IMG/VR virus record: IMGVR_UViG_3300008952_000039
Location: 1,654-65,653 of that record
DNA from: a virus
Lineage: Duplodnaviria > Caudoviricetes
DNA length: 64,000 bases
Reading direction: 5' to 3' (one strand)
Shown here one piece after another: positions 1 through 64,000 of this stretch. Position 1 is the first letter of the stretch; every line of letters begins with the position of its first letter. The position numbers and the translations under genes were made by a program. Below the pieces are notes generated by a model, which was given only the letters and a program-made list of their open reading frames with translations, ran no database searches and was not told where the DNA came from.

Positions 1-270
1 CACCATATAGGCAGAATTCTTCTCTCCCAATAAATTCAGACCATTCATCATCCAAATAGAACGAGCTACAGACCATTGCATCCAGTCTCTATCATTTTCC
101 TCTTCAGCACAATTAGAGATATAGAAGCTATCTACTTCATTAAGACCCCGAAGACACACAACCGAAGAACCCACTGTAATCCTATGAGATAAGAAACCCC
201 TAACAAGTAGGCTTACTAAATCATCGTATAAAGGTCTTCTCTGCTCATAAGTAGTTGGGGGCAATCTCAC
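1..270 (-). CDS. Partial hypothetical protein (runs off window), possibly a second tail assembly chaperone
   Basis: Not in the ORF track. My translation from GTG at 270 is open to the window edge (MRLPPTTYEQRRPLYDDLVSLLVRGFLSH...). It starts 2 nt after the stop of 273..1355. Confidence 0.6.
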   Translation of the reverse strand, partial: MRLPPTTYEQRRPLYDDLVSLLVRGFLSHRITVGSSVVCLRGLNEVDSFYISNCAEEENDRDWMQWSVARSIWMMNGLNLLGEKNSAYMV

Positions 271-272
271 AT

Positions 273-1355
273 TTAACGTCCTTTAAACCTTGGGTTTAAT
301 GTGCGATCACTTGGACGATCATCATTTATCGTTGTTGGAGCGTTGGGTTGTTGAGGTGGGCGAGCTAATTCCTGTGTTTCTCCCGTCTGATATACGGGAA
401 CACCCCCCAATTCTCCCACTACTTCACTCTGAGTTTTTTTTGCTTGTAAATGGGGTGCTTTTCTATGTCTTTGAACAGGAGGGGGTGTTGGTTTTCTACT
501 TTCACGAATCTTGGATAATCTTGCGTGTTCATTTAAGAGGGCTGCTTCTGGAAAGCCCCCATCTTCATCCTTCTCTACAAAGGAAGATTGAAGGGTTTCT
601 AAAACCTCCTCTTTACTCATCTCAGTACGCTTCTCTACGGGAGGGGGTGCTGTTTGTGGAGAAATCCTCTGTCTCTTTTTCGGAGGGCTGGTATTGGATT
701 GGGGTTTTGGAGGTTGAACCTGTGCTTCTTTTGGAGGAGGGGGTTTTGCTTGAGGAGTAGTTTCTATAGGACTTTCTGAGGATTGAGATTCATCTGTTTT
801 CACATTCTCAGAATTCTCATCATCCTCTCCCTGACCAAGCCTATCCCTCAGAACAGATAACTTGGCTTCCAACCTTTCTACTTCGGCTTCCAGATCAATA
901 GGAACGTAGTCCATCAATTCTTCACTTTGTAGATCTATCCTTGTAGATAGATCCGTGTATCTCTGAAAAATACCATCTAAAACCTTACGGGAAAAATTAG
1001 AGAGAAGGTCCTTCACCGCTTTTGTTTTTGGAATTTTTACAGCAACACCACTCTTTAGGTATTCTCCTGTTTCTACATATTCCTCATTTCTGAGATCACA
1101 ATCCCCAACAGCAATTACAGCATAAGACAAAACATTTATCTTGAAGTTTTCAAGATAGGCTGCGGTAGCTACTGCCTGACCCGTATCGTTGTTATCACTA
1201 TAGGCTTGTCCTGCTTGCTTTTGAACATCCATTTCCTCAGAAGGGAGTAGGAGCCTAATAGTAATAGTCGTATTGTTGATTTCAAAAGTGGTTTCGCCCT
1301 TCCCAATCTGATCAAGATCGGAAAACGCTTCTTTCAAGTTTTGTAAATTTAGCAT
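273..1355 (-). CDS. Putative tail assembly chaperone with a long disordered Pro/Gln-rich C-terminus
   Basis: Directly downstream of the tail tube gene. N-terminal alpha/beta domain (ITIRLLLPSEEMDV), then a coiled coil and low-complexity tail. AAGGAG RBS at 1364-1369. Confidence 0.5.
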   Translation of the reverse strand: MLNLQNLKEAFSDLDQIGKGETTFEINNTTITIRLLLPSEEMDVQKQAGQAYSDNNDTGQAVATAAYLENFKINVLSYAVIAVGDCDLRNEEYVETGEYLKSGVAVKIPKTKAVKDLLSNFSRKVLDGIFQRYTDLSTRIDLQSEELMDYVPIDLEAEVERLEAKLSVLRDRLGQGEDDENSENVKTDESQSSESPIETTPQAKPPPPKEAQVQPPKPQSNTSPPKKRQRISPQTAPPPVEKRTEMSKEEVLETLQSSFVEKDEDGGFPEAALLNEHARLSKIRESRKPTPPPVQRHRKAPHLQAKKTQSEVVGELGGVPVYQTGETQELARPPQQPNAPTTINDDRPSDRTLNPRFKGR

Positions 1356-1546
1356 GAAGTCTGCTCCTTAGAGATACAGACCCCAATTCCAGTGGAAAGA
1401 AAGAAAAGTACAGGTTTGATAAATTTGGTTTATTTGATTTTTAATGTCCAATCATAAAATGACGGAAAGGGGAGTAGTCAACAAGTTTACATTTATCTAT
1501 TTTCTTTGCACATTTTAATCTTTTCCACCGTAACGGGGTTGGGTTT

Positions 1547-1579
1547 TAGAATTGGAATTAAAGTCTAATTCCAATTCTA
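1547..1579. repeat. Perfect 14-bp inverted repeat (hairpin) downstream of the tail tube gene
   Basis: TAGAATTGGAATTA-aagtc-TAATTCCAATTCTA. There is no U-tract on the coding strand. Confidence 0.85.
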
Positions 1580-1601
1580 CCCATATATATTTAGGCTGAA
1601 G

Positions 1602-2399
1602 TCATGAAGTCACAAAGTCGGAACCACCAGCACCAGCACCACCAGAAAAGCGAACCGAACCAAGCTGACCAATTGATGGGTCATTACCAGTAGCAAGGAA
1701 TTCACCATACATTGTGGAGAAGTCGTGGATGTCAGAAATCATTACATCTCCAGATTCCATAATCATCCCACTGTCTTTTGCGAAAGTGGCTGACCACGAA
1801 GTGAACCAACAAGCCTCATAAATTGTAATGATAGCAGTATGCCCCAAATTTTCTGGGTAACCAGTCGAAGTGGCATCCACAGTAACATCTGGGTAGGTGA
1901 TAGCTTTAGTACCTCCTTCAAAGGTTCCTGTTGCACCATTTTCCCCTATATTTGCCTTTCCTAAATCCATATCCGCAAGCGTGGAGAATACCATCTGCTG
2001 CTCAATGTCAAAAGGCCATCTATGATGTGAAAGTGAACGAACGGGGCCATCAATACCACCAGCGTATCCAGTAGCTTGCCAGAGATTACAGAGATAAAGC
2101 AAAGCTCTCTCCATATTTCCTGTTGGTGCAGCCGTGATGCTTGGTACAAGCTCTGCCACCTGATCTCCAAAACCGATACCACGAAGTTCATCGACAGTTC
2201 GTGAAATAGAAGGAGCGAAATTAGAAAGAACACCCATTTGGGTCATAACCCCTGAATCATCTCCAGTGCCATAGGTCGGGGTTAAAACCCGTACCTTTTG
2301 AGAGACTGCGGTTCTGGTGTTGGGGCTGGTTCCATAATCATAAAGATAGGACGAGCCTTGAATTCCATTAGCAGGATTTTTATCTGTGTTAGTGGTCAT
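1602..2399 (-). CDS. Tail tube protein (contractile tail)
   Basis: Follows the sheath gene. Beta-rich pattern typical of myophage tubes (SRTVDELRGIG..ELVP; IITIYEACWFTSWSATF). GGAGG RBS. Confidence 0.7.
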   Translation of the reverse strand: MTTNTDKNPANGIQGSSYLYDYGTSPNTRTAVSQKVRVLTPTYGTGDDSGVMTQMGVLSNFAPSISRTVDELRGIGFGDQVAELVPSITAAPTGNMERALLYLCNLWQATGYAGGIDGPVRSLSHHRWPFDIEQQMVFSTLADMDLGKANIGENGATGTFEGGTKAITYPDVTVDATSTGYPENLGHTAIITIYEACWFTSWSATFAKDSGMIMESGDVMISDIHDFSTMYGEFLATGNDPSIGQLGSVRFSGGAGAGGSDFVTS

Positions 2400-2444
2400 A
2401 GCGATTAGCCTCCGAATTGTTGCACTACCCTACACCTTTAGAAA

Positions 2445-2456
2445 TATAGAAGAATA
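2445..2456 (-). promoter_or_regulatory. Putative late promoter element (TATT-N4-TATA) for the tail tube
   Basis: Matches the YADT-N4/5-TAT motif seen upstream of about 11 structural genes. Confidence 0.4.
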
Positions 2457-2483
2457 AAAAAGTTTCTGTGGAAAGAAAGCTGA

Positions 2484-2496
2484 CCTGTATAAGTAT
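2484..2496 (+). promoter_or_regulatory. Putative early/middle promoter element CCTGTATAAGTAT
   Basis: Near-identical to CCTGTATAGGTAT upstream of dnaX (52588-52600, minus strand). About 40 nt upstream of the 2533 ATG. Confidence 0.5.
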
Positions 2497-2532
2497 TGAG
2501 GAAGCATCTCCTCAATTAAATAGGAGTAAATT

Positions 2533-3246
2533 ATGAAAGGTTTTGATTTATTCGCAGAGATGCGGAAAGAAAATAGTACCTTCTCTGATCGATCAGAAGC
2601 ACTCTCAGAGGCTGCTGGTGGGAAGAAGAAGGCTCAACCCACACAACCCACACAAGATAACCTCAATCCCGTAGAAAGGGCTGTAGAGGCTCTTACTGAG
2701 GAAGTCAGGACTTATCTCCAGACCATTAAGAAAGGTCTTGGAAAGAAGACCATTAAAGGCTTCAAAAGCGTAGTGTCAGAAGCCCTTGGAGTCAAAAGGC
2801 TCAGTGCCAAAAGGTTCCAAGAAGTAATTGATGCTGCACCTGAATTAGAAGTGATCACCAAAGAGAGTGGTCGGCAGTATTTTCAGATTGTTGAAATCAT
2901 TGAAGAAGAGATAGAACCTGAAGAAGAATCTGAAGAGATTGAAGAAGATGGTGTTCTCTGCTGGCTGAACCTACCTTGGTGGGAAAAAGGTAAATGGGTA
3001 TCTCGTTCTCAGGCGAAGTCTCTGCGAAGGAAGGCTTACGAAAAGAGAGCAAAGGCTCAGTTAGAGGAGCAAATAGCTACCCACACAGAAAAGGGGCTTT
3101 CCCTACTGGAGATTTACAGACAGGATCTCATTGAAGTCGTCTGTCCAGTCTGTGAAAGTGTCAGGATGTCTGTTTACCCAACCCCAAGAGGGGGGTTGGC
3201 TTGTGGTGCTTGCAACCCAAACATTTCCCCTGATCTAAGAAATTAG
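2533..3246 (+). CDS. Hypothetical protein with C-terminal CxxC...CxxC zinc ribbon
   Basis: 237 aa with AGGAG RBS and CPVC-x14-CGAC. One of only two convincing plus-strand genes. Confidence 0.7.
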   Translation: MKGFDLFAEMRKENSTFSDRSEALSEAAGGKKKAQPTQPTQDNLNPVERAVEALTEEVRTYLQTIKKGLGKKTIKGFKSVVSEALGVKRLSAKRFQEVIDAAPELEVITKESGRQYFQIVEIIEEEIEPEEESEEIEEDGVLCWLNLPWWEKGKWVSRSQAKSLRRKAYEKRAKAQLEEQIATHTEKGLSLLEIYRQDLIEVVCPVCESVRMSVYPTPRGGLACGACNPNISPDLRN

Positions 3247-3257
3247 CCTCTCAGGGG

Positions 3258-3284
3258 TTGAAAGTGGGTTTTGATGAGTATAAT
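3258..3284 (+). promoter_or_regulatory. Sigma70-like promoter for the Hc1-like gene
   Basis: TTGAAA-15 nt-TATAAT. The spacer is slightly short. Confidence 0.45.
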
Positions 3285-3317
3285 AAGGGCAAGGTTTAAC
3301 AACTTTGCCCTTTTTTT
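3285..3317 (+). terminator. Intrinsic terminator after the 2533..3246 gene
   Basis: AAGGGCAAGGTT-taac-AACTTTGCCCTT followed by a T run. Confidence 0.6.
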
Positions 3318-3338
3318 GCTTTTTCTGGAGAAAATAAA

Positions 3339-3539
3339 ATGACTACAACCAATACAACAACCACGGATGCAATCACCACACTGATTGAAACACTCACAAC
3401 TGCTAAAGAAGATGCTGTGAAATTTGATACCAAAGGAAATAAGGCTGCTGCTACCAGAGTTCGCAAAGCTCTGCAAGAAGTCTCGTCTACCTGCAAGGAT
3501 CTTCGTAAAACTGTACAGGAGATAAAAAACGCTATGTAA
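3339..3539 (+). CDS. Histone H1-like (Hc1 family) small nucleoid-associated protein
   Basis: 66 aa with the family signature KFD.KGNKAAATRVRKALQE...LRK.VQEIKN. GGAG RBS. Confidence 0.75.
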   Translation: MTTTNTTTTDAITTLIETLTTAKEDAVKFDTKGNKAAATRVRKALQEVSSTCKDLRKTVQEIKNAM

Positions 3540-3558
3540 GCACTTTTTTATCTTCCGC

Positions 3559-3590
3559 AAAAAAAGGGTTGAGGCTTCTCAACCCTTTTT
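3559..3590. terminator. Bidirectional intrinsic terminator between the convergent Hc1-like and sheath genes
   Basis: A-run, AGGGTTGAG-gctt-CTCAACCCT, then a T-run. Confidence 0.8.
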
Positions 3591-3600
3591 CATTTTCTAT

Positions 3601-3633
3601 AAAAAAGGGGGAAGCCCCAAAAGAGCTTCCCCC
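3601..3633 (-). terminator. Intrinsic terminator of the tail sheath gene
   Basis: GGGGGAAGC...GCTTCCCCC stem with a U6 tract on the minus strand. Confidence 0.7.
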
Positions 3634-3657
3634 CACAACTTCATCTTCAAACAGGAA

Positions 3658-6600
3658 TTATAAGCTACTACGGAGATTAAAAGTGAGTACCAGATATAAC
3701 AAAGGGAACACTGGTTGATAATATGCTTCCACCTCTGCAACAGTTGGATCATCAGCAGAGACATTGGCAGCAATACCAGTGTAAGCAGCTACAATCTGAC
3801 CATTAACCATTCCAATGAACATCTGAGCTAAACGACCCTCAACTTGTGTCAAAATCGTTGGAAGGAATTTCAATCCAATAAAACGACCAAGAACGGCTCT
3901 GGCATTTTTCTGAACGTGGTCTGAAATCTGAATGACAGTTGGTGTCTTTGTGAGAACATTTGTCATATCAGTAGTCAAACCGTGTCTTACTTTCAAGAAC
4001 GGAGCCTGAGTGGTTAGGATTGTTACACCCTTAGTAGCGATTTGGTTCATTTCAACAGCATCCATATCTCTACCTAAAACAGAGAACCCAACCAATTGCG
4101 CTCCCGTCCAAGGGGTTGCCACATCTCTATTGGGGGAGACACGATTACCAACCATAGCAGCAGCTATAAATGGGCCTTCAATGAAATACTCTGTAGTATC
4201 ATTGTTGTTATCTGCCAAAGGTACGATAGCACTATCAGGATAGACTATGCGGACTCTGGTATTGCCAAGGACTTGTGCCAGAGCAGTAACATCGGAGGGT
4301 TCTGTACCAGCACCCATACCCAACAACGCTGTTCTCTCAGAGCGATAGCGGATAGAAGATTGAATATCACAATGCTTTGAAATATAAGAGAAGAGGTCTG
4401 AGCTATCCCCACGAAGAGGCACTAACACGCTCGGAGAGGCTGCTGATGAAATACGACCCTCAAGAGCATCCACAGCCTCAATATAGCTGGCAACAGAAGC
4501 CTGAGTAGAATTGTTGTCCGAATCTTTAGTGATTTGCTTCATACCAACAATTGTCGCCCCATTCAAAATGGCTAAATAAGCAGCCAGAGAGAGTGGGTTA
4601 TCAGGATGCACAGCACCATATCTATTCACAATAGCAGACAGCTTTGAGAATAACTTAGTCTCATAGTCTTGCTTGCTGTATGTATAAGAGACATAGTAGA
4701 CACCACCAATCAAAGGCTGATCTCCAGTCTTAGAGAAGGTTTCCAGCGTAGCTGTATCACCCTCTGAAACACCATAGGTATTCGCAACCGTCAACTCAAT
4801 TCCCGGAATATTAACGGGATAATTCGCATCCGTTGTGAAAGTAGATGAAACATCTATGTTGAAAGTTCCAGTAGCAGGATAATCTCCGCCACCGTTTCTT
4901 GGAAGGATTGTGAAAGTCAATCCAGTGATAGCATCTTGGTAGGTCTGTCCGATAACACCGTCTTGACCAGTACCATTGTTCAGAACACTATTGTTCTTAG
5001 ATCCAGATCCAGCAGAGTTATTGGAAGTAACAAAGAAGCCGTTAATTCCATCTTCACCATTAGCACTGTCTCCAGCCGTAACTCCAATCAAGGTTCCATA
5101 GGAGAGCCAATCATTAGAAGCAGCATTGTCCAATACAACAGAAGAAGTAGCACCTACAGACTTGCTCTGGATGTAGAGATAATCCTGACCACCACTATCT
5201 TCAATAACAAGAGCTAATGCTTTGGCAGTGAAATCAGTTCCAGTAACGGAAGATCCATTTGCTCCGTAATCTTGGGTTGCCCCTAAGAGGTAATCTCCAA
5301 AAGAAGCCACATCTCCCATAAGGATACTGGCTACTTCTGCTGTGGAGGTTGCAGAGCGAAGGGCTGTTGATCCATCTGTCAAACCAAGAGTAGAGTTAGC
5401 ACTTCCTGTACCGATTAAAACCTTGCTCTTACTGGTTGAAAGGAGAGAGGAGAAGCGAATTCCAAAACCCTCTCTACGAACAAAAGCATCCATTGTAGCA
5501 CTTCCCACCACACCAAAGTGATTAGGATAAGCAGTGTTAGCAGCAGCTTTAATCTGACCAATAACAGAAGCAGCATTTATGGAAGAACGAGCATCACCAC
5601 TTCCAATAGGAGTAGTGGTTCCACTATCTGTAGCTGTAAACTCCACTTGGACAAATTTTCCATCTACTGTAATATCAAGAACATTGTTTGCTGCCTTGGT
5701 TCCATCACCATTGTAAAATACAACAGCAGCCTCACCTTGGAGAGTTGAACCACTTGCAGTATCCTGAAGTGAATTTCCAATGTCTGCTACTAAAGTAGCT
5801 GAATTCACAACGGCTCCAGCAGAAGCAGAGCCTGTAGCATTCAAAGTCAATCCGCAGATAGTGTTTGCAGTACCAGCCTTCACTTGCAGTTTACATTGTG
5901 AAAGCACATTGTGAGCAGTTGTTCCAGCAGGTGAAGATGCTCCAGAACCACCACCCGGTACAAGACGATTTCTAAGGATCAGTCTGTCATTAAGGTGTTT
6001 GGTTGGGCCTGATGCTCTATAATAAGTAGCAATGTCACCGTGAAGAATGTGAACACCTGCACCACCTGCACCTGTAGCATTTGCATCAATGCAAGCCAAG
6101 GTAGCAAAATCATCATGCGGAGTAGAATCTTCAGTGAAGGCAAAGTATCCACCACCAACATCTGTAGCTGCTCTACGGAAAGAGAATTTAATTCTTCCAG
6201 AGCTATCCGCAGTAACAGTGATTTCAGGTGCGGTGAAATTCGCTTGTGTATTTGTTCCGTTATAGGCAGTACACCCAACGGCATCTAACTGAGTTTGGAT
6301 CTCACTTGCAATTGCAGAAGCAGAAGTATATGTTCCAGCGAAAGAAATTGTCTCTGTCATAGCACCAGCAACTGCCCCATAGTATTCTATGGTTAGCTGA
6401 TGGTATCCTTCACCACCACCAAGTTTCATACCTGAGAGGAATTTACTTCCACAATAATAAGTTGGTTGAGTACTTGGATTGTAGAGATACAGCTTGTCAG
6501 TAGCAAGAATTTCAGCAGTGAAGGCTCCAAATGTGAGAGTATTCGTGGCTGCATCATAAGCAGTGACTGTCTGCTTCTCACCAACTACAACGGCAGAGCC

Positions 6601-8946
6601 TGAATTCTGTTCTTCTACAACCACTTCCCAGCCAACATAATAATCATCAATGTCAGACAGAGCAGAGGCAGTTGCGATAGCTGTAGTTGTGGTTCCAACA
6701 TCATCAGCAGTTACAGAAATTCCGTGAGAGGCTTCATTCAAGCGATCCACAAATTCAGTAACATCATCAGTTCCAGAATTCGCAGAGGCTTCAATAGTCT
6801 GAGCATCTACTGCAAGGGCAAGCTCTCTATTCGTGCTGTCAATAGTATTCTGTGTGAAGGCGGTAGCTCCATAGGGAATCTCATCTCCAATAAGAGAAGC
6901 CAACACTCCACAAGAAGTAGCATGTGGATCTGAAAGATCGATTGTATAGGTCTGAGAACCATCAATCTTGATAAGAGCGTTGTCACTCTTAGACTCTACA
7001 AAGTAGTAGGGTGAAGCATTAGACACCGCAATTTTCGCTGGTGAATCTTGGGTGGTTCCAAAAGTCACCGTAGCAGTCTCTTCAACAGAGCCAGTGAAAC
7101 TTGCATCAGCACCGTGAAGTTGAGAGGCTTCCATTCTGGTATCTTGGGTCAATTCTGTACCGCTTGGAAAGAGTACGTCAATAGAAGCAAGGTTAACAGA
7201 CTTGGAATCTCTGTCCATTTTTGCGTGGAAAATGGTTGTGAGAGTGCTAACACCCCTAACCATAGAGTACTCACCTGTTCCACTGGCTCCAGAAGTGTCG
7301 GCAGTAATGGTGTACTCAGAATCCGTGATGTTGTTATAGTAGAAGGTAGCGTATACAGTGGCTCCAGTGGGAACACCGCTTGCCAATGTGAAAGTGGAAT
7401 CTGTATAATCAACAGAAGTCACCGCCACAGCACCTCTATCCTGTGCATCCTGAACACCATATCCCCAATAAGCTGTCACAAGGTCTGGTCTATTAGTGGG
7501 AAGATCCACTCTTCCGTTCACAAGGGTTGTGAACATAGATGATCCAAGAGGGAAGTTTCTACCATTACCACTTGTAGGTTGTGCAGGGAGGGTGAATTTG
7601 GTCAGACTATCAACCTTCAAACCGTTTACGGTTTCTTGAAGGGGAGTGCAGGGAGCCATAAAGAATTGATCATCTACTAAAGAAGTGGTGATCTGATTAG
7701 ATCCAAACTCAGTAGATCCTGAAGTAGCATCTTTAGATGAAACCAAGGCAGCAGTTCCCCAAACAATCTTATCATCCTTCAGGACAAAGCTTTCACCGTC
7801 AATGAAGTCATTTCGATCAGGGGCTTGGTCACCACACATAGTGACAGCAGTCACATTGATGTGAGCAAGATAATCAAAAGTATCTTCCCAAGTATTGTAG
7901 TAATAGGTGACAGTTACAACCGATCCATCTTTAGGAGGTGTAGAGAGAACCACTTTTCGGTTCTTGCCGTCTACAGATGCAGGAATGACCTGAACACCAT
8001 CTACTTTCACAACAACAGCAGATTTTGTTGCAGCTACAACAGCAACACCACCATTAGTACCATCTACAATCGGGCCGTTATGAGTAAAGAAGGTAGCATT
8101 ACGGGAGGTTTCTAATCCAGAAACCAAGCCAAGCGTGGATGTGGCTGTATCTGATCCCATTGCAATAGAGACATCAGCAGTCAGGATTAGAGCATTTTTT
8201 CCTTGATTGTTCTTCGCATAAGAAGCCAGAAGAGTACCTGCTCCAGCAGAATTCAAGAGGGTCTTCATCTGATTGGCAGTGTAGCTTCCTTCTGGAAACT
8301 CAATAGTGTATTCCGTACCATCAACAGTCAGGGTCAGGGAATCGTTACTATCCTCAGTGATCTTGAAAACTTCAGTACCACCAATCTCTGTATCTAAAAT
8401 TCCCACCTCACCATACATAGTGGCTTTTCCAGCAGTGATTTGAGAAGACACATTATCAGTAACCAAAGTGTCTGTTCTATTGAAGAAGTAGGTACAACGA
8501 ACAACATCATCTTCTTTAGGAGCAGCAGCTAATTCAACGACACCAGTAAGACCAGCAACAGAACGAATCACAACAGGCTTGTTATTCACAAAGACCTGTA
8601 CAGAAGAACGATCATTAGTAGTAGTGCCAGCACCAGAACCGTCAACAAGAGGATAATTTCTCACTTGAAATTTTGAAATGCTTCCATCCCAAACACCAAG
8701 AGTAATAGATCCATCAGCCAAGGTTCCTGTAACGGCTCTACCCGTAGCATCTTCCATAGCTACTTTCTGATCTCTGTCAGCAGCAGATCCTCTAACCATA
8801 TACAGATTAGACTGAGCTAAAGATTCAGATCCCTCACCAATGAAGACGGGGATACGAAGAAGGTTGACATTCCCTGATAAGGGGTTTTCAAAAAGGGTCT
8901 GTGTGTAAACACCCGGCGGTGCATAAATTGATCCGGGAAAAGCCAT
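3658..8946 (-). CDS. Tail sheath protein, very large (1762 aa) with multiple inserted domains
   Basis: N-terminal YAPPGVY motif and C-terminal sheath core (GVTIL...VRHGLTT...EVEAYYQPVFPLLYLVLTF). Confidence 0.9.
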   Translation of the reverse strand: MAFPGSIYAPPGVYTQTLFENPLSGNVNLLRIPVFIGEGSESLAQSNLYMVRGSAADRDQKVAMEDATGRAVTGTLADGSITLGVWDGSISKFQVRNYPLVDGSGAGTTTNDRSSVQVFVNNKPVVIRSVAGLTGVVELAAAPKEDDVVRCTYFFNRTDTLVTDNVSSQITAGKATMYGEVGILDTEIGGTEVFKITEDSNDSLTLTVDGTEYTIEFPEGSYTANQMKTLLNSAGAGTLLASYAKNNQGKNALILTADVSIAMGSDTATSTLGLVSGLETSRNATFFTHNGPIVDGTNGGVAVVAATKSAVVVKVDGVQVIPASVDGKNRKVVLSTPPKDGSVVTVTYYYNTWEDTFDYLAHINVTAVTMCGDQAPDRNDFIDGESFVLKDDKIVWGTAALVSSKDATSGSTEFGSNQITTSLVDDQFFMAPCTPLQETVNGLKVDSLTKFTLPAQPTSGNGRNFPLGSSMFTTLVNGRVDLPTNRPDLVTAYWGYGVQDAQDRGAVAVTSVDYTDSTFTLASGVPTGATVYATFYYNNITDSEYTITADTSGASGTGEYSMVRGVSTLTTIFHAKMDRDSKSVNLASIDVLFPSGTELTQDTRMEASQLHGADASFTGSVEETATVTFGTTQDSPAKIAVSNASPYYFVESKSDNALIKIDGSQTYTIDLSDPHATSCGVLASLIGDEIPYGATAFTQNTIDSTNRELALAVDAQTIEASANSGTDDVTEFVDRLNEASHGISVTADDVGTTTTAIATASALSDIDDYYVGWEVVVEEQNSGSAVVVGEKQTVTAYDAATNTLTFGAFTAEILATDKLYLYNPSTQPTYYCGSKFLSGMKLGGGEGYHQLTIEYYGAVAGAMTETISFAGTYTSASAIASEIQTQLDAVGCTAYNGTNTQANFTAPEITVTADSSGRIKFSFRRAATDVGGGYFAFTEDSTPHDDFATLACIDANATGAGGAGVHILHGDIATYYRASGPTKHLNDRLILRNRLVPGGGSGASSPAGTTAHNVLSQCKLQVKAGTANTICGLTLNATGSASAGAVVNSATLVADIGNSLQDTASGSTLQGEAAVVFYNGDGTKAANNVLDITVDGKFVQVEFTATDSGTTTPIGSGDARSSINAASVIGQIKAAANTAYPNHFGVVGSATMDAFVRREGFGIRFSSLLSTSKSKVLIGTGSANSTLGLTDGSTALRSATSTAEVASILMGDVASFGDYLLGATQDYGANGSSVTGTDFTAKALALVIEDSGGQDYLYIQSKSVGATSSVVLDNAASNDWLSYGTLIGVTAGDSANGEDGINGFFVTSNNSAGSGSKNNSVLNNGTGQDGVIGQTYQDAITGLTFTILPRNGGGDYPATGTFNIDVSSTFTTDANYPVNIPGIELTVANTYGVSEGDTATLETFSKTGDQPLIGGVYYVSYTYSKQDYETKLFSKLSAIVNRYGAVHPDNPLSLAAYLAILNGATIVGMKQITKDSDNNSTQASVASYIEAVDALEGRISSAASPSVLVPLRGDSSDLFSYISKHCDIQSSIRYRSERTALLGMGAGTEPSDVTALAQVLGNTRVRIVYPDSAIVPLADNNNDTTEYFIEGPFIAAAMVGNRVSPNRDVATPWTGAQLVGFSVLGRDMDAVEMNQIATKGVTILTTQAPFLKVRHGLTTDMTNVLTKTPTVIQISDHVQKNARAVLGRFIGLKFLPTILTQVEGRLAQMFIGMVNGQIVAAYTGIAANVSADDPTVAEVEAYYQPVFPLLYLVLTFNLRSSL

Positions 8947-9000
8947 TGTTGTCCTCTCAATAGTGAAGATTAGATGAAGTGTTTCTCATTTCTACATTTC

Positions 9001-9015
9001 AATAGACCGACTATC
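9001..9015 (-). promoter_or_regulatory. Putative late promoter (GATAGT-N5-TATT) for the sheath
   Basis: Recurrent motif, 55 nt upstream of the sheath ATG. Confidence 0.5.
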
Positions 9016-9102
9016 AAAGAAATCGGAAATTATAGGTCAATAAAAGTCTCATCTGTTTTTAAATCTAATCTTATCTGTCCAAATCAGAGATTGGAGAGAG
9101 GG

Positions 9103-9540
9103 CTACCCAAGTTCCCTACCTTTCTTTCTTATGAAAGTCATAGCCTTTTTATTGCGATCATCAACCACCTCAGTCTCTTCTTCACCCATAACTCTATATG
9201 TAGAATCTGGATTTCTGGAAATATGCCCATACTCAGAGTTGGGGTTCTCCCTTAATAGTTTTCTTTTTTGCTCTGTTCTCTCTTCTTGCTTTCGCCAGCC
9301 ATTCTCAGCAGACTTACCAATCACCCTGTCTACCATATGGTCATAAGAGGATAATCCTGTATTTTGAGGTGCAGGGGAGGTAATTTTTGGATTAAAAGAA
9401 AAAGACACATCCTTTGTTATCTGGGGATCACAACCTTCAGAACATTCTGGACAAGATTGTTTTTCTTCTCTTTTTGAGAAGGAAACAGACTTCTCAAATA
9501 AAATCCCACAGGGGTTACAAAGATAATCATATACAGGCAT
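9103..9540 (-). CDS. FmdB-family zinc ribbon protein
   Basis: MPVYDYLCNPCG..FE....CPEC signature. Confidence 0.8.
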   Translation of the reverse strand: MPVYDYLCNPCGILFEKSVSFSKREEKQSCPECSEGCDPQITKDVSFSFNPKITSPAPQNTGLSSYDHMVDRVIGKSAENGWRKQEERTEQKRKLLRENPNSEYGHISRNPDSTYRVMGEEETEVVDDRNKKAMTFIRKKGRELG

Positions 9541-9546
9541 TTTTTA

Positions 9547-10731
9547 TCACCCTATTTTTTCAAAGGTACGGGATCTTTTACCATAGAAAGGATCTTCAGC
9601 GATTTCCAAACCAAGATCCTCAAAAGTTTGTATGCTTGACTTTATCCCAACCACTTCTTCATCAGATAATCCAGAGATTTTCTTTGCTTGAGCATCTGAA
9701 ACAGGAGATGCGTATTTTATCATAGGAGCCAGCGGTACATATATTGACCACTCTGCCTCAATAGTCATTGTGAAATTAGCATTGAAAAAATAATCATCCC
9801 CTGTCTCATCATAGATCTCCTCGGATTCTCCACCGAAAGAAAGATCTTTCATTTCCAATCCCTCTCTGGACATTCTGGATCTGGCTATTCCCCACAAATA
9901 AATAAGGGTACGATCTACAAGCTCCTGTTGGGCAAAAATATCTCTCGCCATAATATCACAATCTAAAGAAATTTCCCATCTCCCACCATATTCCATTGAG
10001 GCTGCTTGACGAGATTCTTGAACCACGACAGCCATTTGATCTCCCTTCTGACACAACCTACCAAAAGCCAATACAACTCCCGGAATGGCTGTCGTATTTG
10101 CCCTGTTTTCAATGATTGTGAACGGCCCCGTACTTTCTGCTGGATAGCGGTAGTCTGCTACTAAATGCCTTCCTTTTGTTACAGGATTGGTCAGCGTAAT
10201 TACCTTAGTAGTATAGTCTATCGTGTAATCCGTACCCTCAAACAGTCTTGCTGCTGAAGGCATTTCGTGAAGTTTCACAGTATTTTGAAGGGGGGGTTGA
10301 GATAGCTTCCACTCTTTATTCGTGACCCTCTCCAAAATCTCATCCCTCACATCAAGCAATGGATCTACATAAAATTCATTATCTTCTGTAAGATCGATAT
10401 AATAAACCCCTGCTGAAGAGGGGAAAATACCATTATTGTTTTGAATTGCACGACTGTCTTCTCTGACCCATTCCAAAGCCAGTCCCGGCTTATTATTTGT
10501 CTTTGTGAGAAATACATATGATCTCACAATCCCACGGAAGTTATCTGCCGACATATCAACACGGTTTCCACCGCTGACTTTCACAATGATTCCGTACTGA
10601 GGTCGCTCAGAGAAGGCATATTTTCCCTGAATATTATCTACCAATTCTGGATACTTAGGATGGTATTGCCAGTATCTCCTTAATTCAAGGATTATTCTCC
10701 TTTTAATACTTTCTGTAAGTTGAAAATACAT
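9547..10731 (-). CDS. Virion neck/tail terminator-like protein with inserted beta-sandwich domain
   Basis: Lies between the neck genes and the sheath. Split terminator-like core around EGTDYTIDY..VITL...VADYRY. Confidence 0.5.
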   Translation of the reverse strand: MYFQLTESIKRRIILELRRYWQYHPKYPELVDNIQGKYAFSERPQYGIIVKVSGGNRVDMSADNFRGIVRSYVFLTKTNNKPGLALEWVREDSRAIQNNNGIFPSSAGVYYIDLTEDNEFYVDPLLDVRDEILERVTNKEWKLSQPPLQNTVKLHEMPSAARLFEGTDYTIDYTTKVITLTNPVTKGRHLVADYRYPAESTGPFTIIENRANTTAIPGVVLAFGRLCQKGDQMAVVVQESRQAASMEYGGRWEISLDCDIMARDIFAQQELVDRTLIYLWGIARSRMSREGLEMKDLSFGGESEEIYDETGDDYFFNANFTMTIEAEWSIYVPLAPMIKYASPVSDAQAKKISGLSDEEVVGIKSSIQTFEDLGLEIAEDPFYGKRSRTFEKIG

Positions 10732-10732
10732 T

Positions 10733-10954
10733 TTATGACCCCGATTCCTCTATCTTGATCCATTCTACCGACACTTGATTTTCAACTTGAGCAACCTCTG
10801 AATAATATGAAAATAATTCAGCAATGACTTCTATTTGAGCATCCTCAATTTCATCAGAAGAATCCACCAAGCGATCTACTTCTTCTTCAATCTCTTTCAA
10901 TTCTGCTTTTGAAAGACTTTCAAAAGCTGGAGGGGTGGGTTTGTCCTTTTTCAT
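10733..10954 (-). CDS. Small acidic hypothetical protein
   Basis: Likely start is the ATG at 10954 (MKKDKPTPP). The longer ORF-track start overlaps the upstream gene. Confidence 0.55.
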   Translation of the reverse strand: MKKDKPTPPAFESLSKAELKEIEEEVDRLVDSSDEIEDAQIEVIAELFSYYSEVAQVENQVSVEWIKIEESGS

Positions 10955-10961
10955 AATATTC

Positions 10962-11537
10962 TCACTTATTAAGATTTTTCTGAATGCAAGCAGCAAGAAC
11001 CGAAGCAGCAGTAGCTCTCCATTTCCTTCTTCCTCGCTCCCAAAAAGTATGTTTGTGAATACCGGGATGCACCCAAGCATTCTCCAACTTCAAAGGGGCT
11101 ACTCTGAAGATGATTTTTCCATCATCTCCTTTTAAGGGAAGTGCTTTCCTAACCTTACCCTCCTTCCCCGATCTCCACAGCTTAGGATTATTCTCCGCTA
11201 CCATGTGAGACATTTTGGCTTTAGGCGCACCTACCAAAAGAGAGTCTATCCATTCCCACTTTGAATAAACTTCAATTGAGCTTTCTCCAACCAAACGATA
11301 TCGAACACTCTTAAAGAACGATTCGCCAAGACCCCCACCAGACGGTACGGGCTTACCTCTTGGGGATCTCTTTGCTTTGGCAAAGTCCTTCTTCGCCTCT
11401 GCTACAATGTGTTTCACAAGGGATCTGCCAAGAGCGTGAAGGCACTTCTTCTTTAATTTCTTATTGAGGAGCGCAGTCTGAAGGCTCTTAGAAATCTTCT
11501 TAGAAAAGGAGCCTGATTTTGCCGTTCCAACAGCCAT
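10962..11537 (-). CDS. Basic virion morphogenesis protein (HK97 gp10/tail-completion-like)
   Basis: Lys/Arg-rich with C-terminal W.HPG....FW pattern. Sits in the neck gene cluster. Confidence 0.5.
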   Translation of the reverse strand: MAVGTAKSGSFSKKISKSLQTALLNKKLKKKCLHALGRSLVKHIVAEAKKDFAKAKRSPRGKPVPSGGGLGESFFKSVRYRLVGESSIEVYSKWEWIDSLLVGAPKAKMSHMVAENNPKLWRSGKEGKVRKALPLKGDDGKIIFRVAPLKLENAWVHPGIHKHTFWERGRRKWRATAASVLAACIQKNLNK

Positions 11538-11549
11538 AGTTTCCCCTCA

Positions 11550-12923
11550 CTAATAATTCTGATTTTCCCAAACCCTTGAACGACCTCTCTGCTCTCTTTC
11601 GTCCTCTATGCCAGTCTTATCTGTACCCATCGGAGTAGCAGCACCAGTGCCGTGTGGGGTTGGAGCATAGCGTGTTCCCGTAAGTGGCCCTCTATCCCTA
11701 ATATCTCTTGTTTCAGGCCAGAGGAATTCACCTGTTCCGTTAATCGGTACTTTATATCGAACATCCCCTTCATCCAAATAACCAATCTGAAAATGCTGCT
11801 GTAAAAGATTCCCCCGATTAGTTGGTCTTCTCACAGATCCCACAGAGTATCTTTCATTTGTCTGTTTCACAATGAAATCCCTTTGGGTCATAATAGGAGA
11901 TGGTCCCATAAAGACTTCATATGAATGTTCCAATCTGCGACCAAATCTGGTTTGTGAAACTTTACGTTCTGCCTCGTCTGGAGCAAGTATTGTCTCATAA
12001 GGGCCTTCATACCCTCCGATAAATCCAGTGCCATAACAAGTAAGACAACGATTAGAGGGCATCTTCGTATATTCCAGACTTCTCTCATCCATCTTACAGT
12101 TACAGATCACACCAGACTGCTTTCTCACAAAGACCTTTACTCGTTCACCACCCTGTTCCAAGATCCAGTTATTCCTGCGAATAGCTTCTCTCCAGATATA
12201 ATCCAGAGTTTCAACTTCTATATTAGACACAGCCTGAGTATCTGCTAAATCTGTCTCTAATAAGCCACTGGTAGATTCATCTGAAAGAGCTACAGTGGTA
12301 ACCCTGTAAAATATCTTCGCATCCAAACCTGATCGAACGTGATTTCTATTCGTCCAATAGCTAACAGTCACTGTGGAGCTATCTGATGGGATCGTAGCAG
12401 CATCAAATTTATCTGTTCCAACATTATAATTCGGTTGGTTCAGAATTCTTACTTCACCAGATCTCCCAAAGACATCATCAACAACAACCTCTACACCATC
12501 AACATATACTTTCACATCACTTGGATGGTTACCAAAAGTAGGTGTTCCGTATGGTGGATTCGGAGGGTTCTTGTGTATTGGTAGTTTGGTCTTTAGTGTC
12601 CAAGACCTTCTATTGGCTTGATCACCAAAACCAACCCAAGTGGTGACAGTTTCTTGTGTGATCCTCTCATATTGAGTTGAATCCCGATAGAAACCACCCC
12701 CTATGGGAGCTTTGTTGATCCTATGATACGGCCCTCTATCTGATCCAACAGATCGATAGATATTCACACCAATGACTGAGAAATTCGTATTCTCATACTG
12801 CAATGATGGATCATCCCACCTAAGATCAATTATTCCGTGTCTATATCCTGTAAAGACTTGAACATTGTCGGGGGGTTCAGGGTTATTCCCATCGGGTGCG
12901 ATCCATCTATTGCCAGTAGTCAT
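11550..12923 (-). CDS. Head closure/neck protein with N-terminal FN3-like domain and CxC/CxxC zinc site
   Basis: PPDNVQV..IDLRW...GVNIYRS (FN3-like). GGERVKVFVRK..G..C.C...C..CYGTGFIGGY. Confidence 0.55.
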   Translation of the reverse strand: MTTGNRWIAPDGNNPEPPDNVQVFTGYRHGIIDLRWDDPSLQYENTNFSVIGVNIYRSVGSDRGPYHRINKAPIGGGFYRDSTQYERITQETVTTWVGFGDQANRRSWTLKTKLPIHKNPPNPPYGTPTFGNHPSDVKVYVDGVEVVVDDVFGRSGEVRILNQPNYNVGTDKFDAATIPSDSSTVTVSYWTNRNHVRSGLDAKIFYRVTTVALSDESTSGLLETDLADTQAVSNIEVETLDYIWREAIRRNNWILEQGGERVKVFVRKQSGVICNCKMDERSLEYTKMPSNRCLTCYGTGFIGGYEGPYETILAPDEAERKVSQTRFGRRLEHSYEVFMGPSPIMTQRDFIVKQTNERYSVGSVRRPTNRGNLLQQHFQIGYLDEGDVRYKVPINGTGEFLWPETRDIRDRGPLTGTRYAPTPHGTGAATPMGTDKTGIEDEREQRGRSRVWENQNY

Positions 12924-13210
12924 TATGCGGTTTCATTGGGGTCGAGCAGAACAACTTCACCTGTTGGAGACACCTGCCAAGGCTGTCCATCAGGAATTTG
13001 AAGACGGATACCAACACGATTCAAAAGGGTCTGAGCATTAGCTTCAACTTCAGAGATGTTGCCAAGCAGACGAGCCTTACGCACTTCAAGGTTTCCGATT
13101 TCCAGAGCAAGCTGATTAGCACCTTGACGAAGACCGTTCAGGTTTTGGACTTCTTCTGGAAGAAGGGTCATAGTTGGGGTTTCATTTGTAGTTTCATTTG
13201 TGTCAGACAT
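12923..13210 (-). CDS. Small coiled-coil hypothetical protein
   Basis: 95 aa with GGAG RBS, preceded by a late-type motif at 13239-13251. Confidence 0.65.
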   Translation of the reverse strand: MSDTNETTNETPTMTLLPEEVQNLNGLRQGANQLALEIGNLEVRKARLLGNISEVEANAQTLLNRVGIRLQIPDGQPWQVSPTGEVVLLDPNETA

Positions 13211-13274
13211 TTATGTCTCTCCATTACTTATGGTTTTTAATAGCCAAAATAGGCAGTGGTGGTTCTTAGGGATA

Positions 13275-14171
13275 CTACCCAATAAATCCTCTTGGAGATA
13301 AAACTCCCCTACCAACCTGCGGACCGAATGCAGATCTGATCCCCACACCGTATTTGGGCTGCTGTAACCCACGGATATATTTGGTAGTTCTTTGTTTCAT
13401 CTCAGTAGCAGTCTGGACTTGTGCTTCAGCCCCTGCTCTTAACATTTCATACTTGGAAGATCGTTCCAGACTGAGAGAAATTCCCCCGATACTGTAATCA
13501 AATTCTTCCACTGTCCAATTCGCTTGAAGGGCAAAAGTAGCATGTATGATTGCACACCATAGGACAGCCGTTCTCCAGACAGGTTTTCTATTAACCAGAA
13601 GATCAAGGTTCTTCAAGCCTTCTGTTTCGGGTGGGAACATGTTCCACCAATCCAAACCCCTTTCCAGATATTCCATCAATTCTGCCTCTTCCCACACATA
13701 GCCAATTACACGATTGTAATTCCCAATCGATCCTTCATGCTCTGGAGGTCGAAAGTGATAAAATTTATCAGGGTTCTGATCTCTAAGGAGCATCCTCAGT
13801 TTATCAATCATTGCCTGTTCGTTATCAGTATAATCATTAGTGCTGGCAGATAAACCCCCCACAACAGCAAATTCCTGTACGACCTGTTGTTGAGGTGATG
13901 TTGATAGCTCTTGGAATGTCCATCTAATCCTGTAATCCCCGATAGTACTATCAGAAGGGATCATAAGAGCAGCATAGTATTCCCCAATAGTAGGATTGAT
14001 TGGTGTTCTTTCTGCTGATCCAATCACAACCTCTGCGGAGGTATTCGGATCTACCCAATAGACCGCATATGTGATGGAATAGGCATTAGAGGGGTTTCCT
14101 GTTCTGGTTGTGAGAAAGATATCTAAATCGCCTCTTCCCAAAATCTGTTCTAACTGAAATGCTACACCCAT
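13275..14171 (-). CDS. Putative head-tail adaptor/neck protein with N-terminal Ig-like domain
   Basis: Ig-like N-terminus (GEYYA....GDYRIRW) and helical adaptor-like C-terminus (FDYSIGGISLS). Position fits. Confidence 0.5.
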   Translation of the reverse strand: MGVAFQLEQILGRGDLDIFLTTRTGNPSNAYSITYAVYWVDPNTSAEVVIGSAERTPINPTIGEYYAALMIPSDSTIGDYRIRWTFQELSTSPQQQVVQEFAVVGGLSASTNDYTDNEQAMIDKLRMLLRDQNPDKFYHFRPPEHEGSIGNYNRVIGYVWEEAELMEYLERGLDWWNMFPPETEGLKNLDLLVNRKPVWRTAVLWCAIIHATFALQANWTVEEFDYSIGGISLSLERSSKYEMLRAGAEAQVQTATEMKQRTTKYIRGLQQPKYGVGIRSAFGPQVGRGVLSPRGFIG

Positions 14172-14182
14172 TGTAAATTCTC

Positions 14183-14434
14183 CTACCGTCCTATGTGGGT
14201 CAATGCCTTCATAGAACGTATCTCATCTGCATAGGTCAAAGCTGGAACCTTGGAGGTTCGATTGAAGTATTGCTGCTTCAATCCGTGGATCGCTTCCGAT
14301 CTCTCAAAAATAAAAAACACTCTCTTTCCTTCTCTTTCGGTTCCAGTGAGAAGGACACCAGCAACCTTCAAATAGGCTGCATAGTATAAATCAGAGGTGC
14401 GGTAAGTATTCCCATCTTGAATTTGGGTTCCCAT
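14183..14434 (-). CDS. DUF5659-like small protein
   Basis: YRTSDLYYAAYL...G..RVFFIF pattern. Confidence 0.6.
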   Translation of the reverse strand: MGTQIQDGNTYRTSDLYYAAYLKVAGVLLTGTEREGKRVFFIFERSEAIHGLKQQYFNRTSKVPALTYADEIRSMKALTHIGR

Positions 14435-14495
14435 TTTATCTCCATTTAATCTTGTCTACATATAATGAGAGTATCAGTCAAAGGATACACTACCC

Positions 14496-14531
14496 AAAAA
14501 AATCCCCCACCAAATTATTTGGTGAGGGGAT
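14496..14531 (-). terminator. Intrinsic terminator after 14561..15781
   Basis: ATCCCC-CACCAAAT/ATTTGGTG-GGGGAT imperfect stem with a U7 tract on the minus strand. Confidence 0.6.
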
Positions 14532-14560
14532 CATTCAATAAATACTAATTCACCGATTGA

Positions 14561-15781
14561 TTAAGCGATAACTGTACCGTCTTCGTCCATAATGCGAATA
14601 GCAGCCATAGAACCACCAGTAAGGCTCTGAGTTCCTACTGAGACTGAAGAGGAAGCAGGTACGGAGTACTTTGCAGCACCATTAGCATCTGTGTATACAA
14701 CATATCCAGTGGTGAGGGCAGTAGTAGCTTCAACAACTTCAAACTGTTTCCCAGCGACATTTGCGACAGTGTAAGGGCCAGCAGCAACAAATACCCCATC
14801 GTGATTAATGATATAGCACTTGTCACCGTTTGCAAGTCCGTGTTCCTCACTGGTAGTTATAACAGAAGGGTTTGCAGCCGTACCTGAAGCAACAGTACTG
14901 ACAGGCATTATGGTTGTAGCCAAAACAGTAGAGGCTGAGAAGGTATAATCATCAGCATCCATTGCATAAGAATAAGCAACACCTCTATTAGCTCCGCTTG
15001 TAGTCTTAGCGTTCACAACATTGTAGGTGCTGGAAGTGTATTGAGACAGAGATCCGCTTGCAATAGAAGAGGAAAGGTGCTGTCCAAGATACAACTGGCG
15101 ACCAGTAAAGGCTGAGAAGCTACCACCAGAATAAATCGGAGCGGTATACCCAAGGGCTGTTGTCTCAGCATCGACCAAAGTTTCTCTTTCAGAGGCTTTT
15201 CTCCAGCAGCCAGCGGCTCTTGCTTCTGATCCTATAATAGTAGCATCTGGAACAGTATAGGTGTGTCCAGCAAGGATCTTCACAACATCTTCAACCGTCC
15301 CATAAGATTCGGTAGAACCTACCGCAACGGTATCTCCGATAAGCTCAGTTGGTGCTGTTGCAACAGCAGCAGTTAGGTGGATTTGAATTCTTGCTGCTGA
15401 AAGGCTGGTTCCAGCCAAAACATCAGCGCAGATAAGAGAAGCAGCTTTCATTGCTTGGGCTGCGGAAAGGAAACTGTTGTTGTCTGCTGCGGTTGCAGAT
15501 GCAGAACCCGGATCACAATGAACCCTCTCCATCAGGTATGCAACCAAACCAGTAGTCGCCCCATCACTAACCTGTAGGGCAGCCCCATTATCATCAGTAT
15601 AGGTAGTGAGAGCCATCTGTGCTGGATTTGACATCATAGCATCTTGTCTCACATAGCCTGTCTGACCCGGAGGATCATAAATCTGATTTCTCTGAGAAGT
15701 ATTGGGAAAGAGATCAAGTGTCTGAAGCATTCCTTGGGGAATGTCGTTTCTTAGTGTGATAACGTATGCCTTAGTAGCCAT
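14561..15781 (-). CDS. Virion structural/decoration protein (paralog of 15814..16632) with E1-FCCH-like beta domain
   Basis: Shares the DL.PNTS.RN...DP.GQT.YV N-terminus and D.DG.V C-terminus with its neighbour. Contains ANPSVITT..HGL.NGD. Confidence 0.6.
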   Translation of the reverse strand: MATKAYVITLRNDIPQGMLQTLDLFPNTSQRNQIYDPPGQTGYVRQDAMMSNPAQMALTTYTDDNGAALQVSDGATTGLVAYLMERVHCDPGSASATAADNNSFLSAAQAMKAASLICADVLAGTSLSAARIQIHLTAAVATAPTELIGDTVAVGSTESYGTVEDVVKILAGHTYTVPDATIIGSEARAAGCWRKASERETLVDAETTALGYTAPIYSGGSFSAFTGRQLYLGQHLSSSIASGSLSQYTSSTYNVVNAKTTSGANRGVAYSYAMDADDYTFSASTVLATTIMPVSTVASGTAANPSVITTSEEHGLANGDKCYIINHDGVFVAAGPYTVANVAGKQFEVVEATTALTTGYVVYTDANGAAKYSVPASSSVSVGTQSLTGGSMAAIRIMDEDGTVIA

Positions 15782-15813
15782 TGTGAAGTCTCCTGATAGA
15801 TTTTATGAAATGA

Positions 15814-16632
15814 TTAAACAAGCACAGAACCGTCATCAGCATAGACAACGACAACTCTTGAAGCAGCAGCAGTAAGTGAATTAAGATTTTTCATACTCGC
15901 CAATTGACGGGCTGGATATCCAGTAGAAGTCTCACCTTCTGTCTTGGAAGGAGAGCCTGAAATGGTTCCGTTCTTATTAGGTACTTGAATAGAGCTACTG
16001 AACATACGGATGCTCTGAGCAAGTTGGTACATGTGACCTTCTGCCAGAGAGATGTTGAATTCATCGCCAGAGTAAGATTTTCTAACAGTGTCAATCGCAG
16101 TAGAAATGTTCAACTCTTTGCTTTCGTGGTAAAACCCACCTTGCAACGCAGCAGTAGTAAGAGTCGTGCCTTTATCGATCTTATAGTGTGCGCCAGATAA
16201 AACTTTCAGAAGGTTCTCTACTGTAAGGGTTCCCATTGCAGTACAATCAAAGGTTCCACCAAGGGCAGAGCCACTATATGTTCCACTTTGAACCGAAGTA
16301 TTTACAGTAGCAGTAGTGATAGCAAGACCAGCATCCATAAGACCTACAATGTCCTCAACGGCTGAAGCTACTTGAACAGTACTGAGCAAAGCACCACCGA
16401 GAAGGCAGGTGTCTGCAACATAGGCAGCAAGCCCTGTAGCATCCTTTCCAATAGTAGCACCATAGACAACAGCAGTCGCTATCGTAACGGTAGAGGTGTC
16501 AACCCGATTAACATATCTGGTCTGACCAGCAGGGTCGATTGAGGCATTTCTTAAAGAAGTGTTAGGAACCAGATCCAGAACCTGTACGGTTCCATCTTCT
16601 ACGTCACTTCGGGTTAAGCAAATATAAGGCAT
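15814..16632 (-). CDS. Virion structural/decoration protein (paralog of 14561..15781)
   Basis: Ala/Thr/Ser-rich, shares terminal motifs with its neighbour, late-type motif at 16680-16694. Confidence 0.6.
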   Translation of the reverse strand: MPYICLTRSDVEDGTVQVLDLVPNTSLRNASIDPAGQTRYVNRVDTSTVTIATAVVYGATIGKDATGLAAYVADTCLLGGALLSTVQVASAVEDIVGLMDAGLAITTATVNTSVQSGTYSGSALGGTFDCTAMGTLTVENLLKVLSGAHYKIDKGTTLTTAALQGGFYHESKELNISTAIDTVRKSYSGDEFNISLAEGHMYQLAQSIRMFSSSIQVPNKNGTISGSPSKTEGETSTGYPARQLASMKNLNSLTAAASRVVVVYADDGSVLV

Positions 16633-16679
16633 TATGATTTCTCCTGTAGAATTTTTAACTCTATCTACTTGGGTAAGAG

Positions 16680-16694
16680 TATAAACGTATTATC
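16680..16694 (-). promoter_or_regulatory. Putative late promoter (GATAAT-ACGTT-TATA)
   Basis: One of the best matches to the recurrent structural-gene motif. Confidence 0.5.
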
Positions 16695-16704
16695 AAAGTA
16701 AAGA

Positions 16705-17433
16705 TCAAACTAATGTGGCTACACCTAAAGCAATGTTGAATTCAACATCTCCACCGCTACCTGCAAGGATCAATTCTGAGTATGCCGCTGCGGTCAATCC
16801 AAAGTCTGAAGCTGCTGGAATTTTACTGGCTCCCATATGGTTTCCAGAAGAATAAAATAAGTCATTCCCACTGGCTGGCTCCAAATTTCTGATGTTATTC
16901 GTCTGAGAATAAAACGGAAAGGCAAGGTGTAATTGTGATCCTGATACTGGGAGTGGTAAGGGATCTCCCAAAGTACAGTTGGCAGTACTTGGAGCCGTAC
17001 CAGAAAGTTGTAATAGAGGATTTCTTATATTAAAAAATCCTGTTGGTGGTATCACCAGAATAGGGCCGTGATCCAAATAGGCTCCTGTTGCCTTGCTAAA
17101 TTCCTGTACGACCAAATAAATAGTCTCTTCTTCAAAAGGCACTGTGGGGGCTGCTCCACCACCACCGTCAGCAAAATCAGAGATGTCAAAAGCCATTCTC
17201 GTCAAGCCACGGTTGCTATCCATAGTCAGACCAAGACCTTTCTTTCTCAGGGTTTTAGACCGAAACATTGCCCCTCTTTTTACGGTGAAAAGCTCTGTCC
17301 AACCGCTTGAAATTCCAGTAGTGAAATTCCTATGGGCTAAAATCCTGTATTGTGAAACATTCGGATCATTTCTCAAGGTCATTTCAATTAGACCATGCGA
17401 TCTCTCTAATAAATTTGGCACTACTCCAATCAT
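16705..17433 (-). CDS. Hypothetical (probably virion) protein
   Basis: 242 aa, beta-rich, ATGA-coupled to the upstream gene. Confidence 0.65.
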   Translation of the reverse strand: MIGVVPNLLERSHGLIEMTLRNDPNVSQYRILAHRNFTTGISSGWTELFTVKRGAMFRSKTLRKKGLGLTMDSNRGLTRMAFDISDFADGGGGAAPTVPFEEETIYLVVQEFSKATGAYLDHGPILVIPPTGFFNIRNPLLQLSGTAPSTANCTLGDPLPLPVSGSQLHLAFPFYSQTNNIRNLEPASGNDLFYSSGNHMGASKIPAASDFGLTAAAYSELILAGSGGDVEFNIALGVATLV

Positions 17434-17822
17434 TTCAGACCCCTCTTTTCTTTTCTTACATAAGAATCATAGGAGGCAGTATTTTTCCCTTGACTGGCTG
17501 CAAGCTTTCTTGCTTCAGCCCAAGATCCCACTCTCTCACCATCAACATTTGGAGCCAGAGAGACATTGGGAGCATCCCTTTTCATTTCGTTTTCTTTGGT
17601 TGCAAGCCTTCTATTCTTAGAGGACATTTGCCTCTTGATCCGCATATTCTTACCCGTCCACCCATCACCTTTAAGGATGAACCCAACATTAGACACCATC
17701 TTATTCGCCTCTGTTCCACAATCAGAGCAATTCTGCTGCTGATCATAAAGAGACATTGGGAGGGATCGATCAAATTCAACCCCACAATCTGTATTGGTGC
17801 AACGATATGAATACACTGGCAT
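17430..17822 (-). CDS. FmdB-family zinc ribbon protein (second copy)
   Basis: MPVYSYRC...CG.EFD....CSDCG....K..S..GFILKG.GW signature. Confidence 0.85.
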   Translation of the reverse strand: MPVYSYRCTNTDCGVEFDRSLPMSLYDQQQNCSDCGTEANKMVSNVGFILKGDGWTGKNMRIKRQMSSKNRRLATKENEMKRDAPNVSLAPNVDGERVGSWAEARKLAASQGKNTASYDSYVRKEKRGLK

Positions 17823-17857
17823 TACTGTTCTCCTACTAAGATTTGTTTATGGGTAAA

Positions 17858-18277
17858 TTACCGACCCAAATAAAGAGAAGCTACTCTACAAGCCATTTTT
17901 GTTATCTGCTTTGTGTGTAAAGAAGCCAAAACACTTGCCACATGCTTACACACCCAATTCTTTCCTTCAGGATCTCTAATGTTGGGCTTGGTTCCTTTAG
18001 CTTTGGGAATTCCATAAAGAAAGCTATGTCTGTTAGCGTGATACTCACAGCCTTGGTACTTCCAAAATTTACAATCACAAGAAACTTTGCAGTCCAATGT
18101 CTCAGGGTTTGTGATTTTCACAACCACCTTATATTTCTTCTTTCCGCTTGGAACCGAAAAAGTAGAGATCCCACGATTGCTGAAAATCAATTGAGGGCTA
18201 AACCCTTGTGATTTCTGAAGGATACTTGGAGAGGTCTTTTGTAGGATCTCATCTGGAGTGAGGGCTATTCTTCGCAT
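17858..18277 (-). CDS. SWIM zinc-finger protein
   Basis: KYKVVV...VSCDCKFW...CKHVASVL (CxC...CxH). C-terminal RVASLYL motif. Confidence 0.75.
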   Translation of the reverse strand: MRRIALTPDEILQKTSPSILQKSQGFSPQLIFSNRGISTFSVPSGKKKYKVVVKITNPETLDCKVSCDCKFWKYQGCEYHANRHSFLYGIPKAKGTKPNIRDPEGKNWVCKHVASVLASLHTKQITKMACRVASLYLGR

Positions 18278-19880
18278 TGAAATATCTTCGGGCTACTCGT
18301 TTCGGAGATGGTTGTGATCCCTCTTTGTTCACAAAGCCGTGACCGCTTGGTATGACCTTGGCTGAACCGGGATTGTTGTATACGGCTGGTTGTGTCAGAC
18401 CCTGTGTAGGAGGGTGACCGCCAGTTTCTTGGTTGTAGGGTGCGCCAGTTTGAGGAACAACCCAAGTAGGGTTCTTATTGGTTTCTCTCTCATCATCACC
18501 CTCTGGTGTTCCCTTGTCTTTATCCTTCTTATTCCAATTCTGACCCATCTGGTGAGGATGTTGCTGCTCACGATAGAAAGAAGCCTCTTTCTCTGCTGGC
18601 TCATCCTCATCCATATAAAATATCTGACCGAAGACTGCTGGCTCTTGCATCAAAGGAAGTCCTTTGATTTTGTGCCAGTCAGATTGGCTGCGCCTGAATT
18701 CGTCTGCTTGTGATTTCACTTTCAACGAGACACCATTGGTAGAATCTACCCCAAGACTTTCATTCACCATATCACTTGATACGTCCAGACATTGAGCCTC
18801 ATCATCTACATTGATCAGAGAAGAAGCACAGTCCAAAGCCTCCTGTCTACTTACTGGTATATATTCTAAATCTCCCAATTCAGCGAAGATAAGATTAGCC
18901 AAAGCCATTTCATCCTCTTCTGACATTGGAACAGCTATCTCTAAAAACACTTCCAGAGGAATAGATTGAAGGCGACTGTTTTCCATCAAGAAGGTCACCA
19001 TTCCAGTGAGGGGTGAAACATTGTGAACAACAGCCATTTTCACAGTCTGGTCTATCACATCTATCTTTGGAACAATCCCCACCAAGATTTCTGGCGAAGT
19101 CAGGAGCATACCCCTCTTTAGGGATTTCAATTTAGTCTTTCTTTTGAAGGTGCTTCTAATCTTGTTGCGGAGTTTCACAATGGGGAGTTTCAGTCTTCTC
19201 TTAGCCTTAATCTTTTTGCGGATATAGGCTCCCATATTCTGTCTACGCTTTCTTTTGCGAGTGAGTTTATTCTTCCGAGCTTTTCCGGGATTTCTCCTTT
19301 TCAGACTTTTGAATACCTTGGTTTTCAGACTTTTGAGTTTGAAGCGTACTGCTTGCTTCTTCATCAACTGGTATTCTTCTGGAGTGATATCCATAATCTC
19401 CCCTCCATTTTTATGTTTCCGTTTTTCCTCATATCTCTTACGGGTTTTCTTTGCCTGTGGAGTATCTTCCCACTTCTTTTTCCGATCTTTCTGTTCCCGT
19501 TTTGAGTTCTGTTCCTTATAGTCTGATTTATCTTTGTAATCCGACCAAGAAGTAGCTCCCCCTGCTGGTTTTCGCTCTACCTTTTGAGGGTTTTTTCTGG
19601 CTTTCTCTTCATACTTCTTTTTAGGGGTTTTCTTTCGCTTAATCTTCAAAAGCCGTTTAATTTGCCTTTTCATTCTCCCTTTTAATCTCAACCACTTCTT
19701 TTTAAGCTCAATACGGAATTTGGCTCTGGTTTTCTTTTGCTTTTGAGCAGTAGTAGGAAGGACACCGTTAGATTCATCAGCAGTACGAAACATCCACTCA
19801 GAAGCAATGTGAGAGGCAAAATATCTCGCATCTGCTTCTTCCCATTGAGCTATTAAATCCTCTTGTGAAAAATCATCCAT
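18249..19880 (-). CDS. Highly basic hypothetical protein, possibly an internal head/DNA-condensing protein
   Basis: Two long Lys/Arg-rich tracts followed by an acidic domain. C-terminal KRVARRYF. Confidence 0.65.
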   Translation of the reverse strand: MDDFSQEDLIAQWEEADARYFASHIASEWMFRTADESNGVLPTTAQKQKKTRAKFRIELKKKWLRLKGRMKRQIKRLLKIKRKKTPKKKYEEKARKNPQKVERKPAGGATSWSDYKDKSDYKEQNSKREQKDRKKKWEDTPQAKKTRKRYEEKRKHKNGGEIMDITPEEYQLMKKQAVRFKLKSLKTKVFKSLKRRNPGKARKNKLTRKRKRRQNMGAYIRKKIKAKRRLKLPIVKLRNKIRSTFKRKTKLKSLKRGMLLTSPEILVGIVPKIDVIDQTVKMAVVHNVSPLTGMVTFLMENSRLQSIPLEVFLEIAVPMSEEDEMALANLIFAELGDLEYIPVSRQEALDCASSLINVDDEAQCLDVSSDMVNESLGVDSTNGVSLKVKSQADEFRRSQSDWHKIKGLPLMQEPAVFGQIFYMDEDEPAEKEASFYREQQHPHQMGQNWNKKDKDKGTPEGDDERETNKNPTWVVPQTGAPYNQETGGHPPTQGLTQPAVYNNPGSAKVIPSGHGFVNKEGSQPSPKRVARRYFNAKNSPHSR

Positions 19881-21275
19881 TTACACACCAAGGAATTTAT
19901 CGGTGAGCCTCTGAATAGAAGACTTCATTGTCCTACGGGTGACTGAGTAGCCATCATCCTTAGCTGGAGAGCCATAATCTTCACCCGGCAAACTCTTGGT
20001 TCTCACTTTATCCTTGTGAATTGGTCTGCCACCTTCAGCATTTTCACTTTCAGGAGGGGCATTAAACTGGGGTCTGGAGGTTCCCTTTCCATCTGTTTGT
20101 GAGATTGGTAATTTTTTATCTCTCTTGTCAGAGTGATCTTGCCGAATAGGAAGGGCTTGCTGCTTGTTCTCAGGCGAAGAGGGGCCTGATCTCTCTCTAT
20201 CAATAGCGTTCTCTTCAGGGGATTGGCTCGTATTGGAAGGGAGATTACCCTTACTCTTTTCATTCACAAACGTCTGGTATCCCGGAAGTTGTGATGCTGG
20301 CTGGCTATACCCAACTCTTGATCGGTAGTCTCCTCGTAATTGACCCTTGAAGACAGTCACGATTTTAAGAACATAATTCTGTGTGGTTCCCTTACGGGAA
20401 GGCTGGTATGACCACGATACATTGAGGTTGGGGTTGTAATAAGTATCTGAACCCCTTCCTTGGATGCTTCTAACCTTTCCGTAGAATTCAGCATTAGAAG
20501 AATTCCTACCTTCCTGACCGTCTATCCAACCCCTTCCCATTTTTGCTGTCCAGCCTCTTGCTGCATCACGAATCATAACGGCAGTAACACCACGAAGATC
20601 CATCCTATATTGAGCGTGATGAGTGAAGTAAATCAGATCAATGCTCATAGGGAGTTGATATTCTTTCTTACTTTTCTTACTTTTCATACTTTTAGGAAGT
20701 CCAGAGGGCTTAAACCGCACAACATCCGGCCATAATTTAGCAGCAACTCTGTCTTTAATATGATGAACATCTCCCAAAGCTGCACTGGCTTCTGCCTGAT
20801 CAATAAGACCTTCTTGCAATCCTTTTTCAATAATGGAAATTATCTTTTCCTCTCCACCATCTACACCCAAGGTATGAATGGAATGACCCATTCTTCTGGA
20901 AGCCATTCTACGAAAGAATTGTGAAGCTACTCGTCTGGATGATGGGAATGGAGTTTGTGAAAACCTTATAGCCTCATCAACCATCTCCCTATCTCCAAGA
21001 GGTAGTCTCCCCTTGAAAAATTCCTCTCCCATCAGAGAAAGAGCATAGGAAGTCCTATCCAGAACAGCCTCTAATTTGCTCAATCTGTCTGGCATACCTA
21101 TTACTAAATCACCAGCTACTTCATAAAGATGATCTCTAAAATTAGATTTATCAACAAGATGCTGACCCCGATTCACAAGGTGTCGTAAGCGGTGTGCTTC
21201 CACCCTTGCCTCAGAAACAGAGCCAGTAAGTAAAGCCCAAGCCGACTGACTTGAAGAATATTTCTTACTCATCAT
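19881..21275 (-). CDS. Multidomain protein with DUF4258/BECR-fold RNase-like domain
   Basis: IYFTHHAQYRMDLRGVT...LKIVTVF pattern. Also contains RRVASQFF. Confidence 0.55.
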   Translation of the reverse strand: MMSKKYSSSQSAWALLTGSVSEARVEAHRLRHLVNRGQHLVDKSNFRDHLYEVAGDLVIGMPDRLSKLEAVLDRTSYALSLMGEEFFKGRLPLGDREMVDEAIRFSQTPFPSSRRVASQFFRRMASRRMGHSIHTLGVDGGEEKIISIIEKGLQEGLIDQAEASAALGDVHHIKDRVAAKLWPDVVRFKPSGLPKSMKSKKSKKEYQLPMSIDLIYFTHHAQYRMDLRGVTAVMIRDAARGWTAKMGRGWIDGQEGRNSSNAEFYGKVRSIQGRGSDTYYNPNLNVSWSYQPSRKGTTQNYVLKIVTVFKGQLRGDYRSRVGYSQPASQLPGYQTFVNEKSKGNLPSNTSQSPEENAIDRERSGPSSPENKQQALPIRQDHSDKRDKKLPISQTDGKGTSRPQFNAPPESENAEGGRPIHKDKVRTKSLPGEDYGSPAKDDGYSVTRRTMKSSIQRLTDKFLGV

Positions 21276-21334
21276 AAAATCCTTTTCGATTACTACCTAT
21301 CTATGACTAATAGAAGTATCGGAGAAATAACGAT

Positions 21335-21372
21335 AAAAAAAGACCTCACCCACATAAAGAGGATGAGGTCTT
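21335..21372 (-). terminator. Intrinsic terminator after 21394..22221
   Basis: AAGACCTCA...TGAGGTCTT stem with a U tract on the minus strand. Confidence 0.6.
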
Positions 21373-21393
21373 GGCTTTAGGAAGAATGCCTTC

Positions 21394-22221
21394 TCAACCA
21401 GCCTTTGTTCTCTGATCTCTGAGTGTTCTCTCAACTCTCTGTTTTACCCCATTGCTCTCAACTGCTAAAAGGGCTTCTAAAACTTTCGGATTACTACTAT
21501 ATTCTTCAACAATGATCTTGGCTCTCTTTGTCCAATGCTGACCTAAATTCCAAGTGATATTACCAATGGGGGTTTTCACAATCTTCTCATTGGAAGCCTT
21601 GGTGGTTTTTTTGGTAGCTTTCTTCTTGGTGGTCTTGGCTTTAGCTGCATCAGGAAGCAACTCTACCAAGTCCTCTCCAGTAAGGGGTTCTGAAACATCC
21701 CCTGTAGCGGTCTTGGGGTTGTTTAATTCAACCTTTGGAGGTGGTGTGTTGTCCAGTTTGTTAATCTCACTGGCTATCTGAGAAGCACTGGTGAGTGTAG
21801 TACTCTGCTTGGCTGCTGTTTTAATTTTCCCAACGGAAACGGCATCATCTGTATGCGTTGTGGTGGTTCTCTTAACAGCCTTTTCTCCCACTCTCCCCAC
21901 AACCTTCTCCTCATCAGAGACTGATTGGACAGACATAGGCTCCCCACGTTTTCCATCAGCACTGGTAGCTGGACGGATTTTTATATCTGCGGATTTAGGG
22001 ATATATGTAGAGACATTATCCTCTTCGGCTACGAACCAACCAAGTTTCACGGCTGCTTTCAGTGACCCTAAAGAATAAGTCTCTCCAGAGAATTTCAAGG
22101 TCTGTCCGTCATATTCAACAATATCCCCTTCAAATATATCCATTTCAAATTTACCAAGATGAATCTTGGTCGTAGCCTTGAAGGTATGAAACTCTCCCCT
22201 CTTAAAAATAATGCTGCTCAA
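21394..22221 (-). CDS. Hypothetical protein
   Basis: 275 aa with TTG start and AGGAGG RBS. Confidence 0.7.
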   Translation of the reverse strand: MSSIIFKRGEFHTFKATTKIHLGKFEMDIFEGDIVEYDGQTLKFSGETYSLGSLKAAVKLGWFVAEEDNVSTYIPKSADIKIRPATSADGKRGEPMSVQSVSDEEKVVGRVGEKAVKRTTTTHTDDAVSVGKIKTAAKQSTTLTSASQIASEINKLDNTPPPKVELNNPKTATGDVSEPLTGEDLVELLPDAAKAKTTKKKATKKTTKASNEKIVKTPIGNITWNLGQHWTKRAKIIVEEYSSNPKVLEALLAVESNGVKQRVERTLRDQRTKAG

Positions 22222-22272
22222 AGCAACCTCCTATTGATTTCACATTTACATTTTTATCATAGTACCGAGGTA

Positions 22273-22539
22273 TCAATGTACTTGATCACTCTTAATCCGT
22301 TTGAGTAGATCCAAAGAGAAGTTTTTTGCCAGATGTGAAGCTACCTCTGATAGAAATTCTTTTCTCAACCGCACCCTTGTAACTACATAAGCAGCTTTTT
22401 CTACGGGAGAAGTGAGAAGAAAGTCCAGAAAACAATCAGAAGGAGTGTCTGGATCTTCCACCACCCTAAAAGCATTGGCATAAAGTCCAACAAGGGAGGC
22501 TGTTTTTCCTATTTTCACTTTATATTGAGGTTCTGACAT
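22273..22539 (-). CDS. Hypothetical protein
   Basis: 88 aa, TAATG-coupled to the upstream gene. Confidence 0.6.
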   Translation of the reverse strand: MSEPQYKVKIGKTASLVGLYANAFRVVEDPDTPSDCFLDFLLTSPVEKAAYVVTRVRLRKEFLSEVASHLAKNFSLDLLKRIKSDQVH

Positions 22540-23033
22540 TATCTTAGTTTCACTCTACTGTCCGTATTAAGAACGAATTTTGTTGTACTAAAACAAAACC
22601 CAACCCTAACACTCGTATTTCCCGAAGAGGAAGGTGGAACATTAGTCACCCTACCCACAACTTCTGATAAAAAAACCTGATCCCCCGTAGAAAAAGCCAT
22701 TGCTGCTTCTCCAAATAAAACAACTTCCGACCCTCTAAGGGCTGCTACTTCCGTTCTGGCTGCGGTATGAGAAGTATCATTCACAAGAAATCCGAAGAAA
22801 TTAGAAGCCGTTGAAATATCTGTAGGGATCAAAATAGCTGTACCACTGCCATTGTCTACTAAAGAGACTGCCATTCCCTGTGGGTACAAGAAAGGATTGG
22901 GAAGGTTAGCAGGGTCAAAACCCAAGTCTATAAGCACTGCATTGGACAATAGGGAGGGGTTTATCAATTGTGTCTGCGGAGGGAGAGAGATGACCCCTGT
23001 GGCTGCTGTAACAGGCTTAATAGCTATGGGCAT
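22539..23033 (-). CDS. Capsid cement/decoration-like protein (DUF2190-like fold)
   Basis: GD.VFLS...GRVT...P.....VRVG resembles the C-terminal domain of 23886..27848. Confidence 0.5.
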   Translation of the reverse strand: MPIAIKPVTAATGVISLPPQTQLINPSLLSNAVLIDLGFDPANLPNPFLYPQGMAVSLVDNGSGTAILIPTDISTASNFFGFLVNDTSHTAARTEVAALRGSEVVLFGEAAMAFSTGDQVFLSEVVGRVTNVPPSSSGNTSVRVGFCFSTTKFVLNTDSRVKLR

Positions 23034-23336
23034 TTACCCCTCCAAAGTCTGGCTCTCAAGATACTGAATGATAACATCAACAGCGTAGCAAAAAGCAGCA
23101 GCAGAGAAAGCCCACACGATAAGAGAAGGAGCCACTGTAAGGGCATCCATTTCTGGCATCCCTGTCATAAAATATGAAAAGAGCCAAGCCAGCCAACCGC
23201 AGTGAAAACCCATACAATAGGAACACTGCAACAGCTTATCCAACCAATCGTTCTTTCCGTGAAGGAAAGGAAGTTTGTTCATAAAGCCAAAGCATAGCCC
23301 ATAACAAAAGACAAGTACGGTGAGACTTGGGATCAT
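23034..23336 (-). CDS. DUF1360-like membrane protein
   Basis: Three hydrophobic segments and LLQCSYCMGFH.GW (C.xC...W) motif. Confidence 0.6.
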   Translation of the reverse strand: MIPSLTVLVFCYGLCFGFMNKLPFLHGKNDWLDKLLQCSYCMGFHCGWLAWLFSYFMTGMPEMDALTVAPSLIVWAFSAAAFCYAVDVIIQYLESQTLEG

Positions 23337-23764
23337 TTCTTTCTCCTATTGGATGTCCTCTTTTTACGGACAGGTTTTTTCTTTGGAGGTTCTTCTTCCT
23401 CCGATTTCTGTCCTATAATACCGCTGAGATTGATAGAAGGTGCAAAAGTTTGTGTGTCAGACAGAGGATTTTTATGTTTTATCCTACAACACGACACTCC
23501 CTTCTTCACTTTTGTCTCTGCTGACTTAGCGATTAGCTTCATCGTGGTATCAGGAATACCATCCCCGTCTATGTCACAAGCAAAAGAGATCACTAATTCA
23601 TACTGATTAAGAGCCTCTGTCAAAATGGTTGTCTCTTCAATGTTCTGATTTAGCTCATCTCCAAATTGCATGTGTTCTTGGAATTGAACACGAATCAAAC
23701 GAAGAATTGCCTCACCCAAACCAATCCTTACATCTTCACCATCTTTTCCACTTAAATCCAACAT
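23333..23764 (-). CDS. Hypothetical protein
   Basis: 143 aa with AGGAG RBS and a DIDGDGIPD Ca-binding-like loop. Confidence 0.65.
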   Translation of the reverse strand: MLDLSGKDGEDVRIGLGEAILRLIRVQFQEHMQFGDELNQNIEETTILTEALNQYELVISFACDIDGDGIPDTTMKLIAKSAETKVKKGVSCCRIKHKNPLSDTQTFAPSINLSGIIGQKSEEEEPPKKKPVRKKRTSNRRKK

Positions 23765-23831
23765 ATTTCACATTCTCCTACTTTTCACAAAGGGGAAGTT
23801 ATTGACTGAGTACCAATATACCCCCAAAAGT

Positions 23832-23860
23832 AAAAAAGCCCCTTCCGAAGAAGGGGCTTT
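23832..23860. terminator. Intrinsic terminator after the 1320-aa fibre gene
   Basis: AAAGCCCCTTC-cgaa-GAAGGGGCTTT. The loop reads UUCG on the minus strand, with flanking A/T runs. Confidence 0.85.
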
Positions 23861-23885
23861 GTTTTAATCAATCAGGTTCCTAAGA

Positions 23886-26800
23886 TTAGGTTCTGATAAG
23901 TGATCTGAAGCTTGGTTGGAAGATGCACATATAAACACCAACAGAGACATTAGCAATGGAAGCAATATACCCCACAACCCAAACTTCACCAGCAGTACTT
24001 GGAGCAGTTTTTGTAACACATCCCTTGGTAGCAGACATGAACACAGCCTTTCCAATGTCATCTATTACTGGATTTCCACCAGCAAATTTCATTGGAACCA
24101 GAGAGCCGGGAACCATACAGACCTTCTTCTCTACCCAGTTGCTTCCATCTGAGTCTTCCATCAGAACACCCATTGGTCGCATAGAACCTGCATTTCCCTT
24201 ATCAGAATCCGTATTACCGTTTTGCTGACAAGCTTTGTAAACAACAGTCTCACCACTACCACCACCAGCAGTCTCAATGGCTTCTTCATCGTGACCGATA
24301 AAGACAATCATTCCTTGGTCAAGTTGCTTTTCTACTTTGAGATTTTTATTAGTCTGTACTGGATAGTTAGCTTCTGCATTTTGTCTACCGTGAGTCTTTT
24401 TCTCCATCTCAATATACTTAGAACGAACAACAAAAGCATCTACTCTTGTTAGATGTTCTACGTTTGCAGCACCATTACCACCAACTTGAGCCTTTATAGC
24501 ACCAGCAGCATTTGAGGCTCTAAAAAGAATTGCATCATCACTGGCATGTTGACCAATAATGGTAGCTTCAGCAGTAGCATCGACACTATACTTTGCAGCA
24601 GCAGTCAATTCAATACCACCAGCAGAAGAGTGCATCTTAATAGCCTCAGTAGCACTGGTTCCAGAGGAAAGAACCAATACAGAAGAATCTGTAGCTCCAG
24701 TAACCTCAATCTTCAAATCTTGAGCATCAGCAGCAGAAGCTACTGTAAACTGAGAAGCAGCCTGTGTAGCATTAAACTGTATCGAACCACCAGCAGTAGA
24801 AGTACCATTGATACCACCACCTTTCGATTCTATACGAACACCACCAGCAGTATCATCGCTTACAATATGAACAGCATTGGCGGCATTTTTCCCACCATCT
24901 AAGGTCAGCTTTCCAGAAGCATTAACCTCATAAGCAACAGCAGTACACAACGTGTTTCCAGTGGAGGCTGTGGTAAGAGTGGTTCCAGCAGTCAATGCTA
25001 TAGCAGCAGCAGCATCAGCAGTAATACCACCAACAGTAGCATTTAAGTCAATAGCATTGGCTTCGTTTCCAGCAGAGTTGAGAGTAATATTGTTTGTACC
25101 ACCGCCAGCAGCCTGAATTGTTATATCAGAATCAGCTATGGTAGTAGCAATTGTGGCTCCAGATTGTCCTGTTATAGAAACAGCACCACCAGTAGACAGC
25201 AGGTTAAAACCAGCAGAACCACAGTCCAGATCCATACCACTGGCAGCAGCAGTAGCTTGGATACTAATAGCAGCAGCATCAGCCTCTCCAGATTGCATCT
25301 TAACAGAGCCATCAACACAGATTACTTTTAAATCTTTACCAGCAGTACCAGTGTGTTGAATAGTAAAATCTTGACTGTTTGAACTGGAAACAAGATTTAC
25401 CAGACCTGTTGAAAGTAGATCAAAACCAGCACTCTTCGCATCTATATCAATACCACCACCAGCATTCTGATTGACGAGTGTAATAGCATTAACATCAGCT
25501 TTATTAGAGTTTAACTCAATCTTACCTTTTGCTACAGCCTTAATACCACCATTAGGAGTATTAAATCGCATTGCAAGATCAGTATTCCCCTCTGCCTTGA
25601 TATCCATCAGGGTATCTTGATTTCCAGTAAGGAAGATATTAAGACCTTTATCATCAGCATTAGCAACTCTTTCAATGGTCTGTTGAGCAGCAGCAGCAGA
25701 ATTAAAGGTTAGGGCTGCTGCTGCACTGGATCTCACTTCACCAGTGAAAGCGACAACACCTGCACCTGTTTGAGTGAGTGCAGCACCAGTGAGTAATACA
25801 GTGTTAGAAGCCTGATCCCATTTGAAAAGAGAACCGTTAGTATCTCCGTAAGCCGTGAGATCAACACCAGCAGAACCACCAGAAGCACCAACCGTCACCG
25901 CACCTTGGATGGAAGTAACACCAGCATTGCTAACAGTGAATTTATTACCATTGATCGCCACATCGTTTGGCTTAAAAGTTACTGTGGTAGAAACATCTGT
26001 GGCAGAGGCTTTTAATTTATCTGCACCATTAACTCTGACGGCAACAGTACTATCAGCAGCAGTGGCTTCGATCTTAATAGCATCGGCTGAAGCCTTTGTA
26101 GATACCAAATTCATAATACCAGCAGCTTTAGAATAGTACCCATTTGCATCAGTACTTGTACTTTCCATAAAAAGACCACCAGAAGTTTTTAACTCCAATG
26201 CACCCTGATTATTTGCTGCTCTGGTTCCTGCACTCTCAATAGTAAGCACCTCATTAGCAGCCGTACTACCATCAAAAAGCATCTTGATTTGAGTGTCTGC
26301 TGCTGCATTACCCATACGAATCTCTGCATCATTATGAGCTTGCACAACCATTTTCGTAGCAGCAGCTTGACCTTCAATCCAAAGACCACCAGCAGCTTGA
26401 GAACCTGTGGATAGGATTTTCAACGCACCTGCACCAGAATACTCAATCCCTAAATTCTTGTCATTTACACCAGCAGCCTTTTCGATTTTCTGATGAGAAG
26501 CAGCAGTATCAAAAGTAATATCTCCAGCAGCAGTAACACCATTAAGATCGGATGTTCCTGTTACACTGAGATTTTGACCAATGGTAAGATCCTTACGAGC
26601 GGTCACTATGTTAGCCTGAACCTTTAACTCAGAGTTGCCTTGTTGCTTCAAATGGATTTCACCAGCAGCATTTACTGCTTGAAGGATAATAGCATCAGCA
26701 TTATTCAAATCAGATTTGAGCAAAATTTCTTTTACAGCATTGGTGTTACCAACAAGGAATTTACCTTTAACACCACCACTACCATCAATAGTAACTCCAC

Positions 26801-27848
26801 TACCATCTTGACCCAATGTAATAGCAAGTGGTTTAGCAGAACCAGCAGCCGTTGCCAGCGTACCGTTCCCGTTATCGTAGGTTTCTTGAATAGTAACACC
26901 AGAAGTGTCTCCAACCTTCACCCAACTACCAACAGCAGTGGCTTTGCTTAGGCAATTCTTAAGAATTGCTAATTCTCCAGCAGCAATTGCACCACCAGCA
27001 TCGGTCAATGCCTTTCCTGCACCAGAACCACTGGTAGCCAGAGCAGAAACCTTCACACGTTGGATTTTAGTATCAGCATCCACCACATTAGCGGTGGCAG
27101 CCAAATCCTTACTGCAAAATGGTAGATCGGCTGGCAATGCTGTTCCATTTGTTCCGTAAAACTCAATGGTGGTAGTACCAGCAGCATGGGTAGCATTCTT
27201 TACCAAATAATAACCATCATACTCTTCCTTCTTACACTTAACGAGCGCAACGAGGACATCATCACCATAACGAGCAGCGACATTGCCAGTTACTGTAACA
27301 ATAGGACCATCCGAACCAGTACCTGCAACAGAAGTAGCAACCGCATCTTTAATGGCATTACCAGTACTACCATCTTCTACAGAAGCAGTTGACATCACCA
27401 TACCAGCAGCAGAACCGGGGTCATGGGAAGCATACTCTGACCAATTCAAAGCTATGATGTTGTCACCGAAATTTAACTGCTCAGTAGAAGCAGAGACAAG
27501 GGAGCCTGTGATTTCAAGATTACCACCAATCTGTACATTCCCTGTGATTTCCATTGACTGAGTAGCAGTTACCTGTCCATCGGTTGCAACTCCAAATAAA
27601 GTAGAGTTACCACTATCTTGAACAGCAAAACCTTTAGAGGCTCCTCCAGTGGCTGGCAATTTTACCAGAACGGAATTTGCAACATCTCCCTGATGAACAA
27701 GAATGTTTTGTGATGCTTCGTTCGTGATAGAGCGAGATTTTAAATCCTGAAGGACTGTTTCCATTGTTTGGGTGACGGTATCACCAGCCTTAGCATTTTT
27801 AAGCTCTCCGTCTTTAAATACTTGAATTTGATCGGTAAAATTAGCCAT
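23886..27848 (-). CDS. Large head fibre/decoration protein (repetitive beta-strand shaft plus C-terminal cement-like domain)
   Basis: 1320 aa, Ala/Gly/Thr-rich with repeated DAI.I.A...AGGI.I units. Directly downstream of the major capsid gene. Confidence 0.6.
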   Translation of the reverse strand: MANFTDQIQVFKDGELKNAKAGDTVTQTMETVLQDLKSRSITNEASQNILVHQGDVANSVLVKLPATGGASKGFAVQDSGNSTLFGVATDGQVTATQSMEITGNVQIGGNLEITGSLVSASTEQLNFGDNIIALNWSEYASHDPGSAAGMVMSTASVEDGSTGNAIKDAVATSVAGTGSDGPIVTVTGNVAARYGDDVLVALVKCKKEEYDGYYLVKNATHAAGTTTIEFYGTNGTALPADLPFCSKDLAATANVVDADTKIQRVKVSALATSGSGAGKALTDAGGAIAAGELAILKNCLSKATAVGSWVKVGDTSGVTIQETYDNGNGTLATAAGSAKPLAITLGQDGSGVTIDGSGGVKGKFLVGNTNAVKEILLKSDLNNADAIILQAVNAAGEIHLKQQGNSELKVQANIVTARKDLTIGQNLSVTGTSDLNGVTAAGDITFDTAASHQKIEKAAGVNDKNLGIEYSGAGALKILSTGSQAAGGLWIEGQAAATKMVVQAHNDAEIRMGNAAADTQIKMLFDGSTAANEVLTIESAGTRAANNQGALELKTSGGLFMESTSTDANGYYSKAAGIMNLVSTKASADAIKIEATAADSTVAVRVNGADKLKASATDVSTTVTFKPNDVAINGNKFTVSNAGVTSIQGAVTVGASGGSAGVDLTAYGDTNGSLFKWDQASNTVLLTGAALTQTGAGVVAFTGEVRSSAAAALTFNSAAAAQQTIERVANADDKGLNIFLTGNQDTLMDIKAEGNTDLAMRFNTPNGGIKAVAKGKIELNSNKADVNAITLVNQNAGGGIDIDAKSAGFDLLSTGLVNLVSSSNSQDFTIQHTGTAGKDLKVICVDGSVKMQSGEADAAAISIQATAAASGMDLDCGSAGFNLLSTGGAVSITGQSGATIATTIADSDITIQAAGGGTNNITLNSAGNEANAIDLNATVGGITADAAAAIALTAGTTLTTASTGNTLCTAVAYEVNASGKLTLDGGKNAANAVHIVSDDTAGGVRIESKGGGINGTSTAGGSIQFNATQAASQFTVASAADAQDLKIEVTGATDSSVLVLSSGTSATEAIKMHSSAGGIELTAAAKYSVDATAEATIIGQHASDDAILFRASNAAGAIKAQVGGNGAANVEHLTRVDAFVVRSKYIEMEKKTHGRQNAEANYPVQTNKNLKVEKQLDQGMIVFIGHDEEAIETAGGGSGETVVYKACQQNGNTDSDKGNAGSMRPMGVLMEDSDGSNWVEKKVCMVPGSLVPMKFAGGNPVIDDIGKAVFMSATKGCVTKTAPSTAGEVWVVGYIASIANVSVGVYMCIFQPSFRSLIRT

Positions 27849-28134
27849 TTTCTATTCTCCTAAGAATGAACTTTTTGTAGCAGTTGAGAAGCTATGAAAT
27901 AGTTGAGAAGTGACATAGAGATTCTAAGGTATGAAGAAAACCAGCAATCCCTAAGATTGAGATTTGCATACTCCTCTATCAATAAGGGATTGGTATAAAC
28001 CCCCTATTGAAAAGGGTGGCAGAAAAAATCGCCCTTGTGTGAGGCAGGCTCCGAACTTCCAATTGAGAAAAATAAAGATTTTTCCAAGAAAGATTTGAAA
28101 CTCTTATTTCTGAGATCCCACAGACAAGAAAAGT

Positions 28135-28163
28135 AAAAAGGGCTGGATCAAATGATCCAGCCC
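28135..28163 (-). terminator. Intrinsic terminator after the major capsid gene
   Basis: GGGCTGGATC-aaat-GATCCAGCCC with a U5 tract on the minus strand. Confidence 0.85.
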
Positions 28164-28188
28164 CCATTGTGAAAATCACGATTGTGAT

Positions 28189-29064
28189 TTAGCGAGTGAT
28201 TACAAGTCTCGCCAACCCTCTTGGGTTGTAAGCACCAATACCAAGATTTTCAAAGACTGAGAATCCGATAGTACGAGCTTTTGGATCATCGGCAGAAAGA
28301 ACCGTCAATTCTGTACGAACGGGGATACGTCCGAACATTTCCGGCTCGCAGCAAACATAGACTGTTCCAACAGGAACAAGACGAGAAGTAATGATCTGCG
28401 CTCCCCAAAGGGTAGCTTGAAGACCAGTCTTCAACAATGTTGCTTGGCTTTCGATATCCAGAATGTCACGACCAAACTTACGGATGTCAGCATAGTCACG
28501 GGCATTCATAAACACTCTGGCTACTCTCAAGTCGTGTCGTTCGATCAATGCAAAAGCATCAGCAAGAACAGCACCGCTCAAAGGAGCAACGACAGGAAGG
28601 TCTGCGTTGGTTCCAGCAGCAATAGAGTCAAATCCGTTGGTAGCAATGCTATCAAGAACAGCGAAAACTCGCTCGTCTTCAGCAGCTTGGATCTGCGCTC
28701 TTGCCAAATCTTGCGCTCTCTCAATAAGATCGAATCGTCTTTCTTTGATTTGGGTCAGAGGGATTTCAGGATTGGATGCAATCTCAAACAATGGAAAGAT
28801 TACCCTACGAGGCTTTGTGACGGCAAGGATGTTTTGTCCTTCTTCACCAACAACATAAGCTGTAACATCGGGGTCTTTGTCATAGATTGGCAAAGCACCA
28901 TCAGGCAGTTGTTCCACAAGGAAAGTCTTACGACCAACCGCTGTATAATCTCTACGGGTTCTCAGAGGCTGAGTCATAGAGGCAGCGAGTTTCGCACGAC
29001 CCTGTGGAGTTTTGATATATTCAGAAATGATTTTTTGCTTCACAGCATTTGAAACAGTAGACAT
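28189..29064 (-). CDS. Major capsid protein (HK97 fold, compact 291 aa)
   Basis: Last gene of the protease-scaffold-decoration series. Backbone helix DLIERAQDLARAQIQAAEDERVF, LWGAQII, C-terminal GIGAYNPRGL. Strong AAGGAGG RBS and downstream terminator. Confidence 0.85.
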   Translation of the reverse strand: MSTVSNAVKQKIISEYIKTPQGRAKLAASMTQPLRTRRDYTAVGRKTFLVEQLPDGALPIYDKDPDVTAYVVGEEGQNILAVTKPRRVIFPLFEIASNPEIPLTQIKERRFDLIERAQDLARAQIQAAEDERVFAVLDSIATNGFDSIAAGTNADLPVVAPLSGAVLADAFALIERHDLRVARVFMNARDYADIRKFGRDILDIESQATLLKTGLQATLWGAQIITSRLVPVGTVYVCCEPEMFGRIPVRTELTVLSADDPKARTIGFSVFENLGIGAYNPRGLARLVITR

Positions 29065-29079
29065 ATTTCAATCCTCCTT

Positions 29080-29733
29080 TTAGATACGCTGGTCGTAGAC
29101 CAATTCGTTTTGGGTTGAATCAGGTGGCATCTTAACAATACCAATAATAGTATAGTCTGCTGGAACAGCAGTATTAATACCAACACCAAACACTAATACG
29201 GTTCCACCTGCATGGCATTCCCAGCTTTCAGAAGCGTGTCCAGCCTGTGCATTGGTAAGAAATCCATTAGGGCTGGTTCCAAGACAATCACCAACTGCAT
29301 AAGTGAGAGCAGTAGTAGCATTTTGCTGAGAAGTCTCATAAAGAGAATTCGCATAGCAACCCTGTGCAGACACATAGGGGCCTTTTCCAGAAGCAGTTCC
29401 GGGGGTATTCTCAAAAGAGTTACCGTTGGCTGAGTTAATGAAAACACCAAGTGGATACATACCTTGAACCTTAGAGGCTACGGCTGTAACACCACCGACA
29501 TAGTTAGAACCCTCATCGGGTCGTGCAATACAAACAGCACCGCTCAGTACACCGAGCTTAGTTGTATCACACTGGCTACTGTTGCGAGCAGCAGCAGCAG
29601 AATTAATGGGGTTGACCGAAGTGAAACTATCAGCAGTGAGAACACCTATGGTATTACGAATACCAACATGCAGGATTCTTAGTGCTGAAGAACTCTCAGT
29701 AAAACCACCACTCGCTTGTCCAAGTAAAGGCAT
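29080..29733 (-). CDS. Capsid decoration/cement protein
   Basis: Immediately upstream of MCP. PLGVF...ASGKGPYV..YAVGD.L..S.NGFLT pattern. Confidence 0.65.
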   Translation of the reverse strand: MPLLGQASGGFTESSSALRILHVGIRNTIGVLTADSFTSVNPINSAAAARNSSQCDTTKLGVLSGAVCIARPDEGSNYVGGVTAVASKVQGMYPLGVFINSANGNSFENTPGTASGKGPYVSAQGCYANSLYETSQQNATTALTYAVGDCLGTSPNGFLTNAQAGHASESWECHAGGTVLVFGVGINTAVPADYTIIGIVKMPPDSTQNELVYDQRI

Positions 29734-29757
29734 AATTTATTCTCCTAAATATGCTTT

Positions 29758-29780
29758 CACTCCCTGTTTACAGGAAAGTG
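29758..29780 (-). promoter_or_regulatory. Hairpin in the 5' leader of the decoration/MCP operon
   Basis: CACTTTCCTG-taaa-CAGGGAGTG on the minus strand, about 11 nt upstream of the RBS. Confidence 0.45.
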
Positions 29781-29870
29781 TAGATTTGTGAAAAAACTTC
29801 AACGAATGAGAAAGACAACCCTCCTCACTATAAAGGGAATGATTATCAAAAGACTATTGGGAAAAAGCAA

Positions 29871-29899
29871 GAAAGCCTCCTAAAATTTAGGAGGCTTTC
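29871..29899 (-). terminator. Hairpin/terminator after the scaffold gene
   Basis: GAAAGCCTCCTAAA-a-TTTAGGAGGCTTTC inverted repeat followed by TTGCTTTTT on the minus strand. Confidence 0.7.
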
Positions 29900-29919
29900 A
29901 TATTTATTGAGAGAAAATC

Positions 29920-31263
29920 TTACTTGAAGATGTTGCTCACATCAGGAGCAGTTTCCCAAAGATTAGCAAGCTCATTCAATTCATTGGCAGCAGCCGATTT
30001 CTTGACAGAGCCAAGGGTTTTAACTCCCTTTCCAGCTTTGCGAGGGGTTGGACGAAGACGGGAAGCTTTCTTTTCTTCCTTTTCTTCTTCTTCACCATCA
30101 TCATCGCCTTCTTCTTCATCAGCATCTTCTTCGGCTTCTTCTTCTTCGGCTTCTTCCTCTTCTTCTTCATCGGCAGCAAATTTCTCACCGAAAAGATTAG
30201 CAAGAAGATCCTCATCATCAGCCATCATAGCATCTTCATCAGCATCAAGACCCATAGGATCTTCGCCAAGAACCATTTCTTCATTAGCCACTGCTGCTTC
30301 TTCTTCTTCATTAGCCATACAGCCTTCATCAGCCACTACTTCTTCAGGAGCATTGGCTTCTTCTTCCATCTCAGCAAGCATTTCCATTTCGTCAGCGGTA
30401 AGGAAGGCTTGCTTCTTTTCAAGATTCTCAGGGAATTTTGAAGCAGCTTGATCATCAGACATTTCTTGGATGCCATAACCATACTGAGCATCATTCTGAG
30501 AACGACCAGCGTGATCAGCTTTCTTAGCTCTCTCTTCTTTAAGCATTTCAGCAAGCATACGATCTTCAACAGTAGCTTGTCTACGTCTACGGGGCTGTCT
30601 ACGGGGCTGTCTACGAGCAGAACGAGAGAAGCTTTCGCCCAATCCCATAGCCACTTCGTCAGCATCAAGGTCACCGCTCATATCAGCATCCATTGCATCG
30701 AATACTTCTTGGCTTCCACCCCACTCTTCTTGATCAATCAAGTCATTTCCATCAGCATCATATTCATCAAAAACATCGTGACCCATCATATCCATATCTT
30801 CGCCATACTCAGCCATAATAGGATCGATAAAGGCTTGCTTTTGAATACGCTTCAAAGAGGCTTGGATTTGACGATCTGAAAGATCCATCAAATCAAGGGC
30901 TTGATTCTCAATTTGCTCAACAGTAGCACCATCTCCAAGAAGAGACTGAGCAATGCGAATACACTTAGCAGCTTTGCGCTCTACAGAAGCACGAAGACTA
31001 CGGCTTGCCTGCTTGGGGCCACTGGCATCAGCTTTTGCTGCTGGGTGATCCGCTTCCCATCCATAAGAGGCAGGGGCGGGGCCTTGAGCATAAGGGCCAG
31101 AAGAAGGTTCTTCAGCAAAGTCTGCATGAGGATCATTTTGACCTACAAAATACTCATCGCCTTCAGGGTCTTCTTTAAAAGCTGGATGGTCAGCATCCCA
31201 ACCATATGAAGCAGGGGGTGGGGAAGCCTTACGGTTCCAAGTCTTACGGTTTCTTCGTGACAT
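29920..31263 (-). CDS. Capsid scaffolding/core protein, acidic, with an EF-hand pair
   Basis: Between protease and capsid genes. Very acidic and helical. DADGNDLIDQEE and DADMSGDLDADE loops. Confidence 0.65.
   Translation of the reverse strand: MSRRNRKTWNRKASPPPASYGWDADHPAFKEDPEGDEYFVGQNDPHADFAEEPSSGPYAQGPAPASYGWEADHPAAKADASGPKQASRSLRASVERKAAKCIRIAQSLLGDGATVEQIENQALDLMDLSDRQIQASLKRIQKQAFIDPIMAEYGEDMDMMGHDVFDEYDADGNDLIDQEEWGGSQEVFDAMDADMSGDLDADEVAMGLGESFSRSARRQPRRQPRRRRQATVEDRMLAEMLKEERAKKADHAGRSQNDAQYGYGIQEMSDDQAASKFPENLEKKQAFLTADEMEMLAEMEEEANAPEEVVADEGCMANEEEEAAVANEEMVLGEDPMGLDADEDAMMADDEDLLANLFGEKFAADEEEEEEAEEEEAEEDADEEEGDDDGEEEEKEEKKASRLRPTPRKAGKGVKTLGSVKKSAAANELNELANLWETAPDVSNIFK
30578..30615. 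repeat. Short tandem repeat (12-nt GTCTACGGGGCT unit) encoding RRQPRRQPRRRRQ
   Basis: Seen directly in the sequence. Confidence 0.7.
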
Positions 31264-31267
31264 CAGG

Positions 31268-32704
31268 TTATCTCCTTTTAGATTTATTCCTCATTGAGAT
31301 AATTCCCCCAAGCTTGAGAAGGGTTTTCTTTTCTCTCTGAGTAAGTTTTGATCCTTTAAATTGGGAACAATGAGAAAGATACTCCTCCTCAGAGGAATAA
31401 TCTGTAGTAGCACCAATAGATAGTGCTGTTCTATAAATAGATATCGGTATAGGAAGACCAACGAAATTATTATACTCAGCAAGAGAATTAATTAAGTCAG
31501 CTTTGTTTACACTGTGGGCAACAATTGTTCTAACATCTTGTAAATACTGTCTTTGTCTTTTACTGATTTTTCGGGTCTTTTCCGCACCCTGCTTAATAAT
31601 GTTGTCATTGGGTTCTGCGGAACTTTCTTCTGGTGAGGGTGACGGATTTCTTTTTTGAGCCTCTTCTTCACTATTTAATTGTTCTCTAATTTTTTTCTTT
31701 ACTTTATTAAGAATTATCTGCTCAATATCATCTTGAAGATCCTTAATGGGATCACTCTCATCATCACCACCCTCATCATCATCACCATCATCACCACCAA
31801 AATCAAAAGCATTTTTAGCAGCTTTCAGTGTCGATTCAGAAGACCATTCTTTGGGTGGTTGTGAAAGTATTTCATCAGCCTTTCTCTGCATTTCCACTTC
31901 AAGGCTCTCTGGATGAAGAATGTTTCGCATTACTGCGCCAGTAAATGCTGGAGTAGCAACCCAAGAGGCTTCTATGAAAGTCACACCGCCTGTTGGGTCT
32001 ATGGATTTATGACCACATAATTCTGCAATACGGTGTTTGTGTCCGTTCTCATCAAAGAAGGTATTCCCCTTCTCATAACGAACATGTTTACACATCTCTG
32101 TCTCATCAACAGCAACGTGACCACACTTCGTACACTGAGTAAAATCTACAGTGCAGCCCATACTCATAGAATCCATCTTTCCGTTTTCAATAGCTTTCAC
32201 AAGGTCAGCATGCTTTCTATGGGTAGCTACCAGAATGTCTACATAAACACTGTCACCAATATCTCTGGCAACAGCATCTATAATACGACCTTTTGAAAGG
32301 TCTTCTACTTGAACATGCTCTACGAAATTATGCGCTCCAATGAATGTCCGATAAGACTTCATTAAGACATCTCTATCCCAACAATCCAGATTGTTGTTGA
32401 TGAATTTATCACAAGTACTTTTTACTCTGTAGTTTCCGAATTTTCTATTTACACGAAAACCGTCTTCTGTTGAACCACCAAGTTTCACATTTGAAGGCTC
32501 AAAAGTGTCAACAGAAGCCACAATTGTAGCGTGTGTTAAAAGATACTCATCAGGAGAGAAAGCTCCACCAAGAATACCAGAGGCTTGCTCCACAAGATCC
32601 ACGGCTAAATTTTTCTTATGAGAAGCAGTGCGAATTTTGCCCCAAGTCCTTCCAGATACTTGGGGCTGAATAACAGTTGCTTTAGCATATTTCATGAAAG
32701 CCAT
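31268..32704 (-). CDS. Prohead (capsid maturation) protease
   Basis: Between portal and scaffold. FVEH...KGRIIDA...SMSMGC...EASWV..PA resembles HK97/assemblin-like proteases. CxxC..C.H zinc insertion. Confidence 0.75.
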   Translation of the reverse strand: MAFMKYAKATVIQPQVSGRTWGKIRTASHKKNLAVDLVEQASGILGGAFSPDEYLLTHATIVASVDTFEPSNVKLGGSTEDGFRVNRKFGNYRVKSTCDKFINNNLDCWDRDVLMKSYRTFIGAHNFVEHVQVEDLSKGRIIDAVARDIGDSVYVDILVATHRKHADLVKAIENGKMDSMSMGCTVDFTQCTKCGHVAVDETEMCKHVRYEKGNTFFDENGHKHRIAELCGHKSIDPTGGVTFIEASWVATPAFTGAVMRNILHPESLEVEMQRKADEILSQPPKEWSSESTLKAAKNAFDFGGDDGDDDEGGDDESDPIKDLQDDIEQIILNKVKKKIREQLNSEEEAQKRNPSPSPEESSAEPNDNIIKQGAEKTRKISKRQRQYLQDVRTIVAHSVNKADLINSLAEYNNFVGLPIPISIYRTALSIGATTDYSSEEEYLSHCSQFKGSKLTQREKKTLLKLGGIISMRNKSKRR

Positions 32705-32705
32705 A

Positions 32706-33308
32706 CTAATCTCCTAAGATATCCTCTCTGCGTATAAGAAAAAGACAGGACGGACACCCAAACAGCTTAACACTACCTTCATTATCTATCTTTTTATAGA
32801 CCGCTTTTTTCAACCCAACAAAACCACACTTAGGACACTCATATTGCCCCGAACCTGTTTCCCTTTTACAAGGTCTATATTGTCTTCCTTTAGAAGACCA
32901 GTAAAGAGCCTTTTTGGTATATGCAGCAGCAACCCTTTTAGAAAGGATTTCCGACTGTTGCTGTGCTTTTGCGGAAGCCCTGTCTTCAGGAACAGCATCA
33001 AGCACATCAATAACATCACCAAGAGGCTCATAAGGGCCCCCAGAAACCTCTACTGTTCCAGCACCGCCGGGAACGCTATTGTGATGAGGTTCGTTCATAG
33101 GACTGTCGTGACGAACCCTTTGTAGATTTTCCACTGGGTATCTTGTTGAACCGTGAGGAAATTCTACATCCACCATCCCAATAGCGGGCCAAACTGCAAC
33201 CACCCGACCAGCAAAATCAGCAGAATTCCCATAGGGAACAACGGAGTCCCCCACACGAAATTCACTGGCTCTGGCTTGATAATCGACATAGACAGAAGAG
33301 GTTTTCAC
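32706..33308 (-). CDS. Hypothetical protein with SH3-like N-domain and C-terminal zinc ribbon
   Basis: FRVGD.V...GRVVAV....VDVEF, CPKC...CPSC and KRVAAAY. Confidence 0.7.
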   Translation of the reverse strand: MKTSSVYVDYQARASEFRVGDSVVPYGNSADFAGRVVAVWPAIGMVDVEFPHGSTRYPVENLQRVRHDSPMNEPHHNSVPGGAGTVEVSGGPYEPLGDVIDVLDAVPEDRASAKAQQQSEILSKRVAAAYTKKALYWSSKGRQYRPCKRETGSGQYECPKCGFVGLKKAVYKKIDNEGSVKLFGCPSCLFLIRREDILGD

Positions 33309-33317
33309 AAGACACCC

Positions 33318-34169
33318 CTATTCTGCGCCTTTATCGCTTCCACCCATCTCACTCATTGCAGAGGAGACAATTTTTGCAGCCAGACCGACCAACTTCTCTA
33401 ACTTAGAAGAAGAACCTTCCAGCATGCTTTGCATTTGAAGTTGTTGGACAGGGCTGTCAGAATCTTGGGCTGAAAGAGAGTTACAAAGACCTTCCAAGAA
33501 AGGAAGTACTTCGCCAATAGCATTGCAAGAACGATCAGCAGCAGCCATCACTCCAAGGTTAGCTTCACCACTGGCTTCCATAGAAATCATAGCATCCCGA
33601 ATTTTATCAAGGGCCGCTACAAGTTTGTCAGCAGCACCTGCAAGTGATTTCACTTCGGAAACACCAGAAGCAGAAAGCTTGGCAGCACAGATTTTTAGGC
33701 TGTCACGGAGACTACCGATTTCATGCACTTCACCAGCCTCTTTACTTAAACGAGAAAGAGCATCATCAAGATTGGCTTGTCTTCCAGCTTGAGGAGGTCT
33801 TGGTTCTTCATTTACTTCAGAAACCGCACCACTTTCTTGCAAATCTCTCAATTCTCTGTTTTCCTGACGAGAAAATTCACCTTGCATAAAAGCCTCATCA
33901 GCATCTCCCTCTAAGGGGCCACCAACTTCACGACCTACATCGTCAGGATTAAAGCCCGGTTCAAGTACGGGATCTAAATCATCAAGGGCTTTCTTGAATA
34001 CATCTGCTTGCTTCTCAACGGCATCACTGAGAAGGTCACATCTGAAAGCAAAGTCTGTTGCAATTTTTTCTGGAATACCAAGTGCCTCAAAATTTGCCTC
34101 AAACACAGATGCGATACGATCAAGTGTCTGAGAAACTTGTAACGCACTCTTTTTACTGATTTGAGTCAT
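33318..34169 (-). CDS. Nested in-frame gene (283 aa, scaffold/core-like) from an internal start
   Basis: ATG at 34169 (MTQISKKSALQ) with GGAGG at 34179-34183 and a late-type motif at 34244-34255. Confidence 0.6.
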   Translation of the reverse strand: MTQISKKSALQVSQTLDRIASVFEANFEALGIPEKIATDFAFRCDLLSDAVEKQADVFKKALDDLDPVLEPGFNPDDVGREVGGPLEGDADEAFMQGEFSRQENRELRDLQESGAVSEVNEEPRPPQAGRQANLDDALSRLSKEAGEVHEIGSLRDSLKICAAKLSASGVSEVKSLAGAADKLVAALDKIRDAMISMEASGEANLGVMAAADRSCNAIGEVLPFLEGLCNSLSAQDSDSPVQQLQMQSMLEGSSSKLEKLVGLAAKIVSSAMSEMGGSDKGAE

Positions 34170-37100
34170 CGTTTGGTTCCTCCGAATGGAATTATTGGGT
34201 GTTCTTAATTTTTGGTACAGTCCTACACCTATATTTATATCAGTATAGGATAATGATTGAATTTTTGAAGATGTCTTAGTTTTGGATACCCATTTTTGGG
34301 CTGCTTCCTGATCTTTAAAGTACTTAGTGTACTTCTTGCTCTTGGCTCCCCAAGGCTTCTCACCTATGGGGTATTCTACCTTCCACACTTCCCCAGCCTT
34401 CTTCTGGTTGGCTTCTAAAGCTAAATTTATACAGTTTGTGTAGTCACTAAAGGATGCCCCACCAAACAAATGGTCAAAGTGCTGAGATAAACTTTCTAAG
34501 TGTTTCTCTTTAATTACACCATTATTTAAGGAAGCCAGTTTTTCCAAAATCCCAAGGCGCATATTCTGGAGAACTTTCTCCTCATCACTACCACTTTCTT
34601 CGCTTTCTTCGGAGCCTTCTTCATCTGAAAGCTCCGCTGCAATATCCTCCATAAGAGTTGAGAAAGTTTCTTGGTACTCTGCAACATCAATACTCTCTGA
34701 AGATTCATCTCTTTCATCGCCTTCGGACTTCGTGGAGGCACTGATCATATCATTGAATTCATCAAGACCATCATAATTAGAATAGTATTCTGCCACTAAA
34801 CTCTTCAAAAATTCAGCATTAGCAGGGTTCGCAACGGCTGCACCAGCAAATTTCTTTGCAATCGGAAAGTGTTCTCCAAGCTCTTGGAGGGTGTGGTTTT
34901 GGATGCGATCACGAATGAAGTCTCTTTTATCTTCTTCTGATCCTGTCATAGCTTTTATGGCTTTATTGATGTTTCTATCAGAGCCGCCCTCACTAACATT
35001 CCCCATCAGAACAGCAGAAACTCCTCTTTTCTTAGTAGCCATTTTATTCAAGTCCATTGCAGCCTGTACCGCTTTCAACTGCTTGAATTCTTGAGATTCC
35101 TTATCCGTAGTATTCTCTATTTTCTCTGCAAGGTTTTTCTGAAGCGCAGCAACCGTAGATTTATCCATCTTCTTTATCTGACGGAAAGCAGCAGCCGACC
35201 TTTTATCTCCATCCTTCTGACCTTGTATCTTTTCCCCAAGCCCCACTCTCATTGGGTCAAGTAGGAAAGCGTTGGCAACAGCAAGGCTCTTTGCATGGGC
35301 TGAGAATTCATCTAAAGACATCTTGGAGGTGTCTTTCACCTTCAAAGCTGCTTCTGCTGCTTTCACCTCATCCTTAGAAGGAACCTCATCTGTATCTGTG
35401 AATTTCTTAACCGTAGCTTTAATAGCCTCAATCATATGCTTCTGGTATGTTTCTGGAGATACAGCATCTTCTTTCAAATCCGCTATCTCTTTCTCCATCT
35501 TCTCAATCTTAGCTTCATCATAAGTATCTGTACCCTTCTTGTCCTTCTCTGCTTTTAGCTTCTTAATAAGGTCATTTCTTTTCTTGGTAACTTTATCGGT
35601 AGGAAGATTTTTAGCAGCAAGAAAGGAGAGATCCATAGAAGGAATGGTTTCCATCAATGCAGCAATTTCCACAATGTTCTCTTCTTTTAGAGCCTTTAGC
35701 TCTGCTGCATCCTGTTCTTCTGGAGAGAGGTTTTCTTCTTTCTTCTTTGGTTCTTCTTTCTTCTTTGGTTCTTCTTTCTTCTTTGGTTCTTCTTTCTTCT
35801 TAGGATCAGATTCGCCCTCTTCTACATCAGATTTTGCATCAGAAGATTCATCCAAATTTTCCTCAACTTCTTCCTCAACTTCTTCCTCAACTTCTTCGTC
35901 TACAGTATCTTCATCTTCAGTATTTTCATCCTCATCCAACTCTTCTTCAATCTCTTCATCCTCACTGGAAAGCCAACTTTCTGCCTTGTTTTTATCTTTA
36001 AAATACCTAACAACAGGCTTATTTTTGTCATTTGTCAGACTTTCGTGTACTGCTTTCCACTTACCACTTGGAGTGGTTTTTAAGCCAGCATACATCCACA
36101 GCATTGCTACACGAACAGCAGCCCGTTTGTAATCTTCGTGTTTTAGGGAGAGATCCTTATCTCCGTCTACACCCGATTTTAGATCCTCATCATCTTCTTC
36201 AAGATGTCTCTTCCGAAGGTCATAGCGTGGGGGTTTTAGTTTAGGCTTCTGTTTCACAAAGGCTTCAGCCTGTTCATCTTCTTTTTCACTTTTGGTCTTC
36301 TTGGCTATGTGAAGTGAAGCCACACGAACAGAAGAAGATTTATCAAGGCTCTTGATAACGGTTCCATCTTTCATAAAGGTATCCTCAAGATGGTTGACCA
36401 AGTACTGGCTTTTCAAAGTGGACGAAGTATGTCCTACTATCTTTGCCACCTCATCCAGAGCCTTTGTGAATTCACTTTTAAGAACCTTCTCTCGCTCTTT
36501 AGAATCTTCTGGGAGCTTTCCTCCCTCAGACCGAACCTCTTTTAGCTTGGCTTTCATCTCTTGATTTGCGTGGAAGCCCCGTAGATCTTTAGCACTAATT
36601 CCATAAGGTTTCAGATAGACATTCACATGTGAGCCAGTGACACAGGTGTCCTCATCTCCGTATGTGAAAATGTTCTGGTCTTTGGATTTCCCTTTGGCAG
36701 CTTTTTTAAGCGCAGCCACAACCTTGCTGTCCGTGACTTCCTTTTCGTGGTCTACACCAGATTTACCAGTGTATGTGAAAACCGCTTTAGAGCCTTTGAA
36801 AGATATATGCTTTCCTTCCAGACAAGACACTCCATAGTGACCGTTGTCGGCAGAGGCTTTGTTCCCTACTCGTTCGTAGGTGCAGTCAATAACAGCCACA
36901 ACCAGAGCCACCATCCTCTTTCTCTCATCGTCTGAGGTCAGGTCTTTTTGGTATTCCTTTCTGAGATTAGAGATGTTCTCTCTCAGCTTTTCAATCCTCT
37001 CACCCTTCTTTCGATCTCTGTGTTGGACTTGTCGTTCGCTGTATTCATAGACGGTCATCTCATCACCGTCTTGTGTTTTCACTTTCTTCTTGCTCTTGTA

Positions 37101-38384
37101 TTTCGCAGATCGGAGTAGGTGTTGGATGGCTACTCTACGAGCCATCTTGGACTGCATAGCTTTCTTGGTAGTCTCTTTCTTACTCTCTTTCTTCTTGTCA
37201 AAGTGTTTCACATTGTCTTCAAAGAAACTGGAATCTTGCTGTAAAAGTAATTCTATATCCTCATCTGTGGTCGCTTCCATCGTGTCAGCGATATCGTGGA
37301 TAAGTTTTTCCAAATCCTTAATCTTGGCTTCGTCTTCGGCTCCCAGCTTCGTAAAGACATCTCCAACAGATTTCACACCCTCTGTAATCGCATTCCAAAT
37401 AGAGTATTCATATAAAGTAGAAGTGTTGAAGGGCAGAGGTATTCCTTTCATACCAAGCAATTGAATAGTCATATTCAGATTTTCTGCTTGTTCAGCAGCT
37501 AAGAAGGCACTGTTTGGATCTCCGAAAATACCCTTCAGTTGCTCCTTAATGCTCTCTTTTTCCTCTTCAGTATGTTTATCGCTTTCATCTACCTGCTTGA
37601 AAAGCTCATCCTGCTTCTTCTTAGTGAGGACTTCCTGTGTTCCCTTAACCGCTGCTCCAAAAACAACGTGAAGTGAATAGCTATTCAGAAAAGCATTGCC
37701 AACAGCAGCAGCCGCAAGACCCGTACCTGCAACAGAACCAAGGGCAAGCGCACCAGCAATACTTCCCGTATAGACCAGACCACTGTAAAGGGATTTCTTT
37801 TCATCCTTTGTGAGAAGAGGCTTCTCACCTTTTGCAAGCCGTGTGGCAACGGTTACGGGGGCTGTGTAAGGTCTTGTGAAATCAACTGCTTCACTAATAG
37901 CAGAATCCCGCATGGATCTCCAGATTACTCCAGCTATCTTTTTAGAGTTGCCTCTCAAGTGGGATGCGCCTGCGGAGAGAGCCTTCTTTCGATAGTCTTT
38001 GTCAAAGACGAATTGCTTTGTAGCAGCAGGGGTGTTCTCCAAGACTTTTCTCATAGATTTGGAAACTTTCTTAGCCTTTTCCATAAAAGAGCTAAGACGA
38101 GAAGTAGCTTCCTTTTCAGAAACAGTATTCTTCTCAAACCATTCTACATCTGCTTTGGAAAAGGAAGCACTACCACCCTTCTCTTCTTCTTTCTTAGGGA
38201 TGTCTTCTTGATCCTTGACCGAGTGATTACTTTTGTCGGCTTTTGGATGTTCCTTTATATATTCTTCCAATTTAAATTGAGAAGGAAATTCTTTAGCTGT
38301 TCTTTGAGCAGGGGTCGTTGTGCGATCTGAAATACCAATCGCATCCATCTCCTCAAAATATTTGCCTAACCGAACAGACATCAA
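33318..38384 (-). CDS. 1688-aa multidomain head-associated protein containing a DNA topoisomerase IB domain
   Basis: Topo IB catalytic motifs in order: ERVGN, FTYTGKSGVDH, AKDLRGFHAN, VGHT..TLKSQYL (about 36360-37060). Located between portal and prohead protease. Confidence 0.85.
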   Translation of the reverse strand: MMSVRLGKYFEEMDAIGISDRTTTPAQRTAKEFPSQFKLEEYIKEHPKADKSNHSVKDQEDIPKKEEEKGGSASFSKADVEWFEKNTVSEKEATSRLSSFMEKAKKVSKSMRKVLENTPAATKQFVFDKDYRKKALSAGASHLRGNSKKIAGVIWRSMRDSAISEAVDFTRPYTAPVTVATRLAKGEKPLLTKDEKKSLYSGLVYTGSIAGALALGSVAGTGLAAAAVGNAFLNSYSLHVVFGAAVKGTQEVLTKKKQDELFKQVDESDKHTEEEKESIKEQLKGIFGDPNSAFLAAEQAENLNMTIQLLGMKGIPLPFNTSTLYEYSIWNAITEGVKSVGDVFTKLGAEDEAKIKDLEKLIHDIADTMEATTDEDIELLLQQDSSFFEDNVKHFDKKKESKKETTKKAMQSKMARRVAIQHLLRSAKYKSKKKVKTQDGDEMTVYEYSERQVQHRDRKKGERIEKLRENISNLRKEYQKDLTSDDERKRMVALVVAVIDCTYERVGNKASADNGHYGVSCLEGKHISFKGSKAVFTYTGKSGVDHEKEVTDSKVVAALKKAAKGKSKDQNIFTYGDEDTCVTGSHVNVYLKPYGISAKDLRGFHANQEMKAKLKEVRSEGGKLPEDSKEREKVLKSEFTKALDEVAKIVGHTSSTLKSQYLVNHLEDTFMKDGTVIKSLDKSSSVRVASLHIAKKTKSEKEDEQAEAFVKQKPKLKPPRYDLRKRHLEEDDEDLKSGVDGDKDLSLKHEDYKRAAVRVAMLWMYAGLKTTPSGKWKAVHESLTNDKNKPVVRYFKDKNKAESWLSSEDEEIEEELDEDENTEDEDTVDEEVEEEVEEEVEENLDESSDAKSDVEEGESDPKKKEEPKKKEEPKKKEEPKKKEENLSPEEQDAAELKALKEENIVEIAALMETIPSMDLSFLAAKNLPTDKVTKKRNDLIKKLKAEKDKKGTDTYDEAKIEKMEKEIADLKEDAVSPETYQKHMIEAIKATVKKFTDTDEVPSKDEVKAAEAALKVKDTSKMSLDEFSAHAKSLAVANAFLLDPMRVGLGEKIQGQKDGDKRSAAAFRQIKKMDKSTVAALQKNLAEKIENTTDKESQEFKQLKAVQAAMDLNKMATKKRGVSAVLMGNVSEGGSDRNINKAIKAMTGSEEDKRDFIRDRIQNHTLQELGEHFPIAKKFAGAAVANPANAEFLKSLVAEYYSNYDGLDEFNDMISASTKSEGDERDESSESIDVAEYQETFSTLMEDIAAELSDEEGSEESEESGSDEEKVLQNMRLGILEKLASLNNGVIKEKHLESLSQHFDHLFGGASFSDYTNCINLALEANQKKAGEVWKVEYPIGEKPWGAKSKKYTKYFKDQEAAQKWVSKTKTSSKIQSLSYTDINIGVGLYQKLRTPNNSIRRNQTMTQISKKSALQVSQTLDRIASVFEANFEALGIPEKIATDFAFRCDLLSDAVEKQADVFKKALDDLDPVLEPGFNPDDVGREVGGPLEGDADEAFMQGEFSRQENRELRDLQESGAVSEVNEEPRPPQAGRQANLDDALSRLSKEAGEVHEIGSLRDSLKICAAKLSASGVSEVKSLAGAADKLVAALDKIRDAMISMEASGEANLGVMAAADRSCNAIGEVLPFLEGLCNSLSAQDSDSPVQQLQMQSMLEGSSSKLEKLVGLAAKIVSSAMSEMGGSDKGAE
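35733..35804. repeat. 18-nt tandem repeat x4 encoding (PKKKEE)4
   Basis: TTCTTCTTTCTTCTTTGG x3 plus one variant copy. A nearby 12-nt repeat at about 35859-35894 encodes EEVE. Confidence 0.9.
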
Positions 38385-38409
38385 ACAATGAACCTCAACC
38401 TTAGATGGT

Positions 38410-38424
38410 CATAAAGACATTATC
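38410..38424 (-). promoter_or_regulatory. Putative late promoter (GATAAT-GTCTT-TATG)
   Basis: Recurrent motif in the short portal/polyprotein intergenic gap. Confidence 0.5.
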
Positions 38425-38429
38425 GAAGA

Positions 38430-40103
38430 TTAGAACCGACCACCGCCCTCTTCAGGCTTCTCATAGTTAAGTCCTAATTTCTCTGCAATAATCTCTATAA
38501 CATCACTGTTCTCAGCCAATTTCTGTGCTGCATCGTTATAGATACTACGAACCATTTCATTGAAGGTAGCATCATTGATGCCCCACAAATCTCTTTCCAA
38601 CTTCAAACGGGTAGAAATCGGATCTATGTTCAATAGCTCCAAAATCACATCAATATCAAGTGATCCCTTCTGATATAGATTGAACAAAGCATCGAAAGTT
38701 TCACTATTATCCCTCAACCCAAGCCTTGTGAAAGACAGAGAAGGATATACGACCTTTTCACCATCTTCCCCTTCAACAAAACCCATTCTCTTACACATAG
38801 GCTTAAACAGTTTTTCCTCAACAAAGTCCTGTAGGATCTCCCGCAGAAGCATATAGCGTGTGTTGATAACTTCCAGATTTATCCTATCACCAGAATACGA
38901 GCTTTCTCCACTCAGGAGGCTTTCAGTCACTCCAAGCCCTGCATATAGCTGCCTATCTGTCAGGTCATACTCAGAGGATAATTCCAATAGACGAGCAGAG
39001 GCTCCCATCTCTTCCCAAGTCACTTGGAAGTTGGTCACAATCGTATAATCAGGATCTTGGAGAGCAAGGTCAACCTGATCTCTCAGAGATTCCGTATCAT
39101 GTTCATCCATATCCTCTGCATAGACCAGCCTGAAAGGGGTCATATGACGAGAGGCAATACTTGTCTGAGCCTGTCTGAGTTTATCTCTATAGACAAGGGT
39201 TCTCATACAACGCTCAAGTATAGAATGTCCTCTTGGTTCATATTGTGATTTCTTTCGGCTCATATAATAGACAAAAGAGCCAGCATCAGGATCTGTACCA
39301 AGAGGGATATTCTGCCCATCACGGATAGAATCCACAACATCTTGAGGCATTGAGTCCACAATCCTCTGAGCCTGTTTATCTCCCATTGAAGCCTTTTCGA
39401 TAATATCCTTGGTCTTACTATCAGGAACCAATTCAATGATTTTCTCATTTGTGAAAGGGAAACTTTCCATGTGAATTTGTTCTGGTGGGAGAATTCTTAT
39501 GGCTGACCAGCCGTGGAAATTCCTCTTCGTCCACCTAACAGCACGTTCATCAGCATCTTCTCTTTTTTCCCACTTCTCAACAGCTTTTCCGTGTTCGTCC
39601 AATTCTCTGATTTGTTCGTGAGTGATGTCCTTGGGCATGTCAGGACTTTCATCCTCAACAAATATATTCACTTCACCAACTAAGTAATAATCGTGAACAA
39701 TCTCTATAAGCCTGTGAAGTAAACCAATCTTCTTAGACCACCTCTGGCAGAATTCCAATGCTTGATTACCAAGCTCTCTGTCCTTAGTATCAGGGTTTCC
39801 AAGCCTGATCTTACTGAGAGGTAATTCTGTATGGAGATCAATAGCCTGTCCAACAAAGGGGTCTGTCTTATAGAAAAACCGATAGTAGTTTCTCTGTTCG
39901 TCCAGAGATTGTGGTAATTCCAGAAAGTCTGTTGATAGCTCTGGAGAATAGAAATTCCCTCCAGAACCTAAAGTGTTTCCAGCAACATTCGGATACCCAA
40001 TTCTACGCATAGCAGAAGTGGTCGCAATTTTACGAGGTCTTCCAATGCTCAATTTCGGTCTGTCAGGAGCCTTCCCAACAACTTTTTCATCATCATTAGT
40101 CAT
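38430..40103 (-). CDS. Portal protein
   Basis: 557 aa, downstream of terL. YRFFY..DPFVGQAIDLH.ELP, PRG.SIL and LYAGLGV.ESLLSG patterns typical of portals. Confidence 0.85.
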   Translation of the reverse strand: MTNDDEKVVGKAPDRPKLSIGRPRKIATTSAMRRIGYPNVAGNTLGSGGNFYSPELSTDFLELPQSLDEQRNYYRFFYKTDPFVGQAIDLHTELPLSKIRLGNPDTKDRELGNQALEFCQRWSKKIGLLHRLIEIVHDYYLVGEVNIFVEDESPDMPKDITHEQIRELDEHGKAVEKWEKREDADERAVRWTKRNFHGWSAIRILPPEQIHMESFPFTNEKIIELVPDSKTKDIIEKASMGDKQAQRIVDSMPQDVVDSIRDGQNIPLGTDPDAGSFVYYMSRKKSQYEPRGHSILERCMRTLVYRDKLRQAQTSIASRHMTPFRLVYAEDMDEHDTESLRDQVDLALQDPDYTIVTNFQVTWEEMGASARLLELSSEYDLTDRQLYAGLGVTESLLSGESSYSGDRINLEVINTRYMLLREILQDFVEEKLFKPMCKRMGFVEGEDGEKVVYPSLSFTRLGLRDNSETFDALFNLYQKGSLDIDVILELLNIDPISTRLKLERDLWGINDATFNEMVRSIYNDAAQKLAENSDVIEIIAEKLGLNYEKPEEGGGRF

Positions 40104-40399
40104 CTTTCACCCCTTCTCTCCCGTACCCTCTTAGGCTTGGCTTTGGTTGCTACTTCTGGTTGGGGGATAGGTTTCACAATAGGTACTTGGTTCAAAAGGT
40201 TCAAGGCTCGTTCCAACCCTTGCTCTGTAGATCTACAGGCCACACGAAAAAGAATATCCCTTCTCTTTTTACCCTGTAAAAGCACAAGTGCAGCCCGTAT
40301 TTCTTGTCGGGCTTTTTTCAGATGTTCCTGTATTTCTTTATTGTAATCCTCTTTAATTAAAGAAGAGTACCTTGATAAATATTTCACTTCACACCCCAA
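40100..40399 (-). CDS. Hypothetical protein
   Basis: 99 aa, ATGA-coupled to the portal gene. Confidence 0.55.
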   Translation of the reverse strand: MGCEVKYLSRYSSLIKEDYNKEIQEHLKKARQEIRAALVLLQGKKRRDILFRVACRSTEQGLERALNLLNQVPIVKPIPQPEVATKAKPKRVRERRGER

Positions 40400-40641
40400 T
40401 CAGGCTTCTTTGAAATTCTACCGTTCTTAAAAGCAATCTTTATGATTTTTTTAAGAGAATAAATATGCTCTGGATCTCCCTTAAAAATCTTCTCCCACGA
40501 ACCACCAAACCGCAAGAAGATGTCGTTTATGTGTTCTATTTCTTCTTGTCGTTCTTCTGCACCATCACAAGAAATACGAATACACTTCTGTATAAACCTA
40601 TGATTAGCTTGTATTGGGGTGATGGGGGAAAGAGTACTCAT
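40384..40641 (-). CDS. Hypothetical protein
   Basis: 85 aa, fills the gap after terL. Confidence 0.6.
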   Translation of the reverse strand: MSTLSPITPIQANHRFIQKCIRISCDGAEERQEEIEHINDIFLRFGGSWEKIFKGDPEHIYSLKKIIKIAFKNGRISKKPDWGVK

Positions 40642-40646
40642 CTAAA

Positions 40647-42470
40647 CTACCGCTTTTTAACCTGTCTGGAAGTATGGCTACCTGATCTAAGTAGCTTTCT
40701 CCGTTGAGAAATCTGAGAGGCAGCTTTCGGCTTGTGTTGAAACCTACCCTTACCTCCCTTAGATATATAGGTACTATTGCCGATTTTCTGGCTTGCTAAG
40801 TACACCATTCTCACAAGAGCATCTGAAAGGTCATCGTGCTTCCCCTTCATATTCGGAGCCTCTACTGTAACAAGGTACTTGGAGTGCTTCGTAGCCTGAA
40901 GAGATAAAAGTTCTTCAATATAATCACAATGAGTTTGTCCTTCTGGTATTGGACTATCATAAAGAGAAATTTTCTGATCCCACATCATATCTTTGAAGGT
41001 CTTAAATATTTCAGAAGAAATGGTCTTCGTCATATGTTTAGCCTTCATTTGCTTTAGCCCTCTTTTGGACAGTGCCTGCTCTAATGGTATTCCAGCCCAC
41101 TGGTCAAACAGACCCTCTGAAATATAAAATCTCTTTGACAGAGATAAAATCCAATCTGCCACATCATCAAATTCCAATCTCTCTTTATCCTTGAAGTCAC
41201 CCTCTCCAGCTTTTATCTGATCAACCAAGTCTACAACAATACAGGGATTTCCCTTCTTAGTCTCAATGTGTCCTATAGCGATAGCTGTACCATCACCAAC
41301 CAATCCAAGGTCAAGCCCTAAGAAATAAGTGGTTCCGTATCTTCCTTGCGAAACTGCTTTGAGAGAAGGATCTATACAAGCCTCTAAATCTCTTCTATCT
41401 TCAATCCAACCTCTGGTTCTGTCTGTAAATTCTCCACCATACTCTGTAAAGAAAACTGTAGTGTCTTTTATATAGTGCTTCTCAAATTCACTGGCTGGAA
41501 CGGTGGGGTTCACTTCCCAAGTAGGTGCTTGTATCGCAAGCATATTACTTGCTGCCTTGCCTCCAGACATAGCAATCTGGAACAATTTATAGAATTGACC
41601 CTGCCTACCTAATGGAGATGAAATTGAGATGATGCGCCCCTCAACTGGGCCAATTGGAATTCGACTATCGTTCACATCTTTAGGTGAAAAAGCAGAAGTA
41701 GAAGGTGTGACCGCATTGTAGACTGCTTCGGCTCCAGATTGACCTTTGTCTGTGAAGTGAGCTACCTCATCTAAAATCACAACCAAGTTACCAGCACCAC
41801 GAAGCCCCTTCGCAACGCAAGATCGAAATGTGATTTTTAATGTAGCTTTAGCCGTAGGGTCATCTGCATATACGCCATACCTATCAATATCTTGTGGAGT
41901 CTGGAATCTGGCATAACTCTGAGTGTTGTTAGCTGTGTAAGGTGCAAAAAACGCACAATTTCTAAAGTGACCGCTCACTTCTTGGTACAAAAGACCTGCC
42001 TGATCCTTATCAGTAGCAACTGAAATGATCTGGATATTATTAGAAGAGGGCAGACCATAGTATGCCTGTGGATCTCCTTTTGAGATTAATTTATATGTCT
42101 CATACGCTGCAATACAAGCACTGAGGGTGGTCTTTCCCGATCTACGTCCAATTGAAAGGATCATTTCCCGTCTTTCTTTACCTTTCTCAACTTTCTTTAT
42201 ATTACAGCGACCCTCTTTAAATAGATGCTCTAAGTATTCTGCTTCTGTGAGGTGTTGGTAATTCTCCCTTCTCCAATCAGAAATAGGGATTGTTTTCACT
42301 TTGTCCTCTAAGGGAATACCATAATGCGCTTTCAAAATTACCTTCTGAACAGGGAAAAGGCGCATACCCAAACCCCAATCACTTTCTATAAAAGTGATTA
42401 TATCTGCTATCGCTCCTTTTTTAGACCCCTTAGTCCGACCAACAGAAGTGGCGATTGAAGACAGGCTCAT
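40647..42470 (-). CDS. terL: Terminase large subunit
   Basis: Q motif (LFPVQ), Walker A GRRSGKT, Walker B VVILDE, ISSP coupling motif, RNase H-like GLDLG and HDDLSDA. Confidence 0.93.
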   Translation of the reverse strand: MSLSSIATSVGRTKGSKKGAIADIITFIESDWGLGMRLFPVQKVILKAHYGIPLEDKVKTIPISDWRRENYQHLTEAEYLEHLFKEGRCNIKKVEKGKERREMILSIGRRSGKTTLSACIAAYETYKLISKGDPQAYYGLPSSNNIQIISVATDKDQAGLLYQEVSGHFRNCAFFAPYTANNTQSYARFQTPQDIDRYGVYADDPTAKATLKITFRSCVAKGLRGAGNLVVILDEVAHFTDKGQSGAEAVYNAVTPSTSAFSPKDVNDSRIPIGPVEGRIISISSPLGRQGQFYKLFQIAMSGGKAASNMLAIQAPTWEVNPTVPASEFEKHYIKDTTVFFTEYGGEFTDRTRGWIEDRRDLEACIDPSLKAVSQGRYGTTYFLGLDLGLVGDGTAIAIGHIETKKGNPCIVVDLVDQIKAGEGDFKDKERLEFDDVADWILSLSKRFYISEGLFDQWAGIPLEQALSKRGLKQMKAKHMTKTISSEIFKTFKDMMWDQKISLYDSPIPEGQTHCDYIEELLSLQATKHSKYLVTVEAPNMKGKHDDLSDALVRMVYLASQKIGNSTYISKGGKGRFQHKPKAASQISQRRKLLRSGSHTSRQVKKR

Positions 42471-43141
42471 TTTTCATTCCTCATACGATTCTTAGCCTCG
42501 TCCTCCCAATCATCCTCTAAGCGTTTTGATAGCTTGGCGAAAACAGTCTCTATCATCTCAGTTCTGAGGTTGCTGTCTTCCATTGCACCCCTAAAAGTCT
42601 CCATAATGAAGCTGAATAACGTCTTGAAGGAATTGCTTTCCAAGTCTACAGAGTGCTGTGAAATCAGTTCCTTCTTCTTTAGATATGTATCTGCAAGAGA
42701 TTTAAGAGCATTAACCCTACGGACTGAGATAGCAGAAGTAGCATTACCACTGCGCTCTGCTTCCTCTCTCTCAAACCCAAGTGAGAAGGCTTCTTCAGCA
42801 AGACCAACCATCACATGATCCAAAACCCTTCCACTATCAGGTTGTGATTTCACTGTTCGTAAAATTGGATCGTGAGATGAGGCTACTCCTTTTTGTCTCA
42901 CTCTTTCCGCAACAACATCATTAGCTGCTGTTATCACAGGAGCCTGTTTTCTGCCGGGTTTAGTATTCATCACATAGGGAGTATCATCCCCCTTCAAAAG
43001 AATTATATCTGTGTCGTGGAGCGAATCCACATCTCTCCACTTCTTTTTCCCAAACTCATCTTCAACTTTAATTCTAAGGGCTTCCTTCGGAAGAGTTTCT
43101 AAAATCTTCTTTTTATCCGCAGGGTCTTTTACAACTTTCAC
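42467..43141 (-). CDS. Hypothetical protein, candidate terminase small subunit
   Basis: Helical, immediately upstream of and ATGA-coupled to terL. GGAGG RBS. Confidence 0.4.
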   Translation of the reverse strand: MKVVKDPADKKKILETLPKEALRIKVEDEFGKKKWRDVDSLHDTDIILLKGDDTPYVMNTKPGRKQAPVITAANDVVAERVRQKGVASSHDPILRTVKSQPDSGRVLDHVMVGLAEEAFSLGFEREEAERSGNATSAISVRRVNALKSLADTYLKKKELISQHSVDLESNSFKTLFSFIMETFRGAMEDSNLRTEMIETVFAKLSKRLEDDWEDEAKNRMRNEK

Positions 43142-43196
43142 AATATCCTCCCACTAATTGAGCATGTAATAATACCCAAAAATAGCAGATCCAAAC

Positions 43197-43778
43197 TTAG
43201 GACAAGGTTACCCCTCCAAAGGCTGTTCCACTGCCAAGCATATTTCCGTCAGTGAGGGATAGAGTTAGGCAAGGGTTTTGACCACGAATAGACTGAGAGA
43301 ATTGAATAAACCCTCCGTGTCTACCATCAAGACAAGTAATAGTAACATCAGTACCAACCGCAACAGCGTTCCAACCGGGAAGTCCAGTACCGTTAGTAGG
43401 GTCATGTTTAATAGCAGCAGCTATATTCGCAGCAATTACAGTATCCGCTGCTGGCGCACCAGAAGTACCAACAGCAAAATGAACACCTGCTTTTAATCTA
43501 TACTTCCCAAGGTAGATTTCCGTAAGGTCGCTTCCTGTTGCCCCTGTCCAAAAGTCATTGTTAGCAACGGTAATCGTAGCAGTAGCATTTCCTGTAGTAA
43601 TGGTTCCATTTCTGGACTTCCCATCAGAGGTTGTAAGGGTGCTGGAAGTAGTCTTGCTGTAAGACTGCGTATAGTTTATGCCGACCTCAGAAGGTGAAGT
43701 GATGCCCGGCACAAGGGTGCTAAAGTCTCCAGCAGAGGAGAGCTTTTTCGCATCTGTAAATGGTGGGTATCTCTTCAT
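43197..43778 (-). CDS. Virion structural protein (Thr/Gly-rich beta domain)
   Basis: ATATITV...IAANIAAAI...A.AVG..VTIT resembles sheath/fibre insertion domains. Confidence 0.55.
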   Translation of the reverse strand: MKRYPPFTDAKKLSSAGDFSTLVPGITSPSEVGINYTQSYSKTTSSTLTTSDGKSRNGTITTGNATATITVANNDFWTGATGSDLTEIYLGKYRLKAGVHFAVGTSGAPAADTVIAANIAAAIKHDPTNGTGLPGWNAVAVGTDVTITCLDGRHGGFIQFSQSIRGQNPCLTLSLTDGNMLGSGTAFGGVTLS

Positions 43779-43787
43779 ATCAAACTC

Positions 43788-44315
43788 CTACTTCCCTGTG
43801 AAAGTCCAATCAGTAAAGGCTGTCTTGTTGGTTTCTTTAACCTCATCCACACTCTCTTCTTCGACTTTCACACGACTAAGTGTTTTCACTTGCTCGTCCT
43901 GTGGAATTTCAGAGGGGGTTGGAGGGGTCTTCTTTGCTGCTTGGGGATCAATGTTAGGGTCATTGGTCAATTCCCTGCTCTGAGCGAATTCCTTGGTTTC
44001 CCTGTAATATGGGATGTCTGCAAAATATCCTTCAGCACCGTCTTCGGCACTATCTTGCTTGGCATCTATTACAAAGGCTCCCCACTTCTTCAAAAGGTCT
44101 TCATTACTCATTGTTTTCTCCTTATCCCCATTTGAATAAAATCGAACCAGATCACTCAGGCTTTGACGAACAGAGGAAATCTTATCCTCAACCCAATCTT
44201 CCATCTGGTCACCTTCGTTGACCTGAGAAGAAAGAAATTGAGCCATATCCAGAATATCTTTCACATTCTGAACACTCATATAGTTTCCGTCTTTGTCTGC
44301 TTTGCGCTCTGGCAT
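43788..44315 (-). CDS. Hypothetical protein, probably head-associated
   Basis: 175 aa with a helical EDWVEDKIS motif. Confidence 0.6.
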   Translation of the reverse strand: MPERKADKDGNYMSVQNVKDILDMAQFLSSQVNEGDQMEDWVEDKISSVRQSLSDLVRFYSNGDKEKTMSNEDLLKKWGAFVIDAKQDSAEDGAEGYFADIPYYRETKEFAQSRELTNDPNIDPQAAKKTPPTPSEIPQDEQVKTLSRVKVEEESVDEVKETNKTAFTDWTFTGK

Positions 44316-44317
44316 AG

Positions 44318-44641
44318 TTAAATGTCTCTATAAAAATAGTCTTTTTCAAAATCATCATTCTGCTGCCTATGAGCAAGCTCACTCAATTCTCTCTGAGTAA
44401 AATGTTCATAGGCTTGTGGTATTGTTGGAAGTCCAATCAAATTAGGGTCAAACTCAGCCGTGGTATCTTCTTCTTCGTCCTCTTCACCATAGCGAAGACC
44501 ACGAACCATCCCACTCGCTGGGCCAAGTTTATGTTCCCCACTTGCTCCCTTTTGATTACTCTTTTGAAGTCTATGAATTGTAGCTCTCAGATAGCGTGAA
44601 GCTATTTTCGCAGCAGAATTTTGCAGGTTGAATGACATCAT
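44318..44641 (-). CDS. Hypothetical protein with N-terminal KIASRYL motif
   Basis: 107 aa, TAATG-coupled to the upstream gene. Confidence 0.6.
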   Translation of the reverse strand: MMSFNLQNSAAKIASRYLRATIHRLQKSNQKGASGEHKLGPASGMVRGLRYGEEDEEEDTTAEFDPNLIGLPTIPQAYEHFTQRELSELAHRQQNDDFEKDYFYRDI

Positions 44642-46749
44642 TACTCCAAATCAATTCCACCAAAGAAAATCCCTTGGAGATCACTATTCAGAATATCGTC
44701 TTCCAACTCAAAACCCTCTAAGGCGGCATTGTGTAGCGTGAATTCATTTTCATCATAGGAAGGTGCAAATAGCGAAGCTGTTTGTTCTGCATCAGAAGAA
44801 TTAGCCATTCTAATCATTTCTCTTTGATATGAAGCAGGGTCTTCAACAGGAACAGAAGCAGTCATAACCTTATTGTATTTCTGACATACTATGGCTCCGT
44901 CACATTTATTGGCAAAGACACAACCGCCACAACGAGCCATTTTCATCACAGAAGGTACTGCATTAGCTCTATGTATGTTCGCACCCTTCTCACACCCTTC
45001 CGTGCCTTCAGGAGAGGCATAGGCTTCTGCATCCACATACAAATGACCAGATAGTCCTTCGTGCGCTTTACGAATTGAAGCTATCTCTTCTTTGTTTGTT
45101 TCTAAGAAATGAGGAGCAAATTTAGCTTGGATGAGAGAAGTTAAATCTCTACCAGCCCACCCCTCTGTCATTTGCCGCCTAATCCAAGAAGCAGCTTTCA
45201 CAATACGAGAGCTTTTCACTTCAACTTTCGCTCTCTTTCTCTGTGGAACATGTCGGTGTTCCACAGCACCTTTATATTCAGCCTTCTCTTGAGGGGCTGA
45301 CATATGAGCCTGAGTTTCTTGGAGAAGAGGATTGATAAGTTTAGAAGCCACCCTCACATCTTCTCTGTTGATAGATCTACGAATGAATGTAATCAAGGCT
45401 GTACCACGAACACCATTATCAATAGCTGCTTTGATATTCCGATAAGCCTTCAAGACTCGTTGTTGTTGTTTGTGCGCCTGTCGGCTGGTAACTGAAGCCT
45501 GATCTTCTTTCACATTCTTACGAGATTCACTTTGATGTCTGGTATATTGCGCCTCTGAATACCTCCCACTCTTAGTTTGTGAAATTAGTGCAGATGCAGT
45601 ACGAAGAATAGTATGAGGAGAGTCTTCACTCGCCATCAACTCAGCAGCTACTTCCTTAGATAAGAAACCGTTTACAACCCATTTGTTTAACTGAGCCTGA
45701 GCTTTTCTAACTTGAGCAGCAGCATTCTTCTTAGAATTATCCAGAACCTTTCGGCTTGGTTTATGTTGTGAGAATTGTTCTCTGGCTTCTTGTGAAGAAA
45801 TACGCTCAGAGGGGCGCACATCCACTGGTTTACTTCGTTGTGTTTTCTTGGGAGATAAGTCCTGTGAATATGACAAGAAAGCTGTTCTAAGCACTTCTTT
45901 GGCAGAACCTTCTTTAGCCAACCTTCCAGAAGCCTTCAACTGAGTGCGATAAAAACTAAGTGCTTCTTTCCAAGGAACCCTCTCTACCACTTTCAAGTTT
46001 GTGAATTTTGAAAGAGACTGATCTGAAGACACCAAGTATCTACAAGTGGAACACTTCTTTCTCAATGCTTTCTTCCACTTCCCATTTTTCAGCCCCTTGA
46101 AAGCTGCTTCATAGATAAAAACATTTCCGGCCAAGCCATGTTCCTCTTTTATGTCCTGTAGGTCTTCTGCAATAAGTTTCACATTATGCCCAAGCGACTG
46201 AACGGCTTCTTTCATAATGCTCTCAATGGGATGTCCGAAAGCAGATCTACGGTGCGCCCGAAATACTACATCTTGTAAAGTCTCTTCGTCTACATTTGAA
46301 GCAGATTTCTCTTGAAGAGAACGCTCAAAATCAGCAACCTCTTTATCTCTATTTGGGATAATTCCTTGTGTTCTACGGTTTACTCCCCAAGCCTCTTCCA
46401 ATTCCATAATCCCACGATCTACAGGATTTTTAGGAAGCCTGTCTGGGTCTTGCTCTCCGTGAAGCCAGCCCAACCCAGCAAGTGAATTCTCTTCCAGCAT
46501 TTCGGAAAGATCAAAGTCAGCATCAGCATTTTTCACACCAGAAGGCATATCACTTGCCTCATCTGGCACAATAAGGTCTTCTGGCAATCCAGCTAAACCA
46601 CGAACAGAGGGCAATCTTGCTCTCTCTGAAACACCACCGCCAGCCTCAACATCAAAGTCAAACCCGTCCAGACCGTAGTTCATACCGTCTGTCATTGTGA
46701 ATTTGTCTGATGGTAATTTAGATTCTGATCTCTTTGATTTCTTAGTCAT
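44641..46749 (-). CDS. Large hypothetical protein with internal repeat and Cys-rich C-terminal domain (probable internal head protein)
   Basis: 702 aa. HGLAGNVFI / HEGLSGHLYV duplication and C..CVF...C....C..Y. Confidence 0.7.
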   Translation of the reverse strand: MTKKSKRSESKLPSDKFTMTDGMNYGLDGFDFDVEAGGGVSERARLPSVRGLAGLPEDLIVPDEASDMPSGVKNADADFDLSEMLEENSLAGLGWLHGEQDPDRLPKNPVDRGIMELEEAWGVNRRTQGIIPNRDKEVADFERSLQEKSASNVDEETLQDVVFRAHRRSAFGHPIESIMKEAVQSLGHNVKLIAEDLQDIKEEHGLAGNVFIYEAAFKGLKNGKWKKALRKKCSTCRYLVSSDQSLSKFTNLKVVERVPWKEALSFYRTQLKASGRLAKEGSAKEVLRTAFLSYSQDLSPKKTQRSKPVDVRPSERISSQEAREQFSQHKPSRKVLDNSKKNAAAQVRKAQAQLNKWVVNGFLSKEVAAELMASEDSPHTILRTASALISQTKSGRYSEAQYTRHQSESRKNVKEDQASVTSRQAHKQQQRVLKAYRNIKAAIDNGVRGTALITFIRRSINREDVRVASKLINPLLQETQAHMSAPQEKAEYKGAVEHRHVPQRKRAKVEVKSSRIVKAASWIRRQMTEGWAGRDLTSLIQAKFAPHFLETNKEEIASIRKAHEGLSGHLYVDAEAYASPEGTEGCEKGANIHRANAVPSVMKMARCGGCVFANKCDGAIVCQKYNKVMTASVPVEDPASYQREMIRMANSSDAEQTASLFAPSYDENEFTLHNAALEGFELEDDILNSDLQGIFFGGIDLE

Positions 46750-47389
46750 GTTTCTGCCTCATAAAACGGAGTGCAACCCTTGAAGCCTTTGGCTCATACA
46801 ACGAAGCGGTCTTCTTACGAGCGGTTTTTGGAGATGTGTGTTGCTCATCCATTTCCTCTTCTTGTTCTTCTGCCCAAGATTCAGGGTCTTTCTTTATATC
46901 TTCAGCATCCTCAATAATCTGAGCAACCTCTTCCTTCTCTTCTGGAGATTCCTGTCTTGAAACTGCTGACCAATGTGGAGCCTGCACCTCATCATAGAGA
47001 GTATCTGAAAGAGATGAGAAAGCTTCAACAGCATTCATATAAGCTTTTCTCATCTCATTAATTCTAAAAACGTATCCTTTCCCACCCAAACAACCATCAG
47101 GAGATACATCTGCACTTCTCACTTTTGAGAAGGTGCTATACGCACTCAAAGCATGACCAAGAGCAGCATTGGTAGATCTAAGAACCTTCGCCAAGCATTT
47201 CACTTTCTTAGGTTGGAAAGCATAATCAGGAGTAATCTGCCGTTCAGAGGCTCCAGTGTCACCCCAAGCCCATTCACCGCCTTCAGACTTATCTTTAATA
47301 AATCTAACTTCACCAGCCGTTCTGGTCATTGGGGGCTTCTTCTCTCCGAAGATTGTTGGCCCCCAAGCTTTGATTAGAGCATCTTTCAT
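46742..47389 (-). CDS. Hypothetical protein with C-terminal RVALRFM motif
   Basis: 215 aa, overlaps the downstream start. Confidence 0.7.
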   Translation of the reverse strand: MKDALIKAWGPTIFGEKKPPMTRTAGEVRFIKDKSEGGEWAWGDTGASERQITPDYAFQPKKVKCLAKVLRSTNAALGHALSAYSTFSKVRSADVSPDGCLGGKGYVFRINEMRKAYMNAVEAFSSLSDTLYDEVQAPHWSAVSRQESPEEKEEVAQIIEDAEDIKKDPESWAEEQEEEMDEQHTSPKTARKKTASLYEPKASRVALRFMRQKHD

Positions 47390-47390
47390 T

Positions 47391-47963
47391 TTACACCTTC
47401 AAAGGACTTCCACTATCATCAAACAATCTTTCAATGAGGTATTGATCCCCATCCTTTTTGAAAGACCAGAGATCCTTAGTGGCTTTATGTATCAATTCAC
47501 CTTCTTTATTAGAAGATGCAAACAAGGCTGAAATATCTCCAAGATTAGACACTCTCATTGAAACTGAACCTGCTTGCTTAGATTTAGACGGATATAAATG
47601 AAGAGGATCAAACCCTCCAAATTCTCCAGTATCCCACTTCACAAAGACCCTGCCTTCATGTGTGGTAGCCTCTCCAAAAGCTGTTCTCACAGTTACTACC
47701 GTTCCAGTAGTATTAGGATGAGGAGGGTTGTCATAGGTTAGAACCGCCCCCAAATCACCAGCAAAAAGAACCCTTGATCCAGCCGTAATGGGGAGCCGTA
47801 TACACTTGCTGCGCTTCACCTTGTCTGTAAGGTCACGAACAGATCTTGCAGCTTTCCCACCAAATTCTCCAGATAGAAAATGATCCAAAGAACCCCGATC
47901 ACCATCTTTAGAAGCGGTGTTTATGAAGGGAGAATTTATTAAAGAATTCCAGAAATCAGACAT
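47391..47963 (-). CDS. Hypothetical protein with SH3-like domain
   Basis: GSRV....GTVVTV....VFVKWD, and LIHKATKDLW at the C-terminus. Confidence 0.7.
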   Translation of the reverse strand: MSDFWNSLINSPFINTASKDGDRGSLDHFLSGEFGGKAARSVRDLTDKVKRSKCIRLPITAGSRVLFAGDLGAVLTYDNPPHPNTTGTVVTVRTAFGEATTHEGRVFVKWDTGEFGGFDPLHLYPSKSKQAGSVSMRVSNLGDISALFASSNKEGELIHKATKDLWSFKKDGDQYLIERLFDDSGSPLKV

Positions 47964-48027
47964 GGTTACCCTCTACATCAAAATACGATTTCTCAATACA
48001 TTAAGATTATAGAGACATAAACGACTA

Positions 48028-49233
48028 CTATACATCACGAATAACTGAGAAGAAAAAGCTGGTGGTGGTCTGTCCAGCAAAGTCAATCGCAAAAGATCCA
48101 ACTGCCTTATTGCTCACAAAGGGGTTTCCCGACTTGGGTTCCATTAAAACCGCATAGTTTAAGTCTGGCTGTTGAACCTCAAAGCTAAAGGTCTGAGTAG
48201 TTGTATTGGCATAGGTCAATTCTCCGATAATCCGATCTTCGTGGAGAACCCCTAAACCACTCGCAACACCTCTTGTACAGGAAGTCAATTTAACTATGGT
48301 AGTTGCACTGGTAGCTACTAAAGCTCCCATCTTGCATGAATGGAATGTGAAAGTGCGGTCACCATCTAAAGTCACATTCCCAAGTGAAGAACAATTAGAA
48401 GCCAATAAAGCACCTGCCCCACTGAGATTAGAAGAGATAAAAGGGTCAGCCGTACTGCTTGGGCTGGAATTGCAGTCCAGAATTCTATAGCTATTCCCAA
48501 CCACAGAAGAAAGAGTACCTAAATTATCATAGTCCAATTGCAGAGAAGAAATATCCAAAACACCCTTCATACAAAATTCCGCACACTCTTCAACAAGGCA
48601 GACTGCTGTAGCAGCACTACTGCTCATTGAGCCACCATACACAGCTATGCGACAAGCAGAAGCAGCCCGTACTGGATATGAACCAGCACCAGTAGCTACA
48701 AAATGACAATTCAAAAGATTAATTCCAAGCAATCCAACATTAGAAGTAGATCCTCCTACAACTCGGACACAAGATTGGGAAGCATTAGAATTCTTAATGT
48801 GAAAACCCTCTATTCTCACATACTGCGGTACGGAGACATTTTCTTGAATGGTAATCGTGTCCGTAGCAGTTGCAGATTGCAAGAGAACATACCCAATAGC
48901 CAATAGTGTGACACCGTTCCTAATAATCGTAATATCTTCCTGATAAGAACCAGAAGCTACCAAAATCACATAGGGGTTGGTATCACTGGAATCTGAAGGA
49001 ACATCATCAAGGGCTGCTTGTACTGTAGTGTGAGAAGCACCTGCTCCAGCAGCACCTACCACAAAGACATTATCAACAGACTGAATTCCACAAATGTCTG
49101 TAAGTTTTACTGCGGAAGTAACCACAGCATCCACAAACTGAATGGAACCATCTACTGCCATAGAAATCTTTATGGTATTTCCACTGGCTGGTTCGATTTG
49201 TAACTGGTCTACTTGAAAGGGATCTTGAGCCAT
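48028..49233 (-). CDS. Right-handed beta-helix (pectin lyase-like) virion spike/fibre protein
   Basis: V..AG.G..HTTVQAALD.....PYVILVASGSYQEDITI is a typical beta-helix N-cap. Confidence 0.65.
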   Translation of the reverse strand: MAQDPFQVDQLQIEPASGNTIKISMAVDGSIQFVDAVVTSAVKLTDICGIQSVDNVFVVGAAGAGASHTTVQAALDDVPSDSSDTNPYVILVASGSYQEDITIIRNGVTLLAIGYVLLQSATATDTITIQENVSVPQYVRIEGFHIKNSNASQSCVRVVGGSTSNVGLLGINLLNCHFVATGAGSYPVRAASACRIAVYGGSMSSSAATAVCLVEECAEFCMKGVLDISSLQLDYDNLGTLSSVVGNSYRILDCNSSPSSTADPFISSNLSGAGALLASNCSSLGNVTLDGDRTFTFHSCKMGALVATSATTIVKLTSCTRGVASGLGVLHEDRIIGELTYANTTTQTFSFEVQQPDLNYAVLMEPKSGNPFVSNKAVGSFAIDFAGQTTTSFFFSVIRDV

Positions 49234-49240
49234 AATTCAC

Positions 49241-49681
49241 CTACACGAATACGTCATATCCGATGCTACCCGTATAGGTGACACCAGTTTCGATTGTAAA
49301 ACCGTTGACTGTTTTACTGGTAATTCTGGCAGGAACGAAATCTGCCATTGAAAGAATGACCCGATAAGTTGTATCGTCCATTGCAGCTAAGAAGGTCACA
49401 TCAACTGTGGTTGCAGCCGTGAAGGTGGCAAACCCATTTACAGCACTTGTACTCATAACATCTAACACCTGTGTAATTGCTGTCCGAATATCGCTAATCA
49501 CGGAATTCGGCAGAGAAGAATAAGAATCTTGGATTAAACCAAAAGGGGTCTGTATATTTCTAACAGAAATGGAATTCTCATCTATATACACAATCGTGAA
49601 ATAGTAGATCTGTGTGCCTGTTCCCGAAGAATATGTGAAATCGGCTTGTGATAATGCTAATGCCATATCCCACCCTACCAA
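49241..49681 (-). CDS. Structural protein sharing its C-terminal beta domain with 48028..49233
   Basis: VTF...MDDTTYRV...ITSKTVNGFTI versus FSF..QPDLNYAV...VSNKAVGSFAI. The true start is probably MALALSQ. Confidence 0.55.
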   Translation of the reverse strand: MVGWDMALALSQADFTYSSGTGTQIYYFTIVYIDENSISVRNIQTPFGLIQDSYSSLPNSVISDIRTAITQVLDVMSTSAVNGFATFTAATTVDVTFLAAMDDTTYRVILSMADFVPARITSKTVNGFTIETGVTYTGSIGYDVFV

Positions 49682-49989
49682 ATACCAGAGGTTTCAAACC
49701 CACGCTTCTCCAGCCAATCTTTAAGATCAACCAAAGACCCGTGATTAGAAGACCAAATAGAAATGTAATCAAAACCCGTCTGTATACCAAGATCCTTAAT
49801 CTCAGTTATAGAACCAAGTTTCACCTTACCATCCCTCAAAGACTTCAATAAAGAAGGGAGGGATTGAAAGTCTACCGAAGAGGTAGCATAGATCTTTACC
49901 CGATACTCATTAGTAGCTCTTTTTCTAAGCCACTGACGAGCAAGGTCTTTCGCCATAATTACTACTTTTTCACTTGGTTTGTCTTTCAT
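49675..49989 (-). CDS. Hypothetical protein, first gene of the late block
   Basis: 104 aa with GGGGAG RBS and a late-type motif at 50018-50030. Confidence 0.65.
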   Translation of the reverse strand: MKDKPSEKVVIMAKDLARQWLRKRATNEYRVKIYATSSVDFQSLPSLLKSLRDGKVKLGSITEIKDLGIQTGFDYISIWSSNHGSLVDLKDWLEKRGFETSGIW

Positions 49990-50034
49990 TTCTTAAACTC
50001 CCCTATCAACAAAAGAGAATAAGAAGATTAGTGA

Positions 50035-50637
50035 TTAAGTCAACCGATAGGATTTCTGATTTGTGGTCTTACTTCTCTGAACCTCTCTGAGAATATTCAA
50101 ATTCTTAGAGATCAATTCAAAGACTGTTCCATAGATTTTCATTGTCGGATTTTCTTTCAGTCGTTTTGTAGATCGTATGAAGCGATGTCGTACAAGACCC
50201 TGAGAAACCCCCAATCTATTAGCCACCTCGGATTGACAGGTCGTTTCAAACATCAACTTCATTATTTTCACATCAAGAGTGTCTGAAAGGAATCCAGCAA
50301 GATCCTTCATCATTTTCACATAATCAATATCAGGCAAAGATAGCTGAAATTGAATTCTGGAGGTTGCCCTCTGCAATCTATAGCAAACAGTGGGTTGTGA
50401 TACTCCAAAAATAGTTGCAATATCCGTCTGCTTTAGGTGCTTGAAAAAATACAATTCAATAAAGTCTGCTTCTCTCGGTGGCAAACTCTCAATTATCACT
50501 TTAACTCTGTCCAGCCTCCTACGGCTTTCCACCGTCATTCCTGATGAGGGCCAAATAAAAGCATCATCTGTTGAAAACCTTGTTTCGATATCCATAGGAT
50601 CTGGTGTGTAATAGCCTACCCATTTAGTCATTCTCAT
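50035..50637 (-). CDS. Sigma-70 region-4-like protein with two tandem HTH domains
   Basis: LPPREADFIELYFF..LKQTDIATIFGVSQPTVCYRL and CQSEVANRLGVSQGLVRHR. Start trimmed to the ATG at 50637 after GGAAGG. Confidence 0.75.
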   Translation of the reverse strand: MRMTKWVGYYTPDPMDIETRFSTDDAFIWPSSGMTVESRRRLDRVKVIIESLPPREADFIELYFFKHLKQTDIATIFGVSQPTVCYRLQRATSRIQFQLSLPDIDYVKMMKDLAGFLSDTLDVKIMKLMFETTCQSEVANRLGVSQGLVRHRFIRSTKRLKENPTMKIYGTVFELISKNLNILREVQRSKTTNQKSYRLT

Positions 50638-51187
50638 TTCCTTCCTCCGATAGTAAGTCCAAGAAGACCTTTGGTAGTGTGACAATCACACTCAAAGAAC
50701 GAAGCACAACACTTACATAGGCATTTTCGCCTTCAAAACCTACAATAGAACCTTCCAACAATCTATAGGCTCCTTTCACAATTAAAACACGATTTCCCAC
50801 TTTCAAAGACTGACAAGACATTCCCCGTATACTATTCCGCATCTCTTCAATATATTGATTAGAGATCACTTGAAGGGTTTTCAGTCCAGAAGTCGGAGAC
50901 ATTGAAGAAAAAACCTGCTCTACATAGGGGGTTTTCTCTAAATCAAAATAAATCTGCTCCTCTAAGCCTGTAGCAATAAAAACATAACCCTCCATCAAAT
51001 GAAGAGAAATCTTTCTACCGTTTTGGTCATACTGAGCCGTTGGAATAAAAATTGGGTGGGTTTGAGATACCCCCATTTCCTTACAAAGAATCTTCGTTAA
51101 AATACCTTCCTCTACTTTAATTTCTCCAAGAGATGTTAGCTCAAGAGTCACCCACGTTGTTTTGTCTCTGTAATCCATTATAACCAA
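50624..51187 (-). CDS. nusG: NusG-family transcription factor (NGN + KOW)
   Basis: W..L, IFIP, LMEGYVFI (NGN domain) and LKVGNRVLIVKGAY..LEG.I (KOW). Confidence 0.8.
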   Translation of the reverse strand: MVIMDYRDKTTWVTLELTSLGEIKVEEGILTKILCKEMGVSQTHPIFIPTAQYDQNGRKISLHLMEGYVFIATGLEEQIYFDLEKTPYVEQVFSSMSPTSGLKTLQVISNQYIEEMRNSIRGMSCQSLKVGNRVLIVKGAYRLLEGSIVGFEGENAYVSVVLRSLSVIVTLPKVFLDLLSEEGNEND

Positions 51188-52568
51188 TATCTCTCAATTC
51201 CAGAAGATAGATACCAAACAGACGACCAAACTCTGCTGGGCTTAATTCCTTAGATTGTTTCAATTGATCTTTTCCAGTAGAAGTCCCATTGATGGCTCTA
51301 CGGTCAATATGCACCCCACATAAATCCATAGAAGAGGGAAGGGCTGCTGCACAATTATTATTACCGTCTGCGGTTAAATTATGAGTAGAATTATTTAAAT
51401 TCGTTTCATTTTTTTGAGAAGGGCTTCTTGAAACCTTTATTGGAGAAGATATTTTCTTCTGACTTCTCTCAGAAGATCCATAAGAGAAAGAGGGAGTGGT
51501 AAGCTGTCCAGTAAAAGATAGGTGCTGAGAAATAAGATCGCATATAACCATATCCTCAGTAGCGGATCGAGGTTTCTGAGCAAAAAGAGAAACTAACCCC
51601 ACTAAATGATTTCCATGCTGCCTTCCTATTTCTGAAAGTCTTGCTGCATCCCAATATACAGGAGGGGTATCCAAGCCCAAAGAAACTTTATACGCAAACA
51701 AGGCTGCATTAGCCAACCTCTCATAGCAAACAGAAGGAGAGGTTCTATTAAAAAGATTCTTTACAGAGAGCAAAGCCTTTTCCAAATCTGATCCTAAAAA
51801 GGAAAGAATATCCAAATAAAGGCTATTCAAATCTAAGTGGAGGTATTTATTCACATTTTCCCGATCTACCTCTCCAAGCATAGAAACACCCTCTATTGCC
51901 TTCAAAGCATCACGAATATGGCACTCTGTAATTTCAGCTATCAGAGGGAGAATATCTGGCTCATAAGAAATCCTCTCTTTCTCACAGACATAAGCCAATC
52001 TCTTAGCTATCACCTCTGGACTGAGAGGGTGTATTACAAATGCAGGGGCGCATCTGGATAAAATAGTGGCTCTCATCTTCTCTGGTTCTGTCGTGCAAAA
52101 GATGCACACCAACCTCTTATCTTCTGAACCTTGAACATTCTCTTCCAGAGGTTTCAAAAGGGCATCCAAGGCATCTTTAGATAGCTGGTGGCTCTCATCA
52201 AATAGATATAAGGTTTTCTTTCCAGAGAAATTAGAGTATTCCAGATCAGCAATAATCTTTTTAACTTCGGATTTTCCAGAATTAGTAGCGGCATCTACCT
52301 CTATAAAGGCTCCCTGAGAACCCTCCAACATTGAATGACAAGAGGGGCAATTATCACAAGGTGCGCCCTCCACAGGGTGATCACAAAGTAAGGCTCTGGC
52401 GAGTATTCTCCCAAGAGTAGTCTTACCAGAACCGTATGGCCCGCAAAACAAATAAGATTGTTGAAAGCCCCTTCCTGTTGAAACAAAGCGTTTTATGACC
52501 TTTATCGTGCTTTCCTGACCAAGAACATCTTCAAAATTATGTGGTCGGTATTTTGTATCTAATCCCAT
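51141..52568 (-). CDS. dnaX: DNA polymerase III clamp loader subunit gamma/tau
   Basis: KYRP..FEDVLGQE, Walker A GPYGSGKTT, four-Cys zinc module, EVDAA, FDESH, ILSRC. Confidence 0.92.
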   Translation of the reverse strand: MGLDTKYRPHNFEDVLGQESTIKVIKRFVSTGRGFQQSYLFCGPYGSGKTTLGRILARALLCDHPVEGAPCDNCPSCHSMLEGSQGAFIEVDAATNSGKSEVKKIIADLEYSNFSGKKTLYLFDESHQLSKDALDALLKPLEENVQGSEDKRLVCIFCTTEPEKMRATILSRCAPAFVIHPLSPEVIAKRLAYVCEKERISYEPDILPLIAEITECHIRDALKAIEGVSMLGEVDRENVNKYLHLDLNSLYLDILSFLGSDLEKALLSVKNLFNRTSPSVCYERLANAALFAYKVSLGLDTPPVYWDAARLSEIGRQHGNHLVGLVSLFAQKPRSATEDMVICDLISQHLSFTGQLTTPSFSYGSSERSQKKISSPIKVSRSPSQKNETNLNNSTHNLTADGNNNCAAALPSSMDLCGVHIDRRAINGTSTGKDQLKQSKELSPAEFGRLFGIYLLELRDIGYNGLQRQNNVGDS

Positions 52569-52587
52569 TCAAGTCTCCTCCCTTACC

Positions 52588-52600
52588 ATACCTATACAGG
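52588..52600 (-). promoter_or_regulatory. Putative early/middle promoter element CCTGTATAGGTAT
   Basis: About 20 nt upstream of the dnaX ATG. Same core at 2484 (+), 57883 (-) and 63562 (-). Confidence 0.5.
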
Positions 52601-52624
52601 AAGGGAAGGGATCAGGAAGGGTCT

Positions 52625-52951
52625 TTACCAAGTTCCAGCACTCCAGATACTGACCCACACCCCACCACGATTAACTTTGCAAAGAACAACTGTAAAAGCT
52701 TTCTTTTTGAGAAGAATCTCCTTCAAGAGAGAGCGCAAGTCTTTACTCTCCTGATTTTCTGGAACAGTCTCACCCACAATTAAAAGTTTTCTGCCAGAAA
52801 TCTCATGTGGAAGATCAGGAAGACTATCAATATCCTTTTCAGAAGAAATAGAAAAACCACGACCAACTGCCCAAGAAGAATCCCACTCCAAGAAAGCTTT
52901 CTCGTTCAGGTACTTTATGATATCCAAACTATGCACTAAGACACCCCCCAA
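52625..52951 (-). CDS. Hypothetical protein
   Basis: About 100 aa, fills the gap in the operon. Confidence 0.5.
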   Translation of the reverse strand: MGGVLVHSLDIIKYLNEKAFLEWDSSWAVGRGFSISSEKDIDSLPDLPHEISGRKLLIVGETVPENQESKDLRSLLKEILLKKKAFTVVLCKVNRGGVWVSIWSAGTW

Positions 52952-52969
52952 TTAAAGAGGGTTCATAAA

Positions 52970-53419
52970 TCAATTAGTGTCAAAGATTAGATCGTCCAGT
53001 TCCTCTTCTTCTTCAGAAGGTCGCCAATTTCCATGTCTTTTCCATTCTTCTTTGAAAAAACAAAGGTCGGGGGTACGGACTGACCACTTCATATCTCCTG
53101 TCTTACTGTCTTCTTCGCCCCAGCAATAACACAAAAGATGATCCAATAATGCTGTCTGCTGCTTACCATTAAGACCTGCCCACTCATCAGCAGCCACCTC
53201 CAAAATAAATTTGAAGTTCTTATTTCCAAGAAGAGAAATTAAGGAAGGAGCTTTCTTAGATTTCCCAAGAACCACTTTCCCACCAGCTTTACTGGCTTTT
53301 TCACGAAACAATATCGCTATCTCATCCTCAACAATAGCAAGGTGAGGATGGAATTTTGCAATTAAGGTTTTGGTCACCTCAACCACATCTGCACTTGCTA
53401 ACCACATATCTACTGCCAC
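52970..53419 (-). CDS. Putative phage metallopeptidase-fold protein (catalytic HExxH degenerate)
   Basis: H.HL...I..LF....VLGK..K...F.FILEV....W..L...Q..ALLDH.LC...D...F.EE..RHG.W. GTG start at 53419 after GGAGG. Confidence 0.65.
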   Translation of the reverse strand: MAVDMWLASADVVEVTKTLIAKFHPHLAIVEDEIAILFREKASKAGGKVVLGKSKKAPSLISLLGNKNFKFILEVAADEWAGLNGKQQTALLDHLLCYCWGEEDSKTGDMKWSVRTPDLCFFKEEWKRHGNWRPSEEEEELDDLIFDTN

Positions 53420-54105
53420 AATAATCCTCCAATTTGGTATTGAAATGATTGGCGAAGGGCTTGTAACCCACCCCTCATCCAAATGTCATTGGGGTCTTTA
53501 CCCCCGAAAAAATTAATAATACGAGCATCTAAGCCAAGCTTTTTCAAAGCCCTCTCAGCAAAGAAAGACCCTTTTTTACCCACCTCATCATTGTCATAAA
53601 CAACGTATACAGTGTTGGGCTGCATTCGTTGGAGATAAGTAAGATGATAAGGAGTTAAAGAAGCCGTAACTGAGCAGAGAATGGCATCTGACTTCGGAAC
53701 CACCCACTCCATTGCATACAGATCAAAATGCCCCTCAACAAGCCACACAGACCCTCCTGACCATATCTTCTCTGCAATACCCTTGTGAGCTAACCAAACA
53801 GGATTCCACTCTGCTTGCGGAAGAAGATGCCTTGTAATCTTCTTCTCAGTAGTGGATCTGGCTTCAAACCCTAAAAGGTTTCCCTTTGGTGAATAGAGAG
53901 GACACACCAAAAACCCGTCCAATTTTTCACCACGAATTCCATATCTTCTACAAAAGATAGAGGAAGGGATATCAAAAGAAGGAGGTTCCCAAGTTACCTC
54001 TCCCATCTTCTCAAAAGATTCTCTCTTAGCCCCCCTTCTCAAAAGATAGCTTTCACAATCCTCTCTTAGAGACATCTCTGTTAAAGCTGTGTCCAACCAC
54101 CCCAT
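53410..54105 (-). CDS. DnaG-like primase Toprim protein lacking the zinc-binding domain
   Basis: YL..RG, G.LLGFEAR, WLVEGHFD, VVYDNDEVG, GKDPND. Confidence 0.75.
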   Translation of the reverse strand: MGWLDTALTEMSLREDCESYLLRRGAKRESFEKMGEVTWEPPSFDIPSSIFCRRYGIRGEKLDGFLVCPLYSPKGNLLGFEARSTTEKKITRHLLPQAEWNPVWLAHKGIAEKIWSGGSVWLVEGHFDLYAMEWVVPKSDAILCSVTASLTPYHLTYLQRMQPNTVYVVYDNDEVGKKGSFFAERALKKLGLDARIINFFGGKDPNDIWMRGGLQALRQSFQYQIGGLLWQ

Positions 54106-54695
54106 TAAAGATCCCCTGCCAGTGAGATACTGCGGCTGGCATTATGCACTAAAGCTATCAATTTAGACCCAAAAACATCCACAGAACCAATGTATGACCG
54201 ATCTTCAGGAAGAACAACAAAGACACCATCAGGAATCCAATCCGCTGTCCAAAGAGGAACATCAGGAAAACCCATCAAAATTTCTGAGGATCTTAGAAAC
54301 TCACACTGATCCCCTGTCTGACGGGAACATAAAATTTCAACCTTTTCAAAGCCATAAAACCTCACATATTCTATGGCTTTAATTAAACCCTCACAGGTAT
54401 AGGGTTGAATATTTCCCCACTCCAAATGCTTACCAGCATCAAAAATAGCCAGTATTATCTCACGATAAAGGGTTTCTAACGAAGCTATACGAGAGGCGCA
54501 GCGAACCAATTGAAGGGTTCCTATATTCATTGTTGGTTCTGTCACCCATAAAAGGGATCTGGTTGTTGTAACCAAGTAAGGGGAGGTACTTGAATTAACA
54601 GGGTACTCAGCCATTAAAGGAGCCTTCTCTCCCTTCACCCTACCTACTCGTAGTAATTGGTCGCTCACTTCCCACCCCACAAACGTGACCACCAA
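54105..54695 (-). CDS. Hypothetical protein
   Basis: Contiguous in the operon. The start may be at about 54668. Confidence 0.6.
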   Translation of the reverse strand: MVVTFVGWEVSDQLLRVGRVKGEKAPLMAEYPVNSSTSPYLVTTTRSLLWVTEPTMNIGTLQLVRCASRIASLETLYREIILAIFDAGKHLEWGNIQPYTCEGLIKAIEYVRFYGFEKVEILCSRQTGDQCEFLRSSEILMGFPDVPLWTADWIPDGVFVVLPEDRSYIGSVDVFGSKLIALVHNASRSISLAGDL

Positions 54696-55294
54696 GTACT
54701 GCTTTCTTTCAAGACCTCTCGTTCAGTGTTCGATTTAGCTATCTGTTCCAATAGATCGGATTTCTCATCTTCGATAATTCGGAAGTTTTCTTCCAAGGAG
54801 CGGAGTCTTTCTTCCAAGCTTAGAGAGGCTTCTTTCAATTCTACATTACTTTTCACAAGCCTCTCATTTTCACTTTGCAAAGCATCCTCTCTTTCAAGAC
54901 CTTCAAAAGTCTTTCCCATATCTTCATCCAGTAATTGAAATACCCACATCAAAGCAGCCATATCGGGGTATCGGCTGGCAATTAGGGCAGTGTTAGCTTC
55001 GGATAGGAAGGAATTGAATTCCCCTTTCAAAACGCTTTTATCTTTGTTTGGGCAGAAGAGGGCGCAATTCTTTGCCTTTAGCACACCTCCAAATCTTCGA
55101 TCACAAAGCTCTCCTTTTGGAGAGCCAGAAGCTTCGTATCCACAAAGATAAACATGAACACCATCATCAGAGAAAACCTGCTCATTATGGGCGCAATTCT
55201 TTGGGTCAGGACGAAGTTGGGTGTCCAAAAACTTATGGAGATGCCGTACCCTCACTTGCCGTAGCTTATGTTTTAGCTTCCCCTTTATTGTCAT
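54665..55294 (-). CDS. Hypothetical Cys-rich plus coiled-coil protein
   Basis: 209 aa ending in WWSRLWG. Confidence 0.65.
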   Translation of the reverse strand: MTIKGKLKHKLRQVRVRHLHKFLDTQLRPDPKNCAHNEQVFSDDGVHVYLCGYEASGSPKGELCDRRFGGVLKAKNCALFCPNKDKSVLKGEFNSFLSEANTALIASRYPDMAALMWVFQLLDEDMGKTFEGLEREDALQSENERLVKSNVELKEASLSLEERLRSLEENFRIIEDEKSDLLEQIAKSNTEREVLKESSTWWSRLWGGK

Positions 55295-55830
55295 TACTTC
55301 AACCCATATTTTTCCAACAAATAATTGGCATCTTGATAGTGGAAATCAGAACCAAGAATGTTGTGTATAGAAACTGTTTTGCCAAGTTTGTGCTTCAATT
55401 CATCGTAGAAAACCAAAATCTGATTGTGTACGGAAATTTCACCACGAAGGAACAATACCCCTGTTGAGGTCACCCGATACTCGCTTTTTTGTACTCTCTC
55501 AACAAAGCCCCAAAATTTCAACAAAGAATACTGTCTGGCTTTCAATATCCACTTTGGACAATTACTGGTCACCGTGGAGACTGTTCTTGAAGGGGAAAGT
55601 TGAGCCTTTTGATATAACCAAACCAAACTATCTACAATGGTCGGAGTTAAAGCATAGGGGTGGCATTTTAGGGTGCGAGTACAGATAGCACAAACGTCAA
55701 GATCACAACCAACATCCTCACCCCTATGATATCTTCGTACCAACTCCCGATACTCACCAATCGTCATATCATCGGTAATTTTAATAGTATCATCGCCACC
55801 TTGATCAAAAGAAAAATCAAATGACATCAT
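55294..55830 (-). CDS. Hypothetical protein, possible winged-helix DNA-binding domain
   Basis: CxxC followed by LKFWGFVE....YRVT..G..FL. Confidence 0.6.
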   Translation of the reverse strand: MMSFDFSFDQGGDDTIKITDDMTIGEYRELVRRYHRGEDVGCDLDVCAICTRTLKCHPYALTPTIVDSLVWLYQKAQLSPSRTVSTVTSNCPKWILKARQYSLLKFWGFVERVQKSEYRVTSTGVLFLRGEISVHNQILVFYDELKHKLGKTVSIHNILGSDFHYQDANYLLEKYGLK

Positions 55831-56483
55831 TTCTCCCTAATGAAATGTGCCTCTCCACCTCTCTTCTGAATGCGATAAGCACTATCCGCAGCCTCTACTA
55901 AAGAAGGATTGTGGGTAACAAGAAGAACATCCATATCCAACCTTTTACACATAAGAGATAAGAATTTTCCCATATTGTGAACATAATTCTCATCAAAAGC
56001 TGGAAGGCTTTCATCCAACAATAGAAGAGGTCGCATTTCCCTACGAAGTAGTACAATCATCCTCATAAGGATGGATTGAACCGTTGACACGGCTCCACCA
56101 AAGGAATCTGAAGAGGAGCCTTTAATTACAGTACCATCATCCTTCGTATGCTCAGTTATCAACTCAACAGAAACTTTCCCCCTACTAACTGAAACCTCCG
56201 AAGTGACAGAAAGAGTTTGATCATCAAAGACAGTGGAAAGACCTTCTGATAAAAGACTTTCCACTGCACGAACCCCCTCCATTATTTCAAGATCAATTAG
56301 CTGTCGAAATAGCTCCCCTGTCTGAGCAATAAGAACACTATCCGCTTCCAAGCCCTCAATTTCTACTATGAGTCTGGAAATCCTCTTCTCAAGATCCGCT
56401 TTCAACGCTAAGGTCTGATCCACAGTAGTCTTTAGAGAAGATATGCTTGGAAGCGGAGTCATTTCTGTCACTATTTCATCCAA
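55827..56483 (-). CDS. sbcC: Rad50/SbcC ATPase, C-terminal half
   Basis: Coiled coil, ABC-signature-like SFGG, Walker B LLLLDES, D-loop AFD, H-loop LLVTH. No Walker A. Confidence 0.85.
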   Translation of the reverse strand: MDEIVTEMTPLPSISSLKTTVDQTLALKADLEKRISRLIVEIEGLEADSVLIAQTGELFRQLIDLEIMEGVRAVESLLSEGLSTVFDDQTLSVTSEVSVSRGKVSVELITEHTKDDGTVIKGSSSDSFGGAVSTVQSILMRMIVLLRREMRPLLLLDESLPAFDENYVHNMGKFLSLMCKRLDMDVLLVTHNPSLVEAADSAYRIQKRGGEAHFIREK

Positions 56484-57598
56484 GACAACATAGAAACATA
56501 ATTATTGGTTCCATCTGAAGCATCCAATCGACAAAGACCACTTTGGTTCTTCTTCGTTATTCCAATCTCCACCTTATCTTCCTTTATGGTAGATAGGATC
56601 ATTTCAAGGTGTTTGTAATTTAAAACAAATTCACCAACACCTTCTTCTTGAGTAGTGGTTTGAGTGGTTTCCAGATCAAGGAAAGTATGACCACCATCCG
56701 GGCCAGCTACAGCCATTCCCAATGAAACATTGTCAGTGTCCTTAGTACGGAAAGTTAATTTCACATCCTCAAAAGGTGCGCCAGATCGAAGGAAAAGCAT
56801 AGCATTTCTCAACTCTTTGGTGTCCATCACCCACTGATGATCTGTTGGATCTTCCATTCCAATCTTAATCTTTGGGAAGGAATGATTATCACGGGCCTCA
56901 CCAAGCATAGAACCGTCAATCCCTTTGTAGAGAATGAAGTTAGAGTGTTCCAAAACCACAATCTCATTGTCCTCAAACAGATTAAGATAAGACACCAAAG
57001 AATTTACATTCTTACCATTTACTCTGAGAGTGTTTTCAGGTGGAAAATCCTCAATCTCAACAACACTAAAAACACCAGTACTCGCTGCCAAAAGAAGACC
57101 CTCTCTGGCTTCCGTAACGCAGAATGCTGGTCGCTTTGTATCGTCTGTGGAGATGAATTTACGAACATGAGAAAATGCATGTGAAAGAGTATCCGCAGAG
57201 ATTTTAGCTGTCTCCGTAGCCTCTTCAACTACATCATCCCAATATGGAAAATGAGTGGGATCTAAGGAACGAAAAGTCTGTGTTCCTTTATTAGCTTTTG
57301 CCTTCGTCGTTGCTGTCTCTGCATCAAAAGAAAGAGTTAAAGCACAATCCGAAACAGAAGATAACCACAGTTTCAATCGCTTTGCTTCAACCGTAAAAGC
57401 TGTCTGTTCTCCTGTTGCAGTACAGGCTTTAATTGGACTGCTGCTAAACAACCTCCCACTATAAGATAAAACCTCAACCGCATTTCCCGTATTGCGAAAT
57501 ACAAAGTGGGTTGAGATATCTGCCCCACCAGAACCCACCGTGTTGGAACACACCAGCAGAGCATTTTCAAGATCATTTTTAGATACAGTAATTTCCAT
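56471..57598 (-). CDS. dnaN: DNA polymerase III beta sliding clamp
   Basis: 375 aa. MEITVSK.DL..AL, .FP, FISTDDTKRP.F, FP, F.LNYK.L. Three-domain length and co-located with dnaX. Confidence 0.8.
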   Translation of the reverse strand: MEITVSKNDLENALLVCSNTVGSGGADISTHFVFRNTGNAVEVLSYSGRLFSSSPIKACTATGEQTAFTVEAKRLKLWLSSVSDCALTLSFDAETATTKAKANKGTQTFRSLDPTHFPYWDDVVEEATETAKISADTLSHAFSHVRKFISTDDTKRPAFCVTEAREGLLLAASTGVFSVVEIEDFPPENTLRVNGKNVNSLVSYLNLFEDNEIVVLEHSNFILYKGIDGSMLGEARDNHSFPKIKIGMEDPTDHQWVMDTKELRNAMLFLRSGAPFEDVKLTFRTKDTDNVSLGMAVAGPDGGHTFLDLETTQTTTQEEGVGEFVLNYKHLEMILSTIKEDKVEIGITKKNQSGLCRLDASDGTNNYVSMLSWMK

Positions 57599-57865
57599 CT
57601 ATTCCTCCAGAAATTTCGTTAAAGACTGTTCAAGAGACTCTACATCAGCCACAAACTGATCAACAGCAGCCTCATATTTTTGAGATAATTCTTCTATTAT
57701 GGTACTCAGGTTCTCTGGCTCTAATCCTCGTTTCCTACAAGAATTCTCTACTCTTGTAAGGTTGGTTTGAGCCACCTCCAATTTCCCCTTCAGCTTTTGA
57801 AGATCAGATTCCAGTGTCTTCCTCTTTTTTAACGCTGATTGTAATTTTTGATGAGCAGTAGTCAT
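57599..57865 (-). CDS. Small coiled-coil hairpin protein (possible Rad50 arm segment)
   Basis: 88 aa. Two heptad helices separated by a RG.EP turn. Confidence 0.65.
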   Translation of the reverse strand: MTTAHQKLQSALKKRKTLESDLQKLKGKLEVAQTNLTRVENSCRKRGLEPENLSTIIEELSQKYEAAVDQFVADVESLEQSLTKFLEE

Positions 57866-57921
57866 ATTATCCCTATGTGTTTCCTATACAGGAAAGAGCC
57901 AAACTGAAAGAAATGAAATGA

Positions 57922-58830
57922 TTAAAAATCTAAATCTTTTATTCCATCAAAAGTATCCGAAGATGTCTTATTGGGATTTTTCTTCTTAGAATTTGCTGAT
58001 TTCTGCTGTTTACGGGGTGGGCAAACCTCCGCATAATCACAGAATTTGCATACTTTAGGGCTTGGGGTAGCTTGAAACTTCTCTTTATGAATTCCCTTAG
58101 AGACTGCTACTGCTCGTTCTGCCAATGCTCTAAGATCATTATGTTCCCAAGGTATCCAATCTACACCCTGCTCTACACCATCCCCAATAGGAGTACCGTA
58201 GGGGTATCTGTAATAAACAAAGCCCAAGCGGTCAGGTTTCACATTGTGGCTCAAATAGAAACACAGCGCATACCACTTAAGCTGATCAGGATCTGTATAC
58301 TTCCCTTTGTGCTTGCTATTCTTTCCGTCCAAAATGGTAATGCCAGTATCATCTCTACGAATGATGATGTCAGCCCTGCCACCTATTGGTGTATACTGAT
58401 TCACATATCCAACTAAATTCACTTCAGATTTTGAGTACGGGCCAAGAAGTTTATTAGCCTTCAAGGTCTTTAAGAACCCCAAGACACCATCCATACAGAC
58501 TTCCAACATCTCTTGTCTGGTCGGGGATACTTTGTAATCTATATACTTCTTTGAGACTGTATAATTAAATTCCTTCTCTACAATCTCCTTCATCTTGATC
58601 TTCAAATCGTGAGGGGATCTCCACAACTCCTCATTGTAGAGCTTTTCAATTGCATCCCCAATAACGATACCCATTACAGCATGATGATAGGAGGACTGTT
58701 CCAGTACTGGCTTAGGTCTTCCATCACCACCACCAACATCGTGACCCGGCCAACCACAATACCAAAGAAATTTCTGTGGACATTCTTCATACCTACGAAA
58801 GTTAGTCCAGTAAAGAGTATATTTCCTCAT
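57922..58830 (-). CDS. PD-(D/E)XK nuclease, RecB/AddB/Cas4-like, with Fe-S cysteines
   Basis: N-terminal CP, G...D, SE, GRADII..ILDGK, QL.WY and C..C.Y...C. Confidence 0.85.
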   Translation of the reverse strand: MRKYTLYWTNFRRYEECPQKFLWYCGWPGHDVGGGDGRPKPVLEQSSYHHAVMGIVIGDAIEKLYNEELWRSPHDLKIKMKEIVEKEFNYTVSKKYIDYKVSPTRQEMLEVCMDGVLGFLKTLKANKLLGPYSKSEVNLVGYVNQYTPIGGRADIIIRRDDTGITILDGKNSKHKGKYTDPDQLKWYALCFYLSHNVKPDRLGFVYYRYPYGTPIGDGVEQGVDWIPWEHNDLRALAERAVAVSKGIHKEKFQATPSPKVCKFCDYAEVCPPRKQQKSANSKKKNPNKTSSDTFDGIKDLDF

Positions 58831-58872
58831 CCTCTACCTCTATGATTGCCAATACAATACCCATAAACAACC

Positions 58873-59865
58873 TTAGAGGTTTTCCAAATACCAGATCGCC
58901 TTCTCTTTAACATCTGAGGAAATACCAGATAAACTGCGAACCGTGTCTAAAACAGATCCCTTCTCACCTTTCACTGACAGGCTCTCTTTAATACTCTCTG
59001 CGAATTTCTCCATTGTGAAATTTGTGGCTTCTTTCTTCGCCTTCCTCTCCAAGTCAAAAACTTCTTCTGAGGGTTTAATCTCCAAATCCAAACGCTCTAT
59101 AAGTACCCCATCCAAAGAGAAGTCCAAAAGAATTGGGGTTGGAATTCTATCCATATTATCCTGTGTAAGAGATCCCCTTGTAAGAGATCCTACATTCACA
59201 ATCGTCTTATCACCGATCTTGGTAATTCCCTGATCCTGATGCCAATGTCCAAACATCCAAACATCAGGATCAAGATCCGCAAGGTCTGAGTACTTGATAA
59301 TATCCTCATTCTCAAACATCGTACCCCCCTTTGAAGAGGCTAAAACGTGAGCTACCACAACCAGATAATCTTCTTTCCCTTTCTTAATTGAAGTGAACCG
59401 CTCCATATCATATTCGGTTCCGTGGTAAGGGATACCAACAACCCTTACAACCATCTCTTCCTCAAACCCCAACTCATTCACTGAGATCCCTGTGATAAGG
59501 GCTTCGTGTTCATCATAAAGCCTCTTAAAGCATCCAGAAGAAAAAAGAACACCAAGGGGCTGTTGGTGGAGATAGGAATAATCACCATAGACACAATCAT
59601 GGTTCCCAACATTGGCATATGTTGGACAGGGGTATTCATTATGTAGCTCTATGACCTCTCTAACAAGAGAATGACTATTTCTGGTGGGTGATTTTATATC
59701 AAAGAAGTCACCCCCATCTATCACAGCATGGGCTTTGTGCTGAGAGGCAAGCTCCCCTACTCTACGGAGTTTTTTTAGCACCGTATCTTTCCAGTTATCT
59801 GTTCTGGAAGATGGAGATTTATCACTCAGATGAACATCAGTTCTCCAAATCAGTTTCACATTCAT
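58873..59865 (-). CDS. sbcD: Mre11/SbcD nuclease (metallophosphoesterase)
   Basis: DVH, GDFFD, GNHD, AH, GHWH and NVGSL motifs. Confidence 0.9.
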   Translation of the reverse strand: MNVKLIWRTDVHLSDKSPSSRTDNWKDTVLKKLRRVGELASQHKAHAVIDGGDFFDIKSPTRNSHSLVREVIELHNEYPCPTYANVGNHDCVYGDYSYLHQQPLGVLFSSGCFKRLYDEHEALITGISVNELGFEEEMVVRVVGIPYHGTEYDMERFTSIKKGKEDYLVVVAHVLASSKGGTMFENEDIIKYSDLADLDPDVWMFGHWHQDQGITKIGDKTIVNVGSLTRGSLTQDNMDRIPTPILLDFSLDGVLIERLDLEIKPSEEVFDLERKAKKEATNFTMEKFAESIKESLSVKGEKGSVLDTVRSLSGISSDVKEKAIWYLENL

Positions 59866-60005
59866 AGAAATAACTCCTCTTCATTAGGGTCAGGAGCACC
59901 CTTCTTCCATCTCCTCTGATGATATAGATAAGACAAAATTGAAAACAAGACCAAAAAAAGAACAAGAGTACAGGCTGAGAATAGGAAAAATTGTAGAAAG
60001 CTCAT
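59862..60005 (-). CDS. 47-aa single-pass membrane microprotein (below the ORF-track cutoff)
   Basis: MSFLQFFLFSACTLVLFLVLFSILSYLYHQRRWKKGAPDPNEEELFL. TGATG overlap upstream and ATGA overlap downstream. Confidence 0.7.
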   Translation of the reverse strand: MSFLQFFLFSACTLVLFLVLFSILSYLYHQRRWKKGAPDPNEEELFL

Positions 60006-61291
60006 CATTCCTCCCAAAATTCCTTTTCCACAAAGGAAACTGGTTGTGCGGTTCCTTTAGACCATACCCACATTGGTTCAGCAGTCTTATTTGCTTCCGA
60101 CACTAAATTCTCATCAAGGGAAGAAACATCATGGTTACTCCCATATCTCTTTGCCAATTCATATCCAATAACCCCCTCATACTTCGCATCTGGTAATTGA
60201 GAAATGAATTCATTCATTGGGTGGCAGAGCTTGTAGTACCTCTGCTGAGATAACACATCTGCTATGTTCACAATCAATCTCCCACCTACCCGTAGTGAAT
60301 TCCAACAGGTAGTCAGAGAGGGGTATAAAAAAGAGGACAGCCAAGAAGATAGGTTTTTCCCATACCGTTTCCACGACTGTGTGTCCTCTTCACAGTATCT
60401 TTCAGTAAAGAAATACGGAGGCGAAGTAAAAACCAGATCAAAGTACTCTCCAAACTCTGATAGATCTATACTCTCTGCTGGTTGACAAAAGAAAGTGGTC
60501 TTCTTTTGCCCACCATAGAAATCCACCTGATTTTGGTATCCAGAATGTAAAGCAGAATTGGGATCTATACCAACATATTCCTTTGCATTGCTGGCATAGA
60601 ACCCTGCAAGCCGATCTCCCCAACCAGACGAAAAGTCTAAAACCCGTTCCCCACCAAAGATATCATAAATAGCCTTTGCTGATGCTGGTCGAAACTGGCT
60701 GGCAAGGTAGCCTCTGGCTCGTATTAGGGAGCCGCAAACATTCTTATTGATCCCCTTAAAGCCACCCAATGACCATAATGGCCCCCACATAGAGGTTCTG
60801 GATCTTCTCTCTGTCCACATTCTCCACGGAGAGACATATCTCTCATGTCCACATTTCATCCTAACAGTCTGTTGAAAAAAATCACTGGCTTTCAACCCAA
60901 CCGTATTTCTACGAAGAAGAACAGGATTTCCTTGATAGATGTAGTTCTTCCAAGAAGGGCTTCTCACCTTTTTACTATCCCATTCCACAAAAGAAAACTG
61001 AGAAGGGGAATCGACAAACCTTAATTTTTCATAGTCAGACCAAGCCATCTCTGAAGATATTTCTTTATAGGGGAATGGTAGAGAGTAGTCCTCTACTGCT
61101 CTGTTTAGTAGCTCCTTAATTTCTTTTTCTGAATATCGTTCATTAAGGTCAGACCATAAATAGGGTGGGATATGGAGATGCCCATCTTGTATTAAGTCCT
61201 TTGGTACAATTGGGCTTTTTGAATTCCCCTCGGCATCACCAGATAGAAATTCAAAAATATCCATTAGACATCCTGACCGCAGACAGGGCAT
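60005..61291 (-). CDS. SAM-dependent amino (N4-C/N6-A) DNA methyltransferase
   Basis: QFRP..AK, VLDFSSGWGDRL (motif I), YVGIDPN and FTSPPY (motif IV). The start is probably MDIFEF. Confidence 0.8.
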   Translation of the reverse strand: MPCLRSGCLMDIFEFLSGDAEGNSKSPIVPKDLIQDGHLHIPPYLWSDLNERYSEKEIKELLNRAVEDYSLPFPYKEISSEMAWSDYEKLRFVDSPSQFSFVEWDSKKVRSPSWKNYIYQGNPVLLRRNTVGLKASDFFQQTVRMKCGHERYVSPWRMWTERRSRTSMWGPLWSLGGFKGINKNVCGSLIRARGYLASQFRPASAKAIYDIFGGERVLDFSSGWGDRLAGFYASNAKEYVGIDPNSALHSGYQNQVDFYGGQKKTTFFCQPAESIDLSEFGEYFDLVFTSPPYFFTERYCEEDTQSWKRYGKNLSSWLSSFLYPSLTTCWNSLRVGGRLIVNIADVLSQQRYYKLCHPMNEFISQLPDAKYEGVIGYELAKRYGSNHDVSSLDENLVSEANKTAEPMWVWSKGTAQPVSFVEKEFWEE

Positions 61292-62313
61292 TCTCCGTGT
61301 TCTTCCAAACAGTCCAGAATTAAAGAAGACATTTCTTCCAGCCTCTGCTCAACTGAAGTAATATCCCCTTCTATCCCTGAAACTTCTTTTAGAGCAGTTT
61401 GGTATCTACCCTCCAAAGAAATTACTTCTTTGAGTTCTTCCTGTGAGGGGGCTGGCACTTCAGAAATTTGAATTCCATTAATTTCCGAAAGACTACTAAT
61501 TATCTCCCGTTCTTCTTTGATCTGTTTTTCCAAATCTTGAAGATCACGAATTTCAACCAACAAGGGCTTTATATGCTCCACCAAAGGAATCTCAATGGTT
61601 TCAACTGGGATCAGGTCCTGAACAACTTTTGATTGTGTCTGTATCTGACATCTAAATTCACAAAGCTCATTGTGAGAAACCAGCATCTCTGAAAGCTCCC
61701 TATGCCTATCTTCTAAAGAAGAAAACTCAGAAACAGCCTCTTCCAAACCTTCATATTGTTCTAAGTCACTTTCCAAGGTCAATCGATCTCCAGCCCTCAC
61801 CTTCAAGGTACTTTCAACCCCCCTCCTCTCCTTCTCAGAGGCTCGTAGGGCGGCATTAAGGTCACCAACCCGATCTATGTCTGCAACCACTTCAGCCATT
61901 ACAGAGGGAGGTAAATCAATCAAGAAAATCTGACCTGTAAACTGTGGAGCTATCTGGGGCCACAGTTCCCTATTAGATACCTTCAAGGGGGAAATGCCAA
62001 AGGCATCCAATTCTTTCGGCACTCCTCTCCCACTATGGATCGGTCCGTGTCCATTGATGAAATACCTTGGCTTGATTTTCTCACCTTTTTCCCAAACCAC
62101 AGAAGTGCCATCCTCAAAAGCCACTTCAACAGAACAGAATTCCTCACCATGTCTCACAAACGCAGATCCGGGGGTGTTTGTAAACACCCCCCGAATAGCT
62201 CTTTGTAGTGCAGTTTTCCCACTGTTGTTGGTTCCTGTAATGACAGTGAAACCATCTATCTCAACAGTAGCCTCTTTAATGGATTGGAAATTCTGGACTT
62301 TGACTTTAATCAT
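61264..62313 (-). CDS. sbcC: Rad50/SbcC ATPase, N-terminal half ending at the zinc hook
   Basis: VQNFQSI, Walker A GTNNSGKT, Q-loop region, long coiled coil, terminal CPVCGQ. Confidence 0.85.
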   Translation of the reverse strand: MIKVKVQNFQSIKEATVEIDGFTVITGTNNSGKTALQRAIRGVFTNTPGSAFVRHGEEFCSVEVAFEDGTSVVWEKGEKIKPRYFINGHGPIHSGRGVPKELDAFGISPLKVSNRELWPQIAPQFTGQIFLIDLPPSVMAEVVADIDRVGDLNAALRASEKERRGVESTLKVRAGDRLTLESDLEQYEGLEEAVSEFSSLEDRHRELSEMLVSHNELCEFRCQIQTQSKVVQDLIPVETIEIPLVEHIKPLLVEIRDLQDLEKQIKEEREIISSLSEINGIQISEVPAPSQEELKEVISLEGRYQTALKEVSGIEGDITSVEQRLEEMSSLILDCLEEHGECPVCGQDV

Positions 62314-63523
62314 CCGTCGACTCTATACCATCTTCAGCCAGAATTGCTTTCAATTCTGCCAAGTCAAATTCATCTTCTTCTTCTTTTGGAAGATCAACTG
62401 AAACCATCTTTGTAGATTCTTCTCTAATTACAGGAATGATCATATCCTCTAAGCTCTGAGATAAATTAGCTTTCAGCAATTGCTGTTTGAATTTATCCAT
62501 TCCTTGGGCTTTGATTTCTGTTCCATTAGGAGCATCCCAAGAGAACCAAGCACCACCTTTCTTCACAATCTTGTGAGCGACAGCAGTATCAATCAAAGAT
62601 CGAAGGTTATCAATCCCCTCTCCTTGTTGAATGTAAAATTTGTTTTCGTGGTTTTGAGTGCAGCCTACCTTGTTCTTTTCGAGCTTCACCTTGATAAGAT
62701 TTCCAGTAGTCTGCTTCACGACCTTGTGAGAAATAGGATCATAAACATTTGATTTCTCTTGCTTCAGACGAGCCAGAAAAATTCTTACAGCAGAGAAAAA
62801 CTTCCAACATTTTCCCCCTTGTACTGTCTTAGAATCTCCCGGACCAAAGCCCCCGATATTTGATCTGAGTTGAGAAATGGCTATGAAGGCTGTTCCTGTC
62901 TTTGACATTTTCGGTTGAATTTTTGGAAGGAAAGTTGACCAAATTTTTGCCACCTGACCGATTTGAGGAATTGATCCCTGCTCCGATATCTTCTTAGCAA
63001 CCTCTCTTTTAGTAGCTATTGCTCCAACACTATCAACCACCAGCAGGTCTACACCAGCCATAACATAGACCCAAATATACTTCAGACCATCTTCCAATGT
63101 TTGAGGTTGGATTAAACTGAAGTGCTTTGGCTCCAGAATGGGAACACCTATCTTTTGCGCCCACAGTGGTGAGATGGCATGTTCAAAGTCAATATAGGCT
63201 ACCGTTCCACCTGCCCTATATACTTCAGCAGCACAATGCAATGCCAACGTAGTCTTACCACTCCCTTCATGTCCATAAAGCTGGGTTACCCTACCTCTTG
63301 GTATGCCGGGGCATACGGGGTTACCAGAGGGGTTCAAGTTTCCCCCAATCAAATTATCAATGATAATTGATCCTGTTGACAAATGGGGCATACTTTCTAC
63401 AAGCGTATCCGCAGCAAGGTTCACCCTATCGTCTAAATTTTCCTTAGTACCTTTGAAGACAGCATTAGCCTTCTCCAGAGCAGTTAATTTGCCTCCGTTT
63501 GAAGCAGTTTTCTTTTTAGCCAT
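62306..63523 (-). CDS. recA: RecA recombinase
   Basis: STGS..ID, GIPRGR.TQLYG.EGSGKTT, YIDFEHA, VVDSV, ISQLR, GG...KF, KNKV, GAWF. Start trimmed to MAKKK after GGAGG. Confidence 0.95.
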   Translation of the reverse strand: MAKKKTASNGGKLTALEKANAVFKGTKENLDDRVNLAADTLVESMPHLSTGSIIIDNLIGGNLNPSGNPVCPGIPRGRVTQLYGHEGSGKTTLALHCAAEVYRAGGTVAYIDFEHAISPLWAQKIGVPILEPKHFSLIQPQTLEDGLKYIWVYVMAGVDLLVVDSVGAIATKREVAKKISEQGSIPQIGQVAKIWSTFLPKIQPKMSKTGTAFIAISQLRSNIGGFGPGDSKTVQGGKCWKFFSAVRIFLARLKQEKSNVYDPISHKVVKQTTGNLIKVKLEKNKVGCTQNHENKFYIQQGEGIDNLRSLIDTAVAHKIVKKGGAWFSWDAPNGTEIKAQGMDKFKQQLLKANLSQSLEDMIIPVIREESTKMVSVDLPKEEEDEFDLAELKAILAEDGIESTDD

Positions 63524-64000
63524 TATTTCACCTCCGACCATAGAAAAAATCTCTCACTTTCTCTATACAGGATTCCTTTCTTTTCGATAGTACCCATTTT
63601 CTTTCCTCTCTTATATGTATGTATTTTCGTAAATTGATGCTTCTCTGGTTCTGTCAAATCCTTCTCAGATATCTGATCTCCCAACAAAAGCCAGAAGCGA
63701 TAAGAACACACACCTACCCAATAAGCATCGGCTTCATTGTGGTTCCACCTCCCCTTTGTCTTAGAATGTGATTTTGCGGCTTCTACCATATCAGGCTTCA
63801 ACATCTTCCAAGATTTAGGTCTATTTAGGTGGTGCTTTGCATGGGCTTTAATCTGCCCCGGAGAAAAGAAAACCACATCTTTCTTCTCCAGTTTTAGAGC
63901 CTCTGAAGTATAAAGGAATAGTCCATACATCCCCTCAGACCAAAGGTTGTTGAATACAGGGTACTCAACACCAATCTTATCTGGTTGATGCTCCTGTATG
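63523..64000 (-). CDS. ruvC: RuvC-like Holliday junction resolvase (5' end outside the window)
   Basis: The frame is open to the window edge: PDKIGVEYP...SP..IK...K.DM....HNEADA. Confidence 0.65.
   Translation of the reverse strand, partial: IQEHQPDKIGVEYPVFNNLWSEGMYGLFLYTSEALKLEKKDVVFFSPGQIKAHAKHHLNRPKSWKMLKPDMVEAAKSHSKTKGRWNHNEADAYWVGVCSYRFWLLLGDQISEKDLTEPEKHQFTKIHTYKRGKKMGTIEKKGILYRESERFFLWSEVK

Follow-up and report, generated by a model that had tools for sequence, protein, structure and literature searches.

The window, meaning the whole 64,000-nucleotide stretch of DNA that was analysed, is part of the genome of an uncultured huge phage whose relatives include LR745208.1 (485 kb) and, at a greater distance, Bacillus phage G. 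The portal protein, the large terminase subunit and the tail sheath are all encoded in it, and the gene for a 1688-aa Topo IB polyprotein is located between the portal and head-protease genes. The genes to which the text refers most often are as follows.

29920..31263, minus strand: acidic scaffold-like protein, 447 aa, with conserved N-domain and C-terminal tail
31268..32704, minus strand: head-maturation protease, 478 aa, with a match to PHROG 'head maturation protease'
38430..40103, minus strand: portal protein
40647..42470, minus strand: large terminase subunit

The protease has a C-terminal extension of about 190 aa that is absent from the homologues of Tunturi_5 (287 aa) and phage G (300 aa), and no sequence match to it was found in the PDB.

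An earlier note on this DNA had listed a short motif that recurs in otherwise unrelated proteins encoded around the head genes. All of the listed instances were found, on the minus strand, and were scored with a position matrix for which about 1.3 matches scoring at least 8 are expected per shuffled proteome.

17867..17887, minus strand: RVASLYL, residues 131-137 of a 139-aa SWIM-like protein (17858-18277), C-terminus 2 residues on; score 25.9
18279..18299, minus strand: RVARRYF, residues 528-534 of a very basic 543-aa protein (18249-19880), C-terminus 9 residues on; score 29.0
20913..20933, minus strand: RVASQFF, residues 115-121 of a 464-aa protein (19881-21275), at the end of the conserved N-terminal domain
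28507..28527, minus strand: RVARVFM, additional pattern match at residue 180 of the major capsid protein (MCP; 28189-29064)
32916..32936, minus strand: RVAAAYT, looser, tag-like match at residue 125 of a 200-aa module (32706-33308)
36093..36113, minus strand: RVAMLWM, residue 758 of the 1688-aa polyprotein (33318-38384); score 19.9
36306..36326, minus strand: RVASLHI, residue 687 of the same polyprotein, 28 residues past the Topo IB Pfam match
37116..37136, minus strand: RVAIQHL, residue 417 of the same polyprotein, 37 residues ahead of the Topo IB Pfam match
44588..44608, minus strand: KIASRYL, looser match, residues 12-18 of a 107-aa protein (44318-44641); score 21.6
46760..46780, minus strand: RVALRFM, residues 204-210 of a 215-aa protein (46742-47389), C-terminus 5 residues on
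49927..49947, minus strand: DLARQWL, weak candidate near the N-terminus of a 104-aa protein (49675-49989); score 7.7

DLARQWL is inseparable from chance, since its score lies below the threshold of 8 at which about one match is expected in any shuffled proteome. RVAAAYT belongs to a conserved helix ahead of a zinc ribbon as a fixed element, not as a portable tail. The RVARRYF site is the point where relatives carry a single fused gene, and the RVASQFF site corresponds to the C-terminal tail of a 120-145-aa protein in relatives. The motif had been thought absent from the MCP, which is incorrect as far as the pattern goes; RVARVFM is probably a chance match, because its matrix score (10.5) is the lowest among all matches and phage G gp27 reads VVTKIVM at this position.

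The strict pattern R[VI]Axx[YFWH][LIMF] occurs 8 times in the 20,927 aa encoded by the contig, compared with 0.0925 expected from within-protein shuffles, and none of 2000 shuffles attained 8. Six-frame translation gives 131,302 residues, of which 20,927 are coding, and no match was found in the non-coding frames. When all 512,000 patterns of the same shape (three residues fixed, two positions free and two restricted to a residue class) were ranked, the motif came second (Poisson P 3e-12; 6 proteins), and the sole pattern above it was the low-complexity EEE..[acid][acid]. The recurrence of the motif in the window is thus strongly non-random and far above chance, which bears out the observation of the earlier note. 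All 8 strict matches fall within 17858-47389, in the head/cargo block, and none was found in the replication module (4,440 aa) or the tail module (5,442 aa), so the proposed difference between head-region and replication proteins holds for the window. The motif is a selected, portable short linear peptide on otherwise unrelated proteins, and is called the tag below.

To follow the tag beyond the window, 561 IMG/VR stretches encoding a relative of the window MCP were considered, and 80 of them, with MCPs 91-95% identical to that of the window, were kept. The loci around the MCP gene contained 97 pattern matches in all versus 2.9 expected; 55 of these were the MCP's own, and 42 were others (one of them in a further MCP variant). 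The complete genome of LR745208.1 has 8 strict matches (1.63 expected) and 15 loose ones (4.1 expected). By the matrix, which was partly trained on LR745208.1 instances, 27 matches were counted there, 7 inside the 41-kb head region and 20 scattered outside it; one bearer is an RNA ligase with three matches. The suggested restriction of the tag to head-region proteins therefore stands for the window but is not seen in LR745208.1. Some of the LR745208.1 bearers share a longer N-terminal similarity and may be paralogues.

Although Tunturi_5 and phage G share the MCP, protease and portal with the window, no tag was seen in their head regions, indicating that the tag is dispensable for this capsid type. 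Within the clade the MCP is 92% identical, compared with 40-51% for neighbouring proteins, so that a conserved receptor candidate is available. Among 66 non-redundant instances, conserved columns extended beyond the search pattern: S at -3 (24/66), A or P at -2 (32/66), S at +3 (22/66) and R at +4 (25/66). As read from these sequences, the consensus of the tag is S-[AP]-x-[RK]-V-A-[S/x]-[R/x]-[YFHW]-[LM].

The preference for termini and domain borders that had been claimed for the motif was borne out. Of the 66 instances, 23 lie within 25 aa of a protein end versus 9.7 expected, a number attained in 0 of 5000 random placements; a count by position puts about 10 no more than 20 residues from the N-terminus, about 10 near the C-terminus and the others inside the protein. 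The tag is also conserved in homologues, as had been anticipated, with a mobile position. Of the 120 best homologues in the family of the 215-aa protein, 68 had a matrix match of at least 10; 55 of these carried it solely in the N-terminal leader, 8 solely in the C-terminal tail and 5 in both places. No tag was found in the conserved core of this family (16,108 core residues, from homologues in which both core anchors were located). In the family of the 464-aa N-domain, the tag follows a P/S-rich linker in 11/15 IMG/VR orthologues and 6/8 database homologues. The gain or loss of tags in relatives takes the form of 7-11-residue indels: at RVAIQHL of the 1688-aa polyprotein the LR745208.1 orthologue has a 7-residue gap, and RVASLHI lies within an 11-residue insertion relative to LR745208.1. 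The Topo IB protein of LR745208.1 carries its tags at the C-terminus, unlike the window tags, which flank Topo IB.

The polyproteins encoded between portal and protease are the richest bearers. The 1688-aa protein of the window has one Pfam match (Topo IB) and three polyproteins of relatives (L074, L004 and L014) have two each; tagged modules in relatives comprise Topo IB, HAD_SAK_1, 2H phosphoesterase and a PolyA_pol-type nucleotidyltransferase. In the 8 polyproteins with Pfam matches, all 14 tags lie outside the Pfam envelopes, as compared by eye. Tags stand at either terminus or at joints within the chain, in some cases in tandem. The tag is conserved as a motif while its position shifts among orthologues, and folded cores are avoided.

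A second short word, [KR]-x-A-[SAG], was enriched in the same gene block. It occurs 48 times in the head/cargo block versus 27.3 expected (0/300 shuffles attained 48), compared with 11 versus 9.7 expected in the tail block and 6 versus 6.0 expected in the replication block. The protease has an R-[TV]-A-S word at residues 24-27 that is conserved in 24/25, the scaffold-like protein has three conserved words in its last 50 residues (28/30, 24/30 and 30/30), and the 215-aa family has one between leader and core in 60/60. Neither the tag nor this word was found in the portal protein. The word may be the cut site of the head protease. An additional word was found within 15-18 residues of the tag upstream in only 9/65 and downstream in only 4/65 instances, indicating that a layout of tag plus adjacent cut site is not general.

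The capsid targeting sequence (CTS) of T4 ends in the gp21 cleavage site L/I-x-E. It is described as a short conserved peptide that is the only feature common to IPI-III and Alt, and that directs these internal proteins into the prohead scaffolding core (PMC3012670). As in T4, a short peptide is common to diverse proteins and a head protease is encoded alongside; the logic of the T4 analogy drawn in the earlier note was upheld. Its details were not. The CTS is described as an N-terminal leader of about 10 residues, whereas the tag is also found at the C-terminus or at internal joints, sometimes in tandem; the tag consensus, R-V-A-x-R-aromatic-L, is without L/I-x-E, the candidate cut word being [KR]-x-A-[SAG]; and the window protease belongs to a different PHROG family with the added C-terminal extension. 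Furthermore, the T4 CTS is enough to bring a foreign protein into the prohead, after which the protease takes it off, whereas for the tag we infer packaging from the neighbourhood of its genes, from the precedents of T4 and encapsulins and from the co-enriched [KR]-x-A-[SAG] word.

Encapsulin cargo-loading peptides are short and conserved, follow a flexible linker at the terminus of the cargo and bind the shell protein, which has the HK97 fold, on its luminal face; the shell itself has neither portal nor terminase and packages no genome. These targeting peptides are a known system (PMC7355545), and the tag resembles them in standing after a flexible linker at termini and in being portable between unrelated proteins, but it belongs to a tailed phage with portal, terminase and DNA, and its sequence differs. 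Phage polyvalent proteins, as described by Iyer et al. 2017 (PMC5512222), are large proteins with several enzyme domains; their genes adjoin those of portal and head, and the proteins are predicted to enter the particle and to be injected. The 1688-aa gene has a comparable location, and polyproteins of relatives combine several enzyme domains. The processing agents described there are metallopeptidase domains within the proteins and not a short tag shared at module borders, as seen here. Release and maturation sites of herpesvirus assemblin are cleaved after Ala with a small residue next, freeing the MCP-binding scaffold tail. Similarly, the three conserved words of the scaffold-like protein, which are candidate sites only, precede its conserved C-terminal tail.

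We consider a capsid-targeting type of address label, loading its bearers into the phage head, to be the best explanation of the tag, and give it middling confidence by analogy with these systems. The portal/head-protease neighbourhood is given as the usual location of packaged proteins (Iyer et al. 2017, PMC5512222), and the bearers lie around the head genes and within the portal-protease interval. They include, in line with the cargo set proposed earlier, the very basic 543-aa protein and the Topo IB polyprotein encoded in that interval. A clade of huge phages related to phage G attaches the tag to the N-terminus, C-terminus or domain joints of unrelated proteins, and there it is probably an amphipathic helix of two turns, set off by a flexible linker; a model of the 215-aa protein, whose mean pLDDT is only 67.9, shows residues 201-212, which include the tag, as a helix of their own, preceded by a stretch that is not helical (186-200). 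It would dock the basic protein, the SWIM protein, Topo IB and RNA-repair-type polyprotein modules to a conserved part of the assembling prohead, candidate receptors being the MCP, with its unusual conservation, the scaffold-like protein, the protease with its extension and a Tudor-like module. The docked proteins would be enclosed in the prohead and later delivered along with the DNA, and the head protease may trim or separate modules at [KR]-x-A-[SAG] words. A more specific version, which we regard as unlikely, is an encapsulin-like peptide: the helix, whatever its position in the protein, would bind the MCP on the side that faces the capsid lumen. Acquisition of the 7-10 residues would then suffice for any protein or polyprotein module to be enclosed and injected, and the proteins that the clade injects, RNA-repair-type enzymes and Topo IB among them, could be deduced from their sequences.

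If the capsid label is real, the proteins delivered with the DNA by uncultured huge phages could be listed from sequence. In the window they would be the histone-like basic protein, the SWIM protein and the Topo IB polyprotein, and in relatives they would include RNA-repair-type enzymes. In contrast to the T4 signal, which is confined to the N-terminus, such a loading signal would function at either end of a protein or within a polyprotein, and foreign proteins could be brought into large capsids by means of a portable tag of 7-10 residues.

Instead of docking, the tag could serve the head-maturation protease as an extended site that it recognises and cuts after R-V-A, and so mark cleavages in polyproteins and pro-peptides. 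Its start, R-V-A-S, is the consensus of the protease's own word at residues 24-27 and fits the enriched [KR].A[SAG], and termini and domain joints are equally suitable for cuts. However, a small residue (S, A or G) stands at the would-be P1' in only 29/65 tags, and the conserved words of the scaffold-like protein, the protease and the 215-aa core are without the tag-defining R at +4, aromatic at +5 and L/M at +6. The scaffold-like protein and the protease would be the expected main substrates, yet no tag scoring at least 10 on the matrix was found in either. In addition, removing 4-12 variable end residues would have no obvious use unless the peptide acts before the cut. We therefore judge this reading improbable beside that of a capsid address label.

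Docking to a partner outside the head, such as a phage or host chaperone, a repair or replication factory, the membrane or a host target, has a similarly small share of our confidence. The scatter of 20/27 matrix matches outside the head region of LR745208.1 and the three matches of an RNA ligase speak for it, and the tagged modules of relatives are nucleic-acid enzymes that could cooperate in the cell. Structural genes are often scattered in huge phages, so this scatter is weak evidence. The window matches lie all in the head/cargo block, with none in the replication or tail blocks, and the polyproteins encoded between portal and protease carry the most tags, both of which argue against such a partner; to our knowledge the tag is also unlike clamp-binding, Tat, SSB-tail and ClpX motifs. 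Even so bound, the tag would mark a hub interaction common to many proteins of a widespread phage clade.

Recurrence by chance, by amino-acid composition or by residual similarity of paralogous proteins is hardly credible: the MCP match does look accidental and the N-terminal similarity of some LR745208.1 bearers would fit paralogy, but shuffles, pattern ranking and empty non-coding frames exclude chance and composition, the enrichment persists in independent relatives (the 80 IMG/VR loci and LR745208.1), and shared descent of the bearers is inadequate because the tag switches ends within one orthologous family and is gained or lost as clean short indels in others.

Every instance listed in the earlier note of the tag, a short peptide found at the ends and joints of unrelated proteins, was recovered in the window. 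The strict pattern, R[VI]Axx[YFWH][LIMF], matched 8 times in 20,927 aa, while within-protein shuffles gave an expectation of 0.0925 and none of 2000 shuffles reached 8. The possibility that the motif is no commoner than in shuffled sequence was not borne out. No match was found outside the coding frames in a six-frame translation of the window. When all 512,000 patterns of this shape were ranked, the strict pattern came second (P 3e-12; 6 proteins), behind an acidic low-complexity pattern. All strict matches in the window lay within 17858-47389, and none occurred in the tail block (5,442 aa) or the replication block (4,440 aa), in agreement with the earlier failure to see the motif in the sheath, tube and replication genes. 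The window comprises 64,000 of the contig's 65,653 bases, and almost every gene is on the minus strand; gene identities were assigned from Pfam and PHROGs. The main features are:

3658-8946, 1762-aa homologue of the Tunturi_5 tail sheath gp326 (1204 aa)
28189-29064, major capsid protein (MCP)
31268-32704, head-maturation protease
33318-38384, Topo IB-containing protein of 1688 aa
38430-40103, portal
40647-42470, large terminase
46742-47389, 215-aa tag-bearing protein
50035-63930, replication block (clamp loader, clamp, primase, RecA/UvsX-like protein, SbcCD-like nuclease, sigma factor)

The MCP, which the earlier note described as free of the motif, does match the pattern, as RVARVFM at 28507-28527. 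This match had the lowest score (10.5) with a matrix of tag instances, and phage G gp27 has VVTKIVM at the same position, so it was taken as a chance match. The site presumably corresponds to a strand in the core of capsid proteins of the HK97 type. The weak instance DLARQWL, also listed earlier, scored 7.7, which is inseparable from chance.

The window MCP was 89% identical to that of LR745208.1 (complete genome of an uncultured 485-kb phage), 47% to that of Tunturiibacter phage Tunturi_5 and 40% to gp27 of Bacillus phage G, indicating that the contig is a piece of a huge-phage genome. Gene order is common to LR745208.1 and the window, with protein identities of 30-90%. IMG/VR contained 561 stretches encoding an MCP relative, and 80 of them, with MCPs 91-95% identical to that of the window, were kept. 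Conservation of the motif in homologues held in both sets. The 80 loci around the MCP gene (1,112 ORFs, 288,023 aa) gave 97 strict matches against 2.9 expected in all; 55 of these were the MCP's own and 42 were others, including one in a further MCP variant. LR745208.1 (639 ORFs, 152,987 aa) gave 8 strict matches against 1.63 expected and 15 loose matches against 4.1.

From the window, LR745208.1 and the IMG/VR loci, 66 non-redundant tag instances were pooled. Columns that the pattern does not select were biased as well (S occupied -3 in 24 instances and +3 in 22, A or P occupied -2 in 32, and R occupied +4 in 25), giving the consensus S-[AP]-x-[RK]-V-A-S-R-[YFHW]-[LM]. Twenty-three of the 66 tags lay no more than 25 residues from a protein end compared to 9.7 expected, a count reached by none of 5000 random placements. 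Tandem copies also exist; a 387-aa protein of LR745208.1, for instance, has them at its C-terminus. Neither Tunturi_5 nor phage G showed the tag in its head region; the tag is confined to the clade with an approximately 90%-identical MCP. We regard it as almost certain that this is a real, portable motif.

The 215-aa protein had 472 database homologues. When the best 120 of the 472 were scanned with a matrix built without the window's own instance from this protein, 68 had a match of at least 10, located in the N-terminal leader only (55), in the C-terminal tail only (8) or in both (5). The conserved core was free of matrix matches over the 16,108 residues counted in homologues in which both core anchors were found. 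The family consensus begins MxxxxPxPxRVAxRxMxRTAGEVRF. In the window copy the leader tag is gone, and a tag follows an acidic linker at the C-terminus instead. In its structural model, with a mean pLDDT of only 67.9, the tag is predicted as a separate helix (201-212) preceded by a non-helical stretch (186-200). Foldseek against the PDB returned nothing at E <=0.001 for the model, only generic helical hairpins, and a protein atlas search gave no usable match. Single-protein locus searches yielded no relatives with the 215-aa protein and one with the SWIM-like 139-aa protein, while a 107-aa protein had two database matches, one being the window's own.

Several other bearers had tags at module borders. 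The N-terminal domain of the 464-aa protein is followed by a P/S-rich linker and then the tag in 11 of 15 IMG/VR orthologues and 6 of 8 database homologues, most of which are 120-145 aa long and end right behind the tag. The Topo IB domain of the 1688-aa polyprotein is bracketed by tags at residues 417 and 687, which amount to indels of 7 and 11 residues when compared with the orthologue in LR745208.1; this orthologue is a separate 508-aa protein with the tags at its C-terminus instead. By our own reading, a tag precedes the Topo IB match by 31-37 residues in the window and in relatives L004, L053 and L062, and in the 8 of 25 large proteins with a Pfam match, none of the 14 tags falls inside a Pfam envelope. 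The polyproteins encoded between portal and protease in L004, L014 and L074 join Topo IB with HAD_SAK_1, a tRNA-ligase-type 2H phosphoesterase and a PolyA_pol-head nucleotidyltransferase, a set of enzymes that is RNA-repair-like.

The 543-aa and 139-aa ORFs share 29 nt (18249-18277), read in different frames. Their counterparts are fused in LR745208.1 (521 aa) and L003 (648 aa), and the junction holds two tags in tandem; in the window one tag ends the upstream ORF and a degenerate tag begins the downstream ORF. The break falls precisely between the two tags of the tandem and reflects either a gene fission or a frameshift, be it genuine or a sequencing error. The 200-aa module (32706-33308), which many relatives carry as the C-terminal domain of their polyprotein, is exceptional in that RVAxxY is fixed within a conserved helix ahead of a zinc ribbon. 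It is laid out as an N-terminal small beta-barrel, a low-confidence linker and the zinc ribbon. The barrel resembles Tudor/KOW/SH3-like folds (best 6wau_A, Z 7.1, rmsd 2.6, 53 residues aligned), a likeness of common arrangement only, since Z is below the tool's bar of 8.

The genes of the bearers richest in tags lie between those for the portal and the protease. A study on phage polyvalent proteins states that genes for those predicted to be packaged usually lie in this interval (PMC5512222), and another describes a conserved targeting peptide as the sole common feature of diverse T4 internal proteins (PMC3012670). The 543-aa bearer is extremely basic. Across the clade the MCP was 92% identical, compared to 47% for the protease, 40% for the scaffold-like protein and 51% for the decoration-like protein, and the conserved MCP could be an available receptor for the tag. 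On gene context, the basic bearer, the T4 precedent and the conserved MCP, we give an even chance to the candidate role of the tag in loading proteins into the prohead.

The earlier note treated the motif as a feature of the head region. The positions in the window agree with this, but those in LR745208.1 mostly do not: with a matrix partly trained on this genome itself, only 7 of 27 matches scoring at least 12 were in the 41-kb head region. The expectation was 1.95 matches. The other 20 were scattered, and an RNA ligase holds three. From this scatter and the RNA-ligase bearer, it is possible that the tag binds a partner common to the bearers but outside the head. A promoter common to the tagged genes of LR745208.1 was rejected, as the sole strong promoter-like element precedes small genes and not tagged ones. 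This element, CTAAAAA followed after about 16 bases by CCGATAGGGT, occurs about 55 times immediately upstream of small-gene start codons (ATG), chiefly within 1-160 kb of LR745208.1 (L083-L092), and is absent from the window's contig.

Prohead loading has parallels in known systems. The tag is like the T4 capsid targeting sequence in logic and like encapsulin cargo-loading peptides in architecture, but is a member of neither group. To our knowledge, none of the twin-arginine signal, beta-clamp binding motifs, the FtsZ tail and ClpX degrons fits the tag. A literature search by topic, not by motif letters, found nothing on it.

A second word, [KR]-x-A-[SAG], was found 48 times in the head/cargo block against 27.3 expected, and none of 300 shuffles reached 48; it was found 11 times in the tail block (9.7 expected) and 6 times in the replication block (6.0 expected). 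It is kept at protease residues 24-27 in 24 of 25 sequences, at three sites (residues 398, 409 and 423) near the C-terminal end of the scaffold-like protein, all among its final 50 residues (28/30, 24/30 and 30/30), and, in the form RTAG, at the leader/core border of the 215-aa family (60/60), where it occupies residues 23-26 of the 215-aa protein. The portal lacks it. This distribution would fit cleavage by the head protease after [KR]-x-A. The tag is more than this word alone: the residue at +3 is small in only 29 of 65 tags, and a separate word lies nearby upstream in only 9 of 65 and downstream in only 4 of 65.

Other features of the window were also observed. The MCP (28189-29064; L003-L082) is under unusually strong constraint, while the protease, scaffold-like and decoration-like proteins encoded next to it are only 40-51% identical. 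The acidic scaffold-like protein (29920-31263) contains the element PASYGW..DHPA twice and an invariant C-terminal tail, VKTLG...L.LWE.APDVS..F, which is probably its capsid-binding end. The head protease has 478 aa compared to 287-300 aa in its Tunturi_5 and phage G homologues, and includes a zinc-ribbon-like insert (Cys4/His, cysteines invariant), an acidic linker and, at the C-terminus, a conserved domain of about 110 aa. At 50035-50685, on the border of the replication and head-cargo blocks, the phage encodes a sigma-70 region-4 protein. The 1762-aa sheath homologue aligned to gp326 only at residues 1-562 and 1315-1761, indicating a large central insertion.
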